A DNA stretch of 58,300 bases from Chiloscyllium plagiosum (GCF_004010195.1 NC_057749.1:8125901-8184200), one strand, 5' to 3'; shown: positions 1 to 58,300, counted from the stretch's first letter. The notes: generated by a model not told the origin, from the letters alone. Made by a program: numbers and translations.

Positions 1-199
1 CAAATCTCTGAGGAGCAGACACATTCTCTTGGAAAATATTTATCCCTCAATCAATGCAACTGGGACCTCAATGAAACATAAATAGGAACAAAAAATGTTG
101 GAAACAATCAGAAGGTCAGGCAGCCTCATTGGAGAGAGAAATGGTGTTAACATTTCTAAATCCTTGACTTTTCAACAGAACCTTCACTAAACACAATGG

Positions 200-346
200 A
201 AACTTCATTTCAGCTGCTGTTCGTGGGATCTTGTGTGAAAATTGGCCAACGTTTCCTATTGCTGCAGTAGTGACTGCACTTCCTTGGCTGTAGAGACCCT
301 GGGCAAGCTCTGTGATCCTGAAAGCATTAATGTGTAAGTTCTTCTT
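200..346 (+). mobile_element. Decayed DeuSINE/SacSINE1-like SINE 3' half
   Basis: gctgttcgtgggatcttgtgtg-aaattggc...gtgactgcactt...ttggctgta... resembles the Deu domain and tail as I recall it; related copies at ~33850-34215, ~53215-53290 and (minus) 52496-52580. Confidence 0.55.
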
Positions 347-544
347 CAGGCAGTCATTAAGCTCTGTGTCCAACGAAAATATATAAGGAAAGTCTGATCC
401 CATTCTCTCCCTCAACATCCACATTTACTGTCCACATTTCCAACTCCCCTTTCACCCCCTCGGAAGCAATTAGACTTGCCCTCGGAAGCAATTAGACTCT
501 AGCCGTGAGTAGCTTAATATATAGGAGCTGCTGGGAGGTGGTCG

Positions 545-703
545 ATTAACTCAGTTGGCTGGTTTGTGATGCCAGCAGTGTGGGTTCCATTCCTGAAGTG
601 GCTGAGGTTGTCATAAAGGACTCTCCTTCTCAACATTCTCCCCTTAACCAAGGCACCAGTGTTGTAATTCTGCTGGGGACAGCAAGATTATGGTGATTTT
701 ACC
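545..703 (+). mobile_element. tRNA-derived SINE fragment
   Basis: ctcagttggctgg...gggttccattcc (A/B-box like) then gctgaggtt..catXaaggactctccttc; reverse-complement copies at ~3990-4135 and ~17095-17235. Confidence 0.55.
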
Positions 704-3316
704 TAAAGGCACCAGGACTGCTTTGGGTAAGGGATCAAGTGGTATATTTCTTCAAATTAGTTTCTGATGCAACAAGGATATAGTTACACTCAAGGTATGG
801 TTAAAGTTCAAGAGCACCATAAATGCAGTCCAACTTTGATAGATAAATAACCACAGAGAGTGCTGGAGAAACTCGGCAAGTTTGCAGCATCTGCACGGAG
901 AGAAACAGAGTTAGTGGAGGGGAGGCAGGAATGCAGAGACATCAGATCAGCCAGGATTTTGTTGAACAGTAGCACTCTCTTCAAGGGCTGAACGGCCTAC
1001 TCCTGCTTCTAATTCACGTTTTCCTAAATGGAATGGTCTTCTGAGAATCGCTACAACTGGATCAGGAGAGGCAAAGAATATTTCCATTGGCCCATCCATA
1101 CAGTGGCTGATGCAAAAGTATTTAGTATTACCATCAGCTTCAACTGTAAAATATGTCATTATCCAGCAGCATCAAATCCCCCACTACAAACCCATCAGGG
1201 ACTCTCAGCCTTTGAATTAGTATAATATTTCTGCTCTGAACTTTACACACTGGGGACATGACTGAGAGCAGCAACTCCTCACTTTACCTGTAATCTTTAA
1301 TAACCATCAGTGAGTGTGGTCCTTTATCACTTATTTCGGTACTGTGTTTGAATTCAAGTCTCTGGAGATGGAATGCAGTGCAGTTGTTTAATTGGATTGT
1401 ATTCAATTAACTGTATCTTTGCTTCCCATATCCTGACACTGGGATCCATCTGAAATCTCTTCTACTGTTGCCAATGCAAATGTGACAATTGATAGGGTTT
1501 TAGACTATATATCATGCAAGCCTGCTGTGTGATTTAATTGCACCAAGTCTCATGTGATATATATCATTTCACAATCATTTTTTGATAATTTCATTGCTGC
1601 GGAAATTGGCATTTCACGCGGGCAAGAAAACAAAAAAATATAGAAGAGTTTATTATATGAGTGGGGAGAAGGGATATAGCATTGGGACTGTGCCATCTAT
1701 CGGTCTCAATTACAATGCGAGTGGACGAGACAGAAATACTAAAACAGCCCTCACACAGCCCAGAGGTAGCTTAAAACAAGTGTTCTTGCATGAATCTCTG
1801 TGAATCTTGCATATTTATGCATTCGGCTTTTCAGCGAAAACAGAGAAATTATTCTTGCTGTTTTCTGAACTTTGGCAGTGAATGAATCCATAATGTATTA
1901 AGCAGCATGGTCAAACTGAGTAACTCGAAAAATTACTGCTGCTTCTTATGAATCATAAGGAGGTGTTGGCAATTGATAAACAAAGAAAAAAGGATAAGTA
2001 ACAACAAATATTGCCGGCTGGCGAAACTGTCGGGGTTTTGAATAAACTAGGGTCTCCTCACTTGTTGTCTTTCAGCAGGACTTCATAAACTGCCTCATGT
2101 TTGATGACCAGTGAGAGGGAACGCCAGGCAGAGTTCACTGAAAGACGTACCCGGCTCAGTAGTTAGATTATGTAGGAATTACAAGCGCAGTTATCCATGC
2201 TCCAGTGAATCAGCAAATGCAGGTGCCTTTTATTTAAGAAGCCTAGCTGCAGGAAACACTACATGGAATGACAACAGGGGTCTAGAGTATGGACAGAATA
2301 TTGGTGAAAGATAGCGTTTCATGGTCTGCTGTTGATGGGACAATGTGCATGGTCCTCTTTTGTTAATGGACTGACAAACATCTGCAACAATAATATTATA
2401 GTGAATTTAATGGATTGGCCCAGGAAATTCCTTAAGGATTCAATTAAAATGCGAGCTCCATGACTAGACAGGTATGAAGAGAATGCCAGGGTACCATGCC
2501 TATGTAGAAATTTATTTCTAGGAAATGATATCGCCTTTTCTTTTCATTCATGTGTGGAAAGCCGACACTGCTAGCAATGGCGGCATTTGATGCCCATCCC
2601 AAGTGTTTTATACAGTCAGTGGTATTCAGAGCTTAAAACACATTTGGCATGGCACAGTGCCTCTGCTTTTAACATCCCTTTAAACAAAATGGTGTAGAAT
2701 CTATTCTGCAGGGTCTGAACAATGGGCAAGTAGAGTAAAATACACCCCAGTTTCAGAACTGGAGAATGCTTGAAAGGTTACAACACAAAACAAAAGACAT
2801 TAACACAGAAGCGTGAGCCTAACTTTGATCATGAGCACCGTGGCCTTTTATGAGAGTTGGTGTGAGATGACATCCGGAAATGCTGGGTCTGTTAGCAGGA
2901 AGTCCGCATGGGATCAGAACAAGTAGACCGGCAGGTCAACAGCTGAGTTGTTTGTGGAGTGTATGTTAAGTAGAGGCAATGAATGTGACCTACCTGGATT
3001 TCAAGGTATTTGGCGTATTTCAACTAACAGGCAGCTTTACAAGAAATAGGAGTCAAATTTGGAAAATGTGAGGCTGGACTGAATTGTAAGTTGATGGTAG
3101 ACTATATGAGGTGCTGGAATATCAGGAACTATTTCAAATACTTGGGGAAGACGCAGTGGGCAGAATGTTGGGAAACGTTAAAATTACCAGCCATAGTGAG
3201 TGTATGATAATTGAAAGCAATGTGGGCAGTCTCAAACAATTAGCACAGAGAGGTGATAGATAAATGATGAATATAAAGGTGTAGAAGAATTAGGTAGATG
3301 CATGAGCAGTATGATC

Positions 3317-3798
3317 TTGAAAGGTACAGAAAAAATTTACAAGGCTGTTGCCAGGGTTGGAAGGTTTGAGCTATAGGGAGAGGATGAATAGACTAGGACT
3401 ATTTTCTCTGGAACATCAGAGGCTGAGGGGTGACCTTGCAGAGGTTTAAAAAATCATGAAGGGCATGGATAGGATAAATAATCGAAGCCTATTCCGCAGG
3501 GGAGAGGGATCCAAAACTAGAGGTCATAGATTTAAGCTGAGAGAGAAAGGATTTAAGAGGTACCTAAGGGGCAATCTTTTCACACAGAAGGTGGTGAATG
3601 AACTACAAGAGGAAGTGATGGAAGCTGATACAATTACAACATTTAAAAAGGCATCTGGATGGATAAATAAATAGGAAGGGTTTGAAGGGAAATGGGCCAA
3701 ATGCTGACAAATGGGACTAGATTAATTTAGGATAGCTGGCCAGCTTGGACAAGTTGGATGGAAGGGTCTGTTTCTGTGCTGCACATCTCTACAGCTCT
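3317..3798 (+). mobile_element. CR1 LINE 3' fragment (RT C-terminus + 3'UTR)
   Basis: ORF 3456-3674 MKGMDR...TRGHRFKLR...FTQKVV.ELQEEVMEA.TITTFK is the CR1 ORF2 terminus; typical 3'UTR follows. Confidence 0.9.
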
Positions 3799-4425
3799 AA
3801 TGGTAACACACTTGAGGTAACAACCAAGGAAGAGATCAGGAAAATACAGTTGAAGGTGGCAGAATTGCAGACTGACCTTGGTGATTGACTGTCATGTTCA
3901 GTACTTAGGAAGGATTAAAAATTAAATTTATGTGTTGTTAGTTTAAAATCTTCACAGTCCTGTTCTCTCACTAAAGTGATTAATGGTGAGCTTAATGTAA
4001 GGGTCACCACGCCTCAGGCAAGGGCTGAGGTTGAGATGGCAGAACCTTCATGGTAATCTCATTTGATATGGAAATTGACCCTATGCTGCTGACATCACTC
4101 AGCATTGCATACGAGCAGTCCAGCCAACTGAGCTAACCAGTACTCATGTACCATATATTTAATTTCAGTATCACTGAATAAAAAATGTGGTCAAAGATTT
4201 TCATCTCACAATCTTCAGGATCAGTGCAAGAATACCAAATTTCAAAAGGAACAAAATTTTGATCCTCTTGCATGGCGCATCTCAGCAAGCCAGAGTTGAC
4301 TTGTCCTTTTTGCATTTAAACAAAAGCTTTTGGGGTGATTAATTGTTGGTACATTTGCACATCAATGCCTCAACCAAGTAGAGTCCACTTGGAGACAATC
4401 AGTATCCTTTTTAACCATGCAGTGT

Positions 4426-5141
4426 AAATTGGTGCTCCCTTTGAGATTTGGCATTCTTGTGATTCTGCCCTGATATTGTAAGACCAAAAGCTTGCTGTTT
4501 TTTTCAACAATACTCAAATTTGAAAAAGTATAAAAACTTGACACAATATATATGAGTGTGCTGGCTAGTGAATCTAGAGAAGATGCACTACAACCAATGA
4601 TTGTTGGGCCTTGTTTTATGGACAAGACTGGATATGAAAGGGACATTAAACCCACAACCACAACTATCTGGAAGATCATGGGCAACAAATAAAGGGGAAC
4701 AGAACCACTGACATGTCCCATCCAAGCTACATAATCTGCTGACATGGGATTTCATCACCCTTCCTGCAATGTCTCGGGTTAAAATCCTGGAACTCCCTAC
4801 CAGCACGGTCAGGAGTACCTACTCCAAATAGATGGCAATGGTTCAACAAGTGCTCACCAGCACCTTCTCCAGGGCAACTGGGGATGGGCAATAAATGCTG
4901 GCCCAGCCAGTGAAGAACATGAGTGAAATAAATTTACGTAGAGATTCAGGATGAATATATAGATTTGGATCTTAGCAATACCTCTGACATGCAAAAACTA
5001 CATGAAATGGTGCTCCCTTTGAGATTTGGCATTCTTGTGATTCTGCCCTGATGTTGTAAGACCAATGTATTTTTTTCAATAATACTCAGATTTGAAAAAG
5101 TATAAAAGCTGGACATGGTATACATGAGTGTGTTGGCTAGT
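4426..5141 (+). repeat. ~140-bp dispersed direct repeat (4426-4570 and 5006-5141)
   Basis: Both copies read tggtgctccctttgagatttggcattcttgtgattctgccctgat...tttgaaaaagtataaaa...atgagtgtgYtggctagt. Confidence 0.9.
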
Positions 5142-5266
5142 TGTATTAACTCAAGAAACCCGACTGGAAAGGAACATCGTTTATTGTTGAGCATCAAGGT
5201 AGAGCTACTACTCATGGTGTGCCCAGGTTAGTCCCATCAGGGACAAACAGCTCTTCAAACACATGA

Positions 5267-5592
5267 TTAGATTACTTACAAAGTGGGAACAGGCTTTTTG
5301 ACCCAACAAGTCCATACCAACCCTCCGAAGAGTTGACCCAACAAGTCCATACCAACCCTCCGAAGAGCAACCCACCCAGACATTTATCCCTTCACCCAAC
5401 ACTACAGGCAATTTAGCATGGCCAATTCACCTAACCTGCACATTTTTGGACTGTGGGAGGTAACTGGAGCGAACCCACGCAGACACAGGGAGAATGTGCA
5501 AACACACAAACAGTTGCCTGAGGCAGGAATTGAACCCTGGTCTCTGGCGCTGTGAGGCAGCAGTGCTAACCACTGAGCCATCGTGCCATCCC
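5267..5592 (-). mobile_element. HE1-type tRNA SINE with an internal 35-bp tandem duplication
   Basis: Minus strand has A box tggctcagtgg, B box ggttcaattcc and a TAATC tail; 5298-5332 is identical to 5333-5367. Confidence 0.9.
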
Positions 5593-5799
5593 TAGGGTCT
5601 GCTTTTTTTGTGTATCCAGAAGTGTGGTGAAATACAACTGAACAGCTTTCTCACCACCAAATCCCTGTGACTTCTTAAAACTATTAACAACCACCAGTAA
5701 ATCACCCACGTAACCGATTAGAAATGTACATGCAAAGCGGGAAGGAGATAAATCATAAATGGAGTTGGGGGGGTGGTGAGAGAGATCGACTTTATTGAA

Positions 5800-5910
5800 T
5801 TATCTAATCAACCTATTCAGCGACATTATTACACACCTCTGGAGCAAGTGGGACTTGAACCCAGGCCTCTTGGCTCAGAGGTAGGGACATTGCCACTGCG
5901 CCATAAAAGC
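5800..5910 (-). mobile_element. tRNA-derived SINE head
   Basis: Minus strand TGGCGCAGTGG (5893-5903) and GGTTCAAGTCC (5851-5861); similar copies at ~6055-6125, ~9130-9250 and ~55780-55870. Confidence 0.65.
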
Positions 5911-8900
5911 CTTTATTGTTTATTCTTTGCTAACTCCTTGGGTTGAACAGAGGAGCATTACATTTCCAGTCTAGTACCTCTTTAACAGAGCTATTTCAAT
6001 TGCACCCAAGGGTCTGCTTTATATCATTTTGTAATCGACTGTTCAGAGGTTTTACAAACACCTCTAGAGCAGTTGGGACCTGAACCCGGCCCTCCTGACT
6101 CGTAGTAGGGACACTACTACTGCATTTATATAGAGTCCCAACTGTGCGGAAACAGACCCTTCGGCCCAACAAGTCCACATGACCCCACCGAAGAGTAACC
6201 CGTTCTGCAAGAGCTTTTCCAGCAAAAGGATAGACAGACATTTTTCTTCTTGTGGATGGGCTTTGCAGGGCAGGGTAGGTTCAAAGGGATTGGAAGCAGC
6301 AGCAGTGATTGGCTTACAGAGACTACCCCCTTTTTCCATCAGCCATGCCTCCCATTATCCAAGGGGTAACTGCAGGCCTCCTTGGTAGTTGGGTTGTCAT
6401 TATTTCCTGTTTGAGAAAGTAGCCATCTTTCTCGCCCACTGGGGTGGGGGAAAGTGACCGGGGAGGTGGTATTTGGAGTAGAGGGTCTTGAGTGGCTATT
6501 GATTGGCCACATTAAGGGTCTTATATATGACACAGATCACTCATCGACCCTCCCATCCACAACATAAATGCAGAGTGAGTGAGAAAGGGGTGAATCTCAC
6601 CCAAATATTTCTCCTTCCTGCCACCTCCAGGAAGGAAAAATCAATCACTGTGATCATGTCAGAGACACAGAAACCAAGCAAGATTTCAAAATAACAGTGC
6701 AATAATGATGAGGTTCTAAGTTTTGTTGTTGGAGGGCAGGTAAATGTTGTCCAGGGCATAACCTTTATCACGTAGGAGCAATCTTTTTCTATTTACCAGA
6801 TCTACGAACCATAAGACCGTAAGTTGTTGGAGCAGAAGTAGACCATTCAGCCCATCGAGTCTGCTCCACCATTCAACGAGTTTGTAGCTAAACCTACCTT
6901 TGGATTTCAGATACTCTTGTCAATTTTAAGGCAAGGGTTTCTCAGGTGTATTTTAACATTTACAGTGGCATCCTTGTACAGGATGGGTGTTTTCCATTAA
7001 CACTCATTTCCATTTTCCAATTTCCATCCACCTCCTTCCAACAGTGTAATCGTGAGCTCACAATCCGTGGGCAAATCTGATATCAGCCCATGTTCTATCA
7101 AAGAGGCATTCAATGGAAAGCCCATATATCAAGCACAGAATAAATAGTCATCGTAACCAATGTAGTTTATCCAAAGAGACAGGTTTGCAACTGAAGTGCC
7201 TGTTGACCTTTGCCACCCAAGAGACATTAGCCATTTTCAAAGAGGCACACAGTGTCGGGCACACAAGGCAAGTCAGTGTTTCAGTATGTCACAGAAAACA
7301 TTGTGACATTTTTTCAATCTTCATTTTTGAGCGGAATAACTATAACTTCACAGAAGCTCTGACAGTGATGTAGTACATATTAAAAAAAAATCATCTTTCG
7401 AATCTGATTTTTTTTTTCCTTTAAGCTCTGACTATATTTCCCCGTAGATGCTGCTCAGTCCAATGCAATCACCTCCAGCCAGAAAACTCTGATTATCTGG
7501 GCCAAAGGCTTTGGCATATTCGCTCTCCTCCATGATCAGTCTGTGGAAGATGTGTAGCGAGTGAACTGATTGTGTCAATCAAGGCCTTCCATCTTAAGCC
7601 ATGAACCGAAACTGACAAGCTCACACTAAACAACAGCAGGTAGGCTACAGTGATCGACAGTCTTACATCTCAAATGTCTAAGTGCACTAATATCTCTATT
7701 AAATACATGGTGTATGCCCACTATACAGAATATGCACAGTATTCATCAGCTGCCATTCACAGTTTAAGGGTGATGGAATCAAAGATTCACATTATTTTTT
7801 CTGAGGTAGACCCCTAACTGTAAACAGAAACTGAAATGTGAAACCACAGAAAGGAAACTGATCCTCCCAGCATCGAAGGAAGAGAAAACCAAAACTGAGA
7901 TTTGGAACACCAGAATGTCTGGGCGGACTGAAACCAGTTGAGGCAATATAAAAGGACAAAAGTGTGACCAGAACTCAATCACAGCTGTCGGGTGAATCCA
8001 GTGGATTAGTACAGGCAGAGCTGATGAAGGCGGAGGACCAGCTCCCGAAGCTGAGAATATTTCTGCCCATCTTTATCTTACTTGAAGATCCACACTGACT
8101 GACTAGAGGAGGTATGGAGGACTTGTGCCACTTTTGGTGAAAATCCAGACCCACAGAGCTCGGGTTGTTTGTGAACTGCTAACAGCTCATCAGACTCGCT
8201 CACAAACAGATGGGAGCTAAAATTCTTTGCAAGGAATCCAGAGCTTTGAAGGACTTTGTGACTGAATCTGATGACTGAAATGTTGTATGGACTGCTGAAC
8301 CAATTTACCAGATCTGTTCCTGTTGCATCTGCCATCTAGAGTTGACAATCAAATGCAATTTGCCTGTTAATTCATGTTTCCTCTGGATGTTAGAGAATTG
8401 GAGGTTATCTAAGATAATGTTTGCATTATTTGACTCTTGTATACTGAATATTTGTTAATTGTAAACTGTGGGACCTTCATTCTTTTAGTAAATAATTGAG
8501 ATCTCAGATTTATTTTTTCTTCAAAGTAAAAGTTATTGGTCTCTGCCAAGCTTATAAACATTGACAAAAGGAAGCTGACACTTCCAACACTAACCTTGCT
8601 TCCAGATATCAATTCTTCGGATCTACTGATTGGATGTTTTCCAATGCTGTTTCACTGTGTTCAAAACCGAAGTTAACACAGTGACCATCACAAGCCGTAC
8701 AAGATGAACTATAACCGCAATAGCTTTCATTCTTTCTTTAGTTCGTTGTTGTTTTATCTTGGAGATATAGATATTTGGCTGAGTGTCAAGGGTTTTTCTA
8801 GTGTAATACCAACTTACCGTTGGGAAGTCACTTCAACATGACAGATGTAATGTGATTACCAGAGATCATGCAAAGTCGCACGCAAGTTCTGATTTTCTCT

Positions 8901-10194
8901 CTATGCAAACATTTAACCAGCTGAGGGAATGTTCTAGAAATGATTTAATAAATATGAAAGAGATCAAAATAAACTGCAGAATTTACCCCTTTCTCCTTCC
9001 TTGCACTGCATTTGGAAATTTAGATCGGTACAGAAGATTTGTCTTCCATCTACATTACAAGGCAACATAACCAAATAGTCACAGAACTTATTGACTTTGG
9101 CATTTATGCCGTTAGGCACTTGCTCTGGGGAGGTCTTGGGGTGCAGTGAATTAAGTCCCTATCTTTGAGACAGAAGTTCTGTGTTCAGCTCATGTCCTTT
9201 GATGGACAAGGAAGTTTTGTTCATAATGTGGCTAAACAGGTTTAGAATCAATCTACGAATCCTTCCCTTGTGGTAAGAGAGGTTCCTGGTCAGCCATGTG
9301 ATGGAATGAAAGTCAGAGCCTCAATTGTCGTAGCTCTGGGCTACAAAGTGTATGTGGCCGCATCATCTCAGACGCCCTAAGTCAATAGGAACATATGGAT
9401 TTACTCTGACTACTTGCAGGATTCACCCAGGAGATTCTTATCAGGGTTAGAATGATGTAGGCCATGGTAAGATGTGGGGCAGAATCGGAAGAGAAGCCTC
9501 ACCTCGAAGTTGGGAGAAATCACTTCACCTTTTATGCTCTTCACCAGCAACGTAATGTAATTCTGAATTTGGGTCACTGATAAGAAATGTTAACTCTGCT
9601 TCCTCTTCACCGATGCTACCTGACCTGCTGAGTTTTTCTCGCAATTTCTGTTTGTATCTCTGACTTCCAACATCTGCAGTTTTTTCATTTTGTGATGTGA
9701 TTCTTGTTGGGCAGTGATAAGATTCCAAATGACAGCACTTATTGCTCTTAAACGCCTCATTAATGCCACAACTCACCTCAGTAATTTCCACCTTCCACCC
9801 ATTAAATTCGTCCAACAGGCTGGATATTGAGAAATCTCAGCAAGGAAATCCAAGCAGGTACCTGGTGAATTCAGCTTACCACATTCTCCAATCAACTTCC
9901 ATACTGGAAACAGGCACCAACATCTCAGGGCACACTCCATGGGCACTGGCCATGTGCACCTCACATCCATGCTTATTGGTATCCAATATCCTCTACAAAC
10001 ATTCAAAGCACATCTCTGATCCACTTACAGAACACTTGTACACTTCAATACTTCACCTCAGGCTGTACCAGTAGCTCTCATTATAATGCTGCAGCAAGGA
10101 CACTGGGTTATTCAGGGACAGATGCCCAACTTAGAAAATGGAATTGTAGATATACTTGAAACTGTTAATGGCACTTTGGCCAAACCATGCTATG

Positions 10195-10535
10195 ATAGAA
10201 TCCCTACAGTGCAGACAGAAGCCATCAGGTCTGCACTGGCCCTCCGAAAAGCATCTGACCCAGACCCAATCCCCCGGCATATCCTTGTAACCCCGCCTTT
10301 TCCACGGCTAATCCAACCATCCTGCACATCCCTGGATACTATGGGTATCTTAGCATTGTCAATCCACATATCCATGTTTAGACTGTGGGAGGAAACCGGA
10401 GCACCTGAAGGAAACCCACACAGACAGAGGGAGTATGTGCCAACTCCACACAGACAGTTGCCCGAGGGTGAAATTAAACCCAGGTCCTGGGTGCAGTGAG
10501 GCAGGAGTGCTAACCACTGAGCCACCATACCACCC
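10195..10535 (-). mobile_element. HE1-type SINE
   Basis: tggctcagtggttagcact head; body similar to the other HE1 copies in the window. Confidence 0.85.
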
Positions 10536-10559
10536 TAAAGGACCAGGCTATATCTCTGT

Positions 10560-11860
10560 GCTCCTTATGTGCAGTTCTGGTGACCTTATTATAAGAAGGA
10601 TATTATTAATTTAGGATATCGGGTCAGTATGGACAAGTTGGACTGAAGGGACTGTTTCCATGCTGTATGACTCTGTGACTCTATGACTTTATGTCGGAGA
10701 TAAGGACAAAAAATGATACAGTTAGAGGTCTTACCAGCCTAGTTTTCCACCCTGAGGTGAGTTGTGGCACCCGATATCCTAAGAGGGCTGAGAAAAACAT
10801 TACTAGAATGTTGCCGATAATGGAGGGTTTGAGATCTAGGGAGACACTGAATAGGTTGGGACTTTTTTCACTGGAGAATAGAAGGTCAAGGGGTGACCTT
10901 TTTGAGATTTATAAAATCATGAGGGGCATAAATAAGGTGATTGGCAAAAGCCTTTTGCCCAGGGAGTTCAAGGCATATTTTTAAGATGAGGGGAGAAAGA
11001 TTTCAAAAAGACACACAGAGAGTGTTCATGTGTGGAATGAACTTCCATAGGATAGTGACGAGGGCATTTGGTATGCATTCCTTTATTTGTCGGAGTATAG
11101 AGTATAGGGGTTAGGAGGCCATGTTGCAGCTGTACAGGACATTGGTTAAGCCACTTTTGGAATATTGCATGCAATTCTGGTCTCCTTCCTATTGGAAGGA
11201 TGTTGTGAAATTCGAAAGGGTTCAGAAAAGATGTTGCCAGGGTTGGAGGATTTGAGCTATACAGAGAGGTTGAATGGGCTGGGGCTGGGGCTATTTACCC
11301 TGGAGCGTCGTACGTTGAGGGGTGACTATAAAATCATGAGGGGCATGGATAGGATAAATAGCCAAAGTCTCTTCCTTGGGCTGGAGGAGTCCAGAACTAG
11401 AGGGCATAGGTTTAGGGTGAGAGGGGAAAGATATAAAAAAGACCTAAGGGACAACTTAATGCAGATGCTGGTACGTGTATGGAATGAGCTGCTGGGGAAG
11501 TGGTGGAGGCTGGTACAATTGCAACATTTAAAAGGCATCTGGATGGGTATATGAATAGGAAGGGTTTGGAGGAATATGGGCTGGGTGCTGGCAGGTGTGA
11601 CTAGATTAGGTTGGGATATCTGGTCGGCATGGATGAGTTGGACCGAAGGATCTGTTTCCATGCTGTACATCTCTATGACTCTTATGACTCTCAGAAGTGG
11701 TAGATGTGGGTCCAGTTACAATGTTTAAAAGACATTTCGATAAGTACATGAATAAGAAATGTTTGGAGGGATATGGGTTAAGCGTAGCTAGGTGGGAATA
11801 GCTTTGTTTGGGATTATGGTCAGCATGGACTGGTTTCCATGGTGTGTGACTTTTTGACTC
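10560..11860 (+). mobile_element. Nested CR1 3' fragments (outer ~10560-11047 and 11692-11860; inner ~11050-11690)
   Basis: RLGLFSLE.RR.RGDL.E.YKIMRG motif occurs twice; outer copy is split at ggaatgaacttcc/agaagtgg; inner copy ends in ctatgactcttatgactc. Confidence 0.85.
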
Positions 11861-12304
11861 TCATAGTGAGAGTCTGAGTTGACTTGGATGCTCTCAGTGT
11901 CCATGCCTTACAGTACCTCGCCTTGCGCTTTTTGTTTTGCCCCCACAACCAGAATGACCAGGTTCGTATCACTTTTGTCTTGTCGTGCTGTTTAGCATCA
12001 ACAAAGCCAGGAAGCTTTTCATATTTGTTGACAGGTCCCAATTCAAGTCTTGTTAACTTGTCAACTTGTCTCGTTACTTTAGTAATTTTGATGAAATTAG
12101 CTGTCACAAATATTACACACTTCTTCCCTCAAATTCCTGAATTATAAAACAAATGGGAGAAATTTGATTCTGAAGTATCAAACAGACACGAGGGCCTACC
12201 TCTCACAAACCTACACAAAATCATCAGCACGGAAGCAGTAAAGGGTGGGAAAATAGGGTGGTAAGACCTCTAACTGTATCACTTTTTGTCCTTATCTCTG
12301 ACAT

Positions 12305-12740
12305 AAAGTCATAGAGTCACAGAGTCATACAGCATGGAAACAGTCCCTTCAGTCCAACTTGTCCATACTGACCCGATATCCTAAATTAATCCAGTCCCAT
12401 TGGTCAGCATTTGACCCAAATCCCTCTGAACCCTTTCTATTCATGTCCCCATCCAGATGTCTTTTAAATGTTGCAATTGTACCAGCCTCCACCACATCCT
12501 CTGGCAGCTCATTCCATACGCGTACCACCCTCTGCATGAAAACGTTGCCCCATAGGTCCCTTTTAAATCTTTCCCCTCTCACCCTAAACCTATGCCCTCT
12601 AGTTCTGGACTCCTGTACCCAGGGAAAAAAAGACCTTGGCTATTCACCCAATCCATGCCCCTCATGATTTGATAAGCCTCTATACGATCACCCCTCAGCC
12701 TCCAACGCTCCAGGAAAAATAGCCCCAGCCTACTCCAAGT
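12305..12740 (-). mobile_element. CR1 LINE 3' fragment
   Basis: ORF 12349-12582 RGERFKRDL.GNVF.QRVVRVWNELPE.VVEAGTIATFKRHLD; (TATGACTC) tail. Confidence 0.9.
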
Positions 12741-13189
12741 CAAATGAGGTAACAGTGAGTTACAGGATCCAACTGTGCAAACCTTAAAGCACAGCAGGCA
12801 CTCCTTGTAGTCACTGCAGCCTTTAGTTATCCACCGCCTCCCTGGATCTTCACATCCCCATGGTGCCTTGGTTCCTTTGAATCCTGTAGTTCGCACTGTG
12901 AGCTGTTCACTTCAGATTAAAGGAGTCTCAAGGTGGTTTTGAAGCTCCGCCTCCAATCATTCTCAAAGCAAACATCACACTTATATCAGGACTCAATGTG
13001 CTTCAGAGTTGCATCCAACAAGTATGGTCTGGTTGGTTGCAGTTGGTTCTCAGGGTGCCCCCAGGATGTGGAGTTCCATTTGCATTCTCACACAAAATGG
13101 CAGCACTAAGGGAGGAAAGACTCACTGCATTTCTCACTGAATAAAGTTTAAGCCTGTATCATAGACCAAAAAGTTGTTCGACATTATCA

Positions 13190-14145
13190 TTTTATCAACG
13201 TTATGTTGAGATTGTACAGGACGTTGGCGAGGCATCTTCTGAAGTACTGTGTCAAGTTCTGGTCGTCCTGTTATAGGAAGGATATTATTAAGCTGGAGAG
13301 GGCTCAGAAGAGATTTACCAGGATGTTGCGAGGACTGGAGATTTGAGTTAGAAAGAACGGCTGGAAAGGCTGGGACTTTTCTCACTGAATCCTGTAGATT
13401 CCCTCCAGGAATCAAATGAATCATGGCCACATAGGGATGTGAAGTGACAGGGAGGTAGTGGTTGCAAGGAATGCCTGCTGTGCTCTAAGGTTTCCACAGC
13501 TAGGTCCCCTGTATATTCACTGTGGCCTCATTTGTTTTGGAGTAGGCTGGGGCTATTTTCCCTGGAGCATGGGAGGCTGAGGAGTGGCCTGATAGAGGTT
13601 TATAAAATCACGAGGCTTTTCTCTCTCCACAGATGCTAGTGTGTTACTTGCATTCCTTGAGGTTTGATAAATATTGGTTTGTTAAAGGAATGCACATTTA
13701 TTATCCTGGGCCATATTCCATGGATAGGCTGTGACTTTTTTCACTGGAGCATAGGAGGTTGAGGGGTGACCTTATAGAGGTTTATGAAATCATGAGGGGT
13801 ATAGATAAGGTGTATGGCAGGTGCCTATTCACTCGGATGGAGAAATTTCAAGACGAGGGGGCATACTTTTAAGGTGAGTGGAGAAAGAATTTGAAAAGAC
13901 ACAAAAAGCAATATTTTTACACAGAGAGTGGTTCATGTGTGGCATGAACTGCCAGAGGAAGTGATGGATGCAGATACAGTTACAACATTTAAAAGGCATT
14001 TAGATAAGTACATGAATAGGAAATGTTTGTAATGATATGTGCCAAGTGCAGGCAGGTGGGACTAGTTTAGTTTGAGGATTATTTTCAGCATGGACTGGTT
14101 GGGTCGAAGGATCCATTTCTGTACTGTATTCCTCTCTGACTCTAT
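13190..14145 (+). mobile_element. Fragmented CR1 3' region (three pieces)
   Basis: RT thumb motifs at ~13190-13390, ~13540-13615 and ~13720-14145, the last with 3'UTR. Confidence 0.8.
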
Positions 14146-15269
14146 TTTGATCTTGCACCTGTAAGATGGAAATGAGTGGGCATTTCATAAGTTTGTAATA
14201 TCTCAGGTTTGACTTGTCAATGTGTGTGATGAGTGAGTCAATGTAGGTACACATGTAGCCCAGCTGAATACAATGAAATAATTAATGGTTTAATTAAGCA
14301 ACCTGAATTGCAAGCAGTTTTAAATTCATTGGCACTTTCCGCTTAGCTCCAAGACCTGTTTGCGTTTTTAATAAATGACAGTGCAGATTGCTCATCCTGC
14401 CTGGATATAGGGGCCCAAGACAAATTGAACCATCCAGTAGCTGTGTCCCTTCTGAATTTTCCTCAGGATAGTCTGTGCTAATCCATACACTGCTTTACCT
14501 TATGAAGCTTACAACTGAATGCCTTGAAGACAAAACAATTTCTGGAGATGCTCAAACTTTGAATGTGAGGATGGATGTGCTCGCCTCTTGGTGCAATTTC
14601 TTGAGCTATTTGTAGTTTGTCCCTTTTTCTTGGGAAATGCATCATACAGTGCAATAGGAAGCTGTTTGGTCCATTGTGTCTGTAAGTGACTTGATTGCTC
14701 TTTCCCTGAAGGCCTGCAAACCTTTTCCCTCCCTGTAACCATCCAATTTTATTTGGGACACTATGATCGAATCTGCTTGCAGGTAATGTTTTCCAGGTGA
14801 TAACAACTTACTGTATTGAAAAGAGTTGTATATTAAAATATGTCAGTGCACATTAAATGCTCATTAGGTAAATCATTGAAGGTACATAAAATGAGTGCTA
14901 CAAGGAAAGAAGTGTTGCTGAAACTTTCCATCTTGGCTCCTCAGGAACAAATGCAAGAGTGCTAAATTTCAAATGATCTCAATAATTTATGCTGCAGGAG
15001 AAAAGGGTGCTGATTCATTCCCAAGTCACCACTGATTTATTGAAGCATTGGTATGAAGAAAACAATCGGGGATTTTGGCTCCGCGCACTCACAGTCTTCA
15101 AAATGACTTGAGGTATCAACTTGTTTGCTTTTCTTTGCAGAGAACATATCCCTTGTAAATGTCACTCCCTGCAGGCCTAAAGGTCTTTTTCAAGTGCAAT
15201 GAGGGATGAACAATGAATGCTGCATTAGCCACTGACAGCCGCTTCCCACAAATGGACAAATTTAATATA

Positions 15270-15775
15270 GATTTGATTTGATTTATTGTTGTCACATGCA
15301 CCTTGGTACAGTGAAACATTTTGTTTTGTGAGCAGTACAGGCAGATCATAACAAACAAGAACATATAGCAGCATAGAGGATACAGAAAAGGAAGATCAAC
15401 ATTAGATTTGAGGTTCGAGATCAATCTAATAACTGCGGGGAAGAAGCTGCGCTTGAACCTGTTGGTGCGTGCTTAAACTTCTGTATCTTCTACCAGATGG
15501 AAGAGGTTGGAAGAGAGCATTACCAGGGTGGGAGAGATCCTTGATGATGCTGGCAGCCTTTCCAGGGCAATGCAAAGTGCAAATGGAGTCCATGGATGGG
15601 AGGTTGGCTTCCTTGATGGCCAGGGATGTGCACACAACATTCTGTAGTTTCTGATGGTCCTGAGCAGAGCAGATTATTACTGCACCTGGATAGAATGTTT
15701 TCTATGCTGCATCTGCAGAAGTTGGTGAGGGTCCTTATGAATATGCCAAATTTCCTGAGCCACCTGAGGAAGAAG
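15270..15775 (-). mobile_element. Rex1/Babar-like LINE 3' fragment
   Basis: ORF 15426-15635 KAASIIKDLSHPGNALFQPLPSGRRYRSL matches the Rex/Babar RT C-terminus; (TCAAA)n tail. Confidence 0.8.
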
Positions 15776-15959
15776 GAGCCACTCCGTATTGGTAAACCAT
15801 CAGCCTCAGCTGATCATGATGCCTGCTCTCTGATCAAGTCAGACCCTACTTCAGACTGATGTCTCAACAGTATCCTGATGGACCAACCTGAAATTCACAG
15901 ACAACTGTGTGTTGACCTGCAGAACTGACCATAGCCAAACCCCTGCCATGTAATCGGAC

Positions 15960-16142
15960 TGAAATAAAACAGAAACACTGTGGGATTCTGAAGGTTTGAA
16001 ACAAAAACCAAAGCTGCGAGAGACACTCAGCAGGTCTGGCAGCATCTGTGCAGAGAGGAAGCAAAGTTAACATTTCGAGTCCAGTGACCCTTCTTCAGAA
16101 CACACCCAGACATTAGTCACTGGACTCGAAACATTAACTCTG
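15960..16142 (-). mobile_element. PLE-derived short element, family B, with short inverted arm
   Basis: Minus-strand tail + HHR, followed by inverted gtcactggactcgaaacattaactctg at ~16116-16142. Confidence 0.75.
16066..16101 (-). ncRNA. Minimal type I hammerhead ribozyme motif (family B)
   Basis: GUU-CUGAAGA-A-GGGUC-ACUG-GACUC-GAAA-UG-UU-AAC: stem I GUU/AAC, 5-bp stem II (one G-U), complete core. Confidence 0.7.
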
Positions 16143-16194
16143 ATGTCACTGGCATCAATGACCAGTTTGAATGGTGTCTCATAATTTGATGGTG

Positions 16195-16427
16195 TTCAAA
16201 GTTTGTGAGAAGATTTGTAGCTCGGGTGCTCGTTGTTGTGGTTCTGTTCGCCAAGAGTGGACAGCTGAAACTGACAACCGGAAGTGGCAGGGACAGGCCA
16301 CTATAAATGCCGGAGGAAACACCACAGAAGCGCTTCACAGGAGGCTCCCAAGCACTGAGGATGTCACCTAGACAGGGGACGAAACGTTTGCAACAAAAAC
16401 TTCCAGCTCGGCGAACAGAACCACAGC
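16195..16427 (-). mobile_element. Penelope-like insertion, family D, inverted arms, 12-bp TSD
   Basis: Same family as 40778-41214; perfect flanking duplication aatttgatggtg at 16183-16194 and 16428-16439. Confidence 0.85.
16352..16391 (+). ncRNA. Minimal type I hammerhead ribozyme motif (family D)
   Basis: GCA-CUGAGGA-U-GUCACCU-AGAC-AGGGGAC-GAAA-CG-UU-UGC. Confidence 0.75.
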
Positions 16428-16602
16428 AATTTGATGGTGCTAAAGTTGGTGCAGTTGCGAGCACAGAATATCCTGCCTTCTCCACCTCTCCTGAGATGTG
16501 ATGACTCTCATGTTGAAGCACCACTCTAATGAGAGAGCAGCCCTATGGTCTGGTAGGACTATGTTGACTTTCATTCGCCTTTGACATATTACACAGTAAG
16601 TA

Positions 16603-16840
16603 GAATCATACAATCCCTATAGTGTAGGAGCAGGCCATGCAATTCATCAAGTCCACACCATCCCCTCCGAGTAGCATCTCACCCAGACCCACCCCCTTAC
16701 CCTATTCCAATAGCCCTGCATTTTCCATGGCCATATTACCTCACCTGCACATCTTTGGATTATAAGAGGAAACCAGAGCACCTGGAGGAAATCCACGCAG
16801 ACCCGGGGCGAATGCGCAAACTCCACACCGACAGTCACAG
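16603..16840 (-). mobile_element. HE1-type SINE (5'-truncated) abutting a family A PLE tail (~16848-16972, +)
   Basis: HE1 body, then gatgaaggacttgtgctcaaaacgttgattctcctgctcc...ctcactttctcc. Confidence 0.75.
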
Positions 16841-17799
16841 ACATGGGTAGATGAAGGACTTGTGCTCAAAACGTTGATTCTCCTGCTCCTCGGATGCTGT
16901 CTGAACTGCCAAGCTTTTCCAGCACCACACTCTCGACTCTGATCTCCATTATCTGCAGTCCTCACTTTCTCCTCGAGGGAAATGGGTGAAAGGCAGGCAA
17001 GTGGGACTAGTTTAGTTTGGGAAACCTGGTTAGCATGGATGAGTCGGACCAAAGGATCTGTTTTTGTGCTGTATGATTCTATGGCTGTTCTCTTCATAGC
17101 AGAGAGATGACTGATGGTTGTTTAACCTCAGAGTCACCTCGCCTCAGATGAGGGGAGAGGTTGAGGAGGAGAGTCTTTCATGGTAACCTCAGCCAGGGCA
17201 GGAATTGAACCCATGCTGTTGGCATCACCCTGCGTGACAAACTACATTCTATTTTTTTCTGAGTTCAGAAAGGTGGGATAACTGACATTTTTAAGTCATC
17301 TCTATATTTCTTTGAGCCAGCTACCATCTCTCTACGATGTCAATCCTGCCCATGGCAATACAAATCAAGCTATATAACAGACAGGCTCACACTCAGTGGC
17401 AATGGGGGATTTTCCGATTTTGATGGACTCTCTTTGTATCAACACTCTTGTTTCGAGATTAATTAAGTCAAAAGTTGCTTAAGAGCTAGTATTGGCTGTT
17501 TTCAATGCTAATGTGTCTGAGTTGCCAGGCAACCAATGAATTGGATAATACTGATTGCTGAACACTGAGAGCACGAAATAGCCAGTCATTAACTCTGTAC
17601 CTTACAATGTTTGACAACTGACTGCAAAACCACAGACATCACTTGAAAGGAGTGTCATGACATTAAAACATAGCTCTGATTGAAATGTTGTGTTGTCTAA
17701 TCTTTGTTGCTCGGTTTTTCCAGTCTGGAATCTAATTCAGCTGTTCTTGGACAATGCCTATGTTTGGGTTGTTTTGGGGTAATCAATATTAAGGTAACA

Positions 17800-18520
17800 C
17801 ATGTACCATCTCCATCAAGAGAGAATACAGTCACCTCTCCTTGATACTTGGTTGCATTTCCATCACCCAATCATATGCCACCAACATCCTAACAGTCATC
17901 ACGGATCAGAAACCTAATTGGACCACTTGCATAAATCCTGTGGCTACATAACTCGATTAGAGGTATTCTGCACTGAGTAACTCACCTCCTGACTCTCTAA
18001 AGCCTGTTCCCTATCAACAATACACAAGTCCGGAGTGTGGTGGAAGGCTCTCCATATACCTGGGTGAGTGCAGATCCAATAACACTCAAGAAGCTTGACA
18101 CCATGCAGATAAAAGCAGCCCCTTGATTGGCACCCAATCCAACAACTTAAACATTCACTTCCTCCTTCACTGGCACACAGTGTTTGGACAGTGTGCCATC
18201 CACCAAATATATTGCAACAACTCACCAAGGATTCTTTTACAGCACTTTACAAACCCATGGCCTCTACCTTCTAGAAAGACAAGGGCAATAGACAGATGGG
18301 AACACCATCCCCTGCAAGTTCCCTTCCAAGTCATTCACCACCCTGACTTGGAAATATGTCATCCTTCCTTCAGTGTCGCTATGTCAAAATCCTGGAATTC
18401 CCTCCTAACAGCACAATGGAAGTTTCACATCACATGGACAGTTGTAATTCAAGAAGGTGGTTCTCAAGGACAATTTGAGATGTATCAAAACTGCTGGCTT
18501 AATATCACTTATGAATGCAT
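17800..18520 (+). mobile_element. CR1/L2-like LINE 3' fragment (second LINE family)
   Basis: Homologous to 27155-28705; degenerate RT thumb (caagtccggagtgtggtggaa...ctcaagaagcttgacaccat). Confidence 0.7.
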
Positions 18521-19014
18521 AAACGGTGGAAAGAAATTTAAACAGGAGTATTTTAGCCTCTTATGTGCTTACCTGAGAAATGGTGAGCATTATTTATTTG
18601 TATTCCCTGATCGCCTTGAGAAATTGGTAGTGAGTCTTCACATTGAAAGACCTACCTACTCCTATGGTCCATGTTCTTATGAAATGCCGCCCTCCTTTGG
18701 CAATAGTGCTCTCATGTGATATTAGGCAGGGACTTCCAAGACTCTGAATCAGGGTCAATGAAAGAATGCAAACATATGAACAAGGAACAAGTGTCGGCCA
18801 CTCAATAAGATTATGGTTAATCTGATTTTAAACTCAACTCTACTTCCCTCCCTGATTATGTTTCACCTCCCAGTAACCAAGAATCTATCTACATCTGCCT
18901 CAAAAATTTTAAAATTTTGCACCTACAGCCTTTTGAGTGAAATTAAGAGTCAATCACATTGCTGTCAGTCTGGAATCACAGGGAAAGAATGTTAGTGAAG
19001 GAAGTAAATTACTG

Positions 19015-19325
19015 GGCTGGTATAGTGGTTCAATGGTTAGCACTTTTGCCTCACAGTGCCAGGAACCTGGATTTGATTCCAGCCTGGAGTGACTATCTTT
19101 TTAGAGTTTGTACATTCTCCCTGCGTCTGCATGGAGTTGACTCTAGTTTCCTCCCACACTCCAAAGATGTGCAGATTAGGTGGATGGGCCATGCTAAATT
19201 GCCCATAGTGTGCAGGCTAGTTTGGGTCAGCCATGGGAAGTGCAGGGATGAGATGGGTCTGGGTGGGGTGCTCGTCGGAGGGTTGGCATGGACTTGATGG
19301 GCCAAATGGCCTGCTTCCACACTGT
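19015..19325 (+). mobile_element. HE1-type SINE (a further partial copy at ~19420-19660)
   Basis: tggttcaatggttagcact head, HE1 body. Confidence 0.8.
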
Positions 19326-19779
19326 GGGGGATTTTGCAGTAGTTTGCCCACTTTTTAATTTCAGATCATCTTATTAACTAGAATGAAATTCTACTCATTT
19401 TTAAGCTTTGTTTTAATAATGGGGCGACTGTCTGTGAGGAGTTTGCACGTTTTCCTTGTGTCTGTTTGGGTTTCATCACACAATCCAAAGATGTGCAGGT
19501 TAGGTGGATTGGCCATACTAAATTGCCCATAATATCCAGGGATATGCAGACTAGGTGGATTGTCCATAGGGCATGCAGGATAGAGTGGCGGGGGGGTCTG
19601 GGTTGGATGCTTTCCAGAGGGTCAATGTGGACTCAATGGGCCGTATGACCTGTTTCCACACTATCAAGATCCAATGAAGTCAGGATGGTGAGTGACTTGG
19701 AGGGGAACTTGAAGGTGGTGGTGTTCCCATGTATCTGCTGCCCTTGAGCTTCAAGGTGGACGTGGTTGTGGAAGATGCT

Positions 19780-19986
19780 GAGTCAAGAGTGTGCTGCTGG
19801 AAAAGCACAGCAGGCCAGGCAGCATCCAAGGAGCAGGAGAATCGACATTTCGGGCATACACCTGATGAAGGGTTTATGACCGAAACGTCAATTCTCCTGC
19901 TCCTCGGATGCTGCCTGACCTGCTGTACTTTTCCAGCAGCACACTCTCGATTTTGATCTCCAGCATCTGCAGTCCTCACTTTCTCC
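19780..19986 (+). mobile_element. Palindromic PLE-derived element, family A, HHR core at 19862-19889
   Basis: Left arm is the reverse complement of the right arm minus a ~35-nt tail; CTGATGA-A-GGGTTTATGACC-GAAA-CG-TC at the centre; flanks gtggaagatgct (19768-19779) and gtggaaggtgct (19990-20001). Confidence 0.85.
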
Positions 19987-20721
19987 GACGTGGAAGGTGC
20001 TCTCTGAGGATCTTTCTAAACTTTGTAGTCAGATTGAGAACGTTACTCAACTGGACTACCGTCTCACACTTCTACATGACAGACTGAGTCAAATGTATTT
20101 GCAAGCATACATTTTGATTTTTAATATTCATGCATATTATTTTGGATGTGTGCTTGTATAGTGGATATTGCTTTCTATTGCAACACAATGATGACTTTGT
20201 AAGCTGGAGCTTTGATATTTATTTTATATATTTATTTATGAGTTCCAATGAAGTGCAGAGTGAATGCGATAGAAGCTGAAAACCTTTTGATGTCTGAAAA
20301 TGCTGACTGCTCTTTCAGCCCAACTCAAGAAGCATCAAAGGGACATTTATCCTTTCTTGCTGAAGAGGTCTGAGAGCTTTATTTGCGCTGGAAGATCCAG
20401 GAACAGAGTGGGACCCTTTGAGGATTTCATTATCAAAGCACCTGCTTCGCTTGAATCAAAATTAAATCATATGCTGTGTAGTTAGCTTTCATGTCACCCT
20501 TACAGGGTTGGTGGTCATAAGGGGGAGAGCTGAGAAAGATGAGCTTTAAACATGAGCTGTTATTTTTTATAAGTTAACAGGAAAATAGTTCTGCTTTGCC
20601 AAGATGTTTGCAACTGTGTTTTCAGCGGTAGATATTTAATATTTCGTATTAATTAGAATCAGTACCTGTGTCACTCTCCTCCACACAGCACCTCATTTCT
20701 TTATAGACTGCTGTCCTTGCA

Positions 20722-21005
20722 GAATAGAATCCCGACAGTGTGGAAACACACACCGAGTCTACAGAGAGCATCCCACTCAGGCCCATCCCTGGAACCCTGC
20801 ATTTCCAGCATACCTAACTTACACATCCCTGGACACTTCAGGGTAATTTAGCACGGCCAATCCACCTAACTTGCACACTATTAGACTGTGGGATGAAACA
20901 GGGGAATGAGCAAACTCTACTCAGATAGTCACCTGACAGTGGAATTGACCCCGGGTCCCTGGCACTGAGATAGTAGCGCTAACCACTGAGTCACGGTACC
21001 TCCCC
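20722..21005 (-). mobile_element. HE1-type SINE, decayed
   Basis: Similar to the other HE1 copies. Confidence 0.75.
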
Positions 21006-22829
21006 AAACTTTTCTGCCAAGATATTGTAAGTTGTCTATGATAACTGCATTACTTACAGGAAAGACAGCGCAAAACTGCTCCAGGAATATCTGATAAATG
21101 AAAAAATAATTACATTTTATTTCTAAAAGGTAGAACCTTACAAGATTTGCAATCTCTTACTTATTTAGGGTGCTCACAAAAATGTATCATTTTTGTCCCT
21201 TAACTAATACAATCTTGATAACTTTTTTAGAAGAAAATTAATCAGAATTAAGCCATTGAACCTGTAACAGAAACATCATCCTATTACAGAATTGACTGTA
21301 AATCATTATGTCCCTTCTAACCAGTATGAAAAGCAGGTTATGTGTGGAAGAAAACAACATATAAGCTAAATATTTGTGCTCAGTCTCCCAAATGCTATTA
21401 AAAAGGCACATGGCATTTCCTAATGGTAGTAATAGAGATTATTTATAGATGACAGCAAATGTGTTCTCAAAAAAACATGTTTGAAAGTTTTTAATCATTT
21501 TGTAATATTCTCTTATGAGTTCTTTCTGCACCATCTAAGAACTGTAGTCAAGGAAGGAGGCAGCCTGCTCTCTAACATGATCGCAGCTTGCCAAAGGAGG
21601 TCCTTCAGTCCATTAAGTGCATGGCTAGCTCACTGTCAGGCAATCCAGTCAAAGCGTTTGGATTTTTCTTTTAAGGAGTATGACAGTTAGCTAGAGAGCT
21701 GGGAAGGCAGCTGAAATAAGGAATCAAGGGCAAGTTGTATGGCTCTGGGCTGTTAGAAAAAGCTCAGGAAGAATGTTAAGGAATTAGTATGAAGTTAAGA
21801 GTTGGAGTCAGGATGCAGAAGTCATGTGCCTCAAATCGCACTGTGAGTTTTAGTTCTGTACAAGTTAGTCAACCAGAAGACAAAGTCAGGAACTCCCAGC
21901 AGGCTTAGACTTCAAAATAACACTATCACACATTAACTCAAAATGTCACAGTGCATGGTAAGCACGGATGTCGGTAAGGACTAATCTTTGTGTGTTCATA
22001 TCTTGTGTGTCTTCCAATCAAGGGTCACTGGACCTAAAACGTTAAGTCTGATTTCTGCCTACAGATGCTACCAGACCTGCTGAGTTTTTCCAGCAATTTC
22101 TTATTTTGTTCTCATATTCTAGTGTGTTCTAACTCTGCCTGTACTGTAGTATTTATGCTTAGTGATGTTGGCTCTGTGGCATCACCACAACATTGCTCCA
22201 GGGTCTTGAAAACCTGACATGACCATGGTGAGCCACCTTCTTCAACTGGTGTAGACCTCAAGGGAATTTCAGGAGTTTTATCTAGTGATAGGGAAGCAAT
22301 GGTAATCTAGTTCGAAGTAAAGATGGTGTGTAGCTTGGAAGGAAAATTGCAGGTCATGTTTTTTGCAGTCTTGTCCTTTTAAGTAGTTGGGGCTGCAGGT
22401 TCTAATGGTCCCTTGGCTGACAAGGAAGACTCATGGAATTGTTGGCTAGGGATCAGTAGCAAGATATTCAGCAATAAAGTAACTATCTGACAATGTAAAT
22501 GAAGTAATGGAGTCACAATGAGAATTTTTTTCAGGCAGATGACAGTTACCATCTGGGATACAGAGCCTGAGAGTGGAGTGGGAGCAGTTCAGAGTCGAGA
22601 GTGGGGTGCTGGAAAAGCACAGCATGTCAGGCAGCTTCTGAGGAGCAGGACGTTTCAGGCAAAAGTCCTTCATCAGGAATGAGGCTGAAGGGGGAGGAGG
22701 AGGAGGAGCATGAAGAGGGAGGTAGTTCAGTTGAGGACTCAAGAGGAAATTAGATTATTTTCTGCAAAGGAGCAATGTGAAGGGCTGTACTTTGGACACA
22801 AGTGTTCAGCTAAGAAATAGGCCATCAAG

Positions 22830-23295
22830 ACTGTAAAGTCTATCGATACGACCGTTAAACAGACGTCTGCAGAGATAACGATTCTGATAAATCATGTGGG
22901 GGTATTACAGAGATGTCAGATAAAGAATCAGACGATACAATCTACACCTTAGAGTTTGTTGGCAACAGCACATTGAAAGTGGGAAACAGTTTGTAATTCT
23001 TGTGATGAAAACAGCAGATCGAAGGCATCAAAGAATAATGAAGTGCCGGATAGACACAGGTGTTTTCTGCAACAATAAGAGCAGTGTAAGTTTACACCTG
23101 ATAGTGATCCAAGGGTTAAATCCTTGAGCGGGACGTTGAGGCTTTGAGATAGAATGATACTCGCCCCAACAGAGAAAATTAGTCAAACCACAATCATAAG
23201 ACTGAAGATCCGTGAATTCCAGATGATAGACACAGTGTTAAAGTCACACTTCTGAGCTGCAGCATGTCTAAAGCTCGGGCTAGTAACACTAAGCA
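22830..23295 (+). pseudogene. Decayed Gypsy-type LTR retrotransposon aspartic protease region
   Basis: 23035 onward translates IMKCRIDTGVFCN (DTG at 23053-23061); later EFQMIDTVLKSHF*AAACLKLGLVTL resembles the Gypsy protease C-terminus; stops present. Confidence 0.65.
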
Positions 23296-23342
23296 TTTCA
23301 GAAGGGATTCACAGTGTTTGAAAGGAGATTTTGACTGAAGAA

Positions 23343-23625
23343 TGGCACAGTAGCTCAGTAGTTAGCACTGCAGCCTCACAGCACCAGGGACCCAGGTTCG
23401 ATCCCACCCTCAGGGGACTGCTTGTGTGCGGTTTGTACATTCTCCCCGTATCTGCGTGGGTCTCCTCCCAAAGTTCAAAGATATGCAGGTTAGGTGAGTT
23501 GGCCATGCTAAATTGCCCATAGTGTTCAGGTGGACTAGCCATGGGAAACGCAGGGATGGGGTGAGTCTGGGTGGGATGGTCTTCAGAGAGTCAATGGGCC
23601 AAATGGCCTGTTCCCCTTGCAGTAT
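23343..23625 (+). mobile_element. HE1-type SINE
   Basis: tggcacagtagctcagtagttagcact...ggttcgatccc head and HE1 body. Confidence 0.85.
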
Positions 23626-24742
23626 GAGTTCTGTGAACAGGTAGGTAAGTAGAGTAAGATAGAAAGGTTCTGACTCCAAGGCCATCGCAGAAGCATTGCC
23701 TTCCAGGAGGCTATAAATTCAAATAAAGAAGGGAGAGAAGAGCGACTGGACTCGAAATGTTGACTGTTTCTCTCTTTCCACAGATGCTGCCATACCTGCA
23801 GAGATTCTCTAGCAATTTCTGTCTCTGTTTCAGATTTCCCAAACTGCTGTTCTTCGTTTTATTAAAAAGAAGGGTCTGAAGCAGTAGAAACTGACCTGGA
23901 CTAGCCTTATAAATACAATGACTAAGAGAATACTCCACTTTGAAATTCAAATCGTTTCAACAGGAGTAAAGGTAGGTGATGGATACACTTGTGCAGTGAT
24001 ACAGATAGAGCCAGGCAGGTGGATAACGTGGGCCACTGGGGACAATGGCAAAATAAACTTAAGTGTGAAAACAGAATGAAAGTTAGTAAAAACAAAACAG
24101 AATAGACGGGATGGAAAGAAGTGAGAGTAGATCAGTCTGGAAAATTGAGATAAATACAAAGATTAATCCAGTGAGGAAGGAAACGCAATCAGATTGAGAC
24201 TAGTCCATTCAAAGTGAAATTAATACTGCAATATTATCATTTTCTTTCATGCTCAGAAGTGATGCTTTCAACTGCTCCATGAACTAGATTCATAAATGCC
24301 CCTTTGGAAATATCAAGGCAGCATGGCGATTATAAGTGGCAGGTGAAATGAAAACAGAAGGTGCTGGAGAAATTCAGCAGGTCTGAGGACAGAAACAGAG
24401 TTAATGTTTCAAGTCTAAAGACCCTTCTTGGCTTCTTGACAACAAAAGCAGTCATGTAACCAAAAACATAAAAGAATTAAAAGGAAAGAACTCCACTGAC
24501 AGTTTTCTTGTGAATAAACTGAAGTGGAGATAAGTAATCCCAAAACAACATGGGACCCTCCTTCCAGTGTTAAAGGAACATCACAGACTTGTGGTTCCTG
24601 GAAGAGTTCAGTCAAAGGTCAGAGTTTATAAATGCAGCTGACACTTTTTTTTAAAGTCTGGTTTAATTAGCATTGATTACTTTTTAAGAGATAACTTCTC
24701 CCCCGTATCCTGGCCCAAGTTTGGTTCCGCAACAAACACTGA

Positions 24743-24951
24743 TTAAGAAGTGCCGGTATTGAACTGGGGTGGACAAAGTCAGAAGTCACATGGCACCAGG
24801 TTATAGTTCAACAGGTTTATTTGAAATCACAAGCTTTTGGAGCACTGCTCCTTCATCAGGTGGAGTGAAGGAGGGGCAGTGCTCCAAAAGCTTGTGATTT
24901 CAAATAAACCTGTTGAACTATAATCTGGCATCATGTGACATTTGACCTTCT
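24743..24951 (-). mobile_element. Palindromic PLE-derived element, family C, mutated HHR at 24828-24862
   Basis: Inverted arms; minus CAC-CUGAUGA-A-GGAGC-AGU-GCUCC-AAAA-GC-UU-GUG (G12 to A); TSD aacaaacactga (24731-24742) / aacaaacattga (24952-24963). Confidence 0.85.
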
Positions 24952-24984
24952 AACAAACATTGACAGAATAGCAGATGATCTTTC

Positions 24985-25320
24985 ACTTTGGTTTGCAGGA
25001 TTCTTAGATAGCTGCTGAGTACAATGCTCAATGTGTGGATTCTGTCACAAATAGGGCAGGCTGTGCTAGAAGGGTGGGTAAGGCAGGTTATTTGGAAGTT
25101 AGTGTGCTCCCTCTTATGCTTTGATTTCTCCCTTGCACATTCCTGACAAATCCTCTCATTGTGTTCAGTGATTGAACCTTCACCATTCCGGTCAGCCATA
25201 AGTCAAGGTCTGCCGTGAGTTGGCAGAGAAGTGTGACCTCTTCAACGAGGCTTTGGGAACATCCCCCTGGATTTTCCTTTGTGAGTCTCCTTCCATGATT
25301 GAGTTCCAAGTAAGATTCAG
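24985..25320 (-). mobile_element. RTE-like LINE 3' fragment
   Basis: ORF 24918-25199 CPICDRI...LSSYLRIL resembles the decayed C-terminal C2H2 finger of RTE elements. Confidence 0.5.
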
Positions 25321-25911
25321 TCAATACTGTCTATGTTAAACCGCTAGACTGTATATTCCAAAAGTGCATGAGGAAGAAGTATAACTTAAGTAATGCAATA
25401 AAATAAGTTTGTGCACAATTTTGTGTTGAATGCTATACTCCAAGCAACTTCACCCTCAAATGCGGGTGACAAAATAATTTCAATGCATTGTTAGATTAAA
25501 GTTTGTACTATTGGCTATCTATCATACATAGACCATGACAATTGTAGTACAATTTAAATATTGTTTTCAGCAACACAATAACCATCAGTGGATAATCGCA
25601 AATCCATGGTCTGTAAGAACAGTGTAGAAACTAGAGTGAAGGGCCACCTATTGTAAATTCTTCAAAGTAAAATAAGTTTGGGAAGATTGCAGCTGACTCA
25701 GTTGCCATCACCCAAGGGCAGTTTTCAATTCCTCCTGTTTTCAAGTTGGGTTAAATATTTACAAAGTAGCCTGATGCTATAAACTGAACATCATTGACTG
25801 GAAACAAAAATCAGCTGAGTTTTGCTTTCTATAGCTTCCTTGATTCAAGGGAGTTTTGGTTAATAGTTCCTAGACTTGAGGAAGTTGATATCTGATATCT
25901 TGCCAATCAGT

Positions 25912-26120
25912 TTGTGTGTGGAATGAACTGCCAGAGAAAGTGGTGGATGTAGGTAAAGTTACAATGTTTAAAAGGTGTTTGGACAAGGACATGAATAGAC
26001 AACGTTTGGAGAGATATGGGCCAAGCGCAGGAAGGTGGGACCAGTTTAGTTTGGGAACATGGTTGGCATGGAATGGTTGGATCAAAGGGTCTGTTTCCCT
26101 GCTATATGACTCTATGACTC
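25912..26120 (+). mobile_element. CR1 3' end
   Basis: WNELPEKVVDVGKVTMFKRCLD; tatgactctatgactc tail. Confidence 0.9.
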
Positions 26121-26424
26121 CACAAGCAGTGAAAAACACTGTCATATGGCAAAGATTATGCATCATCATGAAACATTGGGGTTTGATCCCTGTTTTCTTT
26201 TTTGGTTTATCTCCATTGAGTCACTTTGGCTCATACAATGATAGTTACAGGGCCATCCTGCAATTATAAATTGTGTTTTGTTTAAATATGCATACAAGCC
26301 CGAGAGAGAGTTGAGGAGATATACCGTGACTTTCATCTTGAGGAAGAACTGGAGGAGCAGTATTGTTCTTCTTGGAACAGAAAGCGGGATTGGGGGGAAA
26401 CTTGACAAACCAAAAGACACATGA

Positions 26425-26675
26425 AAACAGACACAAAGACTGCTGGAGAAACTCAGCAGGCCAGGCAGAATCTGGGGATTGAGAAACAGTTAACATTTCA
26501 AGTTGGATGAAATTCTTCTTCCAAATCTGCTCTGAAGTTCCCACAGTTCTGAAGAAGATTCACACTGGTTTTGAAATGTTCACTCTGTTTCTCTCTCCAC
26601 AGATGCTGTCAGATCTGCAGAGTTTCTCCAGCATTCTCTTTGCTTATTTCCAGCATTTGCAGTGTTTTGCTTTTA
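26425..26675 (+). mobile_element. Older palindromic PLE-derived element, family B-like
   Basis: Inverted arms around the degenerate core cagttctgaagaagattcacactggttttgaaatgtt. Confidence 0.7.
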
Positions 26676-27154
26676 AAGAATAAGCTGAGAAGCAGTTCTT
26701 TTACTCATGTTAATTATCAAGTTGCCAATAATTGAACTTCCAGTTTCAAATTAGGCATTATCCATCAACAAACCAACATCTCTGAAAACCTTGGGGTAAA
26801 GGGTTAACTTTATTCTGATAATAACTACTGAGCATGAGCAGAAGCTGTTGTGATATCAGATTACATAGACCTGGGATTGGATATAATAGGGTTTCAGAGA
26901 AGTTCCTTCTTGCCATCTCGTGCATCAAGGTATGATCAATAAAGACTGTTACTGTTCACTGACAACAGTATGAGCCATCTTTCTATCAACAACCAAGATC
27001 TGGTCGCACTGTGAAAAGACCTTGTTGCATGCCCACATGTTTCAAATGCAACAAATAATGGAAGAAACTACTGAGGAGGCACAGGCAGACAGCTCTGGGT
27101 GTTGGGATTTGTGGAGGAGAATAGCAGCAAGGCTGAGATACTGCTAAGAGACAT

Positions 27155-28705
27155 CTGATTGATCAGTGATCTTCCCTCCATTATAAGGTCAAAAGTGGGA
27201 TGTTTGCCAATGACTGCACAATGTTCCACACTATTCACGACTCTGATACTGAAGCAGTCCTCTGTCAAGTGCAACATGACCTTGGCAATATCCAGGCTTG
27301 GGCTGACAGCTGGGAGGACAGGCAAATGTCAAGTAATAGCCATCTCCAATAAGAGGCAATCTAACCCCTGCCCCTTGACATTCAATGGTGTAACCATCAC
27401 TGAATCTCCCACTATCAATATCCTTGGGGTTACCATTGACCAGAAATAATCCGGTCTTACCACATAAATACAATGGTTACAAGAGCAGGTCAAAGGCTAG
27501 GAATACTGTAGTGATTACTCACCTCCTGACTCCCAAAGTCTGTCCACCATGTACAAAACACAAGTCTGGAGGATGATGGAAAATTCCTCAAATGCCTGGA
27601 TGGGTGCAGCCCCAACAACATTCAAGAAACTCGATACTATCCAGAACAAAACAGCTCGCTTGATTGCCATCACATCCACAAGCAGGCACTCCATCTACCG
27701 CTGACACTTAGTCACAGTGGCGTGTACTATCTACAAGATGCACCACAGAAATTCATCAAAGATCCTTAGATAGGACTTTTCAAACCCACAACCATTTCCA
27801 TCCAGAAGAACAGGGCAACAGAGACATGGGAACACTGTTATGGACCAGACCAAACTACGCGAAATATACGAAAAAGATAGCCTTGACTCTAACATTTTCT
27901 TATTTTAAAGGCAAGTGCCAAGCATTGTGTTCTGAATCCAATTCAATTGGGTCAAACTCCAGTCTTGAAGTAATTCTTTAGTTAAAATACAACAAAAGAA
28001 AGAATTGGAGTAGCTTAACTATATTGGAAAACTGAACAGAATAACAGATTATTTCACTACTAAACAATAACGATTCCAGTCTAGTACGATCCCATAAACA
28101 CACCCTTGGCAAAGGCAAATTCAGTAAAACAGATTGTCTCACAGGCAATTCTCACAGCAGGAAGAGACTCCCAGCTTTTAGCTGGAACTGAGAGAGGAGA
28201 AACACCTTCTAAACCCAGCTTCAAGACCCCAGCATCAACACTTACTGAAAAACTAAAAGTAAAGAACTTGGTTGTGTGAGATCTTGACCCACCCATTCAG
28301 GCTGCTTTTATTGTTCGGACTTTAGAAAGAAAAAACAAGACCTCGCAAGCTGTTTAGTTTATTAGCTTTGGTGCAGACAGCTCAATGCCCTGTTCCAATC
28401 TTTCTGCATTAAAAAATGACCAAATACACTATTAAATTCATCGTACCATCACAACACCACCACCTGCACATTCTTCTCCAAGCCACATACCATTCTCACA
28501 TGGAAATATATCACTGTTCCTTCACTGTCACTGATTCAAAATCCTGTAATTCCCTCCCTAAGGTCATTGTGCATCAACATACAGGCATGTTGACTGCAGT
28601 GGTTCAGAATGGCAGCTCATCTCCATCTTCTTGAGGGCAATTGGGCAATGGGCAATATATGCTGACCCAGCCAGTGATGCCCATATCCCATTAATGAATT
28701 TTAAA
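27155..28705 (+). mobile_element. CR1/L2-like LINE 3' fragment interrupted by a solo LTR
   Basis: Degenerate RT region (tttgccaatgactgcaca; NILGVTIDQK; tacaaaacacaagtctggagg); host sequence acatgggaacac/caccacctgca rejoins across the LTR. Confidence 0.8.
27836..28453. mobile_element. Solo LTR, TG...CA, 4-bp TSD ACAC
   Basis: Starts TGTTA, ends TCACA; ACAC at 27832-27835 and 28454-28457; homologous to 51864-52491. Confidence 0.85.
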
Positions 28706-29164
28706 GAAGCAAAATCTTCGGATAGGCAGGGAGTCACCAAAGATGTCCCTGAATACCAAACCCATGAAAATTGCGCACCATCCCATGTGCCTTTGTCATC
28801 AACGTGGAAGGCATGATCTTGCTACTGCTACTGGGAATAAGCATTTTGAGCAGGTGTAACAATAGGTACTGGTTCCCAGGATTTGCTCTCAATGAGCAAA
28901 CAGAAATGAGCCAGATTCCTGTTAATTGCTAGCATTTTTCTGTCAGCCTGGTGTTTTGTTTTGCATTATCCAACTGGAATGCAATTGAATATTTTCAATA
29001 AATGGTTTGCACATTCTGGATTCGCCATCAAGAAGGCATCACTGCCTTTGAGTACAGAGTGCCTTTGCAACTCACAATCTGTACAGGTCTATTACAGGAG
29101 ACCTGAAACTGGGCTTTATTCAGAATATCATTGAAGCCAGGAAATCTTGCAAAGGGGGAGGTGA

Positions 29165-29485
29165 TAACTTACTAGTATTACTAGCTGGGTCCCTGGATTA
29201 ACAGCCCAATGTTCTGAGACCCCATGTATGAATCCCGATGATGGAATTTGAATTCAATAAATTAAGAGTCTAATGATGATCATGAATCTATTATCGATTG
29301 TCAGAAAACCCCTTCTGGCTCACTAATGTCCTTTAGGAAGGAAACTGCCAACCTTACCCAGTCTGGCCTACATGTGACTCCAGACCCACAGCAACGTGGC
29401 TGACTCTTAACTGCCCTCTGGTTAATTAGGGATAGGCACTGAATGTTGGCCTACCCAGAGATGCCCTTATCCCGTGAATGAAAAT
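29165..29485 (+). mobile_element. SINE sharing its 3' tail with the second LINE family
   Basis: Ends aattagggataggcactgaatgttggcctacccag...atccc like the LINE end at ~28635-28700; copies at ~33320-33750 (-), ~34660-34945 (+), ~31275-31570 (-), ~50615-50970. Confidence 0.7.
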
Positions 29486-30054
29486 CTGTGTCCATGAAAT
29501 GTGCGGAATCCAGAGTTAAGTAGATTGCAGAGTTTCAGTTTTAGAATGGAAAGTTTAGGATCTCTTTGGCAATGATAGAACTCAATTATGGGTTGCGCTT
29601 CGGCGGGTCGGTGTGGACTTGTTGGGCTGAAGAGCCTGTTTCCACACTGTAAGTAATCTAAAGTAATCTAAAGTAAATTAGGGAACTTGAGGTCAACTGA
29701 AACTCTATTACCTATGTTTTAACTCGCTATAAGTTCTATTCCTCCATTACTCCTGAGCTTTATGACCTACACTGGCTTTTGTTCAAGTGAGCTCCTCATT
29801 TTAAAACTCTCATCCTTCTTTTTAAATCCCCTATGGACCCGTTCCATCCTATTCTTGTAATTTCCTCAAAGCACACAATCCTCTGAGCTTTCTGCGTTCA
29901 TAGAGACTAAGCCTTCTTGTTTTCTCTCTCATCCTGTCATGTTACATTCACACAGTGTCTGCTGAAATATATGGAGCTATTCACACCTTGTCCAGACAAT
30001 TTTGTTTCTTCATAATGTCCTTCATGTTATTTATTCTTTCATAGAGTCACAAAA

Positions 30055-31086
30055 TCATAGAATCCCTGCAGTGTGGAAGCAGGCCATTTGACCTATCGAG
30101 TCCACACCAACCCTCTGAAGGCGATCCAAACCAGATCCACCATCCCATCTATCCCTGTAACCTTGCATTTCCCATGGCTAATCCACATAGTTGCACATCC
30201 CTGGACTCTGTGGGGAATTTAGAATGGCCAATCCACTCTAACCTGCACATCCCTGAGCACTATGGGTAACTTAGTGTGGCCAATCCACTCTTACCTGCAC
30301 ATCCCTGAGCACTATGGGTAATTTAGTGTGGCCAATCCACTCTAACCTGCACATCCATGAGCACTATGGGTAATTTAACATGGCCAATCCACCCTAACCT
30401 ACACATCCCTGAGCACTATAGGTAATTTAACATGTCAAATCCACCCTAACCTGCACATCCCTGAGCACTATGGGTAATTTAGTGTGGCCAATCCACTCTA
30501 ACCTACACATCCCTGAGCACTATGGGTAATTTAACCTGGCCAATCCACCCTAACCTGCACATTCTTGGACTGCGGGAGGAAACCGGAGCAGGTTCAATTC
30601 TTCGGGTGACTGTCTGTATGGAGTTTGCACATGCTCCCCTTGTCTGTGTGGGTTTCCTTCAGGTGTTCCAGCTTCTGTCATCCAAGGAATTGAACCTGCT
30701 CTGATTTCCTCCCACAGTCCAAGGATGTGCAGGTTAGGGTGGATTGGCCACGCTAAATTACCCATAATGCTCAGAAATGGGCACATTAGGGTGGATTGGC
30801 CATGCTAAATTACCTATAGTGCTCAGGGATATGCAGGTTAGGGTGGATTGGCCATGTTAATTACCCATAGTACTCAGGGTTCTGCAGGTTAGGGTGGATT
30901 GGCTGTACTAAATTACCCATTGTGCTCAGGGATATGCAGGTTAGGGTGGATTGGCCATGCTAAATTGCCCATAGTATCCAAGGATGTGCAGATTAGGATG
31001 GATTGGTCATGCTAAATTGCCCATGGTGTTCAAGGATAAGCAGGTTAGGGTGGATTGACTATACTAAATTACCCATAGTGTCCAGG
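30055..31086. repeat. HE1-derived 52-bp minisatellite in two inverted arrays (palindrome)
   Basis: Units start at 30231, 30283, 30335, 30387, 30439, 30491 and 30543; ~7 reverse-complement units at ~30724-31086. Confidence 0.9.
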
Positions 31087-31689
31087 AACATGCTGTCCAC
31101 ACTATCCAAGCATTCCATTTTTGTTCTTTCTGCTCCCTCCTCCCCTTTCACTGACTCTAAAAACATCTCACATTTTTATCTTTCTTCACTTTCAATGAAA
31201 GATCATCTCAACCTGAATCATGAATTCTCTTTCTGTTGAAAGGCTATCAAAAGGCCGTTGGAGTTAGTGACATTTTACCTTTGTTGTGGTTTTCTTGCTG
31301 TCAGTCTGGAGCCACATGTAGGCCAGACCAGGTAAGGATTATCTATTGACTTCTTCACCTCCTGATGCTGTGTTTTTCCAGCCTGCTGCTTGTCTACTCA
31401 AGACCAGGTAAGGATGGCAGCTTTTCTTCCCTGGATGATATGGTAAACAAATGAATATTCACAACAATCAGCAATAGTTGTAAGGTTGCCAATAGGCTAT
31501 CCACATATTATTAAATTCAAATTTCACCCATCTACCATGGTAGATTTCAAATACTTTCTCCTAGAATCAGAATTATTGCACTACTTTAATTCCCACATCT
31601 GTCTCAGATGTTAAATGGGCAAATTCCTCCTGATAGTTTGCTTTGCAAACAATCAATTGCAATGCTTTGCTCCATTCTAGCCAGTGTGT

Positions 31690-32000
31690 CCTAAAACCAT
31701 GTCTTTGGGGACTTCTACCATCGAGAAAAGGTGCAGGAGAAAACCTTTTGGTCCTTTGAGCCTGCTCCACCATTTAAGATCATTATGGCTGATCATCCAA
31801 GGACTTTCCACTTTCTCCCCATACTCTTTGATTCCTTTAGCCCTAAAAACTACATCTATCTCTTCCTTGAAAAATGTTTTGGCCTCAACTGCTTTCTGTG
31901 GCTGAGATTTCCACAGGGTCACCACTCTTTGAGTGAAGCAAGTTCTCATCTCAGTCCCAAATGGCCTACTTATATCCGTAGACTTTGAACCGTGGTTCTA
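31690..32000 (-). mobile_element. CR1 3' end
   Basis: FTQRVVTLWKSQPQKAVEAKT in ORF 31677-31949. Confidence 0.8.
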
Positions 32001-32294
32001 AATTATTAGCCTGGGTCTCTGCACTGCTGGTCTCGTGATATTATCAATAGGCCACCAGCTCCCAGATTCTATGTATTAATTCAGGTCAGGGAAATGTGGC
32101 ACATGTCTGATGGTGCCATAACACCTGTTCTCTGAGTGAAGGGGCTTAACAAGTGAAATTCTGCACTTCCCTGTGTCCTTAAACCATTTGTCTTGTCATT
32201 CCCTTTCAGATTTTTGGTTGAACATTTTGAACATTTCCTCCAGTTTCAGATGGCCAGCTTTTCAGTGCCTTTCCCTTGTCTGCATGCTCTAGTC

Positions 32295-32605
32295 ATGATC
32301 ACTGAGTCATGCAGCACAGAAACTGACCCTTTGATCCAACCGGTTCGTGACGAATATAATCCCAAACTGAATTAGACCCACTTGCCTACTCCTGGCCCAT
32401 ATCCCGCCAAACCGTTCCTATTCATGTACTTATCCAAATGTCTTTGAAACATTGTAATTGTGCCCAAATCCACCACTTCCTCAGGACATTCACTCCACCC
32501 GTGAACTACCCTCTGTCTAAAAAATTTGCCGCTCATGTCTTTTTTAAATGTCTCTCCTCTCACCGTAAAGGTGTGCTCCCTAGTCTTGAAATCCCCCACC
32601 CTAGG
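32295..32605 (-). mobile_element. CR1 3' end
   Basis: ORF 32372-32599 KTREHTFTVRGETFKKD...FRQRVVH.W. Confidence 0.85.
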
Positions 32606-34259
32606 CAGACCAGCTAAAATATGTAGCTGCCTTTAAAAATTACAATCACAAGAAGCTGTAATTAATGAATTCTTGTAATCCAACAAGAAAAACATTGCTT
32701 CCTTTTGTTTTGTGCTGCTGCAGCCTTTATATTACCAGCCTACCTCTCGAATAAGGGAAACATTTATTTTTAAATAGAATTTGAAGGTGTAGATTAATCG
32801 GTTGCTGAAGAGCTCCTGCTTTCAGAGATAAACAGACTCCTAATGATTGAGATCCCAGAATCCCTTGTCCCTGGATCGATACCTAGCCAGATCTTCTCCT
32901 CTGCCTTAATTGTAAAGATTTCCTTTAAAAAAGACCCAAGAAATATGTCCAAAACACAGCAATACATTGTAATCTGGCACAGTGCATTTTGCAATGTGTT
33001 TTATTGCCTGTTTTCAGTTCTTTACTGCCTTTCAATTACAAGTAAATGGCAGTGCCCTGCACCAGGATCAATAGGGATCATTAAAAAGATGGCTGCGTCG
33101 AATGTAAGAAGAAACATGGTCTAACAACACAGACAAGCCTGCTGACATGAATCTTGTCTCCACTGTCAGTCATACCAATGAGGGAATGGGTTTAGAATGA
33201 AGCAGATTGCTTCTATAAATAATTTCCCTATCGCCACCAATCCGTCCATCCAAACCTGCCAAATCAATATAAGGAAATGGAACCACGGCCGTTTCATCCT
33301 CCAGCCCAACCTCTTTTATTCCTTTACTCATTCACAGAATGAGAGCATCGCTGGCTGGGCCAGCATTTGTTGTCCGTCCCTAACTGCCCAGAGGGCAGTT
33401 TAAGAATCACTTACATTGCTGTGGGTCTGGAGTCACATTTAGATCAGAATGGGTGAGGATGACATTTCCCTCCCAGGTGGAAACTGAAAGAACTGCAAAT
33501 ACTGTAAATCAGAAATGCTGGAAAAGCTCAGCAGGTCTGGCAGCATTTGTGGAGAGAAACCAGAATTAACATTTCAGGTCAAGTGAACCAGGTGGGTTTT
33601 TCCCAATAATCAATTCATGCTCAACATTAGACTCTTAATTCCAAATTTTTCATTGAATTCAAGTTCCACCATCCATTACAGCAGGATTCAAAGCCAGATC
33701 CCAGAGTCTTTGGATTAACAATCCAGCAGAAATGCCATTAGGTCATTGCCTCCATTGTTTCCCTTTCTGTCAGATTCTCCCCATCTGCTGCTAGAGCTAC
33801 ACTCCACGGCATCAGCCATAACTCATGGGCAGTCCTCAGTCGGTTGATTCTGGGCTCGGAGAGTTGAGCACAGGAGCTAGATTGATAATGCCAGTGTCAT
33901 ACTGAGGAAGAGCTGCACTCTCTATCTGTGCTATTGCTACAAAGCGTTAAATCAAGACTCCATACAGCCTCTGAGGTGGGAGCACAAGATTCTGTGATAT
34001 TATTTAGGGGAACTTATATTGGCAACATGTAACCTTCAATTTGCATCACTGAAAGCAAGGCATTTTGATTTGTCTCATGTTATTTTGTGGGAGTTTGCTG
34101 TGCCTCAATTCATTGCCATATTTCTACAAGACAGCAGTGGCTAACATTAATGAGAGGTTTCTTTTGGCTCTACAGTGTTTTGAGATGATCTGAGGTAGCA
34201 AATGTTGCTATGTAAGCCCATTTAGGATAGACAATGGTCTATTATAATCTATTATGAAA

Positions 34260-34655
34260 GAACAAGAACAAAAAGAATTTAAAGCCCAGGAATAGGCCCT
34301 TCAGCCCTCCAAGCCTGAGCCAATCCAAATCTAGTGTCTAAACCTGTCACTCAATTCCTAAGCATCCCTAACCCTCTGCTCCCCACCTACTCATGCATCT
34401 ATCCAGTCGCACCTTAAATGAATCTATCATGCCAGCCTCTACTACCTCTGCACCTACTACCTACATTCCAAGCACCTACTACCCTCTGTGTAAAGTACTT
34501 GCCGCGCGTATCCCCCTTAAACATTTTACCTCTCACCTTGAAAGCATGCCCTCTCGTTATTGAATTCTTCACCCTGGGAAAAAGCTTCTCTCTATTTACC
34601 CATCATGATTTTGTAGACCTCAATCAGGTCCCCCCTCAATCTCCTTTTTTCTAAT
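34260..34655 (-). mobile_element. CR1 3' end with (TTCTTG) tail
   Basis: Reverse complement encodes the CR1 terminus; aacaagaacaa tail on the + strand. Confidence 0.75.
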
Positions 34656-36439
34656 GCGAGACTATTCATCCAGTGACCCAGGTAATGTTCTGCTGACCTG
34701 GGTTTGCATCCAGCACAGCAAATTTGAATTCAATAAAAATGTGGAATTAAGGGTTTAATGGTGACCATGAATCCATTGTCAATTGTCTGAAAAAAACATC
34801 TGATTCATTAAAGTCCTTACGAGAAGGAAACTGTCATCATTACCTGGTCTAGCCTCCATATGACGCCGGACTCAGCAATATGGCTGATTCTCAAACTGCC
34901 CACAGGGCAATTAGAGATAGTGTTGCCCTCATCCTGTGAATAAAAAAGTACAAATTTCTTTCAGGCTAGCTGCCCCACGTTTTGCAACCTGGTTGTGAAA
35001 CAGAAACATTTTGTCGGACTGTGCACGGTCCCATTGATGAGCCCTATTCTCTCCCTTCAATCTACGCTTTGATGGGATCAACGCACAGCGGTCAGGAACA
35101 ATCATGCCCATTCTTTTTTCCTGAGAAGGCTCATGAACCAGTCATCCAGTTTATTCTAGCTAACTGGACGTTGGGATCAATGTGAAGTGGATGCTATCAA
35201 ACTGACCACTCGCTTAAAAGCGTAACGAATGTTCTTTTCCACTGATTTCACAAGCGAACAACATTCACCCTGTTTTAGAGCAACGGTTAAAATCAAGTCC
35301 CATTGAGCCATTAATGGTGTGTCGTCATCTTCACTGTGCACTGAAATGTCTATAATGTGTCAATTCCAACTCCCCGTCTCTCAGTTTCCTAGCTGAGAAG
35401 CAATCAGCACAATAGTTTTGCATTTTAGAGTGTATTAATCCTTCTCTTAAAGTAAGGTCATGGTTGACTTCAGATTAATTCTGTGTTGTTCAACCAGAGC
35501 CCCCGTGTGATAACTGCTCTCTTTTCCAGCTCACAGTGTTGTGTGATGCACTACAAGTTCTGTCAGTTGCATCCTGCTAAAGAGTAATTAACTGGAATTG
35601 ATGAGTGCCCACTTTGACAGCATCTCTGTAGAGATGTCCCAGAGTATCTGAAGCCGTGTTGTTCATTGAAGGGTTAATAAGTTGCTTGCTTTGGTATTTG
35701 TGAGGTAGTGTTCAGATCTGACGTGTGAAAAAAGAGCTTGCTGTTTCATAGTAAGAAGGAGGCAATATGATTGTAAAATTAAAGCTCAAAAAGATATGAT
35801 GAAAACAGAGATAACTTTGGTTTTAATAAATCACAGATCGAAGAAGGTGAGGAGTTCACAGCTTTGGTCTTGTATGGAAGAATAAGATATGGATGGTAGA
35901 CAGTTCTATGAGACTGAGATAAATTCGTAATTTAAAGGGGTTGTGTTCAAAGCGACTGTAGCTCAAAAACTCAGTAGTATACTGTAGCCTTGCAGCATGC
36001 GCTGCCATGGGAGTGATCTTGAGGACTTCGAGGTACTGGGTTCACACTTGGATTTGCATTGGGCTGAAGCTTGCTTATTGTCAGCTAAATGACAAAGAGA
36101 TCGAGATTATTTTTGGAGGGTTTTCACCATAAGCAAGATTTCTCGCCCTATCTTACTAAACTGGTCTCATTAACTACCCACTCCACGTTGCGTATTTTGT
36201 GTGATTCCGTTCCCCAATTTGCTCCAGCCCATTCCCAAAACAACTCACCACTCAGCGGACGGCCTCCGAAAGACCAGAGTCCTTAGCCCGCGCCATCCTT
36301 AGACGGATGATATGCCCCGGTTAACATTGGTAATCCAGCGTCATCCCTCATGAGTAGCGTAAGGGTATAGCAGTCATTGAAGAAGAGAAATGATAGACTC
36401 AGAACATGAACTGTGGGAGGCACAGTGGGTGGTGAGGTT

Positions 36440-36697
36440 CCCGGAGTGAGTGGGAGCATGGGTGAGCGAGTGGGTGCATGAGTTAGTGAGTGAGTACATG
36501 AGTGAGTGAGTGAATGCCTGAGTGAGTGAGTGCCAGAGTGAGTGAGAGCATGGGTGAGCGAGTGAGTGCATGAGTGAGTGAGTGAGTACATGAGTGAGTG
36601 AGTGAGTGCCTGAGTGAGTGAGTGCATAAGTGTGAGTGAACGTATGAGTGAGTGAGCACATGAGAGAGTGAGTGAGTGCATGAGTGAATGTGTGAGT
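36440..36697. repeat. Degenerate (TGAG)n microsatellite
   Basis: Tandem gagt interrupted by cat/gcc. Confidence 0.95.
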
Positions 36698-36864
36698 GCG
36701 CGGTTAGGCCACACAGAGGACATGCAGTGTCTGTTATTTGGGTGGTGAGGGTGAATGAGGAAGATGGCGCGTTCATTACCGAGAGTGGTAGAGCATGATG
36801 GGAGCTGGATGCAGTAACAGGGATAGAGTGAGTGTGAGATAGCGGAGAAAAGGTGATGGCACTT

Positions 36865-37020
36865 GTGTTGACACAGTGGAGAAGGACATTCACCTTCTTC
36901 CTACAGTGCTGGGCATGCCCCCCAGACCGCTGAGATTGCGTTGACTTTGGCAAGTTGCTCCAGGAACTCTGGCTCATGTTAAGATGGGGTGGAAATCCGA
37001 CATCTTTTTCTCCACTAGGG
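36865..37020 (-). pseudogene. Decayed Myb/SANT-like DNA-binding fragment, probably Harbinger-associated
   Basis: With one frameshift in a G6 run the minus strand reads QLAKVNAISAVWG/HAQHCRKKVNVLL, like the VNA.S...R...QCRKK.NDL end of Myb/SANT-like domains. Confidence 0.45.
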
Positions 37021-37393
37021 CTCAAATGGCAATGAATGACGTGAGTTTGATAAGACATGACGAGAAATCGAGCATTGAGAATCATTCCACCAGTGCTTCT
37101 GAACTGTCTCCCTCCCTATCCAGGCAATGTAGGGGGATTGCAGGTCGTTGTGAGTATTAAATTGTATTTCTTTCCCCCTCTGTCTTCCTCTTTCTCCCAA
37201 TCCCAGTTGCAGGCTGCAGGTTCTGGAGGTCTCTGGCGGATATGGGACTGTGACCAATCTCAATGCTGGTTTGGGTGTATGGAAAACGGTTTAGTGTTAG
37301 ATGATAAATGGCAGATCAACCTCCCAGAATGCCCCGCAGCGTAGAATCTGCTCTATCTCCATCAACAGGGAAATACACTACCCTCCTAGATTG

Positions 37394-37535
37394 GCGTGGA
37401 CGTGCCGGTGTTGGACTGGGGTGGACAAAGTTAAAAATCACACAACTACCTACCTGACGAAGGAGCAGCACTCTGAAAGCTTGTACTTCCAAATAAAGCT
37501 GTTTGGCTATAACCTGGTGTGTGTTTTTTCATTTC
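37394..37535. mobile_element. PLE-derived element, family C, inverted arms
   Basis: Left: tail on minus (gtgccggtgttggactgggg...); right: HHR + partial tail on plus. Confidence 0.8.
37451..37485 (+). ncRNA. Minimal type I hammerhead ribozyme motif (family C variant)
   Basis: UAC-CUGACGA-A-GGAG-CAGCA-CUCU-GAAA-GC-UU-GUA; stem I UAC/GUA versus CAC/GUG in sister copies. Confidence 0.7.
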
Positions 37536-39615
37536 AAAGATTGGGATTAATTTTCTTGGAACAGAAGAGAAGGAGGGGGAGGGTTGTAGGTGGCAAGCGG
37601 GAAGGGAGAGATCATTGACCGGGGACGTAGAGTTAGAAAGATGCAGGAGGTTTAGAGGTGATGGACAGATTTTTTTTTCACTGAGATGTTGGTGTGAATC
37701 TGGAACTGACTTCCTACAAAGAGGTAGAGGCAGAAACCCTTATAATATTTAACAGGTATTTAAATATGCACTTGCAGTGCTAAGGCATACAAGACTAAGT
37801 GTTGGATATGGGATTAGAATAGTTTGGTGGTCATTTTTTTGACTGACACAGATGGGCCGAAGGGACTTTTTCTGTGTTTCAGACCACTAAACCTGACATG
37901 ATGCGCACTTCCCCCAAAAAAGTCACTAAAAGGAAAGGAAAAGGTGATAATCAGGAGTGGGGACTAAGAGGAGGAGGGCAATGGATTGAGGAAGGAATGC
38001 GGGGAGAGTGCCCTTGTGAACAACCATGTAGAATCCACACACCAAAGCCATGCCACAGGATGAGAAGGATGTATGTTTAGCACAGCACGCTAGAGCAAAA
38101 GGGGAAGGAACTTAGAGTTGAGGGACAAAAATGACAACTTGTGTGTGCAATATCTTTTGGTTCAATACTAAAAGTTGCTTCTTCCCTATGTCTTTTATTC
38201 CCTGTAAATGTTCTGTTGTCAGTTAAATTCAATCAGTCAGGAAATAAACCACAGAGGACTGCAACTATGAGAGAACAATGCCCTGTGCTACTTTTTATTA
38301 AGGACAAAATGTACCCTTTGAGTCTACTGAGCAAAAACATGTTTTATGAGCTGGCTAAAGTTCATAATCTAGCATGTTTATCAGAATGACCTGATGGAGG
38401 ACTTTATAATTATGAAGGGATTTATTAGGGCAGACGGAGAGGAGATCTTTCCAGATGACTTTGAGGGAACATAAAAGTAAGATTGTCTTTAATAAATCTA
38501 ATAGGAAATTCATGAGAAATATCTTTTAGCAAGAGAATGGTTAGAATGTGAAGCTAACTACTGCATGTATTTCAGGGAAATTCACCAGTTATTTGAAAGT
38601 GTGATGTAGAGTGTTTTATTTATCTAGATTTTGATATGATTTGTTTTAGAGTTTGGATTTGATCTAGTGACATATGTGTTAGGTCTGTGTGTCTGAAGGG
38701 GTTTAATGATTAAGTTGAAGGCATTTCTGTAGCCATGGAGATTTCACTTCAAAAAAATAAAAAATTATTAAAAATTGAAATTAAAATATTTGAAAAGTCT
38801 AAGAGAGAGAGAGCGCACTTGGAGAGTATATTTTATGACTGTACAAAATAAACAGAAACAAAACAGAAAGTGAGGAAAAAGGCAAAGCGTGGGTGATAGA
38901 ATTGTAAAAAAATTTGAGCTTCCTCGCGATAAGGAAATGAAAGAACTTCAGTTGGCTATAAAACAGTTTAGAGCAAAAACGGTAGGTACTAGTTTTAGAG
39001 AAAGAGAGAAAGGCACTCAAGATATAAAAAAGAAAGGTTGGACCTAAAAACTGATATCAAGAAGCTAACAGGTTTCCCTTATAATAAGATTTGACATAAC
39101 AAAGCCAAATGCTAGAAGTTAAATGAAAGATCAATTGCAGTTGTAGGAACATTTCAGGAATCTTCAGAAAAGGAGGCATCAGGGAAAGAAGCAGCTACTA
39201 AAATTAAATCACTTAGAATATCGACAAAGGGAATCCGATCATTCTTCTGAGCTTTCATTCTGAGTATTTTATCCCTAAAGAGAAGTTATTTCCTTTTGCT
39301 ATAAATCAAGGAAGATAAAAAAAAAGATATTGCAAGACATTGGAACACTTCAGGCACAGATGCTGGCTGATGATGCAATGTATCTTCTCAAAGGGTTTAA
39401 TGAAAGAGAAACTACAAATTGAAGGGACACATAGACGTGCAAAGTCATAAGGCCATAAGATATAGGAACAGAATTAGGCATTTGGTCCATCAAGTCTTCT
39501 CCACAATACAATTAGGACAGATATGTTTCTCAACCCCACTTTCTTGCCTTCTAACCATAACGTTTGACCCCATTACTAATCAATAACCTAATTATCTCTG
39601 TCTTAAATAGACTCA

Positions 39616-39794
39616 TGATTTGGAGATGCCGGTGTTGGACTGGGGTGTACAAAGTTAAACATCACACAACACCAGGTTATAGTCCAACAGGTTTAATTGG
39701 AAGCACACTAGCTTTCGGAGCGACGCTCCTTCATCAGGTGATAGTGGAGGACTCGATGTGATTTTTGGTGGTGTGGTGTTGTGTGATTTTTAAC
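39616..39794 (-). mobile_element. PLE-derived element, family C, 13-bp TSD
   Basis: ttaaatagactca (39603-39615) / ttaagtagactca (39795-39807); short inverted arm at ~39774-39796. Confidence 0.85.
39706..39740 (-). ncRNA. Minimal type I hammerhead ribozyme motif (family C), intact
   Basis: CAC-CUGAUGA-A-GGAGC-GUC-GCUCC-GAAA-GC-UA-GUG. Confidence 0.8.
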
Positions 39795-40815
39795 TTAAGT
39801 AGACTCAGTTCGGTTGGCCGTCCACAACCCTTTGCAGCAATGAGTTCCACAGATTAACCATCCCATGGCTGAAGACATTTCCTCCTTATCTCAGTTTTAA
39901 AGAGTCAAACCTTTACTCTGAGGTTGAGACCTTGGGTCCTTGTCTCTTCCACTAGTAGAAACATCTTTTCCACCTCCACTCTATCCAGGCTTGTCAGTAA
40001 GTCAGTGAAATGAAACCAGTCCCATTATATAGAGTTGGATTAAAGAGTGACTTAGTAAATGGAAAAAATATAGTGGGAATAATAGAACAAATGCCTATAG
40101 AAGGAATTACTTTACTGTGAGGAAATCATCTGGCAGGTTCAAAAACATTGGCTTTAACAAGGATGGTTTAACAACCAATGGAGGCAGAATAAACAGAAAT
40201 GTTACAAGAGGAGTTTCAAGGACCAGCCTGAGGAATGGATAGTCGTCCATAAAGTGACAGGTCCATCTGTCTATCATAATGAAACTTACAAGTGGATCAT
40301 GAAATTCCAATGACAGGTCACCACAAAGACTTTGCAATAATCAAAATCTTTGTGATTCATTTGGTTTCGGCATTATCACAAAAGGTGAGTTACAGTTACT
40401 ATGATACAGTTCAGTGATGTCTTTGCCCATCATAAACTTAATCTCTTTTCTCACTTGAGTGAATATTTCTAGAATGAGTCTATAATACACTTTCCACATT
40501 AGCATCTGGAGTAGCCAAAACAGTTTTGTCCTGAACTACCCCACAAACTGATTTTATAATAGCCTTTTCCCAAATGCATTGCTTCAGCAAGTCAAGCAGG
40601 AACTTCCATAAGCATATAAAATACTAGTGCCTTTCCTTAGTTTTAGATCGGGGCCCTAAGCAAACTAGGAAGATCCTCCTGAACAGTTCCTCACAAGCTA
40701 GTTTTGGAGCTAAAGGTGTTGCCACTCCCCACATATGTGGCATGATTGGCAAATTTTGACTATATCCATACCTAATACTGTTGTGGTTCTGTTCGCCGAG
40801 CTGGGAATTTGTGTT

Positions 40816-40855
40816 GCAGACATTTCGTCACCTGTCTAGGTGACATCCTCAGTGC
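40816..40855 (-). ncRNA. Minimal hammerhead motif (family D, left arm)
   Basis: GCA-CUGAGGA-U-GUCACCU-AGAC-AGGUGAC-GAAA-UG-UC-UGC; perfect 7-bp stem II. Confidence 0.75.
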
Positions 40856-41101
40856 TTGGGAGCCTCCTGTGAAACGCTTCTGTGATTTCCTCTGGCATTT
40901 GTAGTAGTTTGAATCTGTCGCTTCCGGTTGTCAGTTCCAGCTGTCCGTTCCAGTGGCCGGTATATTGGATCCAGATCGATGTGCTTATTGATTGAATCTG
41001 TGGATGAGTGCCAGCTGGAACTGACAACCGGAAGCGGCAGATTCAAACCACTACAAATGCCGGAGGAAAGATCACAGAAGCGCTTCACAGGAGGCTCCCA
41101 A

Positions 41102-41141
41102 GCACTGAGGATGTCACCTAGACAGGGGACGAAACGTCTGC
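41102..41141 (+). ncRNA. Minimal hammerhead motif (family D, right arm), GUC site
   Basis: GCA-CUGAGGA-U-GUCACCU-AGAC-AGGGGAC-GAAA-CG-UC/UGC; predicted cleavage after 41138. Confidence 0.8.
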
Positions 41142-41779
41142 AACACAAATTCCAGCTCGGCGAACAGAACCACAACAACGAGCACCCGAGCTACAAATCT
41201 TCTCACAAACTTTGTACATAATAATATCCAATAAAAATGTTTTACCATTTTAGCCAGTATTTCCCTAATCTCCAAGGCATCTCAAATAGTTTCTGCTGGA
41301 GGTATCTAACATTTACATGATGGTGACAGTGATGGGCATTTGAAGATTTCCCTTAGGTGTACCGCATATGACAAGAGACCAGAGTTAGCGGAGCACAGAT
41401 ATGGTGGAAGATTGCAGGAATGAGCAAAATATTACAGATAGGGAAGGGGTGAGACCATAGAGGGACTTGAAAATACAAATGAGGACTTACGAATGATGAT
41501 GGTGCCAATGTTGATAGATTAGCAAGCACAAGGGTGACAGGGTAAAAAAGAAAGCAGAAATTGCTGGAAAAGCTCAAGAGGTCTGGCAGCATCTGTGAAG
41601 AGAAATTAGAGTTAGCATTTCAGATCCAGTGACCAGAATTGAGACTTGCTGTAAGTTATCTCAAGGTTAAAGGTAGTAGAATGTGGGAGACCAGGCATGA
41701 ATGTACTGGAAAAATGGAATCTAGACATGACAAAGATGTGAATGAGACCATCCGTGTTGAGTATATTTTTTCCTTCGTC

Positions 41780-42120
41780 CGTCGGACGTGTATATCCATA
41801 GTTGCTCTTGAAAAGATAGTGGTGCATTGCCTTTTTGAAACATTGCAGTCCATATGCTATTGGTACATCCACAATGCCCTCAGGAGGTTGTTCCAGGATT
41901 TTGACCTAGTGATACCAAAAAAAAGTGATATACATCCAAGTCGGGGTGGTGAGTTGTTTGAAAGGGAACCACCTCTTGCTTGTGTTCCCTTGCATCTGCT
42001 GCCCTTGTCCTTCTCGATGAGAGTAGCCATATGTTTGGAAGGTGTTTTCAAAGGAGCCTTAGTGAACTTCTGCAGTGCACCTTGTAGATAGTACACACTG
42101 CTGCTGCTGAGTGTTGCTGA
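41780..42120 (-). mobile_element. Second LINE family 3' fragment
   Basis: Reverse complement similar to ~27700-27835 plus ~28455-28650. Confidence 0.65.
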
Positions 42121-42556
42121 GTGCGACAATAAGATGGCATTTAGAGGGAGACAATTTTTTTTTAAATAGCAAGTCTGTATCATTCCACGTCCACTCATTT
42201 TGTTCCAACAATCAATTCAAGTACAAAATCTGGGCGACAAAGACAAAAAAGATAGATTGAAGCAACACAGAGCCAACACTGAGGTGGAAATACTGAGTAA
42301 GAAGGACAACTAAACAGAGTTTCCCATTAGTGGAGAATAACAGCTTTGCTGACTCAGAGGTTTCTCGTTAGATCAATACGAGGTGGGCCATCTTTCAAAG
42401 TTTAACAGCTATACAAGGAACATTTTATCTAACAAAGAGCCACCAGTATTTTTCATTACTCTTGAGCTCTTGAGAACGCATGAAAAATTCCTTGGCTGGT
42501 TTTAACAATTACAACATGAAAACATGCCATTTGTCCCAAACAGTCCCTGTTGAGAT

Positions 42557-42874
42557 TTAGATTAGATTAGATTACATTACAGTGTGGAATCAGGCCCTTC
42601 GGCCCAACAAGTCCACACCGACCCGCCGAAGCACAACCCACCCATACCCCTGCATTTACCCCATACCTAACACTACGGGCAATTTAGCATGGCCAATTCA
42701 CCTAACCTGCACATATTTGGACTGTGGGAGGAAACCAGAGCACCCGGAGGAAACCCATGCAGATACGGGGAGAACATGCAAACTCCACACAGTCAGTCGC
42801 CTGAGGTGGGAATTGAACCTGGGTCTCTGGCGCTGTGAGGCAGCAGTGCTAACCACTGTGCCACCGTGCCGCCC
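42557..42874 (-). mobile_element. Young full-length HE1 SINE
   Basis: gggcggcacggtggcacagtggttagc head, B box ggttcaattcc, (TAATC)n tail; close to 51511-51853. Confidence 0.95.
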
Positions 42875-43205
42875 AAACAGGATTTACCCACCACAGGATT
42901 GGTAACCTTAGTCCCTTCTGTAAAATATGCCTAAACATTGACATTGACTTAGTCTGTTCATTTTACAACTGAAATGTTGTAAAAGACTGGAGGAACAGAG
43001 GAGTATAGAGGTCTTTGCTCACCCATCACAAAAAGCTAACTTCCAAGTTTAGCAGGTAATAGGGAAAGCAAATGGAACGTTGGCCTTTATTTCAAAGGGA
43101 ATGGAGTAGAAGAATAGAAAGGTTTTGCTGAATCTGCACAAGACACTGCTTCGACTACAGCTGGAATACAGTAACCAGTTTTGATGTCCCTACCCAAGAC
43201 ACTCT

Positions 43206-43419
43206 AGCTGAAAAATGTGTTGCTGGAAAAGCGCAGCAGGTCAGGCAGCATCCAAGGAGCAGGAGAATTGACGTTTCGGGCATTCCTGAAGAAGGATTCC
43301 TGAAGAAGGGCTTATGTCCGAAACGTCGATTCTCCTGTTCCTTGGATGCTGCCTGACCACTTTTCCAGCAACACATTTTTCAGCTCTGATCTCCAGCATC
43401 TGCAGTCCTCACTTTCTCA
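43206..43419 (+). mobile_element. Palindromic PLE-derived element, family A, HHR at 43296-43331
   Basis: CUGAAGA-A-GGGC-UUAU-GUCC-GAAA-CG-UC; TSD aagacactctag (43196-43207) / aagacattctag (43420-43431); 14-bp junction duplication attcctgaagaagg. Confidence 0.85.
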
Positions 43420-43477
43420 AAGACATTCTAGGGCAAGTACATCAGGTTGAACCCCGTTACCTATAAAATTCTAACAA

Positions 43478-43713
43478 GACGAAAACAGATGTTGCTTGAA
43501 CAGCTCAGCGGGTCTGGCAGCATCTGTGAAGAGAAACTAAAGTTGATGTTTCAGGGCCAGTGACCCTTCCTCAGAACTGTTTTGAGGAAGGGTCACCAGA
43601 CCAGAAACAGTAACTCTGACTTCTCTTCACAGATACTGCCAGACTTGCTGAGCTTTTCCAGCAATTTCCATTTTTGTTTGTGATTTACAGCATCCGCAGT
43701 TCTTTCGGTTTTT
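43478..43713 (+). mobile_element. Palindromic PLE-derived element, family B
   Basis: Arms meet at tgacccttcctcagaac-t-gttttgaggaagggtca; both HHR cores are decayed; inserted in CR1. Confidence 0.85.
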
Positions 43714-46429
43714 ATCTAGACAGGTTGGATGCAGGAAGGATGTTCTCAGTGGTGGAGGAGTCAGAACCAGGGGCCTTCGTTTAAGGCTAAGGGCTAAACC
43801 TTTTAGGACTGAGACGAGGTGACCAGAGAGTGATGAGCCTGTAGAATGCATTACCATAGAAAGTAGTTGAGGCCAAAATACTGGGTTTTAAAGAAGGAGG
43901 TAGGTATAGCTTTTGTAGCTAAAGGAATTAAGGGATGTTGGGATTAGGGTATGGAGCTCAATGATCAGCTATGATTATACAAAATAGCTGAGCTAACTCA
44001 AGGGACTAACTGGCCTTCTCCTGCTCCTATCTTTTACAAAACTAGGATATGGAAAGATTTTTTTATAAGGAGAGGTTGAGTAGGTTGGGTTTAAAATCAT
44101 TAGAGTTTAAGAGAATAACAGGAGGCCTAATTGAAGCATATGAGATTGTTAGGGGGCCTTGGCAAAGTAGATATGGAAAGGTTGTTTTCCCTTACGGGAG
44201 AATTTCGGATCAGAGGGCATAATCTCAGAATGAGGAGTCACACAGAGATGAGAAGAATATTTTTCTCTCAAAATCTGTTGAATTCTTTATCACAAGAGGG
44301 CTCTCAAGGCTGGATTGCTTCCTATTTTCAAAACTGAGATAGACAATGTTTTAATCAGTGAGAGAATCAAGGGTTATGGGCAAAAGGCAGAGAAGTGGAG
44401 TTGAGGAATATCAGATCAGCCATGATCTCATTGAATGGTGGAGAAGACTGGATGGGCTGCATGGCCTATTTATGCTGCTCCATCTTAGCCCTTACTCTGA
44501 GAGTCCGTTCCCTGATTCTGGATTGCCCCACAGCCTCTCACAACCGGGGGCGAGCATCCATTTTGTATCTACCCTGTCAAGCCCTTCAAGAATCTTTTAA
44601 CTTTCAATAAGATCACGCCTCATTCTTACAAATTAGAGAGAAAATAGACCCCAGTCTGCTGAATCCCTCCTTACAGGGTGGACCTGCCAACCCAGCAATT
44701 AATCTCTAATGCATTAACACGATGTCATTTAATTAGGCCACCATTGGTGAGAAACTCACACACACTTCGCACAAAGCAACAATCAAAATGTCTTCATTGA
44801 AAATATATCACTCGTTTTGTTTGTGTGGCTATTTTTAATATCATCTATTGCACTTTTTATTTTTACACAGCTGTCATGACAAAACTTCCATCATTCCTTG
44901 ATTTAAATTATTAGCTTGTCCAAGAATTGCGGCTTGCAACAATTAATAATGTGAAGTGAATCCATTTTGACAAGTAATAAAACAATGTGTTATTGTCGTG
45001 GGACATGAGGACAGCAGTTATTAATGTTCTCTTTTAATTTAAAAGAGAGATATTACTTAGGTTGCCCAAAAGAATTCTATTAATCAACCCTTTTCTCAGT
45101 CCTCCATTACAGTATGTTCGGGCTGCAGGATGTGGGGAGTGTGGTCAAGGCTATCAATGCACAATTTTAGGTGGCACACTCCAGAGAGATTTACCCCATT
45201 GCATCGATGTTCAAGCAACAAAATTGACAGGAGTTTGAGGGCCATCAGGTTTTTGGGCATTTGGTTGGTCATTTGTGTTTGAAAGTTATATTTAGTATCA
45301 TGCACTAGGTGAGAAAGGGTATGGGCTCTAAGAAATAGAAAGCTTAAAATTGAAAATGTGGTTTTAAACGCAGCCCACACAGGGTAACTAAAATTGGAAA
45401 CTTGTTTCTTTTCACAGCTTACTTGCGTGCAGGGATATTGATGTTTTTTTCTTCAATTAATAAGCAATCTTTCTTTCTGGTCTTTTAAATCTATTATCTG
45501 CCAAGCTTAATGAAAGCTACAAGCTTGACACTCTTGTAAAAAATGGCAATAATTTCTAATAAACCAACAGCCATTATTGTGACAGAGATCAACGCGATCA
45601 ATAAACAGCGGTTGACAAATCTGTGGCTGTTCAGAGGCTCCTTTTGTGAATTATATTCTTCCCAGTGATTCTTCACCATTACTGAATGGGAGGAGAGGTC
45701 CAAAGCGTGATTAGTCCCTCATCCCTCATTTGCTTTCCCCCATTGCGAAATCAGCTGATATCTCTCCTGCAGCGAACACACGGATTAATGTAGATCTGCG
45801 AATCCAAATTCTGCCTATCGATAACAGTTTGTGTGATGGATGATCCTATCTGCATTCCCGCAACACAGTCCTGCAATTTAAGGCAAATTCTATCCCAGTC
45901 CATCAAACGGTGAAACCACAAACCACCTGCCTCAGAAGGATTCGAATGAGAAAGTCAATGATGTGAAGGCTGTTACATCCACCTTTGTTCATATAAAGAG
46001 ACAGGTTTTCTTTCTCTCTGTCATATTATAATGTTTCTTTCCCTCTTTGATGTTCATTAAAGTGACGGATGATGGGGAGAAGTGGCACTCTCCCTTGCTT
46101 TATGTCCTTCAGTAATGAATCACAAGGCATTGTCCTTATTACTTGAGCCAGAGGTGGTTTCGATCTGCCACTGCATTCCTCAAATGATGTGTGTTGACCC
46201 CAGGAGGAACACCCCCACTGACCTTACCCAGTCGCCAGCCACAGTGTAGGTACTGTATTCCTGGTTCAGGCAGCGTGCAAAGGAAAATGAAAGATTTCCC
46301 AACCCCCAGCAAGGCTGGTACACAAAGGGAACAGCATTCAAAGCAGTTCCAATCCAATGTGCTCCGCAATCGCTCTGGCCAATGGGTCTTCTCCACAGTT
46401 TCTGAAAGTCAATTTTTTTCTAGAATGTG

Positions 46430-46600
46430 AGTTAGAATTAGAATTAGAATTAGACTTTAGAATTAAATTTAGAATTTAGATTTAGAATTAGAATTAGAAT
46501 TAGAATTTAGAATTTAGAATTAGAAATATAATTAGAATTTAGAATTAAAATTAGAATGTAGAATTAGAATTAGAATTTAGAATTTGAATTAGAATTAGAT
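46430..46600. repeat. (TTAGAA)n microsatellite, probably the expanded tail of a minus-strand LINE remnant
   Basis: Tandem ttagaa/tttagaa next to tctatcgtcacat...tacaatgttgcc. Confidence 0.9.
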
Positions 46601-47109
46601 TCTATCGTCACATCTATTCAAATACAGGGATAGAGTGCACAAAAAGGTCTACAATGTTGCCTTTCACCGTACCGCCTTAGGTAAAAAATCTTAGGTACGA
46701 GGCAGAAAAATAAGGAGTGGCCCACAGCTTTTGTGTGCTGCCAATCGTAACCTATCAACTCGCTGGACTTTGTTTTTAAGCAGTCCCTCCCAACAAGAGA
46801 GGAGGCTGCATTCTACGCTAAACAAGTGGAACCTACTTGGAAAGGTTGACCAGTCTGAGGCTCTATTGTCTGGAAGAAAAGGAGAGTGGCCCGTTAGAGG
46901 TCTTCAAAATGGTGGAGAGGCTTTGATAGACAAAAAGCCATGGGTAGATATAAACATAGAGCAATCTAAGACAGCTCTCACTTAAGCATGCTTTTTTTAA
47001 TTCATTGGCAGGGTGTGGGCATCATTGGCTAAGCAGGCATTTAATGCCCATTCCTAATTGCCCAGAGGACAGTTAAAAGTCAAAACCACATTGCTGCGGT
47101 TCTGAAGTC

Positions 47110-47580
47110 ATGGGGGAATTCATTATGCAGGTGGACTGGGAAAATCAGGTCGGTAGCAGATCTCAAGAAAAGGAATTTGCGGAATGTTTACAAGATCGCT
47201 TTTTTTGGATCAGCTTGTGATACAGTTTGCTAGGGAACAGGAAATCCTGGATTTAGTGATGTGTAATGAGGCAGGCATGATTGAGGAGCATAAAATGAAG
47301 GAATCCATAGAGGCAGTAATCATAATATGATAGAATTCACCCTGCGGTTTGGGAGGGAGAAACTGGAATCAGATGTAACCATATTACAATTGAATTAAGG
47401 CAACTACAAAGACATGAGGGAGGAGCTGGCCAGAGTATATTGCAAGGGGAGCCTAGCAGGGAAGACAGTGGAGCAGCAATGGCAGTTTCTGGGGTAATTT
47501 GAGAGGCACAGCACTAATTCATCTAAAGAAAGAAGAAGCATAGTGGGGGGAGAATGAGGCAACCATGGCTGACAAGGAAT
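47110..47580 (+). mobile_element. Decayed CR1 ORF2 endonuclease-distal fragment
   Basis: atcctggatttagtgatgtgtaatgag (ILDLVMCNE) and aatcataatatgatagaattc ([D]HNMIEF-like). Confidence 0.7.
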
Positions 47581-48076
47581 TTTCATCAGAAGCATATTGT
47601 TTTCTCTTATCTCCGCTGAAATAACAGCACAGATGCTGGTATTCTGTCACTAAGTCACCCATTATTTACATGTGCACAGTACATGGGCTCTGAGCGGCCA
47701 GCTCAGAGTCAGTCCCTAGAGTGAGGAGTATCTCTGAGACTCCTGTTTACATCTGTCAGTCAGGGCTCCCTGATTGTCCCAGGTTAATAACCCCAATCAA
47801 GGGCCTCACAGTCAATGAGAGTCAATGTTCCAATCATTACAGTTACCATTCGGCTTGCTTTTATTCCAGATATGTCTGGGATGCAAGTTTCACTTTATGC
47901 CATGGGATTTAAATCTGTATCTCAAGACATTAGTCTGGATTACTAGTCCAATAACACATCCATTATGATGTCACCTCCCCAACTGAGGGAGGTTAAATTG
48001 TCCTTTATGCAGATGTTGCTTGCAAGTCTCTTTCCCTGGTATGTTACCTACAGTTTTCTATTTAACTCAATCTTAT

Positions 48077-48420
48077 GGGGCAGCACAGTGGCTCAGTGGT
48101 TAACACTGCTGCCACACATCACCAGGGACCTGGGTTCAATTCCAATCTCTGGCAACTGTCTGTACGGAGTTGCACATTCTCCTTGTGTCTGCGTGGGTTT
48201 CCTCCGGGTGCTCCGGTTTCCTCCCACCATCCAAAGATCTACAGGTCAGGTGAATTGGCCACGCTAAATTGCCCATAGTGTTCAGGGATGCGTAGGTTAG
48301 GTGCATTAGTCAGGGTCAAACACAGGGAGTGGGTCTGGGTGGATTACTCTTTGGAGGGTTGGTGTGGACTTGCTGGGCTGAAGAGCCTGTTTCCACACTG
48401 TAGAGATTCTAATCTAATCT
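48077..48420 (+). mobile_element. HE1 SINE with probable TSD
   Basis: Full head and tail; aatcttatgg (48069-48078) / aatcttacgg (48416-48425). Confidence 0.9.
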
Positions 48421-50014
48421 TACGGCGTGGCCATCACTGACAAAAACAAAAATAGTAACCCACTGAATTAAAAAAAACAACTGCAGATGGTGGAAATCAG
48501 AAACAATTGCTGGACAAAACAGAAATTCTGGAGAAGGATCATCGGACCCGAAGCGTTAACTTTAATTTCTCTCCATAGCTGTTGAGTTTTTCCAGCAATT
48601 CCTGTTTTCGTTGCTTGTAACCCAAGAAGGTGAGCTGCTTTTGTAAACCATTGCAGTCTGTGTGGTTTGGGGAGCTCCGGGATTATTCCAATGGGAATGA
48701 AGGAATGGCACTGTAACTCCAAATTAAAATAGTGTAAAACTTGATGAGGAGCATGGAGTTGGTGATATTCCATGGATTCAAAGCCCTTGTCCTTATAGAT
48801 GGTACAGTACATGGGTCTGGAAAGTATTTCTGAAAAATTAGCTATGGCAATTGACAGCAGCTCAATCTGTGAATGGTACACGCTTCAGCCACAAAGTACC
48901 CATGGTGGATGTTTATGGCTGTCGATCAATTATTGTCACAGATTCTCTAAAAAAGTCCTCCTTCTCCATTTCTCTAGCCACAGAGTGTGCTAATGGGACA
49001 AAGCACTTGTCCTGTCACTGTTGTGTGTGGTAGATAGAGACTTCAACAGCATGGAGTTAGCAGGATGTATTGGAGGGATGCCCTGCATTCATCCAACCCC
49101 ATAGCTGCATCTTCAGTCCATACTATCTATTTGTTATTTTTCTTAAGAACGAGTTCTAGATCCATTGCAGAAAATTAAAACTAAACTTCAGGGACTCAAG
49201 CATAACAACAGCTAATGGCTTTGAATGTTGTGTAGTCACTTCATAACAATCAATCAACACACAACATATCTTTTATTTTAAAAAATGAACATTTTAATCC
49301 ATTTGTACACTCATAACCAATCACTGTCATGCCAACCCTAGCTAAGTTTTGAGATGAGTTTGGTTCACCATGTTTCACAGATGGTCTTTACCTCCTGAAG
49401 GTGTTCAGCAACCACCAACCCATGTCATCCCATTACAACTTATTCCCTTATATTCTGCTCTTTGTGTTAACTGCTGAATTTGCAACACTCTCTCATGGGG
49501 TCTCTCATCTTTTATTGCTTCAGATCACTCCATACAGAGATTTTGTCTTCTTTAGCCAGATAATTTCAGTCCTCACCCCATTCTCTTTGTTTTTTTAGTG
49601 CTTGATTTACTTCTGCTTGGCTTCACACAAAGTGACACAATGTAACTAAAGTAGAAGCAATGAGAAGACAGAATGCAGAGTAGTCATAGAGTCATTGAGA
49701 TCTATAGAGAAAGGCCCTTTAACCCATCATGCCTTTGCCAGTCAATAACAACCACCTAACTAGTGCTATTGTCCTAGCAATCTGATGGCCTTGTCCTAAG
49801 TTTTTAATATATTAATAGGAAAAGGCAGGATAGATAAAGATAAGCTATTTCCATCGGTTAGGGAATCAGGAACTAGGAGTACAGTCTGAAAATTAGGACC
49901 AGACGGTTCAAGAGAGATAACCAAAACAGAAATTGCTGGAAAACTCAGCAGGTCTGGCAGCATCTGAGGAACTAAAGCAGAGTCAACATTTCAGATCAAT
50001 GTTTTTGCTTCTGA

Positions 50015-50350
50015 TTAGGTGACATGGTGGCTCAAATGTAATATGGTTGCCTCACAATGCCTGAGATCCAGGTTCGATTCCACCCTCAGGTGACCATCTG
50101 TGTGGAGTTTGCACATTCTCCCCATGTCTATATGGGTTTCCTCCCACAGTCCAAAGATGTGCATGTTAGGTGGATTGGCCACATTCAATTGCTCACAGTG
50201 TCCAGGGATGTGTAGGCTAGGTGGGCTAGCCATGGAAAATGCAAGGCTACTGGCATAGGATGGAGGTGGGTCTGGTTGGGATGGTCTTCGGAGAGTTGGT
50301 GCAGACTCAATGGGCCAAATGGCCCGCTTCCACACTGTAGGGATTCTATG
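50015..50350 (+). mobile_element. HE1-type SINE, followed by a CR1 3' end (~50385-50610)
   Basis: ggttcgattcc B box and HE1 body; YTQRVVNVWNALPQRAV downstream. Confidence 0.85.
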
Positions 50351-51510
50351 ATTTGCAGCATCTGCATTTCTTTGATTTTTTTTCCATTCACAAGCGATGT
50401 TAGGAAGCACGTGTATACACAAAGAGTGGTAAATGTTTGGAACGCTCTTCCACAAAGAGCAGTGAGCACAGGTTGATTTGTTTGCTTTAAATCTGAGATA
50501 GATTTTGGTTTGCTGAGTAAAGATAATAAGGGATATGGGCAAAAAGCAGGTATTTGGAGTAAGGCCACAGGTCAGTCATGATCTCACCGAATGGCCTACT
50601 CCTGTTCCTATGTGCCAAAACTCCAAAGATTTGAGTTCAAACCCTGCTATGGCAACTGGGAGAATTTAAATTCAAGTGTACAAAATAATCTTGGAATAAA
50701 ATGCTGGTCTTGTTAATGGAGCCATTTCATTGTTGTTTAAATTGGTTCTCTGTTGTCTTCAGGTGGAAAACCGTTGGCTCTCTTTATGTGGTCTGGTCTT
50801 CACAAGATTCAGTAATGTGGCTGTCTCTTAAATGCCCGTGCCCACAAGCCAATCAGGTCTATCAAATTGCTGCTGAAAAAAACACGATGGGTCTACTTAC
50901 TCAGGAGGGCCTGCAGTGGGGCAGGTGGATGGCCCACCACCACCTTTGCAAGGGTAATGTGGGATGAGCCATTGAATTTTAAAAAAGCAACCATTAATTA
51001 TTCAAATTTGCTTTTCCATTGTTGTGAGCATTTATTTTAATTCCATGTTGTGCACTTCATTTCTAAATAGGTCACAAAATGTCAACTCTGACAGGCTTAG
51101 CTCATTTTTTATACATCAGTAATGGCGTCAATAGTCATCTGAATTGACCAAAAGGGTTTGCTGTCTTCAGATGAAAACAGACAAATTGAATTCCACTTCA
51201 CTTAACTAAAATGCCCAGAATTATTGCGCTTACTTCTATCGGATTACGCTCATTTGCTTTTTACAGTAAAAAAAGTCCATGAATTAAAGTCTTCATACAG
51301 AAACCTGTCATACAATGATGTGCTCCTACCAGCCCCATTTTCCTATTGATAGCCTCCTTAAAACAGACCAGTTTTAAAATTTCATTAGAGTAACAAGTGA
51401 GATCAATTGAAAACATGGTGCTTTTTATGATAATAGCATGTTCCAGAACGTGTCACAGACAATTAGATATTTTTGAAGCCTTTGACATCCCGTTGTAATG
51501 TATGATATTA

Positions 51511-51853
51511 TTAGATTAGATTAGATTAGATTACATTAGATTAGATTAGATTACATTACAGCGTGGAAACAGGCCCTTCGGCCCAACAAGTCCACACCGA
51601 CCCGCCGAAGCGCAACCCACCCATACCCCTACATTTACCCCTTACCTAACACTACGGGCAATTTAACATGGCCAATTCACCTGACCTGCACATCTTTGGA
51701 CTGTGGGAGGAAACCGGAGCACCCGGAGGAAACCCACGCAGACACGGGGAGAACGTGCAAACTCCACACAGTCAGTCGCCTGAGGCGGGAATTGAACCCG
51801 GGTCTCAGGCGCTGTGAGGCAGGAGTGCTAACCACTGTGCCACCGTGCCGCCC
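51511..51853 (-). mobile_element. Young full-length HE1 SINE
   Basis: CpG-rich, intact A/B boxes, long (TAATC)n tail. Confidence 0.95.
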
Positions 51854-51863
51854 ACAAATGATA

Positions 51864-52491
51864 TGTTATGGTCCAGACCAAACCCTTTCAAAATATTTTA
51901 GAAGGTAGCCTAGCTACTTAACTTTTACTTATTTTGAAGGCAGATCATAAGCAGCTGTTCCAGATAGGATGCAACTTGTCAAACTACTTGACGTTAAGCA
52001 AAACACAGTTTATTTAAGTACTGTAGTTAAAATACAATCAAAGAAAGAGAAATTTAGAATAACGTAACTACTGGAAAACATAACTGAATAATAGATACAG
52101 TACCTATTACTAATTAACTGTTCCAATATAGTAACATCTTACGAACACATCCCTTGGCAAAAAGGCAAATTCAGACACAGATTCTTGCATGCAATTCTCC
52201 AATCCAGGAGGGAAAACATCAAGAGAAAATTCAGATGAGTAGCAGCCAGGAGACAGTCACTGAAGCTCTGGCTCTTTTGAGACCCCCAAAGACTTCTGCT
52301 CTTAACCTAAACCTAAAAATAAAAAAAAATGAGAAAGCCTGATCTGGGGGAGCTGGCCACACCCAGTCTGCTTCCATTGGTCTAATTTACAAATAACCCC
52401 AAGGCCTCAGAAATCATTTACTTTCTGAGAGACAGTTCCGTGCCTCACTTCAGAAACAAAACCAAGACAAAATAAAGTGATAGTTGTCACA
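51864..52491. mobile_element. Solo LTR, TG...CA, 4-bp TSD GATA
   Basis: TGTTA...TCACA; GATA at 51860-51863 and 52492-52495; homologous to 27836-28453. Confidence 0.85.
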
Positions 52492-54119
52492 GATATGTTG
52501 CGGTCAATTTCCTTATAGAAAGCTCCCATAAGCAACAATGATCAGATAGTCTGCTTTAAAGTGTTGTTTGAGGGAATCTCAATGTTCTATGGTACTGCAA
52601 GTGAACAGATGAGGAGCAAGGGGCTTCAACTCAGAAGTATTATGGTGCCAAATCTGGTATAAGAGTGTAACTGCAGCATGACAGGTTTACATAGACTATT
52701 TCCATTTAAACATATGGATGTAGCAATTGAAGTTAGAAAAGGAACTGACAGAAAGGTGAGAGGCAACAATTACATTTTGTAGACTGAACGATTTCAAATG
52801 GATTGGAGATCATTTCCATTTTTGACATTCGATATATAAAATCCAAATAAACTTAACTTATTCAGTGTTTGCAACAAGATTAAGTGATAATTATTGTCTA
52901 AAATTAGCTGTTAAGTGCCTAGTACAGATTTGAGTATCTGAGCTACCCATTGTGTTTTTGTTTTGCATCAGAACTGCTGTGAAGTGAATCAGATTGCAAC
53001 TAAAAATAAATTACCAAGGTGGCCATTTGAGGTACTTGGTAATGGTCTTGCTTCTGGGTTGAAAGGCAGTTCAGAGTACAGTGGGAATCCTGAGTGAGAG
53101 GATATGCTTATTCTTAGTGCTCAATCAGGTGAATCCTGTGGTACTAATGAGAAATGATCCCAAAGGCACTCCAAACAGCCCCCAAAACTCAATCAAAATG
53201 CTCAAAAATGTTCATTATGTGTGTGTGGGATCTTGCTATGCACAATTTGGCTGATGTGTTCATCTCAACTGCAACAGCTGATGCACTTTAAGATCCAGGC
53301 TGTTCTTTCCTCACAACACATTAGTCAACAGCATCTTCAAACACCGAGTCTCAAACCAAGTTCTTGTTCATTACTGTCCTCATTATTTGTTCAGAGCTAG
53401 AATCTAATCAAAGCAAATATCACACTGTGCTCTTTAAGTGATTATAAAAATATAATTTCACCAAATTAATAATGCACATTCTATTCAGACCTCTCCAGTG
53501 CACCTCATGGAGAAGTGATAATAGTGTAGAAAATAGCATTTACAGTTAAAGGGACAGTTATTTGAGTGTATTAATTCTGCCTGATGGTTTTTAAGACCAG
53601 GTTTAATTAAAATGGAGAGTGAATCATGTAAACATTTATCCTGCAGTGCACATTTGCAACAGTCGTCAGTGGAAGAGTTTATAAAGTGTTGCACAAAAAG
53701 AACCAGCCCAAAACTACCCTATTAGATGTAAACAAAACCATAGCAAAGTTACGAGAAGAAAAGATACCATTCATACTACTGTGTCTGTGCTGGATTGGAA
53801 AAAAGCGAGCTGCCTGTTCTAATCTCACTTTCCAGTCAATAATCTTAATGCCCTTATGAGAAAGTAAACAATAACTTGTGGATGAGAAAACAGAGCAGAA
53901 TGCTTGCCTTTGCTTCAATATGATCAATGGTTTCTCCCTGGATATTCAGTGGTTAAAAGTGATTCAATTTGAAATAGCTGGCCTGTATTGTCCTGTGTCT
54001 ATTCAATTATTGGATAATGTTACTCAGTCAAGTGCCAACCATGGTGTTGCACTCATTGGTGATCAGGCTACATGTTCACAGCAAAACAAAAGAAACCCTA
54101 TTCACTCCTACTTCAGTGT

Positions 54120-54556
54120 GACTTATAAGGAGAGGCTGGATAGGCTGGGACTTTTTTCACTGGGCGTTGGAGGTTGAGAGATTACTTGAGAGAGGTTTAT
54201 AAAATCATGAGGAGTATAGATAAAGTGAGTGGCAGGTGACTTTTCCCTAGGATGGGGGATTTCAAGACTCAGGGGCACATTATTAAAGCAAGAGGGAAAA
54301 GCTTTTAAAAAGGCATGCATGGCAACTATTTTTACACAGAAAGTGGCTCATGTGTGGAATAAACTGCCAGAGAAAGTGATGGATGTGGGTGCAGTTACAA
54401 TGTTTAAAAGACATTTTGATAAGTTTATGAATAGGAAAGGCTGGGATATGGGACAAGATCAAACAGGTGGAACTAGTTTAGTTTGGAATTACAGTCAGCA
54501 TGGACTGGTTGGACTGAAGGGTCTGTTTCCATAGTGGTACGACTCTATGACTCTAT
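54120..54556 (+). mobile_element. CR1 3' end
   Basis: YKERLDRLGLFSL; FTQKVAHVWNKLPEKV; tatgactc tail. Confidence 0.9.
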
Positions 54557-54972
54557 GCCATCGCCAGTACACCACCTCCCTGTCAGCTTAACGATCTAAC
54601 ATCACTATGAACATAACTCCTTACACACATGCTCAGTGGCTATTCTTCAAGTCAAGGTTTGGTTGCACTTTATACACAATTACCTCTTACAGAACATTGA
54701 GGCCTTGAAGGAGGATGTTCAGCCCATCGTGCCAGCTCTTTTAAAGTTCAATCTAATTGGACACACTTGTTTTTTAAGAAAGCTCTAATAGTTATAAGCC
54801 ACTGTCTTTTAATTCTCCACCATTGCATTGCCACGTTGGTAACTGTGACACATTTGGTCAGCTTTTCTGTTGTGATTTATTGATCTTGTATGAATGGGAT
54901 GCCTTATGGACAAATGAGCCACTGTGACAAGTCGTTAGGCACCAGTGTGTAAAAAGGACTAATTGTTAGCGG

Positions 54973-55107
54973 CAAAAACTGAAAGAATTGTGGATGCTGT
55001 AAATCAGAAACAAAAACAGAAATTACTGGAAAAACTCAGCAGGTCTGGCATCATCTGTGGAGAGAAAACAGAGTTAATGTTTCGGGTCGAGTGACCCTTC
55101 CTCAGAA
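54973..55107 (-). mobile_element. PLE-derived element, family B, HHR at ~55074-55107
   Basis: Minus UU-CUGAGGA-A-GGGUC-ACUC-GACCC-GAAA-CA-UU-AA with a perfect stem II; flanks aattgttagcgg / aaatgttagagg. Confidence 0.8.
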
Positions 55108-56006
55108 ATGTTAGAGGTGTTGTACTAATGGAAACATATTTGCCAGACATGATTTTTTCCCACAGAATGCAGCCATCTACATCTTCATGTATGCCGAATG
55201 CAAAGATGCATTTTTAAAATGATGTATGTCATTGTAAGGTACTTGCGTACAATGGTGAAGAATAATTGATCAGGCTCTTTTTCAAGAAGTTGATGGTCCT
55301 TTAAATTGGGCCGACTGCATCTTTCGCACCCCTGACCTTCATCGCTCCACTATCGACTTTTCTTAAATTCTGAAACCTTTCCCTCTATCTTTAACTCTCC
55401 CCACCCCTTTCCAGATGCTGCTTTTTTTGGCCAGTCTTCTAGTCACTTGCTCTAAAAGTTTCTCAAGTTACTCGCTGTCAAATATTGTTTGATAATGCTC
55501 CTGTGAAATATCTTGGGACTCTAAATGGCACTATATAAATTCAAGTTATTGCCAGTCAAACAGAACTTCAAGCCTGGTGTGGAACTCAAATCCAACTGAA
55601 AAATCTCTTCAGTGAAGCTTAAATGTACAAACGTAGACCAGACATCAAACGTACTTTTGAAAAGGAGGTCATGGGGTTAATCTAAATTTCCAGTGTAATT
55701 TTCCAGCAGTGGGAATGTTATAAAAATATGTATTAATGCCAGTCTTCATACAGGTAACAAATTTCTTCATTATGAATATACTTAACCAACTTATTCACAC
55801 GTGCTCCAACACACCTTTGGAGCACGTTGGACTCAAACCCAGGTCTCCTAGATCAAACCCTACCACAACAGCCCCTTAGTCCACCTTAACCTGCTGACTA
55901 TGAGCCAATTTGGGGATCAAAGCAAATCGTAGTTCAGACCGTGTGCGGACCCATGTATAAAATAGGAGGTCTAATGATGTGTAGATTAGACGGATTATCC
56001 ATGTTG

Positions 56007-56132
56007 GGAAGGGTCACCCGAGCCGAAACGTTAACTCTGATTTCTCTCCATAGGTATTGCCAGACCTGCTGAGTTTCTCCAGCAATTTCTGGTTTTGTTT
56101 CTGATTTCCATTATCTGCAGCTCTTTCTATTT
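56007..56132 (+). mobile_element. PLE-derived element, family B, truncated within the HHR
   Basis: ggaagggtcacccgagccgaaacgttaactctg + tail; other single-arm copies at ~90-182, ~850-915, ~9560-9692, ~22020-22115, ~23735-23840, ~24348-24430, ~33481-33587, ~41545-41635, ~48470-48612, ~49920-49997. Confidence 0.75.
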
Positions 56133-56384
56133 TATCCAGTGGATTGCAGTGGCTTAACCCACTGTGGTACTCTGCCAGTAACCATGACCAATGCAATGGG
56201 AGTTAATGGCTCAACCCTCGGAAACAAGGATGAGAAGACTGATGGAAGACTTTAAGTGCCTCTGAGCGCTCTTTCACTGATGAGCAACTGCAAATATAGC
56301 GCAACCAATGTCAAGAGCTGAAAGACACCAGAGGAGATCAATCCAAAGGTAAACTGCTCAGTATTTAAATGCCTGGGCATGTGG

Positions 56385-56743
56385 AATCATAGAGTCATTG
56401 AGTTGCCCAGCATGGAAATAGACCCTTCAGTCCAATCGTCCATGCTGACCAGATATCGTAAACTAATCTAGTCCCATTAGACAGTGATTGGCCCATATCC
56501 TTCTATTCTCTTCCTATTCATATACCCATCCGGATGCCTTTTAAATGTTGTAATTGTATTATCCTCCACCACTTCCTCTGGCAGCTTATACCCCACACAG
56601 CACCTTTTGTGTGAAAAAGTTGGCCCTGAGGTCTCTTTTGATTCTTTTCCCTATTATTTTAAACCCTATGCATTCTAGTGTTGGACACCCCCACCCTGGG
56701 AAAAAAAAACCTTGAGTATTCACCCTATCCATGCCCCTCATGA
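56385..56743 (-). mobile_element. CR1 3' end
   Basis: Reverse complement of the CR1 terminus and 3'UTR. Confidence 0.85.
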
Positions 56744-56767
56744 TGTGGCCAGCAGAGAAAAAGCAGA

Positions 56768-57205
56768 ATGGTGTGTTGTTTCCCTGGTGCCAGGGTCAAG
56801 GATGTCTCAGAGAGGGTGCAGAATGTTCTCACAGGGGAGAGGGGCCAGCAGGAGGTCATTGTCCACATTGGAACTAACGATATAGGAAGGGAAAAGGTTG
56901 AGACTCTGAAGGGAGATTACAAAGAGTTAGGCAGAACTTTAAAAAGGAGGTCCTTAAGGGTAGTAATATCTGGATTACTCCCAGTGCTACGAGCTAGTGA
57001 GGGCAGGAATAGGAGGATAGAGCAGATGACTGCATGGCTCAGGAGCTGGTTTATGGGAGAAGGATTCACATTTTTGGATCATTGAAATCTCTTTTGGGGT
57101 AGAAGTGACCTGTACAAGAGGGACGGATTGCACCTAAATTGGAAGGGAACTAATATATTGGCAGGGAAATTTGCTAGAACTGCTTGGAAGGATTTAAACA
57201 AGTAC
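56768..57205 (+). pseudogene. CR1 ORF1 SGNH esterase domain (premature stop)
   Basis: CFPGARVKDV, VHIGTND, ISGLLP and DGLHLN motifs; TGA at 57083-57085. Confidence 0.85.
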
Positions 57206-57322
57206 GGTGGGGGAGTGGGATCCAGGGAGATAGTGAGGAAAGAGATCGATCTGAGACGGCTACAGCTGAGAACAGAAGTGAGTCAAACAGTCAGGGCATG
57301 CAGGGACAAGGTGGGACTAATA

Positions 57323-58300
57323 AATTAAACTGCATTTATTTCAATGCAAGGGGCCTAACAGGGAAGGCAAATGAACCCAGGGCATGGTTAGGAACATGGG
57401 ACTGGGGTATCATAGCAATTGCAGGAATATGGCTCAGGGATGGGCAGGACTGGCAGCTTAATGTTCCAGGATACAAATGCTACAGGAAGGATAGAAAGGG
57501 ATGCAAGAGAGGAGGGGGAGTGGCATTTTTGATAAGGGATAGCATTACAGCTGTGCTGAGGGAGGATATTTCCCGGAAATACATCCAGGGAAGTTATTTG
57601 GGTGGAACTGAGAAATGAGAAAGGGATGATCACCTTATTGGGATTGTATTATAGACCCCCAATAGTCAAAGGGAAATTGAGAAACAAACTTGTAAAGAGA
57701 TCTCAGCTATCTGTAAGAGTAATAGGGTAGTTATGCCATAGTGTTAAAGGTTGAGATGGAGAGGAATTTCTTAAGTGTGTACAAGGTAACTTTCTGATTC
57801 AGTATGTGGATGTACCTACTGGAGAAGGTGCAAAACTTGACCTACTCTTGGGAAATAAGGCAGAGCAGGTGACTGAGGTGTCAGTGGGGGAGCACTTTGG
57901 GGCCAGCAACCATAATTCTATTCATTTTTAAATAATGATGGACAAGGATAGACCAGATCTATAAGTTGAAGTTCTAAATTGGAGAAAGGCCAATTTTGAC
58001 GGTATTAGGCAAGAACTTTCAAAAGCTGATTGGAGGTAGATGTTCGCAGCTAAAGGGACGGCTGGAAAATGAAAAATGAAAATGGGAAGCCTTCAGAAAT
58101 GAGATAACAAGAATCCAGAGAAAGTATATTCCTGCCAGGGTGAAAGGGAAGGCTGGTAGGTATAGGGAATGCTGGATGACTAAAGAAATTGAGGGTTTGG
58201 TTAAGAAAAAGAAGGAAGCATATGTAAGGTATAGACAGGATAGATCGAGTGAATCCTTAGAAGAGTATAAAGGAAGTAGGAGTATACTTAAGAGGGAAAT
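57323..58300 (+). pseudogene. CR1 ORF2 APE-like endonuclease (frameshifts and stops)
   Basis: CIYFNARGL, PGYKCYRKDR...GGGVAFLI, LYYRPPNS, LDLLLGN motifs across broken frames. Confidence 0.85.

Follow-up and report, generated by a model that had tools for sequence, protein, structure and literature searches.

Hammerhead-bearing repeats with the probable insertion architecture of Penelope-like elements in a segment of the Chiloscyllium plagiosum genome

Introduction

Metazoan Penelope-like elements (PLEs) carry minimal hammerhead ribozymes (HHRs) whose hallmarks, as set out in PMC4209133, are an extra base after A9, a G10.1-C11.1 pair, a palindrome for helix III and a short helix I. According to the same source, a genome holds several sequence-diverse consensus families, the motifs are mostly solitary or lie in opposite-strand pairs 100-700 bp apart, and coelacanth and Xenopus have 4,000-9,000 of them per genome. 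Cleavage of minimal HHRs as dimers is credited to Lunse, Weinberg & Breaker 2017, as cited in PMC6765202. Craig et al. 2021 (PMC8557442) describe PLE insertions as strongly 5'-truncated and accompanied by a neighboring inverted copy that is 5'-truncated too; a tail of 30-40 bp is often confined to one end, and the HHR is close to the 3' end. For the Poseidon element of Anolis carolinensis, Frangieh et al. 2024 (PMC11167929) report that both strands are cleaved and extended, that two internal reverse transcription (RT) start sites lie in an AC-rich stem-loop at a spacing equal to the tail, and that the HHR cut site lies ~85-92 nt upstream of these sites. A further group, the animal non-LTR retrozymes, is treated by Cervera & de la Pena 2020 (PMC7229834) and in a 2026 preprint by Li, Clavereau & Pollet.

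Here we analyze a window of 58,300 nt from Chiloscyllium plagiosum (NC_057749.1:8125901-8184200, GCF_004010195.1), of which a preliminary description had covered positions 15960..56132; positions are counted from the first base of the window. Its repeats resemble metazoan PLE minimal HHRs in their type I layout, CUGANGA and GAAA boxes, unpaired base, G10.1-C11.1 pair, palindrome, short helix I, diversity of families and pairing. Unlike those, they had no flanking RT/EN ORF that we could find in the window. They are dense (24 insertions and 12 intact cores in 58.3 kb), a figure from one window that does not extrapolate to genome counts such as those of coelacanth and Xenopus. With PLE insertions, as described in PMC8557442 and PMC11167929, they share 5' truncation, a head-to-head inverted copy, a one-sided tail, an upstream HHR and the involvement of both strands, and the short end of one family lies in an AC-rich hairpin loop as in Poseidon. 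They differ in that the window contains neither a partial tandem (pLTR) nor an ORF, in that the 5' ends of three families are fixed at the ribozyme instead of being dispersed, and in that the distance from cut site to short end is below the ~85-92 nt of Anolis Poseidon. What they have in common with non-LTR retrozymes, as far as the two accounts of these describe them, is a short non-coding unit with a type I hammerhead, a proposed dependence on PLEs and dispersed monomers; the defining tandem layout is absent from the window, and the units do not begin at the cut site.

Results

Hammerhead motifs in the window

All ten coordinates at which the preliminary description had placed a hammerhead carry the pattern CUGANGA-N-helix II-GAAA-(ACGU/AGCU)-H. 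A looser pattern, CTGANGA-N5-30-GAAA, matched 19 times in the window against 6.73 expected, a number reached in 0 of 100 shuffles. Thirteen of these rows fall inside the repeat families and represent 12 distinct sites, because the rows at 43286 and 43300 have one GAAA in common; the six outside (8+, 4199-, 14925-, 39152-, 39367+ and 50725-) are at chance level. A strict descriptor, which requires the core, A-NN-U-H, and a helix II and a helix I no shorter than 4 bp and 2 bp, respectively, and tolerates a bulge, found 7 sites in the window, none in 300 dinucleotide shuffles (116.6 kb of searched strand) and none on the reversed, non-complemented window.

The repeats amount to 35 arms in 24 insertions, which together cover ~6% of the window bases (sum of insertion lengths), and only 12 of the 35 arms keep both core boxes. 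The earlier estimate of "about 20 copies or fragments" is thus borne out, two of the present copies (74-156 and 845-916) lying beyond the range it covered. Rfam 15 returned no hammerhead family, either at gathering score or at E<=10, for the whole window and two small targeted scans, as would be expected of motifs without helix III; weak Rfam miRNA-precursor matches fell on hairpin-forming copies, for example at 19830-19903 and 24823-24901. Pattern scans of three public collections gave no match. The window has 136 stop-to-stop ORFs of 75 aa or more, none of which matched an RT or GIY-YIG family, and an autonomous partner is thus unseen here. TRF on the 58.3 kb gave 11 rows, none of them a tandem array of any unit of the four families, A to D.

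In its 5' part the unit has a minimal type I hammerhead, composed of a helix I of 3-5 bp, CUGANGA, one unpaired base, a helix II of 4-7 bp closed by G10.1-C11.1, GAA, a self-complementary ACGU or AGCU replacing helix III, and the cleavage-site base. Another 39-58 nt follow 3' of the ribozyme (four copies measured), ending within a hairpin, and then an optional tail of 24-41 nt. The type I box order, U16.1 and a non-G cleavage-site base were found, with 7 sites passing the full descriptor. The unpaired nucleotide between A9 and 10.1 is A in families A, B and C and U in family D. In all four families the best copy has the G10.1-C11.1 pair, which has decayed to G.U via CpG loss in many B copies. 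Stem III has indeed shrunk to a palindromic tetramer, as first described: positions 15.2-16.2 are palindromic without a helix III loop, ACGU in A, B and D and AGCU in C, with the decayed forms ACAU and AUGU in several copies. Since every feature of Cervera & de la Pena 2014 that lies outside the descriptor is present, the sequences support the assignment to PLE-type minimal type I hammerheads made in the preliminary description.

The changes that distinguish helix II of one family from that of another are fully compensated (GGGC/GUCC, GGGUC/GACCC, GGAGC/GCUCC and GUCACCU/AGGUGAC), and the 11 core positions are identical across families; C, D and A/B have no other BLAST-detectable similarity. 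Families A and B align at ~63% over the whole element and have a 3' module in common. The four families had been called dissimilar, which holds for C, D and A/B and fails for A and B; judged by these alignments, the lineages are three unrelated ones plus an A/B split. In all 12 arms with both core boxes, the 3' direction of the ribozyme strand points to the outer end of the arm.

Helix changes within families are mostly disruptive, consistent with decay. The C copy at 24828 has AAAA in place of GAAA, and helix II contains an A.G mismatch in the D copies at 41105 and 16355. Within family B, identity to the consensus is 144/187 (77%) in the core and 961/1147 (84%) in the 3' module. With the family B core kept no better than the 3' module, nothing in these alignments indicates selection at these loci; the dispersed copies decay neutrally. 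In nearest-neighbor folds, helices I and II are predicted to form in some monomers. Cofolding with the same kind of model gave a minimum-energy dimer structure other than the hammerhead dimer, which counts against insertion by PLE machinery as the origin of the units.

Insertions of the four families

Family A has two inverted pairs. The first, 43208..43419, has a full arm on the + strand, a hammerhead at 43300-43327 (+) with a predicted cut after 43327, a tail at 43386-43419 and the target-site duplication (TSD) AAGACA[C/T]TCTAG at 43196-43207 and 43420-43431; a 14-nt internal duplication of the CUGAAGA box occupies 43286-43313. The second, 19780..19989 (+), is self-inverted over 19783-19950 and has a hammerhead core at 19862-19889 (+) with one helix II mismatch, a 39-nt overhang (tail) at 19951-19989 and the TSD GTGGAAG[A/G]TGCT at 19768-19779 and 19990-20001. 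The single arms are 16850..16972 (+), tailed and with a degenerate 5' box (TAGATGA), and 22571..22690 (-), whose core boxes are intact at 22653-22676 (-), with a weakened helix II and a 7-nt deletion past the cut site.

In family B, the inverted pair at 43474..43713 has a hammerhead at 43546-43574 (-), a degenerate + arm copy from ~43582 (TTGAGGA) and a tail on the right arm only (43682-43713). A second pair, 26415..26674, is self-inverted over 26423-26650, with core boxes at 26549-26576 (+), a decayed helix II and a tail remnant of ~24 nt on the right arm only. The pair at 48475..48615 is degenerate, CUGGAGA and GAAG replacing the core boxes of its + arm (48526-48615). The insertion at 15966..16150 consists of a tailed - arm (15966-16100, hammerhead 16070-16098) and a 35-nt + arm (16116-16150) without the 3' part; because a target-primed arm should keep its 3' end, this + arm counts against a PLE-type insertion. 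Single arms with a tail lie at 54974..55112 (-; hammerhead 55077-55105 (-), ACGU decayed to ACAU), 9561..9694 (+; 5' end at the CUGA box, candidate TSD ATGT[A/G]ATTCT), 23737..23860 (+; 5' end within the core, candidate TSD A[T/A]AAAGAAGGG) and 56007..56133 (+; helix II and GAAACGUU intact, 5' box missing), and one with a tail remnant at 33481..33589 (-; start in helix II). Those without a tail lie at 22020..22110 (+; core decayed, candidate TSD TCT[T/A]GTGTGT), 24345..24427 (-; 5'-truncated in the core), 41546..41634 (-; start in helix II) and 49919..49997 (-; 5'-truncated). Two distant arms fall outside the range covered before, 74..156 (-) and 845..916 (-), and in the latter homology starts at about the predicted cut site.

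The three family C insertions are pairs. The pair at 24743..24951 is self-inverted over 24775-24949, carries the GAAA to AAAA change in its - arm hammerhead, and has a 32-nt tail on the left arm only (24743-24774) and the TSD AACAAACA[C/T]TGA at 24731-24742 and 24952-24963. At 37395..37536 a left (-) arm truncated to ~50 nt yet tailed faces a full right (+) arm, whose hammerhead lies at 37454-37482, and the TSD does not reach significance. At 39616..39793 the - arm is full (hammerhead 39710-39737, 36-nt tail 39616-39651), the + arm is truncated to ~23 nt (39774-39793), and the TSD is CTTAA[A/G]TAGACTCA at 39602-39615 and 39794-39807. Family D has two pairs. In 16197..16427 truncation has left only the final 59 nt of the left (-) arm (16197-16255), 36 nt of them tail, the hammerhead of the right (+) arm (16259-16427) spans 16355-16388, and the TSD is AATTTGATGGTG[T/C]T at 16183-16196 and 16428-16441. 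The other, 40779..41218, is self-inverted over 40779-41177 with 352 of 388 aligned bases identical; it has hammerheads at 40820-40852 (-) and 41105-41138 (+), a 41-nt tail on the right arm only (41178-41218), and its untailed end in the AC-rich loop of a GCUCGG/CCGAGC hairpin.

Insertion architecture

Head-to-head inverted pairs make up 11 of the 24 insertions and single arms the other 13. Pair centers vary among copies, the three family C pairs having three different centers. An overhang of 24-41 nt (the tail) is present on exactly one arm in each of the 9 evaluable pairs, two further pairs being too decayed to evaluate. In the four copies that were measured, the cut site is 39-58 nt away from the short end and 80-93 nt from the tailed one. 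Of the 22 insertions tested, 5 lie between TSD-like repeats of 11 or more matching bases, as do 2 of 300 random controls; when 9 matches suffice, the counts are 9/22 and 16/300. The five insertions with significant TSDs have duplications of 12-14 bp, variable in length, which indicate endonuclease-mediated internal insertion. TRF revealed no direct tandem of any unit and no partial tandem (pLTR, or pseudo-LTR) arrangement in the window, and no telomere-complementary repeats were found at these units.

Two features of the 5' ends count against insertion by PLE machinery. The starts of arms in families A, B and C fall in a cluster of ~25 nt about the CUGA box (query positions 14-38 for family B, whose box is at 21), and random truncation of a 3-kb element would scatter them. 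Both family A pairs have an identical inner junction, at loop II of the untailed arm, which is unexpected from two independent two-strand events.

Discussion

We consider it probable, at roughly 80%, that the units are dispersed, mostly dead 3'-terminal modules of retroelements, inserted by PLE machinery. It is from their architecture alone that PLEs are suggested as the source; the absence from the window of an RT or GIY-YIG ORF and of a pLTR arrangement, the lack of an Rfam hammerhead match and a family B core kept no better than the 3' module weigh against this reading. Because 5'-truncated head-to-head arms, a one-sided tail and TSDs of 12-14 bp match the published architecture, the palindromes are best explained as PLE insertions and not as MITEs, and the MITE-like look against which the preliminary description had warned is deceptive.

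Poseidon of Anolis offers an analogy for the mechanism. Both strands of the target would be cut by the PLE protein, and reverse transcription would begin at one or the other of two internal sites within the RNA's 3' module, the choice between them yielding ends with or without a tail. Copying would proceed 5'-ward; priming on one strand would give a single arm and priming on both a head-to-head pair with a tail on one arm, and a variable target-site duplication would remain after insertion. The hammerhead may act, if at all, only in transcripts of master copies, where two ribozymes could pair via the palindromic tetramer into a shared helix III. A transcript of the loci in the window would hold at most one ribozyme, often opposite its own antisense copy.

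The 5' ends allow a more specific and decidedly tentative proposal, in which A, B and C would be ultra-short (~105-150 bp) "ribozyme-first" non-autonomous parasites of PLEs, consisting of a hammerhead and an RT-priming module, instead of random truncations of long PLEs. Their 5' end lies within a few bases of the first ribozyme nucleotide, and the inner junction at loop II, common to both A pairs, points to a ribozyme-marked 5' end as well. If so, the hammerhead, a stable helix II or a dimer would mark the 5' end of the copied template.

The same short length and fixed 5' end would also fit the small defined unit of a non-LTR retrozyme, whose tandem-array transcripts self-cleave, circularize and are copied into DNA to leave monomer offspring. 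Animal retrozymes have type I hammerheads with a palindromic helix III, and the 2026 preprint argues that they are non-autonomous PLE derivatives, with dispersed monomers common, and places them in one chondrichthyan genome. This origin nevertheless appears improbable. The label "retrozyme-like" is not supported by TRF, which shows no tandem array of the four units in the 58.3 kb; a self-cleaved unit should start just past the cut site, as only one of the 17 aligned B arms does (845-916), the remaining ones including the whole core upstream of the cut; and the one-sided tail and inverted pairs are explained by linear PLE-type priming, not by a circle.

Less likely still are SINE-like units mobilized by a LINE of the CR1/L2 type that carry, or have captured, a hammerhead. 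LINE-driven insertion too yields 5' truncation and 12-14 bp TSDs, and the window does contain a LINE fragment (56744-57615) that matches esterase and AP-endonuclease. In LINE twin priming, however, the inverted segment derives from an upstream part of the same RNA, whereas the arms of each pair here terminate in a common 3' module, an outcome for which both strands must have been primed at the 3' site of the element. The 3' ends of the units are neither poly(A) nor microsatellite, and the two alternative 3' ends, ~24-41 nt apart, have the spacing of the PLE tail. SINE-like elements with hammerheads are known from schistosomes, according to a review; priming on both strands, as reported by Frangieh et al. 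2024 (PMC11167929), has been demonstrated for a PLE protein.

Several copies form long hairpins and draw weak Rfam miRNA-precursor matches, as MITEs or foldback DNA transposons with a hammerhead-like string in their terminal inverted repeats might. Constant terminal inverted repeats are not what we found, however: 13 of 24 insertions are single arms, centers vary within a family, and the one-sided tail makes the arms unequal in 9/9 pairs. The TSDs of cut-and-paste superfamilies are short and of fixed length, and those found here, at 12-14 bp, vary; we regard a DNA transposon as very unlikely. A chance likeness multiplied by repeat amplification has next to no probability, for although the 12 sites stem from only 3-4 independent lineages and Rfam has no hammerhead match, the strict descriptor found nothing in 300 shuffles (116.6 kb of searched strand), three units that are unrelated to one another and 100-300 bp long have the motif at the same place and orientation relative to the 3' end, and helix II changes are compensated between lineages.

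PLE ends with a hammerhead are a kind of sequence already described. If the density of the window held genome-wide, minimal hammerheads in this genome would outnumber the 4,000-9,000 of coelacanth and Xenopus by one to two orders of magnitude. For annotation, the value of the units is that such hairpin-shaped repeats are easily taken for MITEs or miRNA-like hairpins, although the marks they carry are those of PLE retrotransposition. That 5' ends gather at the ribozyme is a minor point that bears on the role of the hammerhead for PLEs. As insertions probably made by PLE machinery, the units make the window a compact natural illustration of the recently proposed mechanism, with two RT starts, a one-sided tail and both strands primed, seen in element families otherwise unrelated to each other.

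Four repeat families carry a minimal hammerhead motif

Inspection of the sequence found a hammerhead string at every coordinate where the preliminary description had placed one. When we scanned both strands of the window with the loose pattern CTGANGA-N5-30-GAAA, we obtained 19 matches against 6.73 expected, and none of 100 dinucleotide shuffles reached 19. Thirteen of the 19 fell inside the four repeat families, A–D. These represent 12 distinct sites, because the matches at 43286 and 43300 have one GAAA in common: a 14-nt internal duplication in this family A element (43286-43313) repeats the CUGAAGA box and so produces two matches. The other six were scattered outside the families, at chance level.

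A strict descriptor was then applied that called for the two boxes, at most one unpaired base, at least 4 bp in helix II, A-N-N-U with any base but G after it, and at least 2 bp in helix I. Seven sites remained, at 16070, 39710, 40820, 43546, and 55077 on the minus strand and at 37454 and 43300 on the plus strand. The same descriptor returned no site in 300 dinucleotide-preserving shuffles, nor in the window reversed without complementing, which leaves composition, repeats and palindromes unchanged. Rfam 15 yielded no hammerhead family at gathering score or at E ≤ 10, whether run on the whole window or on two short stretches containing six of the sites; its only output was hairpin matches of miRNA- or snoRNA-like type, all weak and below threshold. 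We take this silence to reflect the missing helix III, and the hammerhead assignment is without independent support from any curated model.

Ribozyme structure in each family

The best copy of family A consists of a helix I strand GGAUUC, the CUGAAGA box, a bulged A, helix II with its loop (GGGC-UUAU-GUCC), the 3′ box, palindrome and cut base (GAA-ACGU-C), and the returning helix I strand GAUUCU. In the same order, family B has AGUU, CUGAGGA, A, GGGUC-ACUN-GACCC, GAA-ACGU-U and AACU; family C has CAC, CUGAUGA, A, GGAGC-GUC-GCUCC, GAA-AGCU-A and GUG; and family D has GCA, CUGAGGA, U, GUCACCU-AGAC-AGGUGAC, GAA-ACGU-C and UGC. The 11 core positions are identical across these best copies. Between families, helix II differs by fully compensated changes, and it starts with G-C in every one. 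Three family B copies keep ACGU intact; in the others it has decayed to ACAU or AUGU. The least decayed copies lie at 39710-39737 and 40820-40852 on the minus strand and at 43300-43327 on the plus strand, and cleavage is predicted, for example, after 43327 (+), 41138 (+) and 39709 (−).

Cervera & de la Peña 2014 (PMC4209133) describe certain traits of minimal hammerheads that emerged from their searches though absent from the search descriptor: an extra base after A9, a G10.1-C11.1 pair, a palindrome replacing helix III and a short helix I. Every one of these traits, as described there, is present here, which bears out the earlier identification of a minimal hammerhead of the type found in Penelope-like elements (PLEs). 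In some monomers, simple folding recovered helices I and II, and the lowest-energy dimer that it gave was not the hammerhead dimer; this result carries no weight either way.

Arms, pairs and their flanks

Self-comparison and unit-based BLAST of the window identified 35 arms, each a copy of a family's 3′-terminal unit, in 24 insertions. Family B accounts for 19 arms in 15 insertions, A for six in four, C for six in three and D for four in two. The preliminary description had counted four dissimilar families. This holds for C and D, which resemble neither A/B nor each other (E ≤ 1e-3), but A and B align at ~63% and have a 3′ module in common by BLAST. All arms extend outward from the ribozyme, and their 3′ end is constant. 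For A, B and C, the start of homology lies only a few bases from the CUGA box (in family B at query positions 14-38, the box being at 21), and family D extends ~100 nt or more upstream of the ribozyme. Several insertions are clustered at 15966-16441, where a B pair (15966-16150) is followed after 47 bp by a D pair (16197-16427) that has a separate 14-bp target-site duplication (TSD); a family A arm lies downstream at 16850-16972.

The 24 insertions comprise 13 single arms and 11 head-to-head pairs, in which the ribozyme lies on the minus strand of the left arm and the plus strand of the right. A fixed foldback was ruled out for the pairs: each of the three C insertions has a different centre, one with two near-full arms, one with a 50-nt arm facing a full arm and one with a full arm facing 23 nt. 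All nine judgeable pairs carry a one-sided 3′ extension, or tail, of 24-41 nt (A 39 and 34; B ~24 and 32; C 32, 38 and 36; D 36 and 41 nt); two B pairs, too decayed to judge, were left out.

Flanking direct repeats with at least 11 matching bases were found at five of the 22 insertions tested, compared to two of 300 random position pairs; with at least nine matches the counts were 9/22 and 16/300. The five stronger TSDs, 12-14 bp long, belong to two family C insertions (C1 and C3), both A pairs and the D pair at 16.2 kb. The direct repeats flank whole structures, and each pair is therefore a single insertion event. TRF found no tandem array of any A–D unit in the window.

Comparison with PLE insertion

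According to Craig et al. 2021 (PMC8557442), PLE insertions are strongly 5′-truncated and carry the hammerhead near the 3′ end. In the experiments of Frangieh et al. 2024 (PMC11167929), purified Anolis Poseidon protein cleaved and extended both target strands, and reverse transcription used two neighbouring internal start sites within an AC-rich stem-loop. As described there, the sequence separating these start sites constitutes the tail, the hammerhead cut site lies ~85-92 nt upstream of them, and ribozyme mutants left in vitro insertion unaffected; reads starting right after the ribozyme cut are reported to be absent in Anolis. The window presents a matching picture, which recurs in three lineages of unrelated elements. 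In the four copies that were measured, 39-58 nt separate the predicted cut site from the short end downstream of it, and 80-93 nt separate it from the tailed end. Family D has its short end inside a GCUCGG/CCGAGC hairpin, in the AC-rich loop; in A and B, a hairpin closed by GAUGCUG/CAGCAUC has its 3′ strand within the tail.

On the strength of this insertion picture, we file the carriers as PLE-mobilised elements, despite the missing defining ORF: the window has 136 stop-to-stop ORFs that reach 75 aa, and Pfam matched none of them to a reverse transcriptase (RT) or GIY-YIG family. By analogy with the published insertions, we judge this assignment probable, at roughly 0.8. Exact patterns taken from the ribozymes of families D, C and B had no match in metagenome, viral or prokaryote genome contigs.

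The units might instead be retrozyme monomers, a reading close to ours because a 2026 preprint (Li, Clavereau & Pollet) makes the case that PLE pseudo-LTRs gave rise to animal retrozymes. Tandems are absent from the window, however, and only one of 17 aligned B arms starts at the cut site; the earlier suggestion of retrozyme-like elements is not supported, and we consider it unlikely. SINEs driven by a LINE are a poor candidate: the units lack an A-rich or microsatellite tail, and one and the same 3′ module terminates both arms of a pair. MITEs or foldbacks are very improbable given that most insertions are single arms, that centres vary and arms are unequal, and that the TSDs are long and of variable length. 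Chance likeness to a hammerhead can be dismissed almost entirely, with no strict match in any shuffle and the motif at a like position and orientation in unrelated units.

Insertion by PLE machinery does not explain three features well. The first concerns the 5′ ends of families A, B and C, which lie in a fixed position, at the ribozyme, instead of being scattered. Three single B arms whose 5′ ends are marked by candidate TSDs start between ~3 nt upstream and 8 nt downstream of core base C3; these TSDs, with 9-10 matching bases, are weaker than the five with at least 11. The second is the inner junction common to both A pairs, in loop II of the untailed arm, and the third is the short B arm at 16116-16150, which has no 3′ part.

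A possible mechanism and the decay of the copies

Under PLE-driven insertion, master copies elsewhere in the genome would be transcribed, and a PLE protein would bind the 3′ module and, using either of two start sites, prime on a single cut target strand or on both. The cDNA would then end at or close to the ribozyme. Ribozyme action would be limited to the meeting of two same-orientation copies, in tandem masters or in trans, where ACGU may pair with ACGU, or AGCU with AGCU, to form helix III; such pairing of palindromes has been proposed for minimal hammerheads (Cervera & de la Peña 2014, PMC4209133; review). At the window loci ribozyme action is unlikely, because same-strand tandems are absent and in pairs the ribozyme opposes its own antisense.

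The window copies show the kind of decay seen in neutral DNA. For family B, identity to the consensus is 77% in the core (144/187 cells) and 70% in helix II (119/170), compared to 84% (961/1147) in the 69-column 3′ module. CpG decay affects the ACGU tetramer and the C11.1-G12 step.

Other repeats in the window

Two further families are abundant. A SINE-like family of ~300 bp, unrelated to the hammerhead units, has at least 12 copies at 63-75% identity (19400-19700, 50030-50370, 5261-5559, 10192-10503, 19046-19329, 23373-23636, 48101-48411 and others). A ~480-bp family without the hammerhead motif has at least 12 copies at 65-77% identity (3320-3810, 11227-11686, 12312-12735, 13720-14144, 54116-54555, 56380-56744 and others). 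One of the latter adjoins a plus-strand LINE fragment (56744-57615), in which an ORF piece with GDSL-lipase/OSK-type esterase matches (Pfam, E 1e-7) precedes a weak match to AP-endonuclease (Exo_endo_phos), with no RT visible up to the window end.

There are also two arrays of a 52-bp tandem repeat (30192-30562, 7.1 copies; 30723-31080, 6.9 copies), whose 52-mer belongs to a ~300-bp SINE-like repeat present in the window in a dozen further copies. The arrays are inverted about a ~160-bp core, the whole making a ~900-bp hairpin whose centre gives a sub-threshold Rfam match to mir-2545 (59.3 bits against a gathering score of 94). Microsatellite-like arrays occupy 36444-36699 (GAGT-rich, period 12-20) and 46421-46599 ((TAGAAT)n, ~29 copies).

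Relation to described elements

Minimal hammerheads in PLE ends are published, as are massive solitary or opposite-strand copies in metazoan genomes, among them fishes, coelacanth, amphibians and reptiles (Cervera & de la Peña 2014, PMC4209133; review). The insertion architecture of PLEs is likewise described (Craig et al. 2021, PMC8557442; Frangieh et al. 2024, PMC11167929), and the 2026 preprint of Li, Clavereau & Pollet reports retrozymes in one chondrichthyan. In a search of papers, not of the repeat catalogues Repbase and Dfam, we found no printed description of families A–D in the literature on hammerheads or PLEs in sharks or cartilaginous fish; one review that came up uses 'shark' for the shape of the motif. 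At most, A–D are further examples of already described PLE hammerhead elements, to whose value the clean one-tail rule and the 5′ end fixed at the ribozyme add slightly.

Follow-up and report, generated by a model that had tools for sequence, protein, structure and literature searches.

Minimal hammerhead ribozymes (min-HHRs) of metazoan Penelope-like elements (PLEs) were described by Cervera and De la Pena in 2014 (PMC4209133). These motifs possess an unpaired base that sits after position 9 and before 10.1, a G10.1-C11.1 pair and a palindromic 15.2-16.2 segment, and they occur as dual motifs, one on each strand at a distance of 100-700 bp; the main text of that paper names no chondrichthyan among their hosts (PMC4209133). 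Insertions of PLEs are on record as showing 5′ truncation, an inverted arm and a tail of 30-40 bp (PMC8557442), and both DNA strands are cut and extended during insertion of the Poseidon element PAc of Anolis carolinensis (PMC11167929). What defines non-LTR retrozymes is their arrangement in tandem arrays together with circular RNA (10.64898/2026.07.22.740005).

The window considered here is the whole 58,300-nt stretch of Chiloscyllium plagiosum DNA that was analysed (GCF_004010195.1 NC_057749.1:8125901-8184200), with the features of main interest at 15960..56132. Four dissimilar repeat families, designated A to D, have one layout in common, in which CUGANGA is followed by one additional nucleotide and stem II, then by GAAA, a palindrome (ACGU or AGCU), H17 and a helix I of 3 bp. 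As this kind of motif was described in 2014, the present families are further examples of known biology; the combination of a PLE with a minimal hammerhead is already known from other animals, and it is the abundance that is unusual here. The reading preferred, at a probability of roughly 0.88, is that the four families are hammerhead-bearing 3′-terminal (pseudo-LTR) regions of several lineages of endonuclease-positive PLEs, and that the window's copies were left by retrotransposition and are dead and non-coding. A first-pass annotation had proposed the four families from ten sites, all of which carry the motif to within a few bases: 19862(+) and 43300(+) for A; 16098(-) and 55105(-) for B, given earlier by their opposite-strand positions 16066 and 55074; 39737(-), 37454(+) and, in decayed form, ~24850(-) for C; and 16355(+), 40852(-) and 41105(+) for D. 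Further sites are found at 43574(-) (B), 22676(-) (A-like) and 26549(+) (decayed B). The earlier count of about 20 copies was too low, as the window holds 33 arms in ~23 insertion events, listed below.

80..140, minus: A/B tail fragment, outside 15960..56132
9571..9694, plus: B copy, 5′-truncated
15966..16100, minus: B copy; hammerhead 16098->16073
16116..16150, plus: B, short inverted partner of copy 15966-16100
16193..16255, minus: D inverted 5′-truncated arm, limited to the element's final ~63 nt, optional tail included
16193-16429, flanks: 12-bp target duplication AATTTGATGGTG around the whole D composite
16260..16429, plus: D direct arm, no tail; hammerhead core 16355-16384; last codons of the PLE ORF
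16850..16978, plus: A copy, 5′-truncated two bases into the CUGANGA box
19795..19898, minus: A inverted arm, 5′-truncated inside stem II
19835..19986, plus: A direct arm; hammerhead core 19862-19885, in which mutation has weakened stem II
22020..22110, plus: B copy, 5′-truncated
22607..22679, minus: A-like copy preceded by proline-rich 3′UTR-like sequence; hammerhead 22676->22653
23737..23837, plus: B copy, 5′-truncated
24345..24427, minus: B copy, 5′-truncated
24740..24863, minus: C inverted arm, tail; decayed hammerhead at ~24850(-), GAAA changed to AAAA
24866..24952, plus: C direct arm, start inside the CUGANGA box; ~9-bp target duplication AACAAACA
26425..26650: B head-to-head pair, 26425-26499 minus and 26543-26650 plus; decayed hammerhead 26549-26576
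33481..33589, minus: B copy, 5′-truncated, 8-bp target duplication CCAGGTGG
37403..37446, minus: C inverted arm, 3′-terminal ~45 nt with tail
37441..37534, plus: C direct arm, no tail; hammerhead 37454-37478
39613..39757, minus: C copy, tail; hammerhead 39737->39713 (GGAGC/GCUCC, AGCU)
39774..39796, plus: C, 23-nt inverted partner of copy 39613-39757
39613-39796, flanks: 8-bp target duplication TAGACTCA around the C insertion
40776..41013, minus: D inverted arm, no tail; hammerhead 40852->40823, perfect 7-bp stem II
41012..41217, plus: D direct arm, ~40-nt tail; hammerhead 41105-41134
41551..41634, minus: B copy, 5′-truncated
43212..43336, minus: A inverted arm
43261..43418, plus: A direct arm; hammerhead 43300-43323 (GGGC/GUCC, ACGU, C17)
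43479..43581, minus: B inverted arm, no tail; hammerhead 43574->43549
43580..43713, plus: B direct arm, tail, start inside the CUGANGA box
48526..48615, plus: B decayed copy, 72% to the reference copy
49919..49992, minus: B copy, 5′-truncated
54960..55112, minus: B solo copy, tail; hammerhead 55105->55080 (GGGUC/GACCC)
56007..56133, plus: B copy, 5′-truncated in the CUGANGA box, tail

Motif statistics were drawn from 17 hammerheads of five families, and the core counts are biased because these 17 were chosen as motif matches. In this set CUGA-N-GA is present in 16 and GAAA in all 17, in the correct order and spacing, and the extra nucleotide after A9 is A in 12 and U in five. As had been claimed, stem III is reduced to a palindromic tetramer (15.1-16.1) standing where helix III would be: ACGU in 8/17, AGCU in 4/17, the CpG-decay forms ACAU/AUGU in four and ACGC in one. 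At the expected cleavage site, U16.1-H17, position H17 is C, A or U, never G. Pair 1 of helix II, the G10.1-C11.1 closing pair, is G-C in 14/17 and G-U in 3/17; pairs 1-3 are standard in 17/17 with 2, 3 and 5 pair types respectively, indicating compensating changes between families. Pairs 1-3 of helix I are standard in 17/17, 16/17 and 12/17 (3, 4 and 3 pair types), and the C copy at 37441..37534 has GUA/UAC, a compensating change relative to the GUG/CAC of other copies. Pair 4 is standard in only 6/17, and helix I is therefore ~3 bp long; what was previously drawn as a long stem I for A comes from the neighbouring inverted arm of the same insertion and lies outside the ribozyme. Judged by its sequence, the motif is a minimal type I hammerhead of the PLE type with an open helix I.

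A loose descriptor (CTGANGA-N4-30-GAAA) has 19 matches in the window versus 7.3 +/- 3.0 in 100 shuffles of the window, none of which reaches 19. With a strict descriptor (uninterrupted stem II of >=4 bp, loop of <=8 nt) there are 7 matches in the window versus a mean of 0.025 (maximum 1) per shuffle in 200 mononucleotide shuffles, an excess of ~280-fold, and 0 matches across 30 reverse-transcriptase (RT) loci of ~105 kb in total. The hammerhead models of Rfam give 0 matches at the gathering score in the window and none at E <= 10, whether the whole window or 4.2 kb is searched. Rfam hammerhead models include helix III, which we suppose to be the cause of this silence. Copies decay freely, by CpG loss in ACGU and by core mutations, such motifs are weakly active in vitro (PMC4209133), and PLE clades devoid of hammerheads (Naiads) thrive (PMC8557442), all of which would suit hammerhead-like words that arose by chance or hitch-hiking, have no RNA function and are kept only by the youth of the repeats. 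This is nonetheless highly improbable, given that five families with unrelated stems and flanks share the core, the spacing, the extra nucleotide, G10.1-C11.1 and the palindromic tetramer, that compensating changes are present in both helices, that the strict descriptor so greatly exceeds its shuffles, and that the motif is kept in D despite coding in two frames.

The families resemble published min-HHRs in being type I motifs with an extra unpaired nucleotide and a palindromic tetramer but no helix III of their own, and in occurring as many families per genome, with compensating changes and mostly as single dispersed copies from truncated PLEs, and also as opposite-strand pairs of motifs (PMC4209133). 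They differ in helix I, ~3 bp here versus 4-5 bp as published; helix II, set against the same source, measures 4-5 bp in the three families A, B and C, D alone having 7 bp (PMC4209133). Host and number differ as well. Near-intact motifs amount genome-wide to at least 163,555 for A, 47,562 for C, 21,219 for D and 5,830 for B, at least 238,166 over all four families, and reversed-pattern controls yield 0 matches genome-wide for each family, which bears out the very large and diverse load proposed at first. The ~4,000 motifs of coelacanth and ~9,000 of Xenopus were called remarkable (PMC4209133), although methods differ and the comparison is rough. The genome size is 3.56 Gb.

The insertions show the hallmarks of PLEs, namely 5′ truncation, a head-to-head inverted arm, a one-sided tail and target duplications of 7-15 bp that enclose the composite insertions; the truncation, the inverted arm and a tail of 30-40 bp match those on record (PMC8557442). 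Their 5′ ends are variable and their 3′ ends common, the latter falling into two classes ~35-40 nt apart, and the optional tail of ~35-40 nt is found on one side only of an insertion. Among the matches listed, D neighbours <2.3 kb apart are head-to-head in 15/16 pairs and direct in one, and C neighbours are head-to-head in 10/13 pairs, convergent in one and direct in two; an inverted partner lies directly upstream in 11/30 B copies. Numerous copies form almost perfect palindromes, which score weakly in Rfam as miRNA-like hairpins, the C arms 24740-24863 and 24866-24952 together form a pre-miRNA-like hairpin, and D copies end in complementary 20-mers. The MITE-like look noted earlier has its source in the PLE-typical inverted 5′-truncated arm, and the elements are not MITEs: that they are MITE or foldback DNA transposons with hammerhead-like words in terminal inverted repeats merits virtually no credence, as paired arms differ in where their inner ends are cut off, at points that vary, and arms often occur alone, target duplications range in length between 7 and 15 bp, the tail is on one side only, and arms run on into RT and endonuclease frames.

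Those frames also settle in favour of PLEs the question, raised by the first-pass annotation, of whether the repeats lead to PLE ORFs or to the terminal inverted repeats of DNA transposons. The PLE order of RT followed by GIY-YIG endonuclease is complete in A, D has endonuclease and RT-like frames, and C has RT only. For A, locus L091 adjoins C8:30845948-30848086 on the 3′ side; that stretch belongs to an 893-aa open frame and is 46% identical, with no stop, to residues 181-899 of P0013, a 902-aa protein with RVT_1 and GIY-YIG. The order at L091 is stop codon, ~160 nt of UTR, A hammerhead and element end ~85 nt later, and it recurs in L090, L093, L095 and L088, five loci in all. Pfam GIY-YIG scores 25.2 bits at L078:365-700 versus a cut-off of 22.6, and a GIY motif is linked to an A hammerhead by at least five coordinate cross-matches among the matches listed. 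For C, two direct 229-nt repeats (94% identical) at L081 are separated by 2,517 nt, both carry a C hammerhead, and they flank frames with PLE-type RT motifs in a pseudo-LTR arrangement; RVT_1 is weak there (E = 0.0044, below cut-off), this one RT-bearing C element has no endonuclease part, and none of the 100 C matches listed adjoins a listed GIY motif. For B, whose 3′ tail is common to A, no coding partner was found, the 30 copies sharing at most about 8 nt upstream of CUGANGA.

The D hammerhead sits at the end of a GIY-YIG endonuclease frame, with RT-like sequence upstream. Translation upstream of it in L012, L004, L010 and L014 gives ...VVYKIPCKDCTKHYIGQTGRQLTIRIHEH...H.FDWDNT.IIGQA..., with LPFLDV...VYRK further upstream, and the motif YIGQTGRQLTIR lies 331-342 nt from a D hammerhead on the same strand in at least three places in C1 among the matches listed. 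The proteins nearest to the D frames carry RVT_1 and PF26215; the GIY-YIG match in L012 (E = 0.014) is below the Pfam cut-off. In L010 two direct D hammerheads at a distance of 1,191 nt enclose an element with an internal deletion, again a pseudo-LTR arrangement. The copy at 41012..41217 has an ORF ending in ...STEDVT, its stop codon within loop 2, while A9, the extra U and G10.1 together spell an AUG; in L010 the frame from this AUG (MSPRQGTKRLQ...) runs, with one stop, into ~240 aa containing KNLS...KGLNY. The D ribozyme is thus predicted to be read as protein in two frames also, one ORF ending in loop 2 and the AUG opening an N-terminal frame. In PAc the ORF likewise starts at hammerhead stem II (PMC11167929); a loop-2 stop codon ending the upstream ORF, as in D, is not known to be on record for PAc. 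By analogy D might be labelled Poseidon-like, the sole basis of the label being this PAc-like ORF start. Unlike that of PAc, A and C hammerheads are not at an ORF start, that of A following the RT+GIY-YIG stop codon at ~160-220 nt. Stem II of the dominant D variant contains an A.G mismatch, the variable position being G in 98/100 zero-mismatch matches listed. The first-pass view of short element families needs qualifying: as separate families A and D do not stand, being 3′ ends of ORF-bearing PLEs, of which the window has 5′-truncated or mini copies.

If the families are PLE 3′ regions, insertion would begin with transcription of the PLE RNA, after which the element's RT and GIY-YIG nuclease would nick both DNA strands and reverse transcription would start at one of two internal sites near the RNA 3′ end. 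Two such start sites are known from published in vitro work on PAc (PMC11167929) and would explain both the optional tail of ~35-40 nt and the head-to-head arm. Most cDNAs would be 5′-truncated; the products seen have one direct arm, often an inverted 5′-truncated arm, and a target duplication. The hammerhead, with ~3 bp in helix I and 4-7 bp in helix II, would have its fold completed only by pairing of its ACGU or AGCU with the tetramer of a second copy, and it is therefore presumed to act as a dimer in cutting PLE RNAs that are multimeric or paired. When two copies were folded by minimum energy the double hammerhead did not emerge, the A and C copies examined show no clustering of 5′ ends at the cleavage site, and cleavage is not needed for PAc insertion in vitro (PMC11167929).

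B, for which no coding partner was found, has sharp boundaries, its unit beginning at the hammerhead and measuring about 105 or 140 nt, and the short copies of A are likewise discrete and have target duplications. Metazoan non-LTR retrozymes, reportedly the subject of work by Cervera and De la Pena in 2020, offer another account of such units: short A, B and C units would be transcribed, self-cleaved, circularised and copied by the PLE RT, the dispersed copies being solo monomers. The present units resemble retrozymes in being non-coding, 100-400 nt long and equipped with a type I hammerhead dependent on a partner copy, and according to a 2026 preprint vertebrate retrozymes descend from PLE pseudo-LTRs, are present in its one chondrichthyan and have monomer proportions from 0 to 1 (10.64898/2026.07.22.740005). 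However, the tandem arrays of retrozymes, an option left standing by the first-pass annotation, are absent from the window and from the matches listed for D, B and C: among the 100 matches listed for each there are no same-strand neighbours at unit spacing, and even the nearest direct pairs are spaced by 1.2-2.5 kb, with PLE sequence in between. Unit ends, moreover, do not coincide with the cleavage site. A retrozyme origin is accordingly very unlikely, and the units are better taken as PLE products.

Among these products, the many short copies that start within ~12 nt upstream of the hammerhead are possibly new. All 30 B copies start <=8 nt before CUGANGA, 16/29 unselected A copies start between -12 and -1, and 7/18 C arms start between -20 and -3. 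It is conceivable, if somewhat doubtful, that the main PLE progeny, instead of being truncated at random, are defined mini-elements of ~105-165 nt, running from the 5′ strand of helix I to one of the two reverse-transcription start sites. Should this be so, a short RNA comprising only the hammerhead and the 3′ recognition region would be produced and be copied in trans very efficiently, and its origin could be a start site, or else processing, at the ribozyme's 5′ edge; the copies would then constitute a ribozyme-headed, SINE-like class of >200,000 members in which the hammerhead, beyond cutting multimers, marks or shapes the 5′ end of the template. Short starts may otherwise reflect pausing or template switching of the RT after copying the ribozyme, and those of A may reflect divergence of upstream sequence between subfamilies. 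In the three solo A copies examined, the target duplications abut starts at the hammerhead edge.

The hammerhead words named by the first-pass annotation are present at all 10 of its sites, and the motif is real, structured and well above chance expectation, as judged from shuffle controls and from a comparison of core and helices among 17 hammerheads. The loose pattern CTGANGA-N4-30-GAAA matches the window 19 times, versus 7.3 ± 3.0 in shuffles. A strict descriptor, which tolerates one extra base and requires a continuous stem II of 4 bp or more with a loop no longer than 8 nt, gives 7 matches in the window versus 0.025 per shuffle, and 0 on 30 unrelated reverse-transcriptase (RT) loci (~105 kb). 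The 17 compared hammerheads, all picked as motif matches, represent five families: A, B, C and D, which are the ribozyme-bearing repeats of the window, and a D-like family from locus L077 of the same genome. Here the core boxes are present in 16/17 and 17/17, A9 is followed by an extra nucleotide, A in 12 cases and U in 5, and the cleavage-site nucleotide H17 is G in 0/17. Helix III is replaced by a tetramer, which is ACGU or AGCU in 12/17, a CpG-decay form in 4/17 and ACGC in 1/17. Covariation is evident in both other helices: pairs 1 to 3 of helix II are standard in 17/17, using 2, 3 and 5 pair types respectively, and pairs 1, 2 and 3 of helix I are standard in 17/17, 16/17 and 12/17, using 3, 4 and 3 pair types, with pair 4 mostly unpaired. 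Folding returned helices I and II for A and C monomers; with two copies, the double-hammerhead was not recovered. An Rfam scan (gathering score and E ≤ 10) reported no hammerhead family, and gave weak miRNA-like hairpin matches on the palindromic insertions.

The dominant variant of D stem II has an A.G mismatch in mid-stem, the variable position being G in 98 of the 100 zero-mismatch matches listed; the D copy at window position 40852 has U there and a perfect stem (versus 41105). This position is also a codon, Gly versus Val, in a frame starting inside the ribozyme. The D-like hammerhead (L077:794-838, that is G000:C1:733794-733838) is located behind a frame that reads as an endonuclease, YIGQTGRKLATR. 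Stem II of this family, GUUACCU/AGGUGAU, is compensated relative to D, and A9 is changed to C in this copy.

The genome's load of ribozyme-bearing Penelope-like (PLE) or retrozyme-like elements had been described as very large, and this is borne out by high near-intact motif counts in all four families, the reversed-pattern controls giving 0 matches each.

Near-intact hammerhead motif matches, genome-wide
Family A: at least 163,555, up to 1 mismatch
Family C: at least 47,562, up to 1 mismatch
Family D: at least 21,219, up to 2 mismatches
Family B: at least 5,830, up to 2 mismatches

The density of this catalytic RNA motif is about 1 per 15 kb across a vertebrate genome of 3.56 Gb. The window itself contains 33 arms from about 23 insertion events.

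Each insertion event consists of a direct arm, often accompanied on its 5′ side by an inverted arm truncated at a different point, and a tail of ~35-40 nt is found on one side of the insertion only.

Composite insertions in the window
16193-16255, minus strand, with 16260-16429, plus strand: family D
40776-41013, minus strand, with 41012-41217, plus strand: family D
37403-37446, minus strand, with 37441-37534, plus strand: family C
24740-24863, minus strand, with 24866-24952, plus strand: family C
43479-43581, minus strand, with 43580-43713, plus strand: family B
19795-19898, minus strand, with 19835-19986, plus strand: family A

Since the target duplications, 7-15 bp long, lie outside both arms of a composite, each composite represents a single event. 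Among the matches listed genome-wide, 15/16 neighbouring D pairs and 10/13 neighbouring C pairs are oriented head-to-head, and an inverted partner is present for 11 of the 30 B copies. The best 100 of the 163,555 A matches are unusable for orientation counts: 99 of them lie on the plus strand although strand totals are balanced, and a known exact minus-strand match at locus L005 is absent. The published PLE signature (PMC8557442) comprises 5′ truncation, pseudo-LTRs, an inverted 5′-truncated copy and a 30-40-bp tail, and the insertions here agree with it. A reading of these repeats as MITEs was rejected, since 5′ truncation, an inverted 5′-truncated arm and a one-sided tail constitute the PLE signature instead.

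The long "stem I" earlier attributed to family A is a by-product of an adjoining inverted arm, and the weak miRNA-like Rfam matches are likewise by-products of inverted arms. Head-to-head arms at window positions 43505-43651, 19812-19921 and 24823-24901 form long, near-perfect hairpins to which Rfam assigns weak scores as miRNA precursors of plants or animals (E 1e-5 to 0.4, in every case under the gathering score). False miRNA calls, or else genuine small RNAs, are likely to arise from such hairpins. Within one A-type head-to-head pair, at L095:985-1100, the first nucleotide of the inverted arm is exactly the one that follows the predicted cleavage site, and the arm gives the adjacent hammerhead a long perfect helix I; this is a single case, with no such enrichment in the survey.

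It had been proposed that family consensuses could be extended to partners encoding RT and a GIY-YIG endonuclease. This succeeded for A and D and reached RT only for C (locus L081). No coding partner was found for B, whose 30/30 copies share nothing past ~8 nt upstream of CUGANGA and whose 3′ region shows homology to the corresponding part of A; two B copies in direct orientation, 3.2 kb apart, were dismissed as a segmental duplication without an ORF. The link to endonuclease frames was made with a GIY-YIG motif, back-translated into a 35-place pattern, which gave 18,540 matches genome-wide versus 21 for the reversed control. Among the matches listed, three places have the D-type variant of this motif followed by a D hammerhead 331-342 nt downstream. 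The D copies have their 3′ end in common and differ in their 5′ ends; upstream, the longer ones (L012, L004, L010 and L014) read as a GIY-YIG endonuclease, VVYKIPCKDCTKHYIGQTGRQLTIRIHEH...FDWDNT.IIGQA, with the RT-like sequence LPFLDV...VYRK ahead of it. The upstream frame ends ...STEDVT*, its stop codon sitting in hammerhead loop 2, and a second frame, MSPRQGTKRLQ..., is opened by an AUG built from A9, the extra U and G10.1, so that two coding frames overlap in the D ribozyme. At L010 the AUG frame extends for ~240 aa, with one stop, into a PLE-type N-terminal region. Other common GIY-YIG motif variants belong to elements with the ORF end ...RLIF.LGTLQPQG.N.DF.SF...*.

In these elements, those of family A, the order is an ORF stop, a proline-codon-rich UTR of ~160-220 nt and then the hammerhead (L090, L091, L093 and L095; also L088, with a deletion). 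L091 is the flank of a stop-free stretch, part of an 893-aa open frame, that aligns with residues 181-899 of P0013, a 902-aa database protein with RVT_1 and GIY-YIG domains. On the 5′ side of the locus with this frame (L092, G000:C8:30848001-30848600, element orientation), at least 5 tandem repeats of a ~100-nt unit are found; part of the sequence beyond them, further upstream, reads N. Pfam GIY-YIG scores above cut-off on L078, which together with L084 and L089 is an internally deleted derivative in which the endonuclease region is joined directly to the hammerhead. The closest proteins to these frames come from the annotations of Chiloscyllium punctatum and Leucoraja erinacea, suggesting an elasmobranch host. 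At L081, two direct 229-nt repeats, 2,517 nt apart and each with a C hammerhead, surround frames with PLE-type RT motifs, and the endonuclease part is absent; from this one locus, C may be an endonuclease-less lineage. Three further apparently endonuclease-less loci were in fact of A type, with part of their sequence masked.

Across the 136 window frames that reach 75 aa, Pfam detected neither RT nor GIY-YIG; its sole finding there was a LINE fragment at 56744-57615. It gave no match on 9 frames near D pairs. Of 150 candidates scored genome-wide against Pfam GIY-YIG, 1 matched, weakly, and the 150 strong matches to RVT_1 were other retroelements, with a hammerhead in 0/30 loci; neither search reached a PLE.

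The 5′ ends of many copies fall at the edge of the hammerhead, counted here from C3, the first core base of CUGANGA. Among 29 A copies unselected for the hammerhead, 16 begin between -12 and -1, 4 reach more than 60 nt upstream and 9 begin at or past +9; 7 of 18 similarly unselected C arms begin between -20 and -3, and all 30 B copies, which were selected, begin at most 8 nt upstream. In all three solo A copies examined, target duplications abut these starts. The cluster is absent from D, several copies of which begin ~95 nt upstream, and there is no enrichment at the cleavage site itself, starts 3 nt before it occurring in 2/29 A, 0/26 B and 1/18 C copies. Since 5′ ends cluster just ahead of the ribozyme, these data suggest that a defined short RNA consisting of the hammerhead and the 3′ recognition region may be a frequent template. 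Alternatively, the cluster could mark a stop or switch of the reverse transcriptase, or reflect subfamily divergence. The clustering, for which a short-RNA template is one possible source, is possibly a new detail. Its sharp boundary in many copies and the two coding frames that share the D ribozyme are modest new leads on the ribozyme's use to the element.

Acting as dimers by way of the ACGU or AGCU tetramers, the hammerheads would presumably cleave PLE RNA that is multimeric or paired. Cleavage by motifs of the min-HHR (minimal hammerhead) type is weak and dimer-dependent (PMC4209133). For the Anolis Poseidon element PAc, PMC11167929 describes cutting and extension of both strands, reverse transcription begun at two internal sites, and insertion in vitro for which cleavage is dispensable. 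The insertion anatomy here fits that two-strand cutting and extension with two internal RT start sites, and the D arrangement, a second frame opened in the ribozyme, is that of PAc, whose ORF begins at stem II (same source).

Minimal hammerheads in PLE pseudo-LTRs are established biology and unsurprising to a specialist. All defining traits of the 2014 min-HHR description are present here (PMC4209133), PLEs were already known in sharks (PMC8455134 and PMC4350176), and a 2026 preprint reports PLE-derived retrozymes in one chondrichthyan (10.64898/2026.07.22.740005); the first-pass reading was therefore correct, the elements belonging to a kind already known, found here in one more host and at an unusually high load. 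A literature search on the hammerhead ribozyme in shark genomes returned no papers. Standard RNA-family scans overlook every copy, and head-to-head arms mimic both miRNA precursors and MITEs, which affects repeat annotation and small-RNA annotation in shark genomes.

The window as a whole is AT-rich repeat DNA with no recognisable host genes. In the LINE fragment at 56744-57615, one frame encodes a domain of the GDSL-lipase/OSK-like type (E = 1.3e-7 and 2.4e-7), and the frame after it shows a weak match to the endonuclease/exonuclease/phosphatase family (E = 0.0066). At 30142-31119, a 52-nt unit without relation to the hammerhead families is tandemly repeated in two arrays that face opposite ways (7 copies at 30142-30619 and 7 at 30668-31119), with arms of up to 235 nt that are 83% complementary; Rfam gives a mir-2545 match at 30544-30743 that stays sub-threshold, at 59.3 bits against a gathering score of 94 (E = 5.9e-9). 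Another abundant interspersed repeat, probably a SINE, has at least 7 copies with a ~76-nt core, 61-84% identity to the reference copy and no hammerhead.

Copies of the ~76-nt-core repeat (others also present)
19141-19216
19465-19540
23455-23530
48211-48286
50131-50206

Simple-sequence tracts are found at 36421-36714, with (GAGT)-rich units of 4-12 nt, and at 46407-46614, with (TTAGAA)-like units of 12-13 nt.
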